The translations under genes were made by a program, and so were the position numbers. From contig NC_135770.1 of NCBI RefSeq assembly GCF_052425735.1, forward strand, positions 1,054,001 to 1,118,000: a DNA stretch of 64,000 nucleotides, given 5' to 3'. How positions within the stretch are numbered: the first letter of the stretch is position 1; every line of letters begins with the position of its first letter. Below the pieces are notes generated by a model that worked only from the letters and a program-made list of their open reading frames with translations, searched no databases and had not been told where the DNA came from. Shown here piece after piece: positions 1 through 64,000 of this stretch. This DNA comes from Oculina patagonica. Lineage: Eukaryota.

Positions 1-191
1 AAAATTGCAGAAAAAAGTAGCTTTCTCTGGGTTAATAAAGTCCGGGCCATCAGCCATTTCTGAAAATTGAATTACCCCACAGATTTTAAAATCAAGGTTT
101 TGGTTAATTGAAGTTGTAAAGAAGTGAGAAACAAATGAAACGTTGCACAGAAAGATGCATCATTTGCAATAAATTTAGTAAGTCATTCTAC

Positions 192-3100
192 CTGGTCAGC
201 AGCTGCATCAACAGGAGCATGTGACACTAACTTCATCATCAGTTTTTCCACCTTCTTCAGGAAGTCCGACCTCTCCTTAGTGTTCTAACAAAAATAGCAC
301 TCAAGTCAGCATCGCCAATGCATACATTGTACATGTATTGAAAAAAAATAGGGGGGGGGGGGTCATTCAGAAGGTAATCTCATTTAGGCTTATCACAGAA
401 GTTTTAATTCAGATTAATAATAGTCTAAGAAATGGGAGTAAAACTAAGCAGAGTACAATAAAGTGATCTACATGTACTGTATATGTACATACAACAATGC
501 CAAGTTGCTTTTTTGATACAGGGGGATTATTCCTGACAGGTGCTAAGGTACCTACAGTAAACTACAAACCACTGGTAATGAATTAAAATCAACTCTTGAA
601 ACTAACAAAACAAATCATTTTAAAGTCAAAAATTAACTTAACTTTGGTACTCTGAGCACTGATATTATTGGTAGAGGGGGGCAAGAAGTAAAGGAAGCTG
701 ATCAGAATAGCAGTGATTATTTTAAAGGGATCAGGTTGTTTTTTAGTACAATGATAGCACCATACCACTTCTGAATTTGCCACACCCATGAAGTCCAGAT
801 AATTGAGTGGCAAGCCCTGACGGAATTCACGATCCTCCTCAAATGCAATCTGCAGTGCCCCAGGAATTAGCTGCAACAAAGTCACATTTATGTCACAAGT
901 CACAATGTTATCCAACTTACAATTATTAAGGGATCATCTTAAAATTATACCACTTTCAATAGCTCAAAAGACAGCTGGAATTATTTTCAGCAGCCATTGC
1001 TTTTTTTACTCCACAGAGTTCCAGAAACCTCCAGTATTGGCAAGGTATTAATTTTTATTGGCTTCTGTATGTAACTATATATAAGAATATCTTGTGAAAG
1101 TCTGCTCTTGAACTAAAATAAATAAATTAAAAGTTATTTTATAAGATGATCATCACCTTTTCCATAAAATCTGTCCATGAGTTCTTTTGATACGTGGACA
1201 ACGTGATGTGAAGAGAGTGGGTGTCACTTGGTGTGTCTGCCTAAAAGAAACAAAAATGAAAAATGTTAATTTGAGTACAACAGTTAATTGGTGTTATCAT
1301 AGTTACACACTGTTAGGCGTTACTATGTTCGAAGCATTAGGTTCTTGCTGCTACGATGCAGTCAGTAGCTTGCTAGCATACATGTAGTTGTAACATAAAG
1401 AAGTCAGCCATGCCTTTGTTTTTGTTTACATATGAGAGTTTCTGAATTATATTTTATGCAGAGCGTGTCTAAATGAAAGAGATCACTGTGAAACTGTTAA
1501 ATGTTTTTAAACACACTTCTACTAACACAACTTACTACAATGCAATAAGATTTCACCTCACCATACAATTTTAATAATTTTGATGGCATTGAAAATGGCT
1601 GAGGCTGACCATAGGTTCCTTTAATTCGATTATTATTATTATAGACTGTGCATGGTCTCTTTCTTATCTTAGAAAGTGAAAAAAAGGTCTTATTTCAGTG
1701 ATCATTTACATGTAGTTCATGACTGACCTGATGTATTGTTCCTCTTGGAAAGTAAAGTACATCTCCAGCTGCAAGCTCTGTATCAAGAATAGGATCACCA
1801 ATTTCTTCTTGGCTGAAATTATCTGACAATGGAGGAAAGAACCCTGTTATGACCATACATGTAGTTATTATTATAATTTTATGGTAAAAATAAAATTATG
1901 TACACTTCAAGTTGGCATTGTCCTCTTGGATGTTAGAGTCACATTTGCTTTTTATATAGATACCTTTTAACATACTTAAAGTGTACAAAAAGATCAGAGA
2001 CAAGGACATACAGTCAACTCTCGCCTTGCGGACACCCCGCTATTGCGGACACTCGCTATTACGGACAAAATCCAGATCCCCGGCGAAAGAGGTTTGACTG
2101 GAAATGACTCCCACTATTACGGACTCTCGCTATAACGGACACTAAACGATGCCCCTGGCGTGTCCGCTTTAATGAGAGTTGACTGTAGTTAGTAATATAT
2201 TTTCTATTTTCCCAGATCTGCAAAATAATATTTTTGTTTCTCCCCCGAATATTGCAAAGAATGTCTTAACACCACTCTCAAGTTCTAACTAAAATGCTTC
2301 TTATTGGTCACATCAGCTGAACAGACAATTGAGATTCACATACCACTAGAATACCTGGGTAAGGATTCTGCATCATTCCTGCAACATGAAAGAAGAACAT
2401 CATAATATTATCATGATAGTAGATTTTTATGTCATTCTCTGCGAGTTTAAGCACTGTTAAGGTATGGTTTAGTTGAAATAACAAAACAGATGGAAGAAGA
2501 TGGAGAGCATCCTCATACACTATCTCCCAATTTTCAATCTTGATCAACATCTTAAAATTGCCTTTAACAATTTATATTCAAAAAGAAACATTCACTAAAA
2601 TGAAAGAAAAGAAACATCAAAACATTGTTAACTAAGCTTTTGAACAACTGGGCCTATCAATTTTTGTTGACATTACAGGGCAACAAAAAGCAAATCTGTA
2701 CCTTGGATTATAAAGTCTCCAGTGTTTCCGGCCTTCCAGTTGCACAACAAAGGCTTCAATGTCGTCGTAATGCGGCGCAAAGCCTTGCGAACCAGGAGGA
2801 GTCAGGTAGCTAAAATAAAAACAGACAATTGGATTCATCTGCAGTCTTAAAATGTTTCCATTCTTGGGGATTTCTAGATGGACTATACTGTACCTCCCCA
2901 AACACCATTATACCAAAAATAATTCCACATTAAATTTTGTTTGTTAATTTCGTTTGTTTGTTCAAAAATGGCCTGTATCTTTAAGCAAACATCAGCTATT
3001 CACTTGGCATGCATGCTTAATTTCAAAATATATTGTACTTACACATTGGCACCAACCAAGCATCCAAAGTACTCCTGTAACAGTGAAGTCAACTTCCACA

Positions 3101-4568
3101 CTGAATGTGAAAAGGCTTGAGGATTCAGAAATCTCAGAGAACAGCCATTCTGCAGAGACAGCCATGAAATAATATACTTTAGGAACCATAATCACATTTA
3201 CAGCAACATTAGGAACAACACTTGAGATTAAGAAGCTAGAGTAGGCAAGTCCCTGCGACTCCCTGTGATAAGTCCCTTCAAGAGTTTATACAAAGGGACT
3301 AGTCACAGGGACCTGTGCCCTTGTGTGTGTACCTTAATTTTGAGGGACAATTCACAGAAAGAATAATCAGTAGTTCACAGAAAGCTTGGGCTGCTTGGCC
3401 CAGCACTTGCTTTGACAGGAATAGTCACAAAGACCTGTCCCTTTGTGTGTGCAGTAGTGTCCTTGCCTTAATGGAAACCTTCACTCTTATGACAAGTTGA
3501 AAATGAATTACTTGGAATAATGTCTAAATTCCAAGGGACTGAAAAAACATTTTTTTCGGTAATTTCTTGACATTCTCTGTCTTTGCTATTCTTTGAAAGC
3601 ACAATTTTTTGATTTTCTCAGCCTTGTCAGGCATGTTCCGCCATCTTGGATTCAAGATGGCGGAACATGCCTGACAGGGCTGAGATTTCAGCGAAATTTA
3701 TAGCAGTAAACAAAGATATTTTTAATATTTTAACTCCAAAATCGTGCGTTCAAAAAATATCAAAGACAGAGAATGTCAAGAAATTACCGAAGTTTACCTA
3801 ATTCTTTTATCGCTTCGACAAAAGAACTTTCTGAAGCATGAAACAACATTCAATAGTAAGTAAAAAAGAAAAAAAGAACCGCTTTTAAATTTCCTGTGCA
3901 CCGCCATTTTGGATTTTATGACGAGCTACTATTGTTTGGATCTTTTGTGTGAAACTATATATTGAGCAACCATTACACATCAGAAAATCCAAAATGGTGG
4001 TGCACAGGGAATTTAAAAGCCACATTTTCCCCAGTTTTCTATTATGACTTATATATATTTCTCCCTTGTCCTGTAAAATTTAAATATAGGCATTATTTCA
4101 AACAATTCAAAGTCACCTTGTCACCCAGGGGGGTACTCCAGGATCCAAGTGACGAGGATGTGCGAAGGATTTTTTTGGGGTCGAAAGTTTCGATTCCGGG
4201 ATTTTTTTGGGTAGGAGAATTTGGCAGGTATTTTTTTGGGTGACTTGATTTAAATAGGGGATTTTTTTGGGTATTAAAATCAAACTAAAGTGCCTTGGCG
4301 CGGCCTTGGCAATTTAGGGGTAATTTGACTAGGGATTTTTTTGGGCGTTTTTTTTGGTCCAGGGATTTTTTTGGGTAACGTCGGGAGACTTAGGGATTTT
4401 TTTGGGTCCTGAGTTTTGCCTCCATTCGATCATCCCCGTCACTTTGATCCCGGAGTACCCCCCCCCCCTGGGCCTTGTCATAAGAGTGCATGTGGATGTT
4501 CCCTTTATTATGAATTAAACATGTATGTTGCATTTAATTTTTTTTTTTATTTATTTTTTTTTTTTTTT

Positions 4569-4611
<43 letters not shown>

Positions 4612-4838
4612 TTTTAAAATATATAACCCCCCNNNNNNNNNNNNNNNNNNNNNNNNNNNNNNNNNNNNNNNNNNNNNNNNNNNNNNNNNNNNNNNNNNNN
4701 NNNNNNNNNNNNNNNNNNNNNNNNNNNNNNNNNNNNNNNNNNNNNNNNNNNNNNNNNNNNNNNNNNNNNNNNNNNNNNCCACGAATGGGAATTTTTTTTT
4801 TTATATATTAACCAACCCCCACCCACCCCATTAATTAA

Positions 4839-4914
<76 letters not shown>

Positions 4915-7245
4915 ATGTACAAATACAAGAGCATGGGTTTTATGCATGTTACATGTACAAAGAAACCTTTTTCTTTTTTGGGGCGGTGATACCACTTATG
5001 TCACACAGGCCTACAAAGTTTACTTATAATTACACACCTCATAGTAATCCCACACAACTGGAGCATGAGCCCTGCCTGTCGGGTTATGCGTCTCTCTCTT
5101 TCCATCTCTGTATGACGTCACATCCAAGTTGACTGAGAAATAAACTCTGTGCTAAAACAAACAACAAAATTCAAAACAAGTATGACTCAGGGAAAAATTT
5201 AACCACGACATATCTACTTATGACAGATTTGTTGAAAGGGGGGGGGGGGGAATTTTAATGATGGTTTAATTTAAACATTGTCTTGGCCCAAGGTAATTGG
5301 TGAAATAAATTGCAATCTTATCACCGGGTTCCTGAAAGCAGACATTAATACATGTAGTCTCAAACGGACAAACATAGAAATTGAAGATAAAATGGAAAGA
5401 TACCTTTCTGAGAATGTCATCCAGCTCTTTGGTGCTGAACCAGCCATCATTGTAGGTCAGGTGATGTCGCTTTATTAACAAAGGCTTTTGTTCCCATAAA
5501 TCACTACCAAAGTGAAGCATTTTTAAACTATTATGGCAAAGTCTTAACAAGAGTAGTGGCAATACACGTATAGCTTCTGGAGCTTTTTCTGGTTTCCCTA
5601 TCAGGAAGCAACTAGTTAACCAACCCTCCAAGTTAAGACCATTTTGTCGCCATGGCGACAACTGAAGCGGCGACAAATTTGAACAATTGGGAGGAAAGAG
5701 AAAGCATCAGCATGGGACACCGGCGACCAAACTGAGAGGGGGCCAAGGCAAGGAAAAAAATAAACTTGGAGGGTTGTTAACGGACGGTATTTTAATTGCT
5801 ACTCCTTTTAGATGAGATTCTAGTTCGCCCCAGGTTACCCCTGACATTTTCTCAGGTTTCCCTGACTGTTTGCCAGGTCTGGGTGGATAGAGGCACTTTG
5901 AAAAGCATGGCCAGTGCTTGAACCAGGAACATTTATTTTGATCCAGAGTCCAAGGTGCTAACCATTAGACCACCACATCTCCCACAGACATCTGTCATCA
6001 CTTAAAGACACCATGCTGGTGACGTACATGTAGCTCTGCAGAGATCCTCAGTGTCTCTGATTGCTTGTTTCATGCCAAAAAATCAACACCAAGCATCAAC
6101 AAAATCAGAAACAAAACATGGATCTCTATAGAGCGACATCGTCATATTTTATAATAATTATTCGGGTCAAATTACAGATGTTCTGCGAAAATTTTCTTGG
6201 AGCTGTTTCAGAGCCACCTTAAATTTTGCAGGTGGCTCTGAAACCGCACAGAGGACTTTTTTTAACTACAGTTGAATCCCGATAACTCGAACCCTCATAA
6301 CTCAACCTCCCGCTCTCGAACCGTTCATCTCCTCCGGTCATTTCACTATTTACCCCCCGACTCCCGATACCGATCTCGTTCCCTGAAGGTTCGAGTTATC
6401 GGGATTCAACTTTTTGCAAAAAAATTATATCCTAAATGGTGATTTTTTGATAATAAAAATGGAGGTCACTGAACTCATTTTTTGAGTTTTTAGCACTTAA
6501 AGCTAACATTGACGGTGTTTTTAACAGGTAATACTGTTGCTATGGTTTCCAGTGACGTCAAGAAAATTACTACAATTTGTTTATTAACGATTGGCCATTT
6601 GTTTGATACCATTTTTGTGGCAGTAACTGATAAATATTTGTAGCACTGACCCACCAAAGTATAGGAGCTGGAAAGTGCTGGAAACTGTTGGCAGCCTCCT
6701 TAAGTTAAACTTCTCAAAGACGTTTTATACCTGAAAAATTTCCCGGCTTTCACTGGACTTATTAACCAAGAGAAAAGCTTATCAGCCTCTATCTCCTCTT
6801 GATCCAAGTTGTTGTTTACTGTCACTTCCCCCTGCTGGTCCGTTTCCTCGTTCCCAGTCTCGCTGTCTGTTTTGTCAGCGCCAGCCGCCTTCTCCACAGA
6901 CAAGCTGTGTACTGCAAGATTACTTGAGGAGTTCTCAAGTTCGACGCGATCATAACTTCGGTATCCGTTCCTTTTCTTCTTGCGGCTGGACATACCCAGA
7001 CTCTGTCTAAGCCTGTTAGCTTTGCTTAATAACTTTCCTTTTCCTTTGTGTTTGGGCTCTAGAATATCTGGAGTTTGTTCATCATGATCAAAAGTTCCAT
7101 TCGTGTCCGCCATGTTCAAACTTTTAGTGCTGCTCAATTTGCTCGCCTTCTTAGAGCCGCGACTTGACGAATTTTCTTCGTGTGGCCTTTTCTTCGACCC
7201 AGACGGTTTAGTGACTATTTCTTCCTCCTTTCTGCGAAATTTCAT
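192..7245 (-). CDS. RIOX1: Ribosomal oxygenase 1 / NO66 (JmjC histidyl hydroxylase-demethylase), multi-exon, 3' end beyond the window's left edge
   Basis: GT-AG exons 7245-6731, 5503-5404, 5151-5038, 3149-3043, 2809-2702, 2378-2344, 1822-1728, 1240-1157, 870-766 and 284-192 join in frame. They give [64 protein letters not shown] (HxD), [14 protein letters not shown] and [11 protein letters not shown], all typical NO66 segments. The N-terminus is basic and low-complexity. Confidence 0.95.
2011..2185. mobile_element. MITE, Tc1/mariner-pogo-like (TA-flanked)
   Basis: TA|CAGTCAACTCTC...GAGAGTTGACTG|TA terminal inverted repeats, with internal CGGACA repeats. Confidence 0.8.
3556..3791. repeat. 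Foldback palindrome / MITE-like
   Basis: Outer arms TTCGGTAATTTCTTGACATTCTCTGTCTTTG / CAAAGACAGAGAATGTCAAGAAATTACCGAA, and an inner hairpin TGTCAGGCATGTTCCGCCATCTTG-GATT-CAAGATGGCGGAACATGCCTGACA. Confidence 0.85.
3881..4020. mobile_element. Short MITE-like inverted repeat
   Basis: GCTTTTAAATTTCCTGTGCACCGCCATTTTGGATTTT ... AAAATCCAAAATGGTGGTGCACAGGGAATTTAAAAGC. Confidence 0.7.
4124..4473. mobile_element. MITE with CCC(A/G)GGGGGG termini
   Basis: CCCAGGGGGGTACTCC...GGAGTACCCCCCCCCCTGGG ends and internal GGATTTTTTTGGG repeats. Relatives at 16918-17223, ~35450-35693 and ~37718-38031. Confidence 0.75.
4633..4778. other. Assembly gap flanked by low-quality poly-T/poly-A
   Basis: Run of N with homopolymer flanks. 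Confidence 0.99.
6269..6411. mobile_element. MITE (CAGTTGAATCCCGATAACTCGAACC family)
   Basis: TIR CAGTTGAATCCCGATAACTCGAACC / GGTTCGAGTTATCGGGATTCAACT. A related copy lies at ~12214-12362. Confidence 0.7.
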
Positions 7246-7468
7246 CTTCCTTTTTTAGCTGCGATTGGTAAACCCCAAAGGCAGAACGTCGTCGAAAACT
7301 CGACTTCATTTCATCGAAAACCCGCGTGGAAATTGATTCTCCCGCGTAATGTACCAGCGGATATATCACAAAACATAGCGCACGCTATGTAAGAGTAACA
7401 AAAATTCCCAAAGAGCGATCGAAACGGCCATACTGGATTTGCGTTGACAGCTTCAATCGCCAAAGAAC
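7246..7468. promoter_or_regulatory. Probable bidirectional promoter RIOX1/ZDHHC
   Basis: 223 bp between divergent ATGs, CpG-enriched, with ATTGG (reverse CCAAT) at ~7264. Confidence 0.65.
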
Positions 7469-8353
7469 ATGAATGATTTCGTCCGACATAAATACTTTGG
7501 GAAAGCTCCCCGAAGCACTATCCTTGGAGCTCACTGCACGGGACTTGGATACGTCGTTGTAATGATTCTTCTTCTACTTTGGCTGGAGTTTTTTGAAGTT
7601 ATTCCTTCGCTGTTTCAGAACTCTCGGCACCTGTATGTAATCAATTTTATTAGTTTTCTTTACATTATGATCAACGTGATTGGAAACTATTACTACGTAG
7701 TAACGACTGACACATCTTACAAGAAAGGTGAAGCATTCGGTGAAGAGAGAGATGGTGATTTCTATTGTCAATCATGCGAACAAAATTCGCCTCCAAGGTC
7801 ACACCATTGTTCGTTTTGTGACAGGTGCGTGGTAAGGCGTGACCATCATTGCTTCTTCACAGCCTCCTGCGTTGGTCACGCAAACACTCGTTTCTTCGTA
7901 GTCTTCAATCTGTTTGTATTCGTCGGATCAGCTTATGTGGTGGTTATAAACTTGTTCTATCTGCACGTCAAGATCGGCCCTTTAATTCCTCTTAGCTTTG
8001 AAGCCATCTGCAAAGTGGTACCCCTTTTGACTGTGTTTAAACTGTGGACCGGAAGTGTCACGCTATTTTATTTCCTTGTGGTCGTTGTGACATGGCTTTG
8101 TTTAGTTCAAGCTCTTGGTTGTTTTGGGTGTTTCTTCTTTCAAATGACATTGATTTTCTCCGGACAGACAACTTACGAATGGAGACACAATATTGTTCTT
8201 TATGATCAAGGATGGAAGAAGAATTTTCTAGAAATCTGTGGACGCCTATGGTACCTGTGGTGGCTTTTCCCATTTTTTCAGCGGCAGAAGCTTTCATCGA
8301 AAGAAGAAGAGTACTATGCTCAATATACTTCAAAAACTTCCAAATATGTTTGA
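7469..8353 (+). CDS. DHHC palmitoyltransferase (ZDHHC22/24-like), single exon, 294 aa
   Basis: DHHC-CRD CQSCEQNSPPRSHHCSFCDRCVVRRDHHCFFTASCVGHANTRFF, several hydrophobic TM segments, and the TTxE motif (GQTTYE). Confidence 0.93.
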   Translation: MNDFVRHKYFGKAPRSTILGAHCTGLGYVVVMILLLLWLEFFEVIPSLFQNSRHLYVINFISFLYIMINVIGNYYYVVTTDTSYKKGEAFGEERDGDFYCQSCEQNSPPRSHHCSFCDRCVVRRDHHCFFTASCVGHANTRFFVVFNLFVFVGSAYVVVINLFYLHVKIGPLIPLSFEAICKVVPLLTVFKLWTGSVTLFYFLVVVVTWLCLVQALGCFGCFFFQMTLIFSGQTTYEWRHNIVLYDQGWKKNFLEICGRLWYLWWLFPFFQRQKLSSKEEEYYAQYTSKTSKYV

Positions 8354-9343
8354 ATACAGCTCAAGTCTGTTATCGCCGACCATATTTGATAAAGATTAAT
8401 ATTTTGTATTACAGGCAACCCCTGGATGCAAAGAGTTGTTGTCATTGGGACATGGTGTCATAACACCAGTACTGTGATTCTGAGCAGGCACTTGTTTTGA
8501 GTAGTTCAGATCACATCATTTGAGTAGAGGAGTCATGCAAAATACGTGGCAAAAATAAATGCTTCTTGTGTAATGGTAAGCTAATGGCATTTCTTATCAC
8601 CAGGGATTGTCTGCATAAAACAACAATAGTTACATTCAATCTTAAAAAATATTAATAAATTATAAAATGAGAATAAGTCAATCACTTTATTTAATTGTTC
8701 AGCATAACTAGCTCTTCTGTGCTAATCGAGGATGTAGTAACCACTGATTGAGCAATCATCTGTTGTTAAAAAGTGCAGTACAACCTGATACATTTTCATT
8801 AAAACCTGAGTTTATCAATGAAGTTTCATCATATACCTTATTGTACTTATCGGGAACAGCGAAGGAAAAGGGAAGGGGAAAAAAACAAAAACAAAAAAAA
8901 CAAAGAAAACGCGGAAAGCGGGTCTTTGCGCTGAAAAGAAAAGCGCGAAAAAACCCGCGAAAATAAGTAACAATAAGGTACACATTCTCTATATATTTAG
9001 ATTATATATTCTCTCTATATTGAGCTTCATAGCTTAAAGTCTCGTAGTTTGTGTAGTGCCTTTTGTTTGAGATTTAATTATGACTAAGGCATTTTTGTGC
9101 AATTTGACATCCTGTTGTCGTGTAGTCGTGGCATTTTTGTGCAAATTGACATCCTGTTGTCGTGGATACTAAGTTTTTAACTATTAAGCTATGTCCTACC
9201 TCAGGGGATATGTCAAGATAATGGCAAACAGTTTCTAAGAAACCAATTTTATTATGTAATAGAGATTTTTTTTTTCAAATGTGCATGTGTTTCTTATGCA
9301 ATGTAAGATAGAAAAAGAGTCTCTGGTAGTAATCACTATGTAA

Positions 9344-11996
9344 TCACTGAGGATTTTGAGGACGTGTTCCTTGTAATCGAATAAATTCAAAGTAGTCGAT
9401 ATATCCATCGGAATTCAGGTCCCCTCTGTTTAGAACACGATCCACCATATCTGCAAACTGCTCCTCCGTAGCTGAATGTTCTGTTCCGGTCTTATGGTGT
9501 TCGAAGCCATGATACATTTCAAGGCCATCCAGTTTTTTGTTCCCGTCATAATCGTGGAGGGTAAAGTAATAGAATTGGGTATCCTCGTCGCTCAATGTGT
9601 CTACGTTGATGTCGGTTTCGTCTTTAAGATGCTCTTTGATGTGACTAAAAGAAATAAAAAAAGTAAAGAGGAAATTTATATTGGGACATTCCATTTTTAT
9701 CCGAACCCCCGCTGTGAAAGGCATATTTTATAGTAGGGTGACGACAAAACGAAACTTGTCGGAATCTGGATTTTAGAGTAAATGATGGGTGTCAGAATCG
9801 CCCTTTTACCCTGTAGAAGGGGGGTGTCGGAAACGCAATTTTTCATTATAATCACGATTTACTTTATTATCACAATTTTACCCAATATTAAGGGTGTCAA
9901 AATCGCAATTTAAAACAATATCAGGGGTGTCGGAATCGCCATTTTACCCAATATAGGGGTGTCAGAAGCTTAATTTGCCTAAAATCTTGGGTGTCGGAAT
10001 CTAAATTGGAAAAAGGGCACCTGTCAGTATAGTGCCTTTAACAGAGGGGGGGGGGGGGGGTGTAAAAAATAAATAGAATGTCTCATTTACCGTTTTCTCG
10101 TTTTCTGTCTTTTTTACAAAACCATTGAACCTATCTCTAGGGACTGTATGTGTATGTTGGTTATGAAACTTAATGCAATCAAACAAATTACTTCTGTCAG
10201 TGTGTGTTTAAATGACAAAACCGTGCCATCATTAAAAACAAATACGTCTCTCGGAAGTTTAAATTACAAGTTACAAACAATCAAGGTTAACTTTGAAAAG
10301 CAGCCTAAATATATAATAATGTTGTCCGTTCTGATTTTCTTCAATTCTTGTCCATTTGTACCTTCTATTTGTCCTGTTACAAAAATGTTTTTTCACCGTT
10401 TCAAAACGTTCTTCGAAAGTTCTGTTGGCCATGCTTATATTCCACTCAATTTTGTGGCCATTTTCTTTTGCACCATAACTGAGAAAATTCGCGCACGCTC
10501 ATTGGTCAAAGGCTATGGTCGATGACAGAGTCCATGAGAGACCATGACGTATTATAACCTGTAACGCAACGCAAGGAAAATTTCGGGAAAAAAAATGTCA
10601 CGACTTTTCCAAAAGACATAACCAAGCGAGCTGTAAAAAGGCAGCTTGAACATTAAGGAAGAAATTTTAACACATTCGTCGCCTTGGCTGTTTTTATGCT
10701 AAAGACGATAATGTCGTCAGACTACTGTCGTCAGACTAATGTCGTCAGACTAATGTCGTCTGGTTTAAAAACAGAACGCCTTTATGTAGACAGCTTTTCA
10801 GAAAAAAATAAAAAAAAGACTGGGTTCGACACTCGGAGGACACTGGACACTAAGGCGTAAAGCAATCAGACGTTAAAGGCGTCTGTCTTATTTACTGTTT
10901 TCATACTAGTTAACGACGTCCCGTTTTTATACTAGACGGCTTTAACGTCTGAGACGTTTAAGCTGTCCGACTAAAAAACAAATCAAATACATTTTCCATG
11001 GTCAACACTATTATAGATCATAGAGATGACGGCATAACATTTCCAAAACTCTGCAGTGACTGAAACCACTCGCCTAAAGGCTCGTGGTTCCACTTGTGTC
11101 AGTTGAACATTTTACGAAATCATTTCTAAAATCTTTAAAAGTGTACACCATGAAAAATTGTGGTCGAATTGTTAGAGTGATTCTAATCAAATGTTAGTGT
11201 GTCATAGTGCTTACTAATAACATGTAGTATTAGTGCGTGGCCAGTGACACAAAAAACAAAGAATAAAAAAACAAAAGAATTACTTACGCTATAGCGGAAT
11301 AAGAAATAGTATCCCGTATTATATAAAAAATATATATATATATGGTTGTATCTGACCTCTAAAAATGTTAATTTTTGTACCAAATTTTCGGCACCATTCT
11401 GTTTCCTTCTTCAGAAAAAAAAATGACTAAAAAAATATATTTAACAAATTAAGAACTTGTGACGGTCCCTAAGGGATAACTGGATACAATACAGTGTGTA
11501 TCATGCCACTATCTATTCAAAAAAACCGCTTTAAATGTTTCTATTTGGCTATTATCCGAGACACAGTCCTTTTAGATATAAAATTTGCAAAAAATTCAGA
11601 GACGTACACTATTTTGCGGAAAATGGCCATGGAAAACGACGAAAAAAATGTAATTAATGAAATTAACAAATTACAAAACAGGTGCTCGCTACTCTCTAAT
11701 CTATTCAGTGAGACGTATCATGCAAAATTGCTGCCTAAATATTGCCAGTTTAATTTTATAAGCGTTTTACATAGTTAAAGAGTTATTGACCTGAAAATAT
11801 CTAAATATATTTATAATTGAACGAGTTCTTAGTTTGAGTTTTACAGAGGAATAACTACTACTTACTCTCGATCGTGCGTGACTTCAGTTTCGTTCAGAGC
11901 TGGCAGAGCTGACTCGTGTTCTTCGTGGGCACGCACAAAGGAGAGAAGAGCGAGCGAGAACATACACACTTTGATGAACCTGTGAAGTAAAACCAT
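9344..11996 (-). CDS. MCFD2-like EF-hand protein, paralog A (2 exons)
   Basis: Exon 1, 11996-11866: MVLLHRFIKVCMFSLALLSFVRAHEEHESALPALNETEVTHDR (signal peptide). Phase-2 intron. Exon 2, 9644-9344: HIKEHLK...FYYFTLHDYDGNKKLDGLE...DLNSDGYIDYFEF...NPQ*. Confidence 0.9.
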
Positions 11997-12396
11997 CCTT
12001 CTTTACTTCTTTGCCGTGCGCTGCTTCGAACCTCTGCCATAAAACCCAATTGTAATATATTTTTGTCAAGATATCTTTATGAATACGTTTGGTCACTCAA
12101 TTGGTAGGTTCTACAAAGACAATGGCATGGTTCATTCCTTCGATTAAGTTGTGTCACCATGTGAGAGCTCTCGTCTTACATTTGCATATTTAGAGAGAGC
12201 CGCTAGATAACTACAGCTGAACCCCGATAACTCGAACCTTCAAGGGAAAACGAAAAAGGTTGAGTTATCGAGGAAAAAATAAGTAAGAAAATGAACTGAA
12301 GGGGAATTGACCATGAAAAAGGTTCGAGTTAGCGGGAGGTTCGAGTTATTGTGATTCAACTGTGTTTTCTTTTGTAAACGCGTACGTCTTTATGCT

Positions 12397-12626
12397 GGAT
12401 TTCCACTGGCGCGTAATTTTTTACGTGTTTACGTGCGTGAAAAAAAATTAGTGACAATGTATGAACGACTTGCGTACACGTTTACGCAAGTCGTTCATAC
12501 TTTGTCTTTAAATTTTTTTCACAAACGTAAAAAATTACGCGTCAGTGGAAATCCAGATAAAGACGTACGCGTTTAAAAAGCACAGTAAACGCACGTAAAA
12601 AATTACGCGTCAGTGGAAATCCACCT
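12397..12626. mobile_element. MITE-like element with duplicated right end
   Basis: GGATTTCCACTGGCGCGTAATTTTTTACGTG is inverted to AAAAATTACGCGTCAGTGGAAATCC, which occurs twice (~12530-12554 and ~12597-12622). Confidence 0.6.
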
Positions 12627-13012
12627 TCAGGCGTTCAGTCAGAGCACGTCCATAGAGCAGATAGAGGGGGAAAATTACTGCGTTCTAATTGATCGAGACA
12701 ACGGGTATTTTGGTTATTTTTCGGCCTCGTGCCGCTTTAACTTGTACAAGCGATAGAAAACGCTGAAAAGCGGACAATATTGGAGCTGTGTTGTACGTAC
12801 AACGCAGGAATAAGCCACAAGGATAAGTCCGTTTAGAAGGGTTACTATTCTTATTACAGCGCATTAATTTATTATGGTGTCAAGTTACAGGACAGGTACA
12901 CTTTCGGAAAAATCTAAATAATAACAAAAATATACATCCCTCTGTTACGGTATGAGCAGTATCTTGTATTTCATGTACAAAGTCAACCTAGTGAAATGAC
13001 CCAGCTCACAAC

Positions 13013-13185
13013 GAGTCTCTCGTAGCTCAGTTGGTTAGAGCGCCCAACCGGTATCTGGGAGGCCATGGGTTCGATTGCTCGTCGGGGACTCAGAATTTTT
13101 CTTTGTCCCATGCTCGTGTCATGTTGAATACTTCATCTTCATTATTTATTACCGAGCTTAAAATTTACCATCTTTACTATTTACT
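13013..13185 (+). mobile_element. tRNA-derived SINE
   Basis: A-box TAGCTCAGTTGGTTAGAGC and B-box GGTTCGA followed by an unrelated tail; no valid acceptor stem. Confidence 0.75.
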
Positions 13186-13289
13186 AAAGTTACCCGACTT
13201 TGAAAAAGTTCATTAAAATAAAAAGTTACAGTGAACAAACCAATGTTGAAAATTATGTTTGAATTGAACGCGAGTTCAGTGCACAGAAA

Positions 13290-15369
13290 TCACTGAGGAT
13301 TATGGTGATGCGCATTTTGTACTTTAATAAATTCAGGATAGTCGATATATCCATCAGAATTTAAGTCTGCGGTGTCCAAAAAATAATCCACTGTTTCTGC
13401 ATTCTCCTCCTCTGTAAATCGATGTTCTGTTCCATTCTGATGGTGTTCTATGCCATGATACATTTCAAGGCCATCCAGTTTTTTGTTCCCGTCATAATCG
13501 TGCAGCGTAAAGTAATAGAAATGCATGTCTTCGTCGCTCAATGCATCTACGTTGATGTCCGCTTCATCTTTAAGATGCTCTTTGATGTGGCTAAAAACAA
13601 TAGAAAAACCGAGGAAATTAATATTTTCAATTCTTTTTCTTTTCTTTTTTTTTTTTTTACAAAGGCCACCATGAGGCAGAATTAACTGACCGTGTTGTGG
13701 TCTTGTAGATAGGTGGACATTGTATGGCCGAGGTTAAAGGGCCTGGAGGAGTAAAAGGGAAAGTGTGATGTACTGTCCTTTTACTGATAAATGGAGGTTT
13801 TAATCACAGGGACTGGTATATAAATATAAATTGGAATTAGGACAGGGATTTGGGCAAAATGTGGCCAGGGAAATGGGATTTATACCACTCCCCTCTCTTT
13901 AGGATCCCCAGAGTACCTCCGCCACAAGGCCAGGACCAAAACCCTGACCTCTGTTAAAAGGTGGCCATTAAAGAGAGCCAGAGGGGACCGTGAGTGGGAG
14001 GTTCGACTGGCTGCATTCTCAGGTGCTTATTGGTCAAGAGCTAGTTTTCACTGTCACGCAATCAAAAAATAAATTCGAAACTATTCAACTGCACAAGCTT
14101 TGAATTTCAAATATCACAGAAGATAAACTAAGTCTTAGGTCTGTGTGGTGTATCGCTCGCGAGTTATGTGACAAAACTCTCCACGCAAATTTATAAAGCT
14201 CAGTATGGAGACGCCATATTTGTGTCCTTCCTGGGGGCACAAATATAAATAATTAGCTTCCTTATTTATTCTTCTATGTTGCTTTCCCCCTTCTTGAGTA
14301 CCAGTATTTTCATTTTTACTGCTTCACCTCCCGCTTCGATTAACTTCACCTGTTAGAAAAGTACTTTCTTTAGCAGCCTAAATACTTGTAAAACATTTGT
14401 TGGGATAGGGGATTTGTTACGTGCGAAAGACTCGTGACCACGTGACCACTCATGAACACGTCAGCTTTTAACGCAGCCAAACCAAAATCATTTTATTTTT
14501 GCCAAAACATGAAAGCAAAAGTAAATTATTTTTCCAGCGCAGTATTTGTTTTGTCGTAGAGAATGCGCTGTTAATTCAACATGGCTAGATTTTTATTGGT
14601 AATATGCCTATAGAGAATTTCCCAGAGACCTCGTGTGTTGCGCGCGCAGTAAACGCCGACTGACCACGCCTGACTAGCTCTTTACACTGGCTTCGCGCTT
14701 CTCGTTTAACGACTTCAGGTATATATAAACCACTCCGAAAAGATATTGAAAAACTTAATATTTAGGTAATAACAAGAAAAACTGATTCAAAAGAGTTTGT
14801 ATGATGTGACGGTATTAAACAAAAGCGAACAATACAGTGCTAGCGAGCAATGTTAATAAAATGCGGCATATTGTGTCACCCGTTTTGCCGGGAAACGTTC
14901 TTTTGTTATATAGTTACTTAAACAAAAGATTTAATTGAGGTTTTTCAGAGTCGTTCTCGTCCCTAAGTTTTTACCTTTAATTTCGGCGGGAAGCGGACAA
15001 CGACAGCAAAATATGTAATAAAATTACAGAACGGATCTTTGTTCCGCAGTTTTAAATATACCACAAAAAATGTAAACATCTCCGCTTTGTACCCTGTGTG
15101 AAAAATCACTGTCTAAATACTGCCGGTTTTATAAGCATTTTTGCACAATAAAGATTTATTGTGCTGAAAATGTCAGCTATACATTTAAAAAAAAAATTGG
15201 ACGAATTCTGAGATTGAGTTAACGGCGGAGGAATAAATACTACTCACTCTCGGTCGTGCGTTACTTCTGACTCGTGCAGGGCTGACTTGTGTTCTCCATG
15301 GGCACGTACAAAGCAGAGAAGAGCGAGTGAGAACATACACACCGCAATGAACCTGTGTAGTAAAACCAT
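13290..15369 (-). CDS. MCFD2-like EF-hand protein, paralog B (2 exons)
   Basis: Exon 1, 15369-15248: MVLLHRFIAVCMFSLALLCFVRAHGEHKSALHESEVTHDR. Exon 2, 13590-13290: HIKEHLK...HDYDGNKKLDGLE...DLNSDGYIDYPEF...HHHNPQ*. Confidence 0.9.
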
Positions 15370-16242
15370 CTTTCTTTACTTCTTTGCGCTGCTTCGAACC
15401 TCTTCTATTAAATAAAACCCAACTTTTTTTTTTTTGTCAAGATGTCAATAACTTTGTGAATACGTTGGGTCACTCAATTGGTAGGTTCTACAATAAAGAC
15501 AATGGTTCATTCCTTTGCTTCAATTGTGTCGCCAAGTGAAAGGTATCTCTTCATCTTAATCAATAAATTTGCATACAGAGATTAGCTAGACCGCTGAGCT
15601 TGATTTCCTTCTTAAAATTAAATTTGACAAACACATACACACCGATATGTTTTCGTTTGATCGCATATGTTTCTCTCATCTTAACATAAAAGTGGAAATT
15701 ACTGCATTCTGATTGGTTGAGAAAATCGCTGAAACGCTCCTCCAAAGTCCCCCGATATGGCAACTTTTTTCATCGAATTTATTACATGGTTCGCGTCAAA
15801 TTTCGCCAAGTCCGGTCCTATTCAGCGTTAATTACAAGCCATGGCCTTGAAGCAGTCCGAGGTGTCCCTTTTTTAATCAAGCAAAATTGAACTTGCGGAA
15901 CGCCGTAAACGTGTCCCTCCGTGCTCCGGACAGGCAATGCAAGCTCTTGGGGCATTATCAGGGTAAGAATGACGTCATATCTATTGTCATACTCAGCCCA
16001 TAAAATTTCCAGAACGAGAAAGTTGGAACTGCTTTACATAAACAACGCAAACACATGTACAAACCAAGCAGAAGTCCATTTAGAAGGGTAACTGTTTTAA
16101 TTACAGCGCTGCGCTGCTAATACTGGCAATGTTATTTTTTTCTCGTTATGCAAACGCAAAAAAACAAACAGTCATTTTCTATACACTCAGCTTGTATTTC
16201 AAATGAGCAAGTGTGTCTTTTGCACGTACGGACATAATTTTA

Positions 16243-18372
16243 GGCCCCGTCCACACTAATCCGGATAAATTTGACAACGCATTTTTTTCATCCGGTTTTG
16301 GCCAACCGTCCACACTATGGTCCTTAAACGACGTTTACGGTTACTGAAAACGGAGCTTTTCGAAAACACTGACGTCAAATAGTCATGTGATTTCTGTCAA
16401 TAGCTCTGCACGCGGATTAGTGTGGACGATGAAATTTTTAAAAACAATACGACAACGATAGTGTGGACGGAAAACATTTTATCCGTTTTCAAATTTATCC
16501 GCAGGGCCGTAACCAGAGGGTCTGAATGGGGTTAACCGACTAGCGACAAAGGGCGAAAAATATTACCGACTACCGACAAAACGAGGAAAAAATTACCGAT
16601 TAGCGACAAATAAATTCTAACCGACAACCGACATGGTCCGATGTTATACGGACGTTTGTATTCAGAAGGAACAGCATTTTGAATTTATGTCTAGCTTAGG
16701 AAATGTCTAGTTCAGAAGTAACCACACCAATTCGAAATTTAGTCAATTATAAAGTTTCCTGTCACCTTTTCGAGCAGCAGCGGAGGTTCATTTGTAGAAC
16801 AGTGGCTGGAAATCGAGGCCACAAGGCGTCCCGCTGTTGTATTTTCACTGCGCGTTGGTTATTCATGTGGTGACAGGCCATGAGCGGGATTGTTAAAGTG
16901 ATTGTAAGGCGAGGAGGCCCGGGGGGGAGACTCCTATATGACACGGACGGGGATGCTCGTCGGAAATGTTGAAAAGAACCCCTAAAAGAGACCAATCTGG
17001 GTGTGGCTCAAGCTTTTCTTGACCCCCAAAAGATACCAAAAAACTAAGAATAGAAGCTATATTTGTATATTTCTTCGTTTGTAACCCTAAACGAGACCAT
17101 TATGGCTAAAAATATTGGCGTTTTGCCCGGAACACCCTAAGCGAGACCAAAAATCCGAAAATTACACCCCTAAGCGAGACAAGCATCCCCGTCACTTTCA
17201 TATGTGAGTCCCCCCTCCCCGGGCGAGGAGGTTGCCATCGAACACCATCGTAACCGGGTTCTGGTGGAAAAAAATCTCATAAAGGTGTTTCCAAGCTAAT
17301 TTGGCATTGGCGGGTTCTCGTTGAAGTTATTTCGCCTGGCGAAAACGCTTACGGGAAAAATGTGAAAATTTGCAATTGTAACAGATGGGCAGTGGCTGCT
17401 TGAGCTTCCAAATTTAATATCGGATGAAAGCAGCAGTGAGCTCAACGGTGTGTGGAACGTTCTATTAGCCGTATTAGTTTTAGTGTGCAGCGAAGTTAAA
17501 TGTTTCACATGTAGTTCTGTAGTATTAAGCTCAAACATTAACGTGGTTAACCTTTGGTTCCACGTTTTTTACTAATTTTGCTGTTTTGTTGAACGGAATG
17601 TTTGTATACACCGTCCATTTTTCAGGAAAGCAAAAATTGAAAAGAAAAACCCCTTACAAATAGAAGAAGCGAGTAAAAGAGTTTATAAGCATCTTTCTAT
17701 TTTATTGGTAAATGAATAACACTGCCTTTAAATTTATTCTTTTCTGAGAACGGTCCAAATTTCAGTTTCGCTCGATAAGCGTAAGTAATATTTGACGAGC
17801 ATTTGCTGATGCAAACTGATTTTATCGGTACTAGACGAACAAGTTGCTTAAAAAAACAGAGTTAACGAGGTTTAAGTGCAACCAAATAATGAGTTATTAC
17901 AAATTTTCATATCGTCTAGAGTTTAAAGTCTTAAAACTGCGTAAATTAAATAACAAATATTAATAATTAACTTGTACTTTTGATCATTAACTGAGATTTA
18001 CCGACAACCGACAAAGGTCGAAAATTTTAACCGACAACCGACAAAGTAAGGAATTTTTAACCGACTACCGACATGTGGACCCCCCCCCCCCCCCCATTCA
18101 GACCCTCTAACCACACCTGTGCCATACACGAGGCAACGTCTTGCTAGGGGGTTATGGGGGAGGCCCTCAAGAAAACTTTGAAATCTAGGGGCTCTGAAAC
18201 TCTTTCAGAGACATTTTTCTTGAGGCATTTCTTGAGAAAAATCAATCTTGTTCAACTGGGGATTATTTTCCCAACAAAACACATTTCGTTTTTGGTTATT
18301 CTAGACGAGGCAAGTCCCTCGTCTTGCCTCTTGCCAGTTACGATCCTGATCCGAATTAATGTGGGCGGGGCC
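16243..18372. mobile_element. Four-level nested non-autonomous DNA transposon stack
   Basis: L1 16243-18372, GGCCCCGTCCACACTAAT ends, TTA TSD (PIF/Harbinger-like). L2 16502-18348, CAGGGCCGTAAC/GTTACGATCCTG, TSD ATCCG. L3 16516-18107, GAGGGTCTGAATGGGG/CCCCATTCAGACCCTC, TSD TAACCA. L4 16918-17223, CCCGGGGG ends, TSD CGAGGAGG. Confidence 0.85.
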
Positions 18373-18405
18373 TTAAAATCATACGCAGTTTTAAATCATT
18401 GAGAG

Positions 18406-20116
18406 CTATTGAGGATTCTTTTCATCCTGCTTTGTGTTAGCGTTGGCTTCTTGTTCTGCTTCGTCACGTTTCTTCTGTGCGTCAACATATTCAGGATAAT
18501 CGATATACCCATCAGAGTCTAAATCATCCATGCTTAAAATCTCATCCACTATTTTCGCATTAGCCTCTTCAGATGTAGATTCTTTGTCTGTTACTCCCGT
18601 TTCGTTCTGATAATGACTTATGGCATGCATAAGTTCAAGGCCGTCCAGTTTTCTGTTGTTGTCGTAATCGTGAAGCCTAAAATAGTGGAACTGCAGATCT
18701 TCGTCGCTCATGTCTTCGTCCTCCTTCAGGTTTATTTCTTCTTTGAGATGCTCTTTGATGTGGCTAAAAGAAATCAATGAAAAATGTAAGAAAATCATTC
18801 ATTACTTATAGTATTGCCGTTACTGTAAAAACGGGCAGAATTCTCTCATGTTGATTGGTCGAGAGATGTGGTCGATGAGAGTATTAAAATAAGCTGAGTA
18901 TCAGGCCTTGCTAAGCCTGATACTCAGGTTAGTATTAAAAATGTAACCTGCAAAGAAACGCAGGAAATTTTCGAATAACTTTTATCTTGTGTGAAATGTC
19001 GTCGGTTCATGTCAAAACCGGAAATTTGCCAAATGTTGATTTTGAGACTTAGGGTGAAATTTCCACTGATGATAAACTCTACCATATAGAATCAGAAGAA
19101 TTTTCTTTAATTTTTATGTTACATGTTACGATCACCTAATAATTTTTTTATCGGTTTACTCTCACCGCGAATTTTGACAGTATAAACGCGCCATAGTGGG
19201 AAGATGACTCCTTTCTCGTATCCCGCGCGCGCACTGCCAAATAAAGCGTAAATTTGTAAGTTGGTTTCCTGTAATTGGTGCAAGCGCGGTTTCTCGCTCT
19301 TTTTGCTCCCGCCACGCGCGACTCGCACTTCTCGCTTCACGGTGCACGCTTCACGTTTCACGCGTCATGCAAGAGTGCCTCCGGCGATATGGTGACAAAA
19401 TTTGTAATAAATTATGGTGTCAAGTTACAGAACAGGTGCACTTCACTAAAGTTCTAAATAATAACAAAAATATAAATCACTCCTTTACGGTATTCTAAGA
19501 GCTGTATCTTGTATTTCATATACACAGAAACCGGCTTTACAAAAATTCAAACAAAATAAAGATTTTCAGTGGACAAATGTTGAAAGTTTGTTTGAATTGA
19601 ACGCGAGTTCCGCGTTCGAGTTAATAGACGGAGGAAAACGTAATTGCAGCTGCAATATAGAAAACAACACATAGCGAAACTGCTTTATTTATAACGCCTG
19701 CGTTTGCGAAAAGTTTGAGCTCGCTAGAGCTCGACTTCATCGACACTGGACGCTATGCAAATATATATTTTTTTACTTTTGCATAAAATACTTCACTATT
19801 AAATCGACCAAAATCTTCGATCGATACAATGAAAGTAACTCGTGCAGACCTATGTTACAGTTTTCGCTAACATGATTTGATTTAGAACATGTCATCAACG
19901 CTCTGATAGGTACGATTTTCAGTGCATTTGTTTCTGAGCTGTTATTAAACAACCTGCATGTGAGGCAGACTGTCTTAAATGTAAATTCACTTACTCTCGA
20001 TCGTGCGTAACCTTGGAATCGTGCAGAGCTGACTTGGGGTCTTCGTGGGCACTTGCAAAGTAGAGAACAGCGATCGAGAACATACACACACTGATCAAGT
20101 TGGGAAGAAAACCCAT
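18406..20116 (-). CDS. MCFD2-like EF-hand protein, paralog C (2 exons)
   Basis: Exon 1, 20116-19995: MGFLPNLISVCMFSIAVLYFASAHEDPKSALHDSKVTHDR. Exon 2, 18763-18406: HIKEHLK...LQFHYFRLHDYDNNRKLDGLE...DLDSDGYIDYPEY...EKNPQ*. Confidence 0.92.
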
Positions 20117-20775
20117 CCTTCTTTCCTTTTTCGCGCTGTTCCAAAGTCTTTTCTCACAAATAAACGCGCGGCGGTCGCTTAAAAGTTTACTTATGGTAAT
20201 ACCCGCTTTATTACATTAATAATTCGCGCTCTATTGAACAAAATTGTAAATCTTTGTCTAATCTCTTCGTGTGCGTGTGGTTTCTCAATTGGTGGATTTT
20301 ACAAAGGACAGTGAATATTTTTTTCGCTTCAGTGGTATCCGCATGGGAATACTGTCTCCGTCATTTCCTTCCTCTAAAAACGATAAATTTGCATACAGAG
20401 AGAGTGCTTTAAGTGTTAGTTCGCCGAGCTTAATATTTTTCTGAAAGTTATGTAAGACTACAAGGTAACCTCTACCAACTTTTTCGTTTTAAAAGCGCAG
20501 ACTTTTTAATGCGCTTCCTCTCGGGTTCTCATGAGTCTAAAATGTTGAAAAAAGGTTGATCGTTTTAATTCGGACAGGTTTATTTTGCAATGATTACACG
20601 TCAAATGGAAGCGGAGACTTTTTAAACCGTACTAGTGTGGACGGGGCCTCAGTTTAAAGTACTGTTTACACCGGTCTCGAAGAGTGATAATTTCAGTTAG
20701 GAGACTATACTTGTCCATTAGGGTAGTAAATTATCAAAGAAACAGCACATTGAAATTCAAAATAGTTGAATTAAT

Positions 20776-23700
20776 TTATTTGAGATATTTTACAGATGCT
20801 TTGAAGTTGATGACATAACTAACACTGGACAGGACAGTTGAACAAGCGACTGTGTACCTGAAACATTAAAAAAGAACAATCAAATACACAGATTATAATT
20901 TAAGGAAATAATCTCTCTCAAGTCCAGGAGGAAGGAACTTGATTGAGAACTGATTTTGTTTTACGGCTACAAATGTTTCCAGATGCATGTAATTTGGGGG
21001 TGGGGCGGGGGAGGGTGTGCTATGTTATAAAATGTGTGTTTTCCATGATGGTTTTGGTAAATGTATTAACAATGTCACTGTATCAGTAATGGCTAACTCA
21101 AGGATAAGTTGACTCAAGATTACTCTACATGTACATGGACTTTATGCAGGGTTCGTACTCTTTTGAGCTTTTGAAATTCCATGACCAGCTTTCCATGACC
21201 TTTCAAAGTTTTCCATGACCTAAATTTGACCATTTTTCTTGGAATTTTTCAAAAATTATCTTGATTTTGGGTACGTTTTTACCCTTTTACTCACAAAAAA
21301 TAACCTGCCTAATCTATTTTGTACAATCAAAACCATTTTCTAAGACTTTCCATACACTGTAACCCATGACTTTCCAGGCCTGGAAAATGAAATTCTAAAA
21401 TTCAAAATGGTCAGAAGTCTTGTAGTCTTAGAGGAATCCTCTGGCAATTTGTTCAAGCTTGAAAACTTCGGTTAAGAATAGAAATCTAGGATCAATTTAG
21501 GTTTCTGGGAAACTGCTCACCTACCCCTCCCCAAACCTAACATTTTGCCCAAAGCGATAAGTAAGGGTTAATGTTAGGTTTGGGGAGGGGTAGGTGAGCA
21601 GTTTCCCAGAAACCTAAATTGATCCGAAATCTATTTTGGAAATCTTCACCCAGGTAAAATTATAGAGTGTGATAGTACACACCCTGCCTAGAACACATCA
21701 GTCAAAACCCTATTCTACCTTGCTGGACCTGAAAAGTTACCTACCAAAGATATTGTAAATGAGGATGATCCACAAAACCAAAGACAGGGGCTGCCAGTGA
21801 ACAGCCGACAAGAGCCAACTGTAAAACAGTGTTGGCCTAAAACAAAAAGGAACAGAGCTTTTTAAATGTTTGAAAAATTAAGCAAATTTAATAAAAAAAT
21901 AATGACATAATGATAGAGACTAAGGTCCTACTACTGTAAAAAAATGAAAAAAAACTAAGTGTTGTTTATAGTGTAAAATTGTTGAAACATTCTTACACAA
22001 AAAAACTACCAGAGTTTTATTTCTACAGTAATTTTTTAAATAACAATAGCATAAATTATTAAGTCTTTCTCTCCCCCCTCCTCAACCTTGCCTATCCAGT
22101 GCTGTTACCAAAATCTTAATGGCATTAAATTAAAGTGATAGATCAAACTCAGCTGCAGTTATCCCTTTAGAAAAAAAAATGTATGTTGGCAGGGATGCAA
22201 CTTTTCAATAAAAAAATTGCACTAGTGCAATGATTGAATTCTCATTTATCACCAGTTAAATGCAAAAATTGCAGACAAAAGCTCTCTTGCTTTAGTATTG
22301 ATATTAAGAGGAGAATTTTGACATTGACCACTGGCCAAAAGAATGGTTTATGTAATATATCAAACATGAGAGACCGTGTTTCGTCTGGATATTCAAACAC
22401 CGAGAAGAGAGTTGAATATACAATGCCCAGCAGAGTATTTTTGACAAAATTTGAGGTGTTTGGATAGCCAATGAAACACTGTCTTGAGTGTTTGATATAT
22501 CCGCGCATTTGAATAAAAAAACTACGGAGTAAAGAGAGAAATAAAATGAAAAAAATCTATGCTAATTAAGACTGGGCAACCAAACCTACTTCACGGTCAT
22601 GATTTCCTTTGTTTTAATTTGATTAATTATTAATGAGTTTGAGAATTCAACTTACCTTGCCAAGTAAGTTGGGTCTTAATTCCACTGTGGGTAATTTGAT
22701 ATCAAAATATCTGGAAACTGTTCTCTACTCAAAAAGAAAAATTAAGAAAATGTGTATTAAAACTGTGTCTTATTCCTTCTAAATTAAGTGTTGATTTAGC
22801 TGAGCTGTGTTTGCTGCGTTATTTAGTAAATGAGTGAAAACATTCTCATTTAGAATGTTTTAGCCACATTTGTTGAGAACATGTGAAAACAACCTAATAG
22901 TATGTAGCAATGTCCCAGATGCCAGAATCTTCTTTAACAAGTTACATTATAACAAACTACATAAAACCACTTCTTTTCTAAAATATACATTTTCACTGTG
23001 CCCAAGCTTACTACTGGTTTCAAAGTTTCACTGCAAAAGCTCAGTTTGATTGGTTTATTTTATTTACTGGTATTTACATTGGTAGTGATTGGTTGGACTT
23101 ACCGGTGATGGAAGAGACTTGTATCTAAAGTAAAATGCACAGCTGACCAGTAGAGCATCTCGGCTGAGGATCAGTGCAGTGAGGGAAACTACAGGAAAAA
23201 AAAGAGCTTATTAACCTGTTGCACTAACTCATNNNNNNNNNNNNNNNNNNNNNNNNNNNNNNNNNNNNNNNNNNNNNNNNNNNNNNNNNNNNNNNNNNNN
23301 NNNNNNNNNNNNNNNNNNNNNNNNNNNNNNNNNNNNNNNNNNNNNNNNNNNNNNNNNNNNNTTCATCCCTTGCCAATTAACAAACACTACTGTTCAGTAA
23401 TGTATGTGGCTTGTACGGGTACAAACAGTACATTTTTACAGCCAGAATAATCAATTCACTATCAATTCATAATCAATTTACCAGGTAAAAGAGATGCCAC
23501 AGTGAGAGAAACAGTCAGCACAGACATCAGAATCTTGTCGGCGAGTGGATCTAAAACAGTGCCCAACACCGACTTCTGGTTTTTGAAATTTCTTGCTATG
23601 AATCCATCGAGCTATAAAATGAACAAAAATGTCCATTAGTAAAGATAATTTTCATACTCTAAGTGGAATCCTGACCTCTCAAATCCTTATTTTTTCAATC

Positions 23701-25883
23701 CTTCCGATAACTTGAGTGACAAAAGTTATATCCCTTTCCTCATATAGTTAAATTCTGCAATTTTATCCCAGATTCCTCAATTTTTTTTATTTCTCAAACC
23801 AATTCAATGTCCCTTGGCCAGGGACATTGTGTTGTGTTCTACTGTATCTAGATTAAAGTCAGGAACACCCAATGAGAGCCAGCAAAATCTGACAAAGAAG
23901 GCACAGATTGAGAGGTGAGGTGGCACAAGAGGTGGTCTGAGTTTCAGTATTGGCCAGGGACATTGTGTTGTGTTCTTGGGCAAGACACTTCCCTCACAGT
24001 GCCTCTCTACACCAAGGATTATTAATTGTTCTGGAAAACTGTCGAGAAATATGCTGGACCTCTAATGGACTAGCATGCAAGATTTCATGTCACCAATAAA
24101 ATTCACTCTTAAACAACAAATAACTCATCAAGTAAAAACAAAGAAAATTATAACTTACCCTGAAGGAGGTTTGGATACCCGATCTTAATTAGCATAGATT
24201 CTTACAACTGATTTTACTTCTCTTTTCATTCGGTTGTTTCAGTTAAGAAGATATAACAAACACAGTGTTTCATCGGCTATCCAAACACCTTGAATTTCAT
24301 CAAAAATACTCTGCTGCGGGTCACATTTTCAAATCTCTTCTTGGTGTTTGGATATCCCCATGAAACACTGTTGCTCGGGTTTGATATATTATGTAATAAA
24401 ACAATATACAATAAATTAGTTTTTGTACCTTACCATGTCAGTGATACCAGCAAAACCAAACAGAGCTAAAGAGCTGACGTAATCCTCTGAAACTATCAGA
24501 TAGCCAATAACTGGTGTTGCCAATATTCTGAGAGTGGATAGCAGGTTTGGTACTGTGAAAATGTCTTCTTTCTTCACAACAAGAAATGATCTAAGTCAGT
24601 TTTATTATTATTATTATTTTTTTTTATTATATTTTATAAACATAAGGTGATAGTTAAAGCTACAGTTTTGGTATGTATTTGAAGAAAAAAAAAGGGTAAA
24701 ATCTGCGTTCAAGCCCAGTCAAGTGGCCCATCAGGCCAGAGCTTATCCTGGTTTCTGTAGCATGAGTGAAGCGACTAGTACTATTACTACTCCCACCTGG
24801 ATGGGATGCTAGTCCATCCCAGGGTTATCCCCCAGCAGTAAAATTATTTGCTGGAACCCTTTATACACCCGGGCAAAGAGAGGCACTATGAGAGTAGTGT
24901 CTTGCCCAAGAACACAACATAGTGACCCTGGCTGTGGCTCAAACCTGGACCGCTTGATCCAGAGTCCAGCACAGTCTAACCATTAGGCCACCATGCCTCC
25001 GACATGATGCCCCCCTCAGAAAAACCCGATTTTTTCTTAGCCCCATCAGAAAAAATACCACTTTTTGCTCATTTTTTGCTTACCCCCTCAGAAAGAATCA
25101 AAGGTGTCAACATATTTCAGACCTCTTAAGAAAAATTCGTCAACAGGGTGGGGGGGGGGGGGGGGAATTTTTTTTGGAATGGCCCCAGAACTGCTTTCTT
25201 CACCATTAACGATTGAGGTAAGCAACCACCTTTCAATAATCTTCTGACTGACTCTGACCCATTGTTCAGGACATACTTCTTTATTTTAGCACTATTGAAT
25301 TGGTTGTATCCAATTTCAAGAATATTTTAAAGCATGTAACTTGTGGTTAAGGTTACAAAATATGAACATGATACTACTAAAGATATGTCACCAGAAAGTC
25401 TGAAACAGGTTCTGAAAATGGCATATGTTGTTCAAGAACCTCGTGGCATCTCCTCACCAAAATGTTCCAACAACAATTCCCCCCCCCCCCCTACCCCTCC
25501 CCACACGGAACACACCTTTTCGAATGTGATACACGGCTTTGTATATAACCTACCATTTCTTTCATTTGTTCGAGCTTCGCCTTTATTTTCCCAGCCCCTG
25601 GCTTTGTCTGTCCTCGTTGAAACTGAAATGCTGTAGATCTATAAGGCCTCAACCCTTTACAAAACACGGAAAAGTCTTCCAGAACACATCTGCTTCGCTG
25701 CCAAAGAATGCCTCCAGAAGTGCGATCTTTCGACGAGTAACGATACCCAATGAAGCTGAAGCTAGAGATAAAGGCAGCAGGCATTACATACTTGAATTTT
25801 GACGGAATAAAGTCAGGGCCAAAACAACTTTTTAGGGTTAAATTTAGGCGGAGTGCCTTGCAAGTTCTGCAGACACCCGCCAT
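20776..25883 (-). CDS. CRLS1: Cardiolipin synthase (CMP-forming), 7 exons
   Basis: Exons 25883-25554, 24571-24434, 23611-23482, 23188-23103, 22724-22656, 21836-21745 and 20857-20776 join in frame. They give [13 protein letters not shown], the CDP-alcohol phosphotransferase motif [10 protein letters not shown]...[11 protein letters not shown], and [16 protein letters not shown]. The N-terminus is basic and presequence-like. Confidence 0.93.
21489..21625. mobile_element. Palindromic MITE with 8-bp TSD
   Basis: ~53-bp arms GGATCAATTTAGGTTTCTGGGAAACTGCTCACCTACCCCTCCCCAAACCTAACA and its exact reverse complement. TSD GAAATCTA on both sides. Confidence 0.9.
23233..23360. other. Assembly gap (CRLS1 intron)
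   Basis: Run of N. Confidence 0.99.
24693..25000 (-). mobile_element. tRNA-derived SINE (family also at 49492-49757 +, and degraded at ~5790-5985, ~23930-24080, ~38140-38660)
   Basis: Reverse complement matches the 49492 copy: tRNA-like head GTGGCCTAATGGTTAG, TGTTGTGTTCTTGGGCAAGACACT core and ATGGACTAGCATCCCATCCAGG body. Confidence 0.8.
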
Positions 25884-25962
25884 CTTTAACCCTTTAGTCA
25901 CCAATCTTCTCCGTGCAAAACCTAAACAATGCGGAGGCCTGGGTCTCAGCACGAAAAGCAAC
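25884..25962. promoter_or_regulatory. Very compact bidirectional promoter region CRLS1/NDUFAF1
   Basis: 79 bp between the predicted divergent ATGs. Both starts sit in AA(G/C)ATGGCG, a YY1-like context. Confidence 0.6.
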
Positions 25963-28900
25963 ATGGCGTCTGGAAGTGGTATTATCAAAGGAGTTAAAGG
26001 TATTCTCCAAAAACCAGCCGTCAAAACGGTCGTCAAAACACTGTTTCCGGATCCTATGGCAAAATTCAAGTATTCAGAAGTGTTGTGGGACTTTAGGAAT
26101 AAGGAAAACCTTGAGCAATGGACGCTTATAACAGATGAGCAGTTTGGTGGTAAATCTACAGCTGAGTTTGTTCAAAGTCCAGGCGGTAAAGCTGTGTTTA
26201 GAGGGAATGTTTCCACTGATTTACCACCAGCTACGAATGTTAAATACAGTGGTATGTGCTCGATCAGATCACAGCCACAAAGGGTGAGTTCTGTAGTTGT
26301 TTATAGCCAACTAAGTTTGGGGACCAACGGACCAGGTATTTATAAAGGTACAATGTACCTAGGGCGGGGGGGGGGGGGGGGGACTCTGCTCCTCCTTTAT
26401 ATCCACCCCCTGGCTGGCAGAGGTGCCAACATAAAAAAATAGAAATCCAAGAGATTTCCAATTTTACATAAGGTAATCCTCTTCTCAACACCAAAAGCAG
26501 AGTAAAAATCAGAGCTCAATCTATTCAACCACAAAAACATGTCACATATCCAATAAGTTTAGGGCTTATTATCAGAATTCTAATTTATGGTAAATGATTT
26601 TATCGAGCACATTTGAGACCGAAATAAACTTCAATGTACCTGTCAGGTCTCTTTTGTTACAAGGGCGAATAAGTGAGCATCTGAGATTTGACCCAAACAA
26701 TTTCACACAGATAACGTAGCCCCACAAATAGACCCATATAGTAAAACGTAGATTGGCAAGGGTCTATAATACTCTGGTGGTCTGGTGGATTAAGCCAATT
26801 TTGAGTGGTGGTCTGCAGGCACACTCTTTAATATCTGGCAGTTTTGGTCTTCAGGGCAGTCTGCAGATTGTACAAACCCTATAATAGACCCTTATTGGTT
26901 GCTGGGCAGGCATAATAACTGAATTTTCTAACTGAGAGACAAACAATCTGCAACACAATAGACAAAGATCTCTTTCAAGCTGCATCGTCAATGTGGAATT
27001 GTTTGGAGCTAATCTCACATATATTTGGGAAGGGAAAGAATTCAAGTGCACAAAGAAAGACACTTGCTACTCAGGCTAATCCCATTTAGTGCTCTCACTC
27101 CTTGTGAAATGAAACTGTCGAGAAATATTTTTATTAAGTAAAATGTTTTAGAAACGTTCTCTGGTTAAAAATTTAAAAATATAAGCTTTCGGCTGCCAAA
27201 CTGCAGCCTTTAACGAATGATAAAAATGGCGCGAATGAATAAATATATAGGGTAAAAATGTGTGAAAAAATTACAGAATAAAAATGCGTAAAAAGGTGAC
27301 AAGAAAAATAGTGAGAATATGATAATAAAAGAGTACTATTTTAAAAGAATAGAATATTGTGGAGGTAATGACCTAGCATTGTTGTCCGCTTCAGTTGTCA
27401 TGGCAGTGTGCCATGACTCAAGAGTTTTTCGCACGCGATAGTCTCCTTTGTCAATGACTCTTGCATTTTTGAAATCAATTTGATGGTCATTCATCCATGC
27501 ATGGTTTGCAATGTTCGATCCTTTGTTACAATGTTTGACGTTTCTGATGTGTTCTTTTCTTCGCGTCTGTAGACATCTGCCGGTTTCTCCAATGTAACTC
27601 CAATTACAGTCATTACAAGGAATCTTGTAGACCACATTTGTTTGAAGGTGGCTGGGAGGTCTGAATTTTGGTGAAGGAAACTCTTGGTGAAGGGTTCTGT
27701 GGGGTCTGGTGACGACACGAATTCCATTGTTTTGAAGCAATCTTTTAAGCGGTTCGGTGAGGCCATTGATATAGGGCAGACAAGCCAAGTTAAATGATTC
27801 TGATGGCTCGACCCACTTAAAAAACAAACCAACAAGTTCCTCCGGAGAGGGAATTGTTTCTGTAGTGCGTTTTTTCTTTAAGATGTTAGAGATAATTGAT
27901 TGGGGGTAGCCATTCGCTTTTAAGGCATCAGAGATATGTTTGACTTCACTCGATTTTGCGTCTGCGGTGCTTGGGAGGTTACACGCGCGGTTCAGAAGAG
28001 TGGAAGCTGTGCTGATTTTGTGTTTCTTCTCATGATGCGAGTTAAAGTCTAAATACCTGTCTGTGTGTGTAGGTTTTCTGTATACTTCGATGGTAATTTT
28101 GCCATTTTTTCTGTTGACGAGGGTGTCCAGGAAGGCGATTTGGCCATTGCTTTCAGTTTCGATGGTAAAGGAGATCTTGGGGTCGATGGAATTCAAAGTG
28201 TCGTGGAAGGCTGAAATGGCGTCTCTCTTGATGATGACAAAGCTGTCGTCCACATATCTTTTCCAAATTTTGGGTGGTACCGTGGAATTAATCAGAGCTG
28301 AATCTTCAATTACCTCCATGCAGAGGTTAGCTACAACAGGGCTAACCGGGCTACCCATTGCACAGCCGTGGATCTGTTTGTAGGTACAGTCGTTGTAGAC
28401 GAAGTAGTTGTTTGAAAGAACAAATTCCAAGAGGGAGATGATGTCATCAGTAGTGAGATTTGTTCTGGAGGTTAATGTAGTGTCATTATTGAGTTTATCG
28501 CGAATGTAGGTGCAAGCTTTCTGGACAGGGATTGCTGTAAAAAGGGAAACAACATCAAACGAGAGCATTACTTCATCATCAGAAATTTCCATATGAGCTA
28601 CTTCATTAGCAAAGTCCGAAGAGTTGAGGACGGAATGGCCATTACTATTCTGGATGGGCGACAGAATATCTGTGAGGAATTTAGAAGTGTTGTAGAGGGC
28701 AGAGCCAATGCAAGAAACGATTGGACGAAGAGGGTAGCCAGTTTTATGATGTTTAATTGAGCCACGGATTGCAGGAGGAGCTGCATCGGTTGAGCGCAGT
28801 TTGCGGTAGGTTGAATCATTGATCTTGTTCTGTTTCTTCAGGTTAAGAAGCCTGTTGTTTAGTTCCCTTTCAACCTTTAAGAACGGGGATTTTTGGACAA

Positions 28901-31699
28901 GTTGATAGGTGGAGCGATCGCTTAGTAGAGACTCCATTTTGTCATCGTAGTCTGTTCTGTCTAAGACAACAAAACAATTCCCTTTGTCAGCTTTCATTAT
29001 GACCCTTGAGGAATCTTCTTTCAGCTTTTTGAGTGCTTTCTTTTCATCTTTGGTGGTGTTACTATGAGATGGTAAACTAGCTCTGTGAAGAATTGAAGCA
29101 GTAGTGGTTCGTATGTTGTCTTTGGTGTCTTCTGGTAGACGGACGATGGCAGCCTCAATCTCACAGACGATATCTTTGGTTGGGATCTTTGATGGAGTCG
29201 GAGCAAATTTCGGTCCTTTCTCGAGAATGGAGCGTTCAGCCGAAGTAAGCGGTTTGTTAGACAGGTTGACAACCCAGTTTTGACAACCCAGTTTTCCTTG
29301 GCTTGTCTGCCCTATATCAATGGCCTCACCGAACCGCTTAAAAGATTGCTTCAAAACAATGGAATTCGTGTCGTCACCAGACCCCACAGAACCCTTCACC
29401 AAGAGTTTCCTTCACCAAAATTCAGACCTCCCAGCCACCTTCAAACAAATGTGGTCTACAAGATTCCTTGTAATGACTGTAATTGGAGTTACATTGGAGA
29501 AACCGGCAGATGTCTACAGACGCGAAGAAAAGAACACATCAGAAACGTCAAACATTGTAACAAAGGATCGAACATTGCAAACCATGCATGGATGAATGAC
29601 CATCAAATTGATTTCAAAAATGCAAGAGTCATTGACAAAGGAGACTATCGCGTGCGAAAAACTCTTGAGTCATGGCACACTGCCATGACAACTGAAGCGG
29701 ACAACAATGCTAGGTCATTACCTCCACAATATTCTATTCTTTTAAAATAGTACTCTTTTATTATCATATTCTCACTATTTTTCTTGTCACCTTTTTACGC
29801 ATTTTTATTCTGTAATTTTTTCACACATTTTTACCCTATATATTTATTCATTCGCGCCATTTTTATCATTCGTTAAAGGCTGCAGTTTGGCAGCCGAAAG
29901 CTTATATTTTTAAATTTTTAACCAGAGAACGTTTCTAAAACATTTTACTTAAATATTTTTATGTTCATTTTTGCATGCAATTATTGTCTCAGCTTCCTCT
30001 AGGGACTTCTACATCACACTATGGTTTTTAACTCTTGTCGCCTTTCATGCTAGACACTCAATACAACCAATATTTCACGCTCATATTGCCAAGTTTAATT
30101 TTTCTAGCATTTTGTTTGCAAAATAGCCTATTTGCTTCGGTGTTGATGTAATTTTTCTCTTGTTATTGCTTGTATGTACGGTAAGTTTTTCATTACTCGT
30201 CTCCAATAAACAACTGGTCATGTCCTTACTTCATCACTCTGACTGTGTCTGTTGTTTTTGGACTGCTTATTAGAACATAAACGTTTTCTCTGCTTCAGAA
30301 TGCAGTGACGTAGCAGAGAAAAGTGTTATTCAGTCATCCAAGACAAGTAGATTTTCCTGCTGGAACTAAGTAACTTTTCATTCTCACTTGCACAATTCAG
30401 TATGTATCATCTAAAAATCGTTCGTTTCTCTCTCTCTTTTTTCATCCAGGATTGGAGTGGGGATGTGATTACACATGATATAGCAGATTATGATGGTATT
30501 GTTATAAGATTACGAGGAGACGGTAGAACCTATACATTTAATGTTCAAACAAAGAGCATCAGGGACGATGATGTACACCAGTCCTTTTTTCACACAAGAG
30601 GAGGACCATTCTGGGAGATAGTCAAGGTAAGGAAGAGTACATGACTGTGTATAGCCTGGGCCAAATGAGGATGAGAGTTGATGAGAGCGCAAACTCTCAC
30701 TTTCGTTTGGTATGGAACTCTCATGCACTCTCATCGACTCTCATGCGCTCTCATCCACTTTGAACGTGCTCAAATTTTTCGTGAGAGTCAATGAGAGTTT
30801 GACAGACTTTTGTTCTCATTTGGTCGAGTTGATGATAGTCGATGAGAGTTGACGAAAAACGCTCATGAGAGTCAACTCTCATCAACTCTCATCCTCCTTT
30901 GGCCTGGGCTTATGAGGCAAAGAAAGTTGTCTAGAGCAGGTGGCTAATCAGGCTGGGCACAGTAGATGGTTTTTGTCATTAGTTTTATTAAATTTCTGTT
31001 GCTTTTTTAAACTAGTTCACTTTTACAAATGTGAATCTCGTTTGCAACAAAATTTATGTAGTGTGCAGCAGGCTTTAGCTTTTAGTTCTACAGCATGAGG
31101 TTTCTAGGAATATTGCTATTCCCTTCCCTCAGGTGGGTTGCAACTCCCTTTTCACTGCTGGTTCTGACTGCAGGGTCATAATGACATACATGCACAAATT
31201 GAACAGTCAAGAGATGAACACAACTCAATGACCGTGGCAACGGCTCAAACCTGTAACCTATGATCCATTGTCACTTTAACACCAGCATCATGCCCCACCC
31301 CCCCTGCTCCCCACTCTACCTACTTTCTTCCAGAGGAGGAAAGGCATTTTTATTTCCCCTTTCCCCTTCGAAAACGAAACAAAAACGCCCGATCACAGCT
31401 TAAAGTAACCAACACTAACCATTAGTTGACCAATGCCTCCTATGAATCATAGTTATATCCTAGTTTCTAATCCCATGAATCTACACATCTCTTTACAGGT
31501 GCCATTCACCAAGTTTGTTCTAACCAATGCAGGATACTTACAAGATCAGCAGATGCATTTTCCGAGAATACGCACTGTAGGCTTCACACTAGCAGACCAT
31601 AACAAAGGCCCATTTCACCTGGAAATTGACTACATTAAACTGGTCATGTTTATGTACCAGCCTAAACATTTCAAATACCACTATGAGAGCAAGGTCTGA
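25963..31699 (+). CDS. NDUFAF1: Complex I assembly factor CIA30/NDUFAF1, 3 exons
   Basis: Exons 25963-26283, 30450-30626 and 31499-31699, all phase 0. They give LWDF..W..ITDEQFGGKS, FRGNVST, SGMCSIRS, IRLRGDGRTYTFNV, TRGGPFWEIVKVPFTKF and GFTLAD..GPFHLEIDYI, which form the CIA30 domain. Confidence 0.93.
27336..29282 (-). CDS. Penelope-type reverse transcriptase + GIY-YIG endonuclease ORF (uninterrupted, lacks native start)
   Basis: KADKGN, PLRPIVS, SFDVVSLFT, GCAMGSPVSP, RYVDDSF, FLDTLV, VYRKPTHTDRYL, and VVYKIPC..C..SYIGETGR. The first ~40 aa of the listed 688-aa ORF come from the inverted arm. Confidence 0.92.
   Translation of the reverse strand, partial: QNWVVNLSNKPLTSAERSILEKGPKFAPTPSKIPTKDIVCEIEAAIVRLPEDTKDNIRTTTASILHRASLPSHSNTTKDEKKALKKLKEDSSRVIMKADKGNCFVVLDRTDYDDKMESLLSDRSTYQLVQKSPFLKVERELNNRLLNLKKQNKINDSTYRKLRSTDAAPPAIRGSIKHHKTGYPLRPIVSCIGSALYNTSKFLTDILSPIQNSNGHSVLNSSDFANEVAHMEISDDEVMLSFDVVSLFTAIPVQKACTYIRDKLNNDTTLTSRTNLTTDDIISLLEFVLSNNYFVYNDCTYKQIHGCAMGSPVSPVVANLCMEVIEDSALINSTVPPKIWKRYVDDSFVIIKRDAISAFHDTLNSIDPKISFTIETESNGQIAFLDTLVNRKNGKITIEVYRKPTHTDRYLDFNSHHEKKHKISTASTLLNRACNLPSTADAKSSEVKHISDALKANGYPQSIISNILKKKRTTETIPSPEELVGLFFKWVEPSESFNLACLPYINGLTEPLKRLLQNNGIRVVTRPHRTLHQEFPSPKFRPPSHLQTNVVYKIPCNDCNWSYIGETGRCLQTRRKEHIRNVKHCNKGSNIANHAWMNDHQIDFKNARVIDKGDYRVRKTLESWHTAMTTEADNNARSLPPQYSILLK
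29870..29904 (+). ncRNA. Degenerate hammerhead-like motif in Penelope 3' repeat (mirror copy ~27182-27216, minus)
   Basis: TCGTTAA-A-GGCTGC-agtttg-GCAGCC-GAAA-GCTTA. Stem II, GAAA and a palindromic stem III are present. The core is altered and stem I is not evident. Confidence 0.4.
30654..30910. mobile_element. MITE with GATGAGAGTT internal repeats
   Basis: GCCTGGGCCAAATGAGGATGAGAGTTGATGAGAG ... CTCTCATCAACTCTCATCCTCCTTTGGCCTGGGC. Confidence 0.8.
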
Positions 31700-31786
31700 G
31701 TTTTTACACAAACGACTTAGTGCCAGTTAATTTTTTGGGGTTAAGCTTCTGTCTCTGGGCCCAAGGATGTTGTTACAGGAATGGAA

Positions 31787-32136
31787 ATAGACCGTTCAAC
31801 ACTCTTTTCCCACCTTTTTGGTATTGACCATTACAGGGTAAATCTGTCAGTAGTGTCGCAAAGAGCACATCAAACTTATTAAAATAGCCGTGTTTTTAGT
31901 AGTTTTTTGAAAATTTGCAAAATTATAGCTTTGCAAAGACGAGAAATTTTATAGACGCGTGTATGGTATACTAGGGAACTTTGTGCCACCAGCGTACAAA
32001 CGTCTGTAAAATATTTCCCGACTCATAAAATCATATTTTTGCTATTGTGCAAGATGCAACTCTCAAACTTGGCCATTTTTACAGGGTCTATAAGTTTTCG
32101 CTACTTAAAGGGGGAGAAAAAACGTGAAGGGTCTAT
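31787..32136. mobile_element. MITE-like element downstream of NDUFAF1
   Basis: ATAGACCGTTCA..TTTTCCCACC / GGGGGAGAAAAAACGTGAAGGGTCTAT imperfect TIRs. Confidence 0.5.
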
Positions 32137-32238
32137 TAGCACTTAGCACCCACCCAGGCGAATCTCAATCTTTCTGTGCGTGTGCAAAACGTTCAATTTT
32201 TTGCCTAGGTTCACCAGGCCCTTTTATGCAAGACCTCT

Positions 32239-33059
32239 TTAAGGACGGTGCCTCCTATTGCTACTGCGCACTTGTTCTGCGCATCACGCAATGCATCAAT
32301 CACACTGGGCGCGCGCGCTTTTAATTAATTTGCTCGCTCAAAATGACGAATTCAACTACGCGACCAAGCGCGCGACTAAAAATCAAGAAAGTTTTCTCTG
32401 CGACGAAATCCAGTTTATGGACATATCCTAAGCCAGGAACTGCGGAAAAGCAACATATCAGTAACCATTGACCGCTAACCACTGAATATGGCTCACATTA
32501 ACAGTTAAAAACAAATCGCTAAGCGCTAAAACGTTACCCGCAAACTGCAAACCGTGACAAATGGCGTAGTGCACGCGCGAGATGCAAATATTCAACTCAC
32601 TAGGGAGGGGATAGGAAAAACGTAACAGACCCCAAAAGCGATTTCATAGACCCTGAAAACAACTGGTATAACTTTTGAAAACGCGTGGTGACCCCTAGTT
32701 TTTATTTTAATAAATGTAAGTGGTAAGTCTATAGAGCACCTGTTTATTTTTCTTAAGTGAAAAAAAATTTAGGCCGATTTTCTGGCCGTGAAGGAGAGTG
32801 CAGAGTCAAAAATAGCTCAAACGTTATTTGTTACGTGGATCCGGGTTTGTGTATTGTAATTTGTATTTAATGTTGATTTGTTCTGAAAGCCAATTAAATG
32901 GAGCAGGATTTAGCTTACTTTATTTAAAATGCCACGTCAGCACTTTTTTCCAGATTCAAACCTAATTATCCGAATTGCGTGGCTACCCCTTTGTTTGTAG
33001 CCCTGGTAACATCACTTTCTGAAGTCATCGGCGGAAAATTTGTTGTAGGCACCGTCCAA
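32239..33059. mobile_element. Non-autonomous DNA transposon
   Basis: TTAAGGACGGTGCCT ... AGGCACCGTCC terminal inverted repeats. Confidence 0.6.
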
Positions 33060-33597
33060 TATTTTAATCCATAGTTCAAGTTCTAGTGATCAAGCAAGAA
33101 TGCAATCCTCACAAGGGAAAACGATTGAATGTACGAGTAACCTTTAATCGATCCTGAAAACCTTGAGCCGCGAGCAGGCTCTTTATTCAGAGGCCACGTA
33201 AGCGGTTCGGGACAGGAAGCGAGCGCCGAAGGCGCGAGTTCTCGCAGGCTAGAAAACCTTGGAAAAAAATATGTTCTTAAGAATAGACTGATTATCAATG
33301 GTAACTCAAGACAAACGTGTCTCTAAGGATATTCCTTAATTGTTAACTCTTGTCACTTGTCCGCTTTGTATCTTCACGCGAATATGTATGTGGCCCCCGA
33401 TATTTTTTCCTGGCCTTATGAATGATTACTTTGAAGGAGCCGCGCCTGAGTTTTTTCGCGATTAGCACGTGCATTCCACCGCTTTGGATTCTTATTGTCT
33501 CTCAATGCGCCTATAAGAAGCGTGCGCAGCGGTCACCAAGACGCTTTCACGGTAACTGCCTAAACCGTTAGAAGCAGGTTTTGGAGATAACGCTGTG

Positions 33598-34719
33598 ATG
33601 GAGGATATAAAACCAAAGGAAGACGTTCCCAGTGCCAAGCTTGTGTGTGAAATGAAAGATGTACTAAACAATTTGATGTCCCAGCTTTCTGGTTTTGGAC
33701 TTACAGTCCACGTGCTTCAAAACCGCGCAGTTGTCACGGAGCGAAATGAACTCGGAACGTTTAACGTCGTGGACGGAGAAGCTGCCTTGCAGTTTGTGAA
33801 TCAACCTGAACACGCTGACAAAATTATTTGCTTCAACTCTGAGCGGTTCTACTGTCATACCGAGTACCTCGTTCTCAGAAGTCAGTATTTTCGAGCTTTG
33901 CTGTGCGGTGTTTACCGCGAAACAAGCATGGACTTGATTTCTATTCACCTCCCCGCGCCTGGAAATGTTCAGCCCATTTTGCACTTTATGTATTCGGGTA
34001 TTGCCGATGGCGCGCTGTTTGAACCCAATGAAATCTTCAACACGATACAAAATGCAAATTTTTTGGGCGTGGATGAATTGCTGAACAAAGCTGCCGAGCA
34101 TTTTGCTACAAAGTGGAAAGTCTTCGCTGTTTCTCCACTGTTTAGACGAAGTATCGTTGATTCGGAATTTGTATCCTCCATTCTAGAACTTGGAACAAAA
34201 AACAATGTTTTCAACGAAGGAGACAAGCTGAGAATTGTCGTTTTGTGGAACGAAGAAGAAGGTACTGAGCGAAGTTTTCCTGAGTCGACTCGTCTTTTAA
34301 TGGAGCACAAATGCTTAGAGAAAACTGGCATCGCGGATTTAGAATGGGCGCTGGACAAGAAACCTGGCCTGTTCAACTCTTTGGATCAATCCACGTTTCG
34401 CGTCGTTTACCAACGCGCGATACAAGATTCCACGCGCGCTCGCGAGAACACGCGCGTCCACGAGGAGAAGATCAAAAATCTTTCTCAGTGCGTGCGCACG
34501 CTGACAAGACAGCTCGAGGAGGTCCGCTGCACCAGGTGCCAGCTGTTTCTTCCACGAGCAGCCATGAAAACGAGAACTTGCATTGTGACGCGCCATATTG
34601 GAGAGTACGTGGTAAACAAGGGATGGAGTTGCTGCAGACAGCTTATCAAACGAAGCAAGGGTTGTAAACCAGTGAGTCTTTCCAGGCACTGCATGTCTTT
34701 GAATACAAGATCAAGATGA
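33598..34719 (+). CDS. BTB/POZ-domain protein with coiled coil and C-terminal Cys/His zinc-binding motif, single exon
   Basis: ADKIICFNSERFYCHTEYLVLRSQYFRALL...ILHFMYSG...ANFLGVDELL is a BTB domain. The C-terminus reads CTRC..C..H.G..WSCC..GC..H. First ATG at 33598. Confidence 0.88.
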   Translation: MEDIKPKEDVPSAKLVCEMKDVLNNLMSQLSGFGLTVHVLQNRAVVTERNELGTFNVVDGEAALQFVNQPEHADKIICFNSERFYCHTEYLVLRSQYFRALLCGVYRETSMDLISIHLPAPGNVQPILHFMYSGIADGALFEPNEIFNTIQNANFLGVDELLNKAAEHFATKWKVFAVSPLFRRSIVDSEFVSSILELGTKNNVFNEGDKLRIVVLWNEEEGTERSFPESTRLLMEHKCLEKTGIADLEWALDKKPGLFNSLDQSTFRVVYQRAIQDSTRARENTRVHEEKIKNLSQCVRTLTRQLEEVRCTRCQLFLPRAAMKTRTCIVTRHIGEYVVNKGWSCCRQLIKRSKGCKPVSLSRHCMSLNTRSR

Positions 34720-36026
34720 ATGACGTCATCGTGATCACCACGCCAATGATGAATTACGTCATTATGGTCTCCATGACAATAATAAATGACATCTCCATTA
34801 ATAAAGCGTTCTTCGATATTCAGTCATTTTCGCAATTGTGTATATAGTCAAATCGTATAACAATTGACATTTTTATTTTTATTTTTTATTTGCATCATTG
34901 TTTGAAAGACATTTTGTTGTTTCTCTTTTTAGGCATAGGTGCGTGGTAATATTATTGCCGAAAACAAATAATTTTTTTTATTACATATTGAAAGTGCCAA
35001 TAGATTGCCGGATTTTATTTTCGTTTTTAGGGTATTCAAAATTAATCAACCAAAAACAAGTATAGGAGCAATCCATCGCAAGAGAGACTATGTAACGTTT
35101 ATTTTGCATTTCAAGAATTGTACATAGTAGACGTATAGAGAATAGCTTTTATTTTATGTAATTTTTACAGATATTTTTAAGTTTGATTAATTTTCAATTT
35201 ACAAAAACCAGCACAGAGTTCCAGTTTTGTTTGCTTGGATAATAGCTGAGAAGGGATAGAAATTTGTGTGAAGGGGAGAATCCTGAATCGGAAAATCTGC
35301 CGAAATAAATCATACCATCCCCCCTACTCCCTTTACCGTCCATTTTCAGGGGCCAATGTTTCACTGACTTGAAATTTCTGCAAAAGGAATGATGTTTTGA
35401 CAGCTGCTGTCAGAATCGATAAGTCATGAACGCATCGGCTGAATCGAAGGAATTTTTTTGGGTTCGAAATTTTTGATTTCGGGATTATTTTGGGGGTAGG
35501 AAAATTTGGTAAGTATTTTTTTTTTAAAAAATGGTCTGAAGATTCGTGGTTGGTGCGTTGATGTGGGAATTTTTTTTTTGGGGGGGGGGGATTTTGTTGG
35601 AAACCCTAGGGATTTTTTTGGGTCTTGATTTTTTCCCCCATTCGATCATCCCCGTCTCTTGAAATCCCGAGTAACCGCTCCACCTTCCCCGGGTCATTTC
35701 AGTTTGTATTCCACTTCCACAAAATTATTTTATCGTCTGACAGGTATGGTGTAAATTCTATAACAAAGGCAAAAACAATCACCAATACAGCGAGACGATT
35801 TTCAATTGATATATATACCATCTGAAACAAATCCATTGAGTTCAGTCCGGGAGTTCAGTTCTCGTTCACTGAGCGTATGGGTTTAAACCGGGAGGGCTGG
35901 TGTCGAGAGTCTACACTTCCGGCTTGGCAACCGAGCCTTACTTTTGTTTGGAGAATCGATTCTCGTCACAGATTACTCCCGCCAGAGGAAAAATTATTTT
36001 CATTCACAACTTTATCCGTTGTCAAA

Positions 36027-39000
36027 ATGTCTTCTTTTCGATGTGCTTGTGGACTTCTAGCGTTGTTTACTCTCTTCTGTTTTGTTATTTCTGACGATGC
36101 TCAAGCTCCAGTGCAACACAATCCTCTGCACGATTCAAAACACACACACGACAAAGAGTAAGTGCGAAGGATCATTATTTTAATACCCTTATTAAGTTTC
36201 TTATAGTTTATCCAGGCTATATTTATTAACAGAAATGTATACAATATAACTTATAAGCGGTAACTGTAGTTAGCGTGTTGTGATTTATAATGCGTGCTGT
36301 TCTAGATCTTTTGGTTAAGATTTTACCGAACGTACGTATTTCTATGTCTGAACAGGCTTTTAAACGTACACGTGTACCTAAATTCATGGTTATTAAATGG
36401 CCAATAAGCATTTATATATTTCCAGTTTTGAATTATATCAAAAACAGACATTTCAGTTGCTGTAGGAGAATTTGGGTAACATGTAATTAAATAGTGTTAA
36501 TATTTCTATTAGTTTTTGTATTCTTTTCCTAAGCTTCTGCTCATCACATGACTGCATATATATTGTGTGAGAAGTTACATGTATCATAACTCCTTTCATC
36601 AGCAGTCTAGTGCTAAAAATATACAAAAAAAGGTTAAATACCTCATAATATTTGTAATAGTAGACTGCTTAAACAGGTTTGGTATAGTCCTATTATTCCT
36701 TCGAACCACGCAATGTAACAATTTGGGCCATTCCATATCGAGGGGGGCATAAGGGTTTGCGGTGATGTGGTTTCAATGCGTTATTTTTGGTGCAGTTTTG
36801 CGGTAGTTTTTATTTTAACCTGCAGTATTGCAGTTTTAGAAGACTAAGCGGTGTGCAGTTATTATAACTTTAAGGTCGCAGTAGACAGTGAAGAAATAGT
36901 CTGCGGTGATACAACTCTGTTATTTTTCCACCGGATACTTTTGAATCCCGTTGTTTTTCTTCAGTTAAACAAGCTCGAGCCGAGTGTTTGGTTTTCTTGC
37001 ATACCAGGCTACACAATCGGGGGCTATTATTATACAAATTAGCCCTGTGGTTTGTAATTTGCAGCCAATTCCAGTTTATACTTGATGTGAACAATCGTTT
37101 TATCGAATGAAACGTTGACCTCATGACATTCGAGGCCAGATATTCATCTCAGATCAAGTCTTATCTACCCTCGCTGGTCATTTGAAACTTTCATGCAGTT
37201 TGCGGTTTTTAGATCCCCCTTACACCCCCTACTGCAATTGATGAGGTAGGTCAAAATTTACCCTCAAAGAAAAAAGATGATACCCCTTTTAGAAATTACC
37301 TGATTTTTTATAAAAGTAACTTTTCCCTAACCCCTTTAGAAATATTCAAAAGGTCAAAGAATGCCAACAGGGCTCCCCTCAAAAAAGACCTTCAAAGCCT
37401 CTTCAGAAAATCTCATCTATAGGGTGTGGGCCCGGGGTGTATATATAAAAAGGAATGCCCTCAAAATGGTTCACAATAAAGAAAACCTTTTATTGGACAT
37501 TTTAGTTTATTGTATTGCTGTTCAATTTTGCTCATTATATTTACACAATATACCACAAAATTTGTAAAAATGTACAGCAATACCACATACTAAAATGGAT
37601 ATTACAGTGAATACCCTGTTTCTCAAACCTCCAAGGGAACTGAAAATGGTTGGAGAAATCAAGGAGTTCAAGTAATCAGTGGTAACATGCAGTGCTCGAC
37701 TGAGAGAAGGGAAACTACCCAGGGGGGTACTTGCAGTATACTTGACGGGGAGGGGGCATCTGACGGAACTTCATATTGCGAACCCAAAAAAATACGTGAG
37801 CCTGAAATTTTACACCCAAAAAAATACCTGGCATCAAAATTTTCTACCCCAAAAAGTACAAGACCAAGCACCTCGATACTGATTTATTCAATCAAACAGA
37901 CTTTAAGACCTAAAAAACTACATGACAGATCTCTTGACCTAAAAAAATACGAAGGGTGTAAATTTTCGACCCAAAAAAATACGTCGGACCTCCCCGTCAT
38001 GTATACTGCAAGTACCCCCCCCCCCCTTGGGGGAAACTACTTTTGATTTGAGTTACCTGTATCATGAGATTCCAAAAATTGAGGGGTTAAGAAATCAGGA
38101 TTTCACTGTTAAGAAAAAGGTTAAGTCTTTGTTTGATCAAAACAGGCCCACCAGGCTGTTGTTTACAGTATCTCTGGTTTCCATAGCATGAAGCAACTAG
38201 TGGACGGGGACAGGGGGTGGGAGCCCGGGAGAAAAGGGGTGGGAAGCGGGAGAAGGGAGGGCGAGATGCAGGATTCATCTAAGGTGGTGGGAACCTGGAG
38301 AAAATAGTAAACTTTCGAAACATTTTGTTAAATTTTGCAATGGATCTGGGATAATTAGAAGAGAACTGCTATGGAAAGGGTCAGGAGGAGGGAGTAAAAG
38401 GCACGGGAGCTGGGACGTTCAGACCCACCTGTTCCCCTCCACAAACAAGGAGTATTTCTACTCCACTTGGATCAGATACTAGTCCATTGCAGGATATACT
38501 CCCAAGCATTTCATTCAAATTTGCAGGTGCCTAATGCCTCTCTCCCTTGATGGGAAGAGGCACGGTGTGAGTACAAAGTTTCACCCTTAACACAGCACAA
38601 TGACCCAAGCCAGAGCTCAAACCTGACCACTTGATCTGAAGGCTGGTACACTAACCGCTGTTCCACATTTATTAAAAACTAGCAATTAATAGTATATTGC
38701 AATTCCTGAGTTTTGATTTGTTAACAGGCAATGGTATATGAGTTCATGAATATATCATCCACCACAAACATGGTAGCTGATACCCGTCAATGAAAACAGC
38801 TGGGGAGCTTAAATATAACAATTCTTTGGGGTTTTTTAATCAAACAATTATTCCACTCGCACTTGTTGGATATGTGACCATTGTACCATCTCATATCCAA
38901 TGCACGCTCGTGTAATAATTGTTAAATACCCTCCACAAAGTAAAGGTCGGTAAATTGGTTGCTTGGTTGGCTGGTTGGTTGACTGACTGACTGTCTGAGT

Positions 39001-39365
39001 GACCGACGGACGGACTGATTGATTGATTGATTGATTGATTGATTTGTCTGTTTGTTTATTGACACTGTAGGCATATTAAAGAGCATCTCAAGGATGAGGT
39101 TGAATTGAAGGATGAGCAAATGTCAGATGAGGATTTGCAATTCCACTACTTTAAACTGCATGATTATGACAATAACAATAAATTGGATGGTATAGAGCTC
39201 ATGAACGCAATGACACATTATCACGATGAAGAGGATGAAGGCAAAAACCCACAGTACACTGATGATGAAATGGGACATATGATAGATCAGATTTTAGAAG
39301 AAGACGACCTTAACAAAGATGGCTATATTGATTATCCAGAATTTGTGGCATCCCAGAAGTCTTAA
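36027..39365 (+). CDS. MCFD2: Multiple coagulation factor deficiency protein 2 homolog (likely true ortholog), 2 exons
   Basis: Exon 1, 36027-36157: signal peptide + HDSKHTHDKE. Exon 2, 39071-39365: HIKEHLK..MSDEDLQFHYFKLHDYDNNNKLDGIEL..MIDQILEEDDLNKDGYIDYPEFVASQKS. Length and C-terminus are closest to vertebrate MCFD2. Confidence 0.93.
38952..39060. repeat. Compound tetranucleotide microsatellite (GGTT/GACT/GACG/GATT/GTTT)
   Basis: Visible directly and abuts the MCFD2 splice acceptor. A related (CAAT/CAAC)n tract lies at 52330-52415. Confidence 0.85.
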
Positions 39366-40789
39366 AAAAAACATAAAATGGAGTCATCTATGTGTGCTAT
39401 GAGTTTACCAGGAACATTTTTGATATATTAATACAAGAATACAGATGTTTCTGCCATTGGTTGCTTTTCTTATTCTATTTTATTTTATTTTTTTTATTGC
39501 AAGTTTATTCCACATAAAAGATTACAACTAACTAGAAAAGAATGGACTCACTGCAGCGTCTGACATTTGCAGACTGCAGACTAAGAGAATATAATTGTTG
39601 TGATACCATTACCATTATTGAAAGTTAACCATAAACAGGCTAACAGAAGTGCTATTCAGGCTAACTGGAGTGAATAGTAGGCTCACCAGAGTGTGTAGTA
39701 AGCCAACCGGAGTGAAAGTCTGCAAGTCATCATCATCACATCCTTTATTTAAACATGATCAGGTTCTAAGCACAATGCTTGTGGGGTTGTGTGACTGCAG
39801 TCTGCAGTCTGCAAATGTCACACACCGGACTCACGGTGGAGAGGGGAGCATCCAAAAAGTGCTTGAGACACCATGCTAGGGATGCATCCCAACAAAAGAG
39901 TTGCATCAACTTCTTTTTCTCCTAAGAGAGGCACATCTCACGTTCATCTGTGTAAGGCTTAATCATCATTAGTATAGATTTTTACAGCTCTAATCTTCAA
40001 TGTCTGTCATGGTAGTAAAGGAAAACAGGTGACCAAACATTGACATCTGGTTATTTCAGGCTATTGATCTCATCTACTTACATTCAATTAGCAACATAAA
40101 TTATTGTTGTGTCAATTTTTCTATTCAATAACATATTTTACACTTGATGGAATCAACACAAGTCTACTCTCTTCATTTTGCGAGGCGACATGCACCATTT
40201 GCAAGGATCTTCGGCATTGGCCAAGCAAAACAATAGACACAGCCCCTAGCACAGAAACAATCCCCCTAGCCCTAATAACAATAGTGGGGCAAGTTAAACA
40301 AGAACAAATTAAAATAGAGCTTTTAAAGTGGTGCAGGTTAACTGCATTTTGGAACAAAGGTTAAATTCAATAATTATTGTCAGTAGTTTATAATTCAGCT
40401 CATTATTATGCATGTAATGGCATTTTATTGTCCTTATCATATGAAAATGGAACATTTCAAAATGTACTTCTGTTTGGCCTCAGTCTTAGGCTTAACAGGA
40501 TGTTGAGACCCTAATGAGCACTGATTTAGTATTTATGCTCCCAAGCGTAGGGAATGGCTAAGAGCGTGCAGCCCAGCTGGACTTCAGGAACCCTTGCCTT
40601 GTACTTGTTCAAAAATGCTTTTTTTAAAATGCTTTTTTTCACCAAACAGTTAGAAATAGAAATACCGAGTCAAGTTAAAGGAACAATATGGTTGTTTCTA
40701 TAACTCTACCGAGCTTAAGCAGAATTCTATTAGACAGAGTTCTTATGCAAATGCTGCCTTCTGATTGGTTGAGCTACCGTACATTTTTA

Positions 40790-41790
40790 TCAATTAGAAG
40801 GCAAGCTCGAGGTTTCTTCCGGCTCTCCATCGCTCAGAGTTGATTTTTTGAAGGATTTGTTGAAAAAAATCGGCGAAAAACTGAGCGCGCGCTCCGACAG
40901 CCGTCTAACGATCGTGAGCATAACCACACTGACCGTCTTGGTAATTGCCTAATCTGATTGGCTACACAGGTGCCGTCTATTTAACATTAGGACGGCAAGC
41001 TCGAGGTTTCTACCGGCTGTTAGCATAACCACTCTGACCTACTATTGGTAATCGCGCAATCTGATTGGCTACACAGCTGCCTACTATCGATCCGTAGAAG
41101 GCTCTCGGAGCGCGCGCTTAGTCTTCGCTGAATTTTATCAATCAAAACCTTCAATAAATCAACTCTAGCTATATTTTGTGTTTAATAGATCGGTCAGTGG
41201 GTTATGCTAACACAATTAGACGGCTCGCTCTCGGTTTCTACCGGCTTTTGATAGTTGGCTCGGGGCTTCGCCCCTCGCCAACTATCAGCCGGTAGAAACA
41301 ACGAGCTTGCCGTCTAATTGTTAAATAGTTGACGAGGGCCGAAACCCCGAGCCAACCATCAAAAGCCGGTAGAAACCGAGAGCGAGCCGTTCAATTGTTT
41401 AACCATAACCCAGTAGCTGATCGTTTAAACACATATCGCTAGAGTTGATTTTTTGAAGGATTCTTTTGTTGAAACAATTTAGCGAAAAACAGAGCGCGCG
41501 CACCGACAGCCGTCTAACGATCGTTTGCATAACCACACTGACCGTCTATTTTGGTAATTGCTCAATCTGATTGGCTACACAGGTGCCGTCTATTTAACAA
41601 TTAGACGGCAAGCTCGAGGCTTCTATCGGCGAGCCGTCTAATTGTTTTAGCATAACCCAGCTGCCGAACTATTAAACACACGATATCGCTAGAGTTGATT
41701 TTTTGAAGGATTTGTTGAAAAAAAAATCAGCGAAAAACTGAGCGCGTGCTCCGACAGCCGTCTAACGATCGTTAGCAAAACCACACTGCC
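40790..41790. repeat. Complex direct+inverted repeat array
   Basis: AGAGTTGATTTTTTGAAGGA..CCGACAGCCGTCTAACGATCG..AACCACACTG occurs three times direct and once inverted. A central palindrome at ~41212-41400 carries GGGCTTCGCCC hairpins. Confidence 0.8.
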
Positions 41791-42661
41791 CTGGATGCAA
41801 CCCACCCTCGAGGATTTTCGCAACTTCGATAAGAAGATTTACTCTGTGATGCTAAGTCTTTTATAATAAGCTATTATAGCATTTATAGCTTGCGGAAATT
41901 TTTATGTGTCAGGTGTTTGTCCATGTCATTTCAAGTCGCAACTATCTGAATGCCCCCTCCCCACCCCCACCCCACGAAAACAACGTTGAAACTTTGTTTC
42001 TAGGTTGGCTGTACTGGGGGTGGGGAGGGTAGAGAAAAACAGAGATCACTTGTCGGCAAAAAGCTGTAGTGAAGTTGGCTAAAGTACTTCAACAATTTTA
42101 CATGTAAAATCTCGTATATTTTGGAACTGATCGTTGCATTTTTCTGCTCCAAATATAAGGACCCATATGGACGTGGGTTTTGCGCGACGCACTCTTTTGG
42201 AATGAAAACTGTACGATTTTTAAATTGTTTACGCGGCGGACTTATTTAAGAGTTTAGTTGAGATATTGCTAATTGTATTAGACTTTGTTGTAGACTGATC
42301 ATGATGTGAAGAAACATAAGAAGTAGAAATCTCCATTATAGTATTATGATTAACATTCTGCGAGACCATAAATAAAGGAAGTGTTTTTTTGGGGGGGGGG
42401 GGGGTGGGGGAGGGGGGATCAGAGAATGAATTTCAGAAAGCAAGTGGGATACGGCAACTTAAAAATAAAATAGTCAAACGGATCCACGCAAAAAAATGTA
42501 TTAACTCAACCCACGCAAAAGTAGACCAAAAATCCCACTTAAAAGACTAACATTTTTTCATTTATTGTTTAATTGCCATCTCCTGCGATGAGTTATATTA
42601 TTAATTTATCATAATGTATTCAGAAAGTTATTAAAAAATGAACAATACTATTCATAAAATC

Positions 42662-42849
42662 AATAATCCATTTCCGAGTTACCCTTCGCCTCTCTTTCAA
42701 AACGAGTCTAAGTGCGAAACAATTCAAATGAAAATGAGTTTTACCTACAGGTCCATTTTCATGCAAATCGAACTCATTTTCATTTGAATGGTTTCGCACG
42801 TATAATCGTTTTGAAACCGAGGCAAAGGGTAACTCGGAAATGGCCTATT
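42662..42849. mobile_element. MITE
   Basis: CCATTTCCGAGTTACCCTT ... AAGGGTAACTCGGAAATGG TIRs with a palindromic interior. Confidence 0.8.
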
Positions 42850-44219
42850 GACAAAGAGGAACCATTGCTCATTATGTGCTTATCTTGAACGGCTTGTAAC
42901 GGAGATGTTTGGAAAACGAGGTTTTTTTTATAGCAAGCCATCACATAACAACAAGGTTTTCGTGTCAGGACTCTTTACAGAATTTGACCTGTAGTTTTTC
43001 GATACAAACGTCTTCCACCTTTTAACAAGTCTAGATAATAAAAGGTACAACAGAATTCCTTCAGTCCGAAATAAATTAACAAGTCCTTTGTCTGAGTACC
43101 GAGTTAGGGTAAAACTGTTTTTTTGTTTTGTTTTCGCTTTTACCCCCATTGCATTCAATTCAGCGAAAACACATTTCCACATTTCGTTCGCATAAAAATA
43201 AAACAGCTAAAGCAAATGTTGACAATATTGGTTGACAGAAAGTATAATTTTGCCGTTTATTTGATATATTGTGTATATATGTCAGAATTTTTTAATAATC
43301 TCATTTATTAAATTTTACGATGTTTACAACGTCATCTATTCTGAACAGCCACTTTAGACAATCGCTGCTTGTCTTGCAACGACAGTTTTACTAACTAACT
43401 AGAGATCGCACCCTTTTTGCTAAACACGAGAATTATTTTAGATACATTCATTCACTTGCCGAACATGACAAACTTTTATCAATAGTTAATCTTTTCTTCA
43501 ACCTAAATCTTAATTAATTTCTTTCTATAGTTTTACTCCACGCCAATCAATCAACCAATTAATCAGTCACGCCTTTTCGACCAATAAAACCACGTCAAAA
43601 AATATGTTCAAAAGTGAGATTCATTTATGTTCTTCAGTCATTTGTGATCGCGATAAATCCTGAGGAGGGAAGACGATTTCTACAATCCGACGAGGTAAGG
43701 GATATCGATCTTCCTCTTAACATATAATGATAATATTACCATTTTTTTAATAGCGGACCTATTGTTAGAAATTGTTGCTTCAGCCATACTTTTCTTTTTC
43801 AAGTTCCGAGATTTCATTAACCTTAATTTACAATTAAGACGATTAGTTTTTGTAAATGGGGTAGGCCGTCTTTTATATCGAATCGGACGACTGTTCTAAT
43901 ACCTGGGCTTGCCACTGCATTGCTCGCAATTGCAAATTTATATTAGTTTGTGTATGACAAATCACTTTTTTCCCTATTTACTCGCAAGAGAATATAAATG
44001 AAACAGAAACTAAGAGGATCTACCTTTAATATGATTGTGCATTAAACGATTTATCCCTTTCAAACGGATCGGGAAGTTATCATGTTAAAAGTCGCTGCCT
44101 TTATCGCCACATCATGCAGTTATTGTTTAAGTGAATATTCTGTCTGAAAATAGTGTAATTGTAGTCAGGAGATGACATAGTTCGTTAAAGGTTTGTCGCT
44201 GACTGTGTTTTTGATGTTA

Positions 44220-44267
44220 TTTTCCAAGACGTTTCGGCTATTGCTTAAGCCTTCATCAGCTAAAAAA
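44220..44267 (-). ncRNA. Minimal type I hammerhead ribozyme (Penelope-associated)
   Basis: Minus strand reads TTTTTTAG-CTGATGA-A-GGCT(taagcaat)AGCC-GAAA-CGTC-TTGGAAAA. Confidence 0.75.
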
Positions 44268-44549
44268 TCAAAGCTTTCACACGCGATTTAAAAAAGCAAC
44301 ACGTTAGTGCGCGCTTTAAAATAACGTGTAAAAGTTTGAAACAAAAGAACGTGGCGCGAAACTCATGCGCGTGACAAGGACTTGTAAACTTGTTCGACCA
44401 TGACTCAAAGATCTCCTGTCATGTACATGAAAATAATCACCACATGGATTTTAATGCCGTCAATGTAGTTGGACATGAGCCAAATTACCACAAGCGACTC
44501 TTTTTGGAAGCCTGGTTGTCCATTAAGGATCCGCACTCTGGGAACGGCC

Positions 44550-46086
44550 CTTTCTTTGGAGACCCAGGGGCAGTTAGTGGGGCGAGGGAAACGCGAAAAT
44601 GCGGGTATAAAAATAGCGCCAAACTGCGGGGAAAAATCGGCATATTAATGTTGGAGCGACTGAAAGGTGCCCCTGGGGAAAGAGTCTTACCAGACCAGTT
44701 CAAAAAGCTCTCTGAATACTGCCTTCCTGATTGGGCAGAAAAATCTTTTGTATTCCCTTTGTATTATTCTGCCCAATCGGCGACCAGCCTGACTACAGTC
44801 CTTTTGGTCACAGGTCACATTATAGGTAGGTAAACTTTATTTCAAAATAGATAGTTATTTACCCGATTTTAGAGAATCCGTGATTTTCCCATACATTTCT
44901 CTATATACACAAGCTGTCGCATACACCACGTATGTAGAGTCGGCCGCCCGAAGGGCTCTCAAAAACACATCAAAAAGACGACTTTTGAGCTTGGGAAGCC
45001 TGTGTTTTGGTGTGTTCTCATGCGACGTACATTGTATGTACACAAAGCCAGTTCGCTCGCCATATCTGTCTTGCTTGTTCGCGAAGAATTTGCTTGGGAA
45101 GGAAAAGTTTCGGCTAGTGCTTCCCCTGGTCGAAAACGTCGAAAGTTTCACGGCCATGCCCTCGGTGAAACGGCGGATTCTTCAGATTGGAGTCGATCGC
45201 AGGTATCGTAATACTTGCTTGCATGCTGTTTGCCGCGATTTTTAACACAATTTGTGTGCGATATGCTAGTTGCACTGCTAAAATGGATGTTTTCGGATCT
45301 TTTATGGGAAGATCGATGACAGCTTGAAGCAACACTTCTCCAAACAAGAGTAAATTTTTCACGAACAAGCCAGGCAGATGTGTCGAGCGGCCGACTAGCT
45401 ACGCGTGCAAAGCGTGCAACAGCGATTTTAGCACTCATCCTCCGCATCTAGGTGTTGAAATACGATGGTCGTTGATCGGTAACAGTACATCGAGTGTTGT
45501 TCGATCGTGGAATATGAGCGGCTCTGCGAGTGTAAACGATTGTTGTCGTTTGTGTTCTTATGTGTTTTTGGACAAGAAACGAAAGAGGAACAATTCGGGA
45601 GAATTCCGCAAAAAATTCGTAGGTATTTTTGGTGAAGTGTGCGAGTGTGACGGTCGACCTAAGGCGATTTGTGACGGGTGCAGGTACAAAACCGAAAAGG
45701 CATGGAAGGGAAGAAAGGCTTGCGAAGAAAGCGATGCAGCAACACGCCCTGAAACGGAAAAATCCGATTTCCCCGCGGGCATGGCCGTGAAACTTTCGAC
45801 GTTTTCGACCAGGGGAAGCACTAGCCGAAACTTTTCCTTCCCGAGCAAATTCTTGGCGAACAAGCAAGACAGATTACAAAGGGAATACAAAAGACTTTTC
45901 TGCCCAATCAGGAGGCAGTATTCAGAGAAATTTTTGAACTGGTCTGGTAAGACTCTTTCCCCAGGGGCACCTTTCAGTCGCTCCAACTTTTATATGCCGG
46001 TTTTCCCCCCGCAGTTTCGCGCTATTTTTTACCCGCATTTTCGCGTTTCCCTCGCCCCACTAACTGCCCCTGGGTCTCCGAGGATG
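44550..46086. mobile_element. Long-TIR non-autonomous DNA element nested in Penelope remnant
   Basis: ~200-bp TIRs GGAGACCCAGGGGCAGTTAGTGGGGCGAGGGAAACGCG..., a second inverted block at 45064-45161 / 45737-45872, and a 9-bp TSD GGAACG(G/A)CC. Confidence 0.8.
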
Positions 46087-46234
46087 GGAACGACCATGCT
46101 GTCATCCCAGAGGTTTACAAGTCCATGTCAAGGGCATCAGTTTCGCACCACGTTCTTTTGTTTCAAACTTTTACACGTTATTTTAAAGCGCGCGCTAACG
46201 TGTTGCTTTTTAAAATCGCGTGTGAAAGCTTTGA

Positions 46235-46282
46235 TTTTTTAACTGACGAAGGCTTAAGCAATAGCCGAAACGTCTTGGAAAA
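46235..46282 (+). ncRNA. Minimal type I hammerhead ribozyme (Penelope-associated)
   Basis: TTTTTTAA-CTGACGA-A-GGCT(taagcaat)AGCC-GAAA-CGTC-TTGGAAAA. Intact CUGANGA/GAAA core, GUC cleavage triplet, and an 8-bp stem I with G-U pairs. Confidence 0.75.
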
Positions 46283-46994
46283 TAACATCAAAAACACAGC
46301 CAGCGACAAACCTTTAACGAAATATGAATATTCTGTCTATCCAATCTAAATACCAACAGCTAAGTAGGATTGAAACAGTGATACTAGAGATCTGATCCAA
46401 TTTGTTTAAAAAAGAATATATCCATTTTATTTACCTGCCGAATATGACAAACGTTTACAAATATTGTTATTAACCTAAATTTTAATTAAGCTTTAATTTC
46501 TTATGGTTTCGGAAGATGTACTTAACATAGGAACACAAATTAGTGTTATTTAAAACTGGCAGGATTTAATTTTCTCAATGAACAATATGTTCCTACGTTC
46601 CCTTCGCGCGACAAATAAAACATCAACTAGAACTTTAAGCCCAAGTGCGCAAATGCTTTTAAAACGGTTTTATAGATGTACTGTTAAAAGAAGAAAAAGG
46701 CACGAAAAACTTTGAATCGTTCTACTATTGTTGAGAAATATTAATAAAAGAAGGAAGTTTTGGTTTTGCAGGAGAAACCGTCCCTACAATTTCGTTTTAT
46801 AGCTTACAAGAGGTATTTTGTAGTTATAGCTAAAACTTTTTGGACGAAGACGCTCTGTTGTCGATTTACCACAAATATTTGATAGTTTCACTCACTGATG
46901 CATTTCACTTTGTATATATATTTCTCAGTTAACGAAGAGCAAGTGCAAGCTGTAGTGAACTACTGCGGTCCTTCTCTGTTTCTTGATTGGAACA

Positions 46995-49900
46995 ATGATC
47001 AAAAACTGGCATCTACTGCCCCTACTGTATTTGTGGGTGGCATGTGAAGATAAGTTGGTAAGTAACATTCATTCAATAGCCCCCTCCCCAAAAAAGAGAA
47101 AAATACCCCCCCCCCCCCCCATAAATTAAACTGGTTAGTCGGTTAAAACTTAGTGTAAAACTTTGCTGTATTGGTTCCAGAAGTATAAAGATTCCAACCT
47201 TGATATTTCTTTTTTTAAATATCTAGGTAGTGCTGAGCTGTTCTGACTGTACTGTCATTGACTCAGGAAGTAAGTAATGAGTTACATTTTAGCTTGTTTT
47301 AAAATAAAGAGGGTCTTAACAGGTAGGTGGCGTAACTTCGATGGAAAGCTGACGGCGTATTAAATTTTCTTGAGCCATTGAATTCTTATTGCTTAATGCT
47401 TATTAAAACGACAGTTTTTGCCACGTACAAGCGGTATTAAAGACTGTTTTGAAGTGAGCTGACAACAAACAAGCTCTATCTTTGTGTGCATAACGTCATC
47501 ACAGCAAATCCTTTCATGGTACACGATGTTGAAGGAAATACGTGGAAATGCTATGCAAAAAGAGATCTTTTGTCAGCTATGTACGTATAACTTACTTATG
47601 CGACAAAACATTGTAAGAATCTCTAAAGTATCCTATTCTTATGTTAAGGGACTGCGCAACACACGTACAAAAAATAACAGACAGATGGAGTTTGTTCACT
47701 AGGACCATAAATTAAACTATCCACCCCTCCCTGGTGCATGGGTAGAGTCATTGCTGTCGAGTAAAACAATGACCAAATAAAAGAAAACAATAACAAGAGG
47801 CAACACCCCGGCTCGAATCCATACTTTATTTTTTCTGTTTTTATATATTTCTAATTTGTGTTCAAACGTAGCTGCAAGTGGTTTCGTGTGCGATGGTGAG
47901 ACAATCAACATGTGTCAGAAGCATCTTACCTCGTGGAAAGTAGCTCGCATCGGTGGAGATACTTTGCAGTTGTATAGATGTGAAGGACGACAACTGCAAG
48001 TTGGTGACAGACTGTTACTGTTTGTCAGCCGAGCAAAGTTATACAACTACGGCAAGTACGAACTGGTGTCCGTGAAGGGAATTACTGCAATGCCTGACAA
48101 AAAATGGTGAGGATGATTGTGTCCTTTGTTTCCTTGCTCGTTCAAGTTTATGGACCCTTAAAGGGACTGTGTCACGGCTAAGTTAATCTTATGTTGTTAA
48201 ATCTTGCCAAATATTCGCTATGAAACTAAATGTTTGCAAAGAAATTAATTCTTTGATACTAAATGACAAAACCATAGCTTCCTTGCAGCTAAATGTGTCT
48301 CCCGGGCGTCATAAATTAAAGTTACAAGCAGACAAGATTAACTTTGAAAACTGTTCCGCCGGACCATATTTCAAAAGCCCACATCGCAATCCGTTTCAAT
48401 CTTCGAAACTTTTGGCCATCCGTACCTTCTTTTGCATTTGGTGTGTTATTTAAATATTCCTTTACTGTTTTAAGAGGTTATTTTATACATTTAAACAAAT
48501 TTGATGGTCATTTCCAATGCCTAAGTTTGGCTAAAATCCGTGGCACGGTCCCTTTAATGTACTCTCTTCAGAATAAAAATTGTTTAATAACATTGTTTGT
48601 GAAGACATATTTCTTTTTTATGCTTTCAGGTCCAGCGTCTGCCAAATTACCCTACATGAACCCATTTCCATGTCTCTCGAAGAAGACGACCACACTTGTT
48701 TGATCGCCCAAAGATTTCCCACGTTTAATCGAGTATCCTTGCGTAACAAATGTGTCCTGACATGCGATGAGCAGAAAGATGGCCTGGGAGGAATTCTGGG
48801 TTTTGGTGCTAATAGTTTACTTATTGACGAGACATCCAAAATAGACATGTCTGGTAAAGGTAGGAGCAAAAAAATATTTTTTTATCTTTGTTAAGAAGGA
48901 TAGCTACCTCCATGGTCAAAAGCGTAGAGACTGAACAAATCTCGTTTACAACATTTTGCCCCTCCCCATCCCTATTGCAGTTAATGTTGTCAGAAAGCAT
49001 TTAAATGACACATGAGTGCGTTTTAACATTTTCCAACATTGAAAGAGGGAACAGGGGTACTGACACGTATTTAACAGTTGTTACGATCGTAACTTCAGGT
49101 TATTAAAAGTTTTTCAACAAAATATATTCACGGTTGTAGCTTTGTAATTTATGACAAGATTTAACATTAAAGTTTCGTCACATACATGCGTAAGAGTTGT
49201 CAGTTAGAACCAGGAGCCGATTATGGCTCCTGTTAGAACCCAATCAGAAAGACTTCTATTTTAATTTTCAGGATTTGCTGGTGGTGACGGAGGCGACAAA
49301 CGGGGAGGTGGAGGGTATGGCGGCGAAACATTCATTTGCCCTCAGCAGCAATCAACTATGGGTAAAGGTGGGGACATTAACGCGCCCTGGGCAAAGAACA
49401 AGGATGGAATCGCAGGGGGAGGGGCTGGGGATGGACCAAGTACACGAACAGGTCAGTAGCAGCGGATTAAAAGGAAACCCTCTTTTGTGCAAGGCGCGGT
49501 GATCTATAATGGTTAGTGCGCTGAACTCCGGATCGAGCGGTCCGATTTCGAACCCTGGCCGGGGGCACTGTGTTGTGTTCTTGGGCAAAACACTTTACTC
49601 CGTAGTGCCTCTCTTCATCCGGGTGTAAAAATGGTACCGGTGAATTTAATGCTGAGGGTATCGGTAACCCTGCGATGGACTAGCCTTCCATCCAGGGGGG
49701 ATAGAAATACTCCTAGTCGCTTCATGCTGCTGAACGCTCAAACGCAGACTTTACCTTCATTACTGGAACAGTGATCAATACCATCAAAAGTGACGCATAT
49801 GAATGAATGAAGCAACGAACAAACGAACGAACGAAAGAACGAACGAAAGTACAAACGGAAATTGTTGAATTTTATTCAAGTGTGAAGGTTTACTCGAATA

Positions 49901-52900
49901 ATACTCTTGTTTGCAGTGGCTAGATGCAAATTCTTCACTGATCGAGGTGTCAAACCACACCCCCACGACAGTGAGCTTTCTGAATGCAGAAGCAATGCAT
50001 AAATACTATAATGCAGTTAAAAATATTAAATTCAGTCAATTTTCACTGTATACGTAAACGAAATTAGCCTCACACTTCAACTTTGGTAGATGACACAAAT
50101 CTCAGCCGTGATAATTATCGCTAACATGTATAGCCTCATCAAAACGTGTAAAATGTTTTGGCATCCCACTTTCAGGTTACAAAGGTGGTCCCGGTGGCTA
50201 CAATGCCGGTGGGGGTGGAGGAGATTCCACAGCAAACAGCGACGACGGAGCAGCCGGTGGGGGAGGTGGTGGACATTTCTCCGGTGGTGGAGGAGGGGGT
50301 GGAGGCAGTGGCTGTGGCGGCCAAGATGGAGGAAAAGGGGGAGTGGCTGGAAGCGTAAGCAATTCATTTTTTATCGCTATTTTAACTTTGGTGTAAGCTG
50401 TTTAACATACGCATGGTTCTCCATGGCCTCTTAAAAGGTTTATTTTTAATAAAAGGAGTCTCTGCGGTAAAAAAAATCGTTTGGAGCCTATTTTCAGCCT
50501 TCTCCTCTACTGAATCTTTAAATCCCGAGAGACGTCTTAATGAAACAACCGTTAGATTTGTCATGTGGCATCCCATTTTAGCTCATACTGTAAATGTTAA
50601 TCCACTGTCTTTTTTAAATTAACTTACGGACACAGAATTGTTATGAGAAATAGATGGGTTGGTGGCTTCGGCAGTGAATTTCAAATGCATTATTTATTAT
50701 TAACCAGCGAAATTCTAAATTTGTTGTCGTGTCCACAGTGACTTGAGAGGGGTGTTAAATGATAAACATTTTCAGGCATCAAACCAAACTCGTCTCCTTC
50801 CCTTCGCCTAGCAGTACCAGGCTTAGGGACGGACCATTATTTTTTGGAGGTGGGTTTGAAAAATATTGAAAAAATTGTTTGCAGGGCCTAGAAAGACAAA
50901 TTAAATTGTTTGCAAACTAGCAGGGCAAACAAGATATGTGTAACAAAAACATAGTTTCATTTCGAAAAAAAATGTTTGCAGGGGTGCGTAACCTAAAAAA
51001 ATGTTTGCAGAGGAAAATTTTTCATACCCCCCTCCAAGAAAATAATGGTCTGTCCCTTACTGTTAGTGTTTTCAAGTTGCAATTTCTGGAAAACCTTCGC
51101 TAAAACTTTTGAAGATATGCTTCATTCTTGTTATTAAAAATTCCGTGCGATCAGTGGTGATTATTTAAACAATTCTACCCAGTCTAAACATATACATGTC
51201 GTGTGTTTTAGATTGGTATGTACGCTGGGGGTGGTGGTCGGTCTTCGTGTCCAGGTAACCATGGTGGTAATGGAGGAAAAGCAGGAGGCGCGGCTGGATT
51301 GTGTTATGACAGCAGCGCAGCAGGTGGTAACGCGGGCTCAGCTAGTCGCGGAGGTGGAGGAGGTAGTTTAACAGGATATGATAGATACGTCGTAGACTTT
51401 CACCAATGATATTTGTTATTTGTTATTTTTATTGCTTCGTTTGTTTGTTTGTTTTTTGTATATTTGTGTTGCTGGAAAGCTTAAAGTATTAGTCCATTCT
51501 TTTTAACAATTTCTATTTGATATTTTATATTTTTAGAAATTGTATTTAGCAGGGCCCCTCTGGATACCAGCCACTGTGCTAAATGGGCAACCCTGCATAA
51601 ATAAAGTTCTACCTACCTACCTATTTTAAAGCACTGAAACTGTTTATTGTTAACACGAGCCCGAAAATTAATTCTGTCTATGGGCCTATCATGATTTATT
51701 TCTTTGAAAAGGTACTTTTACTTTAATTTGCTTTTAGGTGATTCTTGCGGTAATCATTTTGGTGGAGGTGGAGGAGGAGGTAAACAGTTTACTTTCAGCT
51801 TTGTGTTTTAATAAACTGATGCAAGATCCGTGGCAAGCGGTGCCTCTGGCTTCAAAAAGTTGTGTTTTTTCTAACCACATCATTCGAACGCGCATGAATA
51901 CGTGATTTTGAGATGACTAACGGTTGGTTTTTAGTGTTAAAATATGTCCATCGACACATTGTCGATGGATAATTAAAGCACTATTCCGGTCTTGTGACAT
52001 ACAAAGAGAATGCGAATAACACGTTTATTTGTCATCATTTTCTAGGCGGACTTCAATTTGGCAATACTGATTTCAAGTCACGACTGAGCTACGGTGGGGG
52101 TGGTGGAGGGGGTGGCGGCAGTGCATTTAGTGACGACCCCAACCCAGGAGGGAGAGGAGGAAATGGCGGCGGCCTGGTATATCTGCAGCTTGATGAACTG
52201 ACGCTGAAAGGAACTATCGATGCAAATGGTATGACAATCGGCGACAAATTATCTTTTATAGCTATAACATGTAACTCTTTGATCTTACAGCTTTTAGTGT
52301 AACGTTATGAGTCAAGAAAATTTTTGCAGTCAATCTCTCAATCTCTCAATCAATCAATCAATCAGTCAATCAGCCATCAAACCAACCAACCAATCAAACA
52401 ACCAACCAACCAATCTAACAGGACCCGCCTCACTCAAACAATGTTGAGGCGGATATTATGTATTAGCCTGTGTGCAAGCTCTCTTAGGGGTGGAAGTGTT
52501 GCGTTACTTTGTTGTTTATTCCGCGTATTCCACAGGTCAACCAGGCCAGTGCTTGAACCAAAGGGCTCATAGATCAGCCCCTGGGGGGAGTGGTGCCGGT
52601 GGTAGTGTGGTCATCTTTACCAAGAAACTCAACGGAGTCCCGAGGGGTAAAATTTCTGCCTCCGGAGGGAGCCCCGTCAAATGTGCGCGTGGTACTGGTG
52701 GAGGTAAGATATACCGAGGTTAAAATAGAGCAAGTGAAATAAGAAGTATTAAACGCCCCTGACCTTAAGGAGAGTGAACCAATTATTTAAATCACAGTGA
52801 CAAAGATTTTTTTTTAACCTTTTTATTTTTCATTTTTTTCCATTTTTTTTTCAATGTTTAAAAAGCTGTAAAAGAAACTTGAAAAAATAAATTTCCTAAT

Positions 52901-53192
52901 GGTATTTAACACGCGAGTTAACGTTCTTCTTTTTCTTTTGTCCAAGTGGCTTTTAGGTTTTCGTACTTGGCGCCCCATAAAACTTTGAGGGTAACTTTAG
53001 TGGAGTTTATTGAATATTACTTTTCAGAACGCTTCAAGATTTTTCTCTGTTTCTGATGGGAAAATCCGCAGTTGGCAAATGTATGGTTAATGTTCATATT
53101 TTACTTTTTTTGTTTTAGGTGGAGGGGGAGGAGTTGGACGCTGGGTTGTGCAGGAGAATCGTACCGACCAAACCATTCTTCATCAAAGCTAA
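46995..53192 (+). CDS. Uncharacterised, probably secreted glycine-rich protein, ~515 aa, 11 coding exons
   Basis: Exons 46995-47057, 47227-47269, 47872-48106, 48630-48859, 49272-49451, 50176-50354, 51212-51362, 51738-51779, 52046-52228, 52536-52703 and 53119-53192 have compatible phases (1548 nt, no stops). The N-terminus MIKNWHLLPLLYLWVAC is hydrophobic. A possible 5' UTR exon ends at ~43694. Confidence 0.85.
48158..48557. mobile_element. TTAA-flanked MITE (Kolobok/piggyBac-like target)
   Basis: TTAA|AGGGACTGTGTCACGG ... CCGTGGCACGGTCCCT|TTAA. Confidence 0.75.
49492..49757 (+). mobile_element. tRNA-derived SINE
   Basis: tRNA-like head GGCGCGGTG..TAATGGTTAGTGCGCTG..TTCGAACCC, followed by a TGTTGTGTTCTTGGGCAA core. 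Matches the 24693-25000 copy. Confidence 0.8.
50825..51058. mobile_element. MITE (TTA-flanked)
   Basis: AGGGACGGACCATTATTTTTTGGAGG ... CCTCCAAGAAAATAATGGTCTGTCCCT. A right-end fragment also occurs at ~60520-60558. Confidence 0.75.
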
Positions 53193-53853
53193 AACACGTC
53201 ACCAGCTTGGAAAAAATTGGTTCATGATTGTTGCTTTAATAGGGTGCCAAACTGTAGGTGCTGGGTTAAGGATGCAAAGAGGTAGTTGAATGTACGCAAA
53301 AATAAAAATAAAATGGATTCCTTATTCCACCCAAGTTCTTCTTTTTTGATCGTAGAGATATTTTTGTTCTTTGCCAGGTTCTATCCAGTGAGGGGCCACT
53401 TCTTGAATGTCCCGGCCGGTTTTCCAAATCCTTGCCCTGTTTCAGACCAAAGTACGTCATTTTCCATATCCATCACTCGAGCACGATGGAGAAGGGTTCA
53501 GGCAAGCTGTCTGCTAACTAAACTATCATTTTAAAGTCAAAAAAGTCAACTTACGCGAACATGTGGCTGACATTAACGAACCAACTGGCTACTCTAACTC
53601 CTTCAATTGGACATTTTGGACTTAATATTTTGGAAAATCTTTCGAAACTTAACTGAAATATCACAATAGAGACTTCAAACTGAAGAATAGCTCAGAAGAA
53701 ACACATAAACCTCTATAAGGGGCTTGAACAGACAAAGTTAGAAAATATAAAAACAGATTGCACTCAGCCGGTAAACTTTATATACATCGGCCAGACTTTT
53801 TTTTAGCTAATCTCGATTTGTGTAGCGGTGCGTATCACCCCTATTGACATGGA

Positions 53854-54947
53854 TGTTGAAGGCACAAGTGTAATAACTGGTCACAAATGTAATAAAGTCA
53901 CAAGTGTAATAACATTCGGTCACAAATGTAATAAATATTTCACACACAGGCACAAATGTGAATAGCAAATATCGTTAAAACTTATGTTGTCAGTCACCGT
54001 CGCTTTACATCTACACAACACTTATATTGGAGAGCTTGTCTAAATGGACAAATTAGTCATTTATAAGGTCGTTTTTACAATAAGATGCTTCAAACGTTCC
54101 AGGAAGGCCAAAAAACACCACATATGAATCAATTAACATTTCATTTTACTTTATTGAGATATTCACACATAGATGCGTTTAGATATGTAATTTTTAGTGC
54201 TTTATTCATCAGCCTCATATATTTTGATATATTTCTTTTGTTCGTCTTATGTCAACAATAAGAACAGTTGTCAATAAAAATTACTTCATCACCATTGAAT
54301 GATCTCGAGGAATTTTAAGAAGTCTATTTACATGTATCTAGTGACAGTCATTTTAGCATCAAACCCAACTTCAACAGCAGAAGTTATAATGCGACTATAT
54401 TAACTTTAATATCTTGATAGCAAATCTTGGCCAGTATAGTGTTATTCATTTCGTCTGTTGATGTATTTACGATATACTCGAACAAAACTCTAGCCATGGT
54501 TAAATGAAAGCCAGTCTACGCTGTCTGGCCATTTCTTGAATAAATCCCAGCTATGGCAAATCGACCATACTCCAATATATCTAGGCTTGGTGCCATCTAG
54601 GGGATTTTATTGCCTTAAATTACTTTATGGTTGAATGCAATTCCATTTGAATATGTTACTGTTTGAGAGCAGTGCTTTATCTGACGTGGTTCAACCGAAC
54701 CAATAATCAATATGTCCATTAAGACGAGCTCTCCAGTATAAATGTTGTGTACATGCAAAGTGATAGTTAATGACAACATAATTTCAATGACAGGTGCCGT
54801 TCACATTTGAGCCTAAGTGTGAAATATTTATTACATTTGTGACCGAATGTTTTTACACTTGTGACTTTATTACATTTGTGACCGAATGTTATTACACTTG
54901 TGACTTTATTACACTTGTGACCAGTTATTACACTTGTGCCTTCAACA
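53854..54947. mobile_element. Non-autonomous DNA transposon with TGTT...AACA ends and subterminal repeats
   Basis: TGTTGAAGGCACAAGTGTAATAACTGGTCACAA / TTGTGACCAGTTATTACACTTGTGCCTTCAACA, with GTCACAA(A/G)TGTAATAA repeats. Confidence 0.85.
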
Positions 54948-56864
54948 ACATGTAGCCTTTGTACATTTTGTTCTCATTCTCTTCTCAATTATGTGTTCTC
55001 TTCATTTTTGTGTGCTGTCAACATGAGGAAGATTTCGCAGATGTATTATTTTGTTTTTGCACAAAATACCTTACACCAATGCCCATCTTCTTATTTCCTA
55101 TCCCCACCCCAATTTCCACCAAAAAGAAAGACTCTCGTGGATAAGCCTAACTCGCAATTAATTTTATTAAGCTTTATTAGATATTTTTCCTCGATACACT
55201 AACGCGATAAACACACTGCACTGTGAATCAATTTCCATAAAAGTAAAAATACTGAATAATAAAATGTGCGAGTAATAACGACATTTCGGCTTATATCGTA
55301 CATGTGCTGATACAAACGGTCATAACTTTTGAAATACTGAAAACGTACATGTGATTATGCATATTTTAGCCGATAAAGGACTCACTTTTCGGCTGTGTAG
55401 AGTAAATTTATAGGCTGGGTCCCGAACTTGAAATATTCGCTTCTACTAATCAAGTGGTCATTATATCCTTGATTTCGATAAATCAAAAGAAAAATGAAAA
55501 ACGAAAAATGTTTATGACCAAATTGATAAAAAAATTGTCAGTGTTCGATGCGAATGAAATATTTGACAGCCGCTCGAAAAATACCTATTTTTCTAGTTTT
55601 CCAGACGTTGTGGCGGGCCTGAAGGGGCAAAATCTTTAATGGCTCCTAACACGGCCAGAAAATCATTTGGAATCAAACCAAATCTGTTTTAGTTCTAGCC
55701 TCGGTAGAGTCTTTCAGTTGCCAGAGTTACAGGCAAAATTATTTTTTGATATACGCGAATTTGAGTGGGTGTTTTTCAGAAAGACGGCCTCTTAATAGTA
55801 TCCTTCTGTCCTGCAAAATTTCTGTCTACTTAAAAAACACTCTTTTCCGTCACGCTTGTAACGTTTGGTTTTATATATACCCAAAAAAGCAAAAAATTCG
55901 CAAAAAATTGCGTTACATCCAATTCCCCCCATATTTGGAGAACAGGGAGGTTATAGATTTAGCCAATCACCTAGCGATTTTGGGCTAAGACACTTCAATG
56001 TGCCATACATGACGAATTTTTCATTTTCCACGTTTCGACCGTAAATATGGCGTCCGTGTCGAAGAGAGCGCGAGTCGAGTATGTCGATCCAGAAGACGTT
56101 CTAGACATGATTTTGGATGGCGATGAAGATCCCGGTGGTATTTCTAGTGGCTAGGAAAGCGATTTAGATCGCCAGCTCGAAAATCAGAGCGACGAATCAA
56201 GGTAAGCGATCAATAAACTTTCGAACACGAGGCTTCCCCAAAGTGACGCAGTTGACCACATGTTCTTGAAATGCGAGGATATGCTCTTGAGCATGCCTTT
56301 TTTACGTCTGAATTCTTGCCTATGTCATGAAAGATATCTATAAATTCATATATGGGAGTACACAGCTCAATAATTTTTGAGGAAAGCTTCTTTTTGAGCG
56401 ATATTTTGGTCCAACAAAAGGGGACGCGAAATTCGAGCCGATGCCAAAGTGATGTTGTGTTTCCATGGAGAGATGCGATGCGATGGTTGTATATAAAAAA
56501 TCATATCTAATTCTAGATTCTATCTTTTTCAGCCAGATTTTCAGGACGCTCTCCTGATATGATGAGGAACATTTTTTTTTTTTTTTAACAGTTCTGTACA
56601 ATAACCTATCATCCTGGAAGAATTTTATTTTTTCCACAAATGTCATGAATAATTATACAAATGTATGCTAATTAGGATTTTTTTTACTGAAATATTATGG
56701 GATGTCATGATGAGATTTTTTTTTTTGTAAGAAGACCATTTTATCCCCTTTCAATTGAGATATAGTAGTCCACATTGCTGTAAATACCTGTTAAGATATT
56801 AAATAAAATGTCCATTGTGGTCAATTTTGTGTTTTTTGTGACTGACGGAAATGAGGATAATACA

Positions 56865-59800
56865 AAGCATTTCTGAGCAAAAAAATAACAAACGAAGCTG
56901 CTATTTTGGTTCATGATTGAGTCTGAATGGCAAAGAAGGTGCCATCCCTGCATCATAAATTAATGTTGCAAATTCGAAATTGGATATCTGCCAAATTACT
57001 GCTTCTCTCGCACCGAATTACTTAAACTGTTACCTATCTTTTTGTTTATCTTGAAAAGCCGTCAAATAATTTGGAAGGCTAAAACAAAGCACAATACGTT
57101 TCGCCTAGTTAATTTTCTGCGCCTCTGTTTTTCGGCTCCTCTCAAAGCTTATTATTTAGTCCATTTCCTGCAGTGCGCAGCCTATTTAGGGTCAGTGGAA
57201 GGCATACTATCTTCTGTAATTAACCTGGCTTATGTTCACTTGGATTCATTATTAAGCTCAGTAATCTTTATTCTGGCTTGTCCAAAACATGAATGAACTA
57301 AAACACTGTTAAAACATGGCAATTATTTTACAACATTTTGCATTACAAAAAGGACTGATCAGTTATTAGTTTTGGAAAAACATGCTACTCGTGCCGACAT
57401 CGTATTCAGGAAATAACGATTTGCTATTATTTTCATGGTGCACCATTAAAATCAGTCGCTGTGGTTGACGATGGAGCTAGTGTCAGCAGGATTATTTAAA
57501 GATTGAACTGTTGGAACATGAATGTATTATATGAGCCCAAGCATTCGGCACAAAATTAAACAGCAGTTTCCCCAATCATGCAAGTCACTAGTCTACCAAG
57601 AAAGTTATTTGATCGTAGTATACTAACCCTGACATTCGGCCTTCAGATTCAGGGTCATACTTGAATTGACATATGCGGCAGTTTGTTTTAAAGTAAGAAA
57701 ATATAAGACACGTGTATTGTAAATACCGTTGAGTTTAACATGCAGAACAACTGCGTGACAAAAGGGAGAAAGTGCGTAGTGGAGGGAAGAGGAGAGTGCT
57801 TTTAACTTGTTTTGATACTGAAGAACCGGGAAGGAAGTAAGAAGCCGGAAACTTGAGAGAGTGGCTGTGGGAAAAGGAATCAGATTTTACTACTTAAAAC
57901 TGTGTTGACTTTTTGCGCATTTTGTTGTTTCCTTATAAAAGAAAATTACACGTGGCTTTACAAAATAATAACAAAGTCATTTTATAGCCAGTGACTAAGG
58001 AGCGGTAAAACACCTGTTCCGCAGAGTTTGTAAATTGTACGTTGAATCACATACAAACTTAAGATTTGAATAAAATATTATTAGCAAGTTTCAGGTCGAC
58101 TGAATTGCCTATATGCAAAACCAGTGTCCAAAGAACAGTTTAAAACGTAAATTGAATCAAATACAAAGCAGTTTTTAATAAATATTATTTAGAAGTTTCA
58201 GGGCACCGAAACTTCCAATGCATGTCTGTATATATAACTGTTTAGAGAGAAACGAAATGGTTTACCTGGTTTATTCAAATTCAAATAATTTGTGACAATT
58301 TAGTACTAGTACTAATCGTATTTCGCGTTTTGATTATCCGCTACTAGCATGTCATGTCGTTATCCATTCGACCAAGTATCAATACTAGTGGAGAGTCTCG
58401 ATTTCAGTTGGTTGTTTTTACGAACTAAATTTGACTCGGTTTGGCCTGATTACACGGCCTGGTGTGCTCAAAAGCATCTAAGAAGATTCCTGAGACTTTG
58501 GCGATAATTTTCACTAAAAAGAAAGCAGATGAAAGGATTTATAGCACAATTTGCGTGAGCCACAAAAGCGATAACTAACCTGAAATATTGGAAATCACAA
58601 GACCATATGTCCGATACTAAGAGGATCAGAGTCATCCCGATACAGTAGGGAACCCAACATACTGCAAAGCCTATCACAATAGCAATGGCCATCTTCAGCA
58701 CATTTCGTTCCCTTTTCACGCGTTGCTGCCTTCCGTTGGCCGATTGCTCGCCTGGAATGGTCTGTGATTTGAGCTTTAAATAAATGATAATGTAAAGTAT
58801 GGCTATCAAAATTAAAGGGGAATAAATGAATACAACAAATAGTGCTAACATATAATTTGCATAAGACGAGGAGTCTCCAAAGACTTCATTCCACTGCGCT
58901 ACACACACTAGCTCTCCTTGATATTCAACAAGTCTGTAGGAGAAGAGATAAGGGAAGATGGTAGCCATCCCGACGATCCAAGTGGCGAGAATGAAGAAGG
59001 GGCACAGCTTTGAACCGATGAGTGGGGAACGGAGGGGAAATACCACAGCACCAAATCGATCCACTGCTATCAGTACAAGGCTCTGAATAGACACAGTAGC
59101 GGAGAGATTACTTAAGAAGGGAAGCAGCTTACATAAGGCCTGGCCAAGAGGACCACTGATCAGCCAGGAATCGATGTACAGCTCTGTTACATCACGCGGG
59201 AACAGGAAAATCGGAAACAGCAGATCGGACATGGCCATGTTTACGATTAAAAAGTTGATGGTTTTTCTCATGGTTTTCGTCTTGTAGACAACTATTCCGA
59301 TGAAGATGTTCCCAGCCAGCGAGACGACAAAGATGAGGCAGTAAGCAAAGGTTTTTCCGATGTTTGCTGCTGTAGGATTGTAGCAGCTCGATGACTGTAT
59401 TAATGACTGTGTCCCATTCATCGTTGTGTTCAACATTGTGGACAGTAAATAGTAAAAGTTTGTAATGAAGTTATATCTCAGTCTTACACAGCAGTATATT
59501 TGGTTGTTTTCTTTAGAACCAAACGGCACCGTGACTCTGTTGATTTTGCTCACTTAAAGTAAAGTCATACAAGATCATACAAAGTTCGGGTGATTATTTT
59601 TGGACTGCTTTTGCCGATTATTGACCGCTGGCGATGACACCGGCATACAAAGAAAAACTATTAGCTATTTGTCGTATTCAGGCCCAACAATAAAAAATAA
59701 ACTAAAATAGACCACCTTGAAGATTGTCCAAAATTGAAGGTTCTCTCTTTAGAAGTAAATTCGTTTTTCTTGTCGAAGGAAAATAGAAACACTTAATTAC

Positions 59801-61625
59801 GAGGGCTTTAAGGTGGTCTGACCATCTGCACTTGCATAATTGGTTCTATTTCACGTGTCCTGATTTAATAGTATCCTTCTGTCCTGATATCCTGCAAAAT
59901 TTCTGTCTACTTAAACATTGCTTCATTAAAACAGCATTTCTGAGCAAAAAAAAAATCAACTAACGAAGCTGCTATTTTGGTTCATGATTGAGTCTGAATG
60001 GCAAAGAAGGTGCCATATCCTTGAGGACAGGTCCAGGTGAACTCTCAGATAAAGTGAAACTGGTTTCATGATGTTCTATTTATGTTGCAAATTGGAAGTA
60101 AGAAATTATTCGTACATTCATGTTTTAGCTGATTACTGCTCCTCTAGCCTTCCTCTCGCACTGAATAACTATTTGCCTATCTTAAAAAGGCGTCAAATAA
60201 TTTGGAAGGTTAAGACAAAGCGCAACACTTTTCTTCTAGTTAATTTTCTGCGCCTGTGTTTCTCGGCTCCACGCAAAGGTAATAAAGTACTCCATTTCCT
60301 GCAGTGCACAGCCTATAAAGAGTCAATGCAAGGCATTCTATCTCATGTAACTATCTTTATGTTGAATCAGTTTAAGCTCAATAACCTTTATTGTGGTTTG
60401 CCAAGAACATGATATGGCAATTGTTTTACAACATTTTGAATTACGGAAAGGACTGATCAGTTATTAGTTTTGGAAAAACACGCTACTCGTGCCGACATCG
60501 CATTCAACAAAGAACGATTTTCATCCCCCCCTCCAAGAAAATAATGGTCCGTCCCTTACGGTGTTAAACCGTTCTTTGGGTACTGGCTTTACATGAATAT
60601 TGATCATGTTGTAGTTATTTGAAACTTATCCGTAGACTTCTTTATTTTTAGCAGTTTTAGTCGACCTGAAAGTTGTTTAAAATACTCCTTTTTAAACTTA
60701 AGTTTGTATGTGATCCATTGTACCATTGAGAAACTCTGCGGAACGGTTTTTAACCGTTTCTTGAACACCGGCTATAGCATGACTTTGTTGTTATATTGTA
60801 AACCTTATTTGCAATGTTCTCTTATAAAAGAAACAATAAGATGCACAAAAAAACAACAGAGCTTAAAGAGGTAAAATCTGTTTTCCTTTACACAGCCACT
60901 CTCTCAAGTTTCCTGCTCAAGTTTCCCTCTCGGTGTTATCAATGACAAATTACACGTCCTCTCCTCTTTTCTCCTCCACTTCGCACTTCTCTTTTCTTTT
61001 TCATCACGTCATTGTTCTGCATGTTAACTCAACAGTATTTATAATGCACATGTGCCTTATATTTTCTTAAAAAAAAAACTGCCGCATATGTCAATCAAAT
61101 TATGAGCCTGATTCTGAAGACAGAATGTTAGGGTCCGTATACTAGAATCGAATCAATTTTTTGGTAGACTAGTGACTTACATATTAGAGGAAACTGCCGG
61201 ATTGTGATGACTGCTTGGGCTTATATGATACATTTGTCATACTTGTCAAGCACAGCAAATCGTTTTAAAGGTGCACCATGAAAACAATATTTGTTGAATG
61301 CGATGTCGGCACGAGTAGCGTGTGTTCCCAAAACTAATAACGGATGATATAAAGTCCTTTCTGTCATGCAAGATTTTGTAAAATAACTGCCATATTTTAG
61401 GTCACGCACGTTTTGGGCCAGCCAGAATAAAGATAACTTAGCTTAAAACAATCGAACATAATTAAAAGTTAATTAAATAAGTTAGAATGCCTTCCACTGA
61501 CCCTTAATGCGTTTTGCACTGTAGGAAATGGAGTAGTTAGTAAGCTTTCAGAGGAGCCAAGAAGCAAAGGTGCAGAAAATGAACTAAACGAAAAGTATTG
61601 CGCTTTGTCTTAGCCTTCCAAATTA
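56865..61625. repeat. Duplicated non-coding blocks flanking the GPCR (direct and inverted)
   Basis: 56865-57420 is similar to 59934-60520 (direct). 57060-57890 is similar to the reverse complement of ~60870-61625. Confidence 0.8.
58468..59436 (-). CDS. Rhodopsin-family (class A) GPCR, neuropeptide-receptor-like, single exon, ~322 aa
   Basis: GN in TM1, MAMSDLL in TM2, CK..DRF in TM3, W in TM4, CWVPY in TM6, NPFIC in TM7, and N-terminal sequons NTT/NGT. Likely start is M40 of the listed ORF. Confidence 0.93.
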   Translation of the reverse strand: MLNTTMNGTQSLIQSSSCYNPTAANIGKTFAYCLIFVVSLAGNIFIGIVVYKTKTMRKTINFLIVNMAMSDLLFPIFLFPRDVTELYIDSWLISGPLGQALCKLLPFLSNLSATVSIQSLVLIAVDRFGAVVFPLRSPLIGSKLCPFFILATWIVGMATIFPYLFSYRLVEYQGELVCVAQWNEVFGDSSSYANYMLALFVVFIYSPLILIAILYIIIYLKLKSQTIPGEQSANGRQQRVKRERNVLKMAIAIVIGFAVCWVPYCIGMTLILLVSDIWSCDFQYFRLVIAFVAHANCAINPFICFLFSENYRQSLRNLLRCF

Positions 61626-62069
61626 TTTTTCTAAACAATAATTATGTACTCCTCTTCAGGGATTGTTCCGTTACTATTCAATTCCTTCAGTAGAATACGT
61701 TTTTTTATCAAACAAATTGTACAGAAACTCAGCTGCCGCTTCTTGAATTGTTGAAAGTCATGCATCTTTTAATTGTCTATAAAATTAAATTTCGATAAAG
61801 TAAATCAGTGATATGATAAAGCAAGTTTCACATATCTCTTTATTGTTACTCAAAGAAATTTACAGAAATCCAACGCAAAATTTGTGAACTACCTTACCGT
61901 ACCAAAATTTTGTCAAAGACACGCACTTAGTCGATTGTATAGCATTGAACAAAAGAACTGATGCGAGGAAATGTACTTCAAATCTTTTTCTAGTAAAGAA
62001 AGAGCACAATTTTGTCACTGTTTCTGTTTTAGCTATTTTTAACAAAACTAATCAATAAAAGGAAATTTC

Positions 62070-64000
62070 AAACCTCCCCCCACTTTTTAGACGGCGTTAA
62101 TTAAAAAGGCTGGGCACAATGAGTGAGGTCGATCGCAGCTATAACTATTCATAATAAATAATGAATGATCTAAAAGGTACAACAATCGCATATCGTTCAA
62201 ACCAAAAGCAACCATCAGGTAAAAACCAGTAAATGAAGGAAAACATTGGCCTGGCCATAAACATTCTGCTACTTTAAAACACATCATGTCCAGCTAGAGA
62301 ATCGTAATATATTTTATTATAAAATACATAATATATACCGGCCTTGTCGGTTATCATTAATCTTCTGCATTTGTACGTCGTAAAATCTTCATCAGTTGAA
62401 ACCATCCTTGGTTATTTCCGCATTTTCATTACTCCTTTGTTGTTTTTCTACATTACATAACTATTATTATGAGGTTTTCTTCAAATTAAAAAAAAATTAA
62501 AAAAAATGACTTAAAATATCGTGACATTGCTCCTTTAAGAGAAGATAGTAAAATTCATTTTTACTGTGTTATTAGATCTAAACAATAAATATGTATGAAA
62601 ATTTCAGACCTTTAGGCCCTTTTCATATTTCTTGTGAAAGCAACCGCCTTTGTCCAGGCTGCAAAATTTGCTGCATTTATAAACTAGCTAGTCAAGATGA
62701 GTAAAGCTAAACAAGAAGAAAGTATCAATAATGAAACCCAGCACCAAGATAGAATGCTTCAAACATCGCGTGCAAAAGTCAACATCATAATTCTAGAATT
62801 CATTAATTAAAATACACCAGACACCCATTTTAATTCTGTTTTAAACCAAAATGAAACGATCCAACAAGGCACTATATTTTATATCGCTAGTTTGTAGTAA
62901 AAATGCATTAAGATAAATTTTAAAATAATCACTGATGTTTTTAAGTGTAGATATATATTTACAACCTTTGCTGTGAGTAGGTCTGTTTAAAAAAAAAATA
63001 ATTAAAAATTAATGAATGCGAACACAAAACACGGCCTTACGTAAAGTTTAATGATTTTCGGATATGTCGGACTTTTCAATGATTCCGTTTAACTGTAAAA
63101 TCATCTTAAGCTTATATAAGTTAAGCTAATGTTCAATTCCCACAGACATCAGTTTGACTAAAAACCAATTTAATACTTAATTTCACCTAATTGTTATTCC
63201 TTCAGTTGGGTAATTTAATAAGTTCACCTCTATATTTGAAGAAATTTAGCAATTTGAAGAAAACCGGCTCATAACAAGCGTTATGTAATGTAGCAAAACA
63301 ATAAAGGAGTAATGAAAATGCAGAAAAACCAAGGATGGTTTCAACTGATGAAGATTTTACGACGTACATATGCAGAAGAAAATTTTAAATTTTAAACCTC
63401 CCCCACTTTTCATACGGCGTTAATTGAAAAGGCTGGGCAAAATGAGTGAGGTCGATCGCAGCTATAACTATTCATAATAAGTAATGAATGATCTAAAAGG
63501 TACGGGTACAACAATCGCCTATAGTTCAAACCAAAAGCAACCATCAGATAATAACCAGCAAACGAAGGTAACATTGGCCTGGCCATAAACATTCTGCTAC
63601 TTTAAAACACATCATGTCCAGCTAGAGAATCATAATATATTTTATTATAAAATACATAATATATACCGGCCTTGTCGGTTATCATTAATCTTCTGCATTT
63701 GTACGTCGTAAAATCTTCATCAGTTGAAACCATCCTTGGTTATTTCCGCATTTTCATTACTCCTTTGTTGTTTTTCTACATTACATAACTATTATTATGA
63801 GGTTTTTATCAAATTGGAAATAATAAAAAAAATGACTTAAAATATCGTGACATTGCTCCTTTAAGAGAAGATAGTAAAATTCATTTTTACTGTGTTATTA
63901 GATCTAAACAATAAATATGTATGAAAATTTCAGACCTTCAGGCCCTTTTCATATTTCTTGTGAAAGCAATCGCCTTTGTCCAGGCTGCAAAATTTGCTGC
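62070..64000. repeat. Near-identical ~610-bp direct duplication plus ~100-bp inverted copy
   Basis: 62070-62675 is similar to 63393-64000. 63280-63378 is the reverse complement of 62361-62461. Each copy contains a CGTGACATTGCTCCTTTAA MITE-like end. Confidence 0.9.

What the first reader, a model, noticed from the sequence alone, without database searches (positions are those of the whole stretch)
9344..39365. Four-member MCFD2 family: canonical gene plus three tandem paralogs sharing a novel NPQ C-terminus
Seen: four intact two-exon genes with the same phase-2 intron, each with a signal peptide and two canonical EF-hand loops. The three minus-strand copies end in NPQ despite tails of different length and sequence (TRPQNPQ, HHHNPQ, DEKNPQ). 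Each carries an N-glycosylation sequon (NET, NGT, NET) that the plus-strand copy lacks. Established: MCFD2 is the Ca2+-dependent luminal co-receptor of LMAN1/ERGIC-53 and is single-copy in human. Positions equivalent to the human disease residues (D81, D89, D122, D129, Y135, I136) look retained in all four. Inference: either a set of interchangeable cargo adaptors for ER export (for example skeletal matrix, mucus or cnidocyst proteins) or secreted Ca2+-binding proteins, with NPQ as a sorting or binding motif.
Basis: partly seen in the sequence, partly recalled or inferred. Interest (0 to 1): 0.8.

Follow-up and report, generated by a model that had tools for sequence, protein, structure and literature searches.

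The report
Coral-specific MCFD2 paralog cluster
Next to its ordinary MCFD2 gene, the stony coral Oculina patagonica keeps three extra, intact, selected copies from two coral-only subfamilies, so corals have diversified this secretory-pathway calcium-binding adaptor, but what the copies do is untested.

Summary
The window (Oculina patagonica) has four intact two-exon MCFD2-family genes. All share one phase-2 intron, a signal-peptide-like start and two canonical EF-hand loops. The three minus-strand copies end in NPQ.

The three paralogs are not one set.
- c3 belongs to an old subfamily "B". It is found at the same syntenic place in Porites (complex clade) and in Pocillopora, Orbicella and Oculina (robust clade). 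Its dN/dS is 0.04-0.11.
- c1 and c2 belong to a younger, faster subfamily "A" (dN/dS 0.25-0.46). A was found only in some robust corals, and it is spliced and expressed in Orbicella.

NPQ is conserved only in A, as a His-rich tail ending in PQ (20 of 27 distinct tails). In B it occurs only in Oculina and a few close relatives. A more consistent mark of A and B than NPQ is an N-glycosylation sequon directly after the zinc-binding His99-x-His101 loop. It comes with changes at residues that are otherwise invariant in MCFD2 (K78, H101). c1's own sequon lies elsewhere, in exon 1.

The assembly gap lies in an intron of the neighbouring CRLS1 gene and touches none of the four genes.

Function is inferred only: MCFD2-like luminal adaptors or secreted calcium/zinc binders. 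RefSeq already names c3 and its Porites, Pocillopora and Orbicella relatives "MCFD2 homolog". I found no paper on them. Interest is moderate.

The parts
9344..9644 (-). c1 (subfamily A) exon 2: HIKEHL lid, two EF-hands, tail TRPQNPQ plus stop
   Evidence: gene model; (EF-hand_7; MCFD2 best PDB hit, 6e-16)
11866..11996 (-). c1 exon 1: start codon, signal-peptide-like core, NET sequon (residue 35), GTAAGT donor, phase 2
13290..13590 (-). c2 (subfamily A) exon 2: NGT sequon in the loop between the EF-hands, tail HHHNPQ
   Evidence: 100% = ACROYT_G039283; AF2 model, top 20 PDB folds all MCFD2
15248..15369 (-). c2 exon 1 (signal peptide), GTGAGT donor, phase 2
18406..18763 (-). c3 (subfamily B) exon 2: NET sequon in the loop, long acidic tail ending DEKNPQ
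   Evidence: (identical to RefSeq XP_078351490.1, 'MCFD2 homolog')
19995..20116 (-). c3 exon 1 (signal peptide), GTAAGT donor, phase 2
36027..36157 (+). c4 (canonical MCFD2) exon 1 (signal peptide)
39071..39365 (+). c4 exon 2: canonical MCFD2 core with H99-Y-H101 intact, no sequon, ends ASQKS; internal GKNPQY in the loop between the EF-hands
   Evidence: 3e-27 to human MCFD2; 90-94% to other scleractinian MCFD2
11997..12177 (-). about 180 bp upstream of c1 exon 1 that still aligns with the equivalent block of c2 (15370-15551): conserved 5'UTR / proximal promoter
   Evidence: one 481-column alignment at 75.7% identity, covering 11721-12177 and 15099-15551: this block plus exon 1 and the first ~145 bp of the intron; the rest of the introns and spacers no longer align
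7469..8350 (+). DHHC palmitoyltransferase gene, synteny anchor downstream of the A/B array
   Evidence: 91% to the DHHC next to the array in L001
20759..24577 (-). CRLS1 (CDP-alcohol phosphatidyltransferase) exons between c3 and NDUFAF1; the assembly gap 23233-23361 lies in one of its introns
25741..31705 (+). NDUFAF1 (CIA30) exons, synteny anchor between the paralog array and canonical c4

Best explanation
Shown. The locus is a stepwise tandem expansion of MCFD2, the soluble two-EF-hand luminal co-receptor of the ER-Golgi cargo receptor LMAN1/ERGIC-53.
- c4 is the canonical ortholog.
- c3 belongs to an old scleractinian subfamily B. B sits at a fixed syntenic place (canonical - BTB - NDUFAF1 - CRLS1 - B - DHHC - RIOX1) in both complex and robust corals and is under strong purifying selection.
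- c1 and c2 belong to a younger subfamily A. A arose beside B in part of the robust corals, evolves about 3-5 times faster in protein sequence, varies in copy number, and is spliced and expressed in Orbicella.
- All copies keep the signal peptide, every Ca2+ ligand and the invariant HIKEHL 'lid' histidines, and none has a KDEL-type or membrane anchor.

Inferred. The products are Ca2+-folded soluble proteins of the early secretory pathway that still work like MCFD2. They would dock on LMAN1 and present or release a different set of cargo. The regulatory face is remodelled: the Zn2+ ligand His101 is replaced, an N-glycan sequon sits next to it, K78/N86 are changed, and in A the His-rich C-terminal tail is capped by N-P-Q. 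Any copy that no longer binds LMAN1 would be secreted by default. NPQ is best read as the conserved cap of the A-type His-rich tail, inherited from the A/B ancestor. It is not a motif common to all paralogs.
For: Identity:
- PDB sequence searches.
- AF2 model of c2 with pLDDT 78; its 20 best PDB folds are all MCFD2, TM 0.8-0.93 by target.
- The nearest ESM Atlas clusters are all MCFD2.

Subfamilies (tree): A+B clade 100/100; A 100/100 on a long stem; A plus the robust-coral B genes 98/98; canonical coral genes form a tight cluster.

Names: c3 = XP_078351490.1. B occurs in Porites lutea (XP_073249227.1), Pocillopora and Orbicella. A occurs in Orbicella (XP_020627733.1).

Synteny: the Porites lutea chromosome is colinear with the window and lacks A. 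A is also absent between B and DHHC in four other assemblies. A is present in L001, in L002 (plus a pseudogene) and in Orbicella L009 (plus a fragment).

Selection: dN/dS is 0.04-0.11 for B and 0.25-0.46 for A.

Expression: the Logan contig L012 aligns to the Orbicella genome in two blocks with a 1236-bp intron removed at the expected junction, and three JGI contigs carry the intron-less ORF. P0204 shows the same in another species.

Residues: H51, H55, all EF-loop ligands and the disease positions are conserved. K78 (100% in canonical) becomes R in B and T in A. H101 becomes Q or K. The sequon at position 102 is present in 100% of B, 87% of A and 17% of canonical sequences.

Zn2+ His cluster (H51/H55/H99/H101) and the lid: Watanabe et al. 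2024, PMC10944485. MCFD2 lacks a retrieval signal and is secreted without LMAN1: PMC10317151.

Tails.
Against: - No test of LMAN1 binding, localisation or cargo was possible.
- The retained disease residues are mostly structural or Ca2+-binding, so they show an intact fold, not an intact LMAN1 interface.
- Residues invariant in canonical MCFD2 from sponge to human (K78; in A also H75; E127/D128) are changed, which could equally mean the LMAN1 or cargo surface is lost.
- The AU test does not reject a tree in which all B genes form one clade with A as its sister (p = 0.25). 'A arose from within robust-coral B' therefore rests on gene presence/absence and the shared Q101, not on the tree alone.
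- Expression of the Oculina copies themselves was not seen directly.
- Absence of B from sea anemones rests on named hits and one Nematostella locus, not on whole-genome searches.
Confidence: 0.6

Rival explanations
1. The paralogs no longer bind LMAN1. They are constitutively secreted, N-glycosylated Ca2+/Zn2+-binding proteins that act outside the cell (mucus, calcifying fluid, signalling), as vertebrate MCFD2 does when LMAN1 is missing.
For: - There is no retention signal, and MCFD2 is secreted when it is not held by LMAN1 (PMC10317151).
- Canonical-invariant surface residues are changed (K78, N86, H101, E127/D128).
- The sequon is conserved, and A has a His-rich tail.
Against: - The N-terminal HIKEHL lid is disordered in free human MCFD2 and ordered only on full-length ERGIC-53. 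It is invariant in A and B, which suggests that the same partner is kept.
- The held supplementary text of the Oculina skeletal proteome paper contains no MCFD2 or EF-hand entry. This is weak evidence, because the files may be incomplete.
Confidence: 0.3
2. NPQ has no function of its own. It is simply the inherited end of an ancestral A/B tail, and it persists because few mutations have hit three codons.
For: - A and the Oculina-type B share AATCCTCA(G/A) followed by a stop, which is consistent with descent.
- Most B tails have lost it, and one close relative truncates it to NP-stop.
- c4's unrelated loop also drifts among NPQ, NPH, SHQ and TPQ, so such triplets are easy to reach in this His/Gln/Pro-rich composition.
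Against: - In A the residues just before the end vary (TRPQ, HHH, HAHD, HVHE, ENPH) and the 3' flanks are unalignable (about 46-54% identity). Yet 20 of 27 distinct tails end in PQ and 11 in NPQ, across lineages separated by dS of about 1.
- Oculina-type B copies keep NPQ while the preceding residue changes (K, T, A).
Confidence: 0.35
3. The copies are assembly or haplotype duplicates, or decaying pseudogenes.
For: - A second, 95% identical c3-like protein exists on a 10.7-kb unplaced Oculina contig, probably a haplotig.
- A-type pseudogenes occur in other species.
Against: - c1, c2 and c3 differ by 26-45% in protein sequence.
- All have open frames and intact splice sites, and dN/dS is 0.04-0.46.
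- Orthologous arrays occur in several other genomes.
Confidence: 0.02

Closest known systems
Human MCFD2 (PDB 2VRG, 3A4U, 8JP4/8JP5), the Ca2+-dependent soluble partner of LMAN1/ERGIC-53
   Same: - Signal peptide and no retention signal.
- An N-terminal lid with H51/H55.
- Two canonical EF-hands.
- All residues hit by F5F8D missense mutations.
- Same fold.
   Different: - c1-c3 replace the invariant K78 and the Zn2+ ligand H101.
- They carry a sequon at position 102 (c2, c3) and have extended tails.
- A has a loop between the EF-hands that is 4 residues shorter, and H75 is changed to Y.
- Human has one gene; Oculina has four.
Canonical cnidarian MCFD2 (Nematostella, Actinia, Exaiptasia, Porites and Acropora 'MCFD2 homolog'; window c4)
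   Same: - Same two-exon structure with the phase-2 intron.
- Same neighbourhood: RIOX1 lies next to the single Nematostella gene.
   Different: - Canonical genes are 90-94% identical among stony corals and end in ASQKS.
- A and B form a separate clade with 100/100 support on a long stem.
RefSeq 'MCFD2 homolog' entries: Porites lutea XP_073249227.1, Pocillopora XP_058941669, Orbicella (P0017) = subfamily B; Orbicella XP_020627733.1 = subfamily A
   Same: They are orthologs of c3 and of c1/c2 respectively, with the same synteny, sequon and tail type.
   Different: - They are database names only. I found no paper that separates them from canonical MCFD2.
- Oculina has two A copies; Orbicella has one plus a fragment.
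CREC family (Cab45/SDF4, reticulocalbin, calumenin): other luminal EF-hand proteins of the secretory pathway
   Same: They are soluble, have a signal peptide, bind Ca2+ and take part in cargo sorting.
   Different: CREC proteins have six EF-hands and often an HDEL-type end. They are not the best hits for any of the four genes.

Membership tests
MCFD2 family | Sequence closer to MCFD2 than to any other EF-hand protein | tested here: met
   c4 scores 3e-27 and c1 6e-16 to human MCFD2, against about 5e-8 and 2e-7 for the next family. The nearest Atlas clusters are all MCFD2.
MCFD2 family | Fold: EF-hand pair preceded by short lid helices | tested here: met
   AF2 model of c2 has pLDDT 78 (over 90 across the EF-hands). 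The 20 best PDB matches are all MCFD2 chains, TM by target 0.8-0.93. c1, c3 and c4 were not modelled.
MCFD2 family | Two canonical Ca2+-binding loops (positions 1, 3, 5, 9, 12) and the residues mutated in F5F8D | tested here: met
   D81, D83, N85, D89, E92, D129, N/D131, D133, D137, E140, D122, Y135 and I136 are kept in all four copies and in 92-100% of each subfamily; Pfam EF-hand_7.
MCFD2 family | Signal peptide; soluble; no KDEL/HDEL end and no membrane span | tested here: met
   Hydrophobic N-terminal core followed by small residues, and ends of NPQ or QKS. This is by inspection only; no signal-peptide predictor was available.
MCFD2 family | Gene structure shared with cnidarian MCFD2 (phase-2 intron just before HIKEHL) | tested here: met
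   Exon 1 is 131 or 122 nt (remainder 2 after division by 3) in all four copies. The second exon begins at HIKEHL, preceded by a separate signal-peptide exon, in the coral loci L001-L005. The Orbicella A intron is confirmed by a spliced transcript. The Porites and Nematostella genes also carry an intron, with homology beginning at the same point.
MCFD2 family | Conserved Zn2+-binding His cluster H51/H55/H99/H101 (Watanabe 2024) | tested here: not met
   c4 has all four. c1-c3 keep H51, H55 and H99, but H101 is K (c1) or Q (c2, c3). Half of the A sequences also lose H99. Porites-type B keeps H-Y-H. So the site is degenerate in the three paralogs.
MCFD2 family | Canonical-invariant surface residue K78 (100% from sponge to echinoderms and human in this sample) | tested here: not met
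   R in 100% of B and T in 89% of A.
MCFD2 family | Ca2+-dependent 1:1 binding to the LMAN1/ERGIC-53 lectin domain, and cargo (FV/FVIII-type) binding | not testable with these tools
   No complex prediction or binding assay was available. Papers that list the interface residues were not held.

The most novel reading that the evidence does not exclude
Stony corals evolved private LMAN1 co-receptor subunits. B arose at the origin of Scleractinia and A later in some robust corals. These subunits would route lineage-specific secretory cargo (skeletal matrix, mucus or similar). An N-glycan beside the remodelled zinc site, and in A a His-rich NPQ-capped tail, would act as a pH/Zn2+-controlled latch for cargo release. 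This would be the first case of cargo-receptor diversification through paralogous soluble adaptors.
Probability: 0.15. Interest if true: 0.7.

Novelty: new variant of a known kind. Interest (0 to 1): 0.42.

Why it matters
MCFD2 is treated as a single-copy, vertebrate-centred co-receptor whose only well-studied job is exporting a few glycoproteins with LMAN1. A paralog kept at one syntenic place and under strong constraint since before the robust/complex coral split (at least 245 Myr; abstract of PMC5730576) shows that the adaptor itself can diversify. So does a second, faster-evolving offshoot that is expressed.

The paralogs are natural variants of the recently described zinc-lid region: H101 is lost, a glycan site is added, and A has a His-rich tail. 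They could be used to test how Ca2+, Zn2+ and pH control cargo capture and release.

For coral biology they are candidate components of a specialised secretory route. No link to calcification or mucus is shown yet.

Tried and rejected
- Literature: searches for MCFD2 or 'multiple coagulation factor deficiency' together with coral terms found nothing relevant.
- Supplements: the held supplements of the Oculina skeletal proteome and the Stylophora cell atlas have no MCFD2, LMAN1 or EF-hand entry. A Pocillopora spatial-expression paper has no held supplements.
- Interface residues: the papers that list the LMAN1-MCFD2 interface (PMC2840101, PMC7193514) are not held. I therefore could not score interface conservation. 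Instead I compared columns invariant in canonical MCFD2 with A and B.
- AU test: it did not reject monophyly of B (p = 0.25), so the nesting of A inside B is not proven by the tree.
- Histidine content: A has 8.4% His against 6.0% in B and 6.4% in canonical. The whole family is His-rich, so this is only a modest distinction.
- P0207 looked like a full-length transcript of the c1 ortholog, but it is an unspliced read-through.
- Earlier notes of this scan hold nothing on MCFD2 or LMAN1 in this genome.
- Haplotype or assembly duplication was rejected.
- c4's exact protein was not among the listed database hits, so its annotation status is unknown.
Full report
**What is in the window.** The genome is Oculina patagonica: c2 is 100% identical to ACROYT_G039283, and c1 matches ACROYT_G039282. 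I rebuilt the four genes from the sequence.
- Each has two exons joined by a GT-AG intron that falls after the second base of the codon preceding HIKEHL (phase 2). Exon 1 is 131 or 122 nt.
- c1: 11866-11996 and 9344-9644, minus strand, 143 aa.
- c2: 15248-15369 and 13290-13590, minus strand, 140 aa.
- c3: 19995-20116 and 18406-18763, minus strand, 159 aa.
- c4: 36027-36157 and 39071-39365, plus strand, 141 aa.
- All start with a hydrophobic, signal-peptide-like segment followed by small residues. This is by inspection; no predictor was available.
- Pfam finds the EF-hand pair in all four.
- The best solved-structure match for both c4 (3e-27) and c1 (6e-16) is human MCFD2; the next family is at about 1e-7.
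- An AlphaFold2 model of c2 (pLDDT 78, over 90 across the EF-hands) has MCFD2 chains as its 20 best PDB matches.
c4 ends in ASQKS.

**The assembly gap.** The gap at 23233-23361 is 3.1 kb upstream of the c3 start codon and 12.7 kb from c4, so it is outside all four models.
- It lies inside the neighbouring CRLS1 gene, on the minus strand.
- CRLS1 exons on both sides (matches at 23097-23222 and 23465-23626) follow the same order and orientation as in an ungapped Porites lutea chromosome.
- The exon just below the gap has its own polypyrimidine-AG acceptor 43 nt from the gap edge and a GTAAGT donor.
- The gap is therefore intronic. The scaffold join between the paralog array and c4 agrees with conserved synteny. 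I did not fill it.

**Two subfamilies, not one.** Database searches with c2, c4 and c3 and a maximum-likelihood tree of 78 sequences give three groups.
- Canonical MCFD2 (c4) is 90-94% identical among stony corals and about 79% identical to Nematostella.
- Groups A (c1, c2) and B (c3) together form a clade with 100/100 support on a long stem.
- B contains the RefSeq 'MCFD2 homolog' entries of Porites lutea, Porites evermanni, Pocillopora, Stylophora and Orbicella. It also contains c3 itself (XP_078351490.1).
- A is monophyletic (100/100) on a long branch and groups with the robust-coral B genes (98/98).
- An AU test does not reject A as sister to all B (p = 0.25).
- Within A, c1 pairs with an ortholog from another source (P0002, 100/94) rather than with c2. 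The c1/c2 duplication therefore appears to be old (dS 0.52), if P0002 comes from another species; its source is not known.

**Synteny dates the events.**
- In Porites lutea (complex clade) the gene order is canonical MCFD2 - BTB - NDUFAF1 - CRLS1 - B - DHHC - RIOX1. The window is colinear with it exon by exon, except that Oculina has c1 and c2 inserted between B and DHHC.
- A is also missing between B and DHHC in four other coral assemblies (L003, L004, L005, L008).
- A is present as one copy in L001, one copy plus a pseudogene with stops in L002, and one copy plus a fragment in Orbicella.
- B thus predates the robust/complex split, which is put at 245 Myr or more in the abstract of PMC5730576.
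- A is most simply a later duplicate of B within robust corals. This is supported by the shared Q at position 101.
- Nematostella has a single MCFD2 next to RIOX1 and no second copy within 10 kb. Named sea-anemone hits are all canonical. This suggests, but does not prove, that B is specific to Scleractinia.

**The copies are functional genes.**
- Pairwise dN/dS on exon 2 is 0.04-0.11 within B and 0.25-0.46 within A.
- A is transcribed and correctly spliced in Orbicella. A Logan contig (SRR6255820) aligns to the genome in two blocks with exactly the 1236-bp intron removed. Three JGI contigs carry the same intron-less 143-codon ORF.
- Another species gives a 145-aa spliced A transcript.
- Several B proteins in the collection are also full-length spliced forms from about 1-kb contigs.
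- Between c1 and c2 only the exons and about 180 bp upstream of exon 1 still align, which points to a conserved proximal promoter.

**What distinguishes A and B from canonical MCFD2** (human numbering).
- All Ca2+ ligands, the disease positions (D81, D89, D122, D129, Y135, I136) and the lid histidines H51 and H55 are conserved in every group.
- K78, invariant in canonical MCFD2 in this sample, is R in all B and T in most A.
- N86 becomes R or K.
- H101 is one of the four histidines that bind Zn2+ and hold the N-terminal lid over the cargo site in human MCFD2 (PMC10944485). It is Q in robust-coral B and Q or K in A.
- The next residue is N of an N-x-S/T sequon in 100% of B and 87% of A, against 17% of canonical sequences.
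- A additionally has H75Y, a loop between the EF-hands that is 4 residues shorter, and a His-rich tail.
Those of c2 and c3 are the conserved loop sequon. c1 and its ortholog P0002 have lost it. c1's NET lies in exon 1, next to a 3-residue insertion.

**The NPQ end.**
- Among 27 distinct A tails, 20 end in PQ (11 NPQ, 6 HPQ, 2 DPQ, 1 RPQ). Two more contain NPQ followed by a read-through.
- The residues just before the end vary, and the 3' flanks no longer align (about 46-54% identity), although these lineages are about dS 1 apart.
- In the c2 model the last helix runs to the His run, and the final NPQ is low-confidence coil (residues 138-140, pLDDT below 50).
- In B only three of 28 distinct tails end in NPQ: c3, the Oculina haplotig copy and P0149.
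- The closest other genome (L001) has AATCCT-TAA-TGA, that is, the Q codon has turned into a stop.
- A and Oculina-type B share AATCCTCA(G/A)-stop, so the motif is probably inherited from their common ancestor. It is maintained in A and mostly lost in B.
- It is a real, lineage-restricted feature. Its function is unknown. A Pro-containing cap that protects or presents the His-rich tail is only a guess.

**Mechanism.**
- Established knowledge: MCFD2 folds on Ca2+, binds the LMAN1 lectin domain 1:1, has no retrieval signal of its own, and is secreted when LMAN1 is absent (PMC10317151).
- c1-c3 keep everything needed for the Ca2+-dependent fold. They also keep the lid segment, which in human MCFD2 is ordered only on full-length ERGIC-53.
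- I therefore favour MCFD2-like luminal adaptors with an altered regulatory and cargo face. B is the better candidate; A is more derived.
- The main rival is default secretion as glycosylated Ca2+/Zn2+-binding proteins.
- Neither could be tested here. Interface-residue papers were not held, and no complex prediction was available.

**Novelty.** The genes are in public annotation (c3 and several orthologs as 'MCFD2 homolog'; c1 and c2 as hypothetical proteins). I found no paper on MCFD2 paralogs in corals. The finding is a real, moderately interesting family expansion with conserved distinguishing features.

Noticed in passing
window 33595-34719 (+): The single-exon BTB-domain gene between NDUFAF1 and c4 is inverted relative to Porites lutea, while all flanking genes are colinear. 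The best tblastx match (82% identity) pairs the window's plus strand with the opposite strand of L015.
   Followed up: partly
L007:12942-20240 versus L008: Two contigs of the same ENA assembly (ERZ25067868) carry the same B gene. One of them has a Maverick/Polinton-like block (YqaJ, Pox_VLTF3, rve integrase, DJR-like capsid, PLA2) where the other has DHHC, so the insertion appears to be haplotype-specific.
   Followed up: no
L002:11036-12406 and L009:20434-20523: Degenerate A-type copies lie downstream of the intact A gene in two Orbicella-like genomes (exon 2 with in-frame stops; a short fragment). This shows birth-and-death turnover of subfamily A.
   Followed up: partly
L001:7210-7554: The B ortholog in the closest other genome ends ...ETNP, followed by TAA and then TGA. 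The terminal Gln codon of NPQ has become a stop just before the ancestral stop.
   Followed up: yes
window 39071-39365 (c4), loop GKNPQY: Canonical coral MCFD2 has an NPQ-like triplet inside the disordered loop between the EF-hands. It drifts among NPQ, NPH, SHQ, APQ, TPQ and NHH in other corals, the same kind of variation as in the A tails. This is probably compositional coincidence.
   Followed up: partly
proteins P0151 (Rhopilema) and P0154 (Hydra isoform X1): Medusozoans have a second, very divergent 'MCFD2 homolog' (35-44% identity, stem length about 2 in the tree). This looks like an independent MCFD2 duplication in another cnidarian lineage.
   Followed up: no
window 11866-11996 and 19995-20116: The GenBank models for c1 (132 aa) and c3 (148 aa) start at an internal Met, which truncates the signal peptide. 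The RefSeq model of c3 (159 aa) and my models use the upstream ATG.
   Followed up: partly
window 27336-29750: A Penelope-like retroelement ORF (reverse transcriptase plus GIY-YIG, 688 aa) lies on the minus strand inside the NDUFAF1 intron. Its C-terminal 150 codons are duplicated in inverted orientation at 29280-29750.
   Followed up: no
protein P0094 (XP_078356116.1, 10.7-kb Oculina contig): A second c3-like protein, 95% identical and with tail ...AKQSETNPQ, sits on a short unplaced contig. It is probably the other haplotype. NPQ is kept although the preceding tail differs by an indel and several substitutions.
   Followed up: partly
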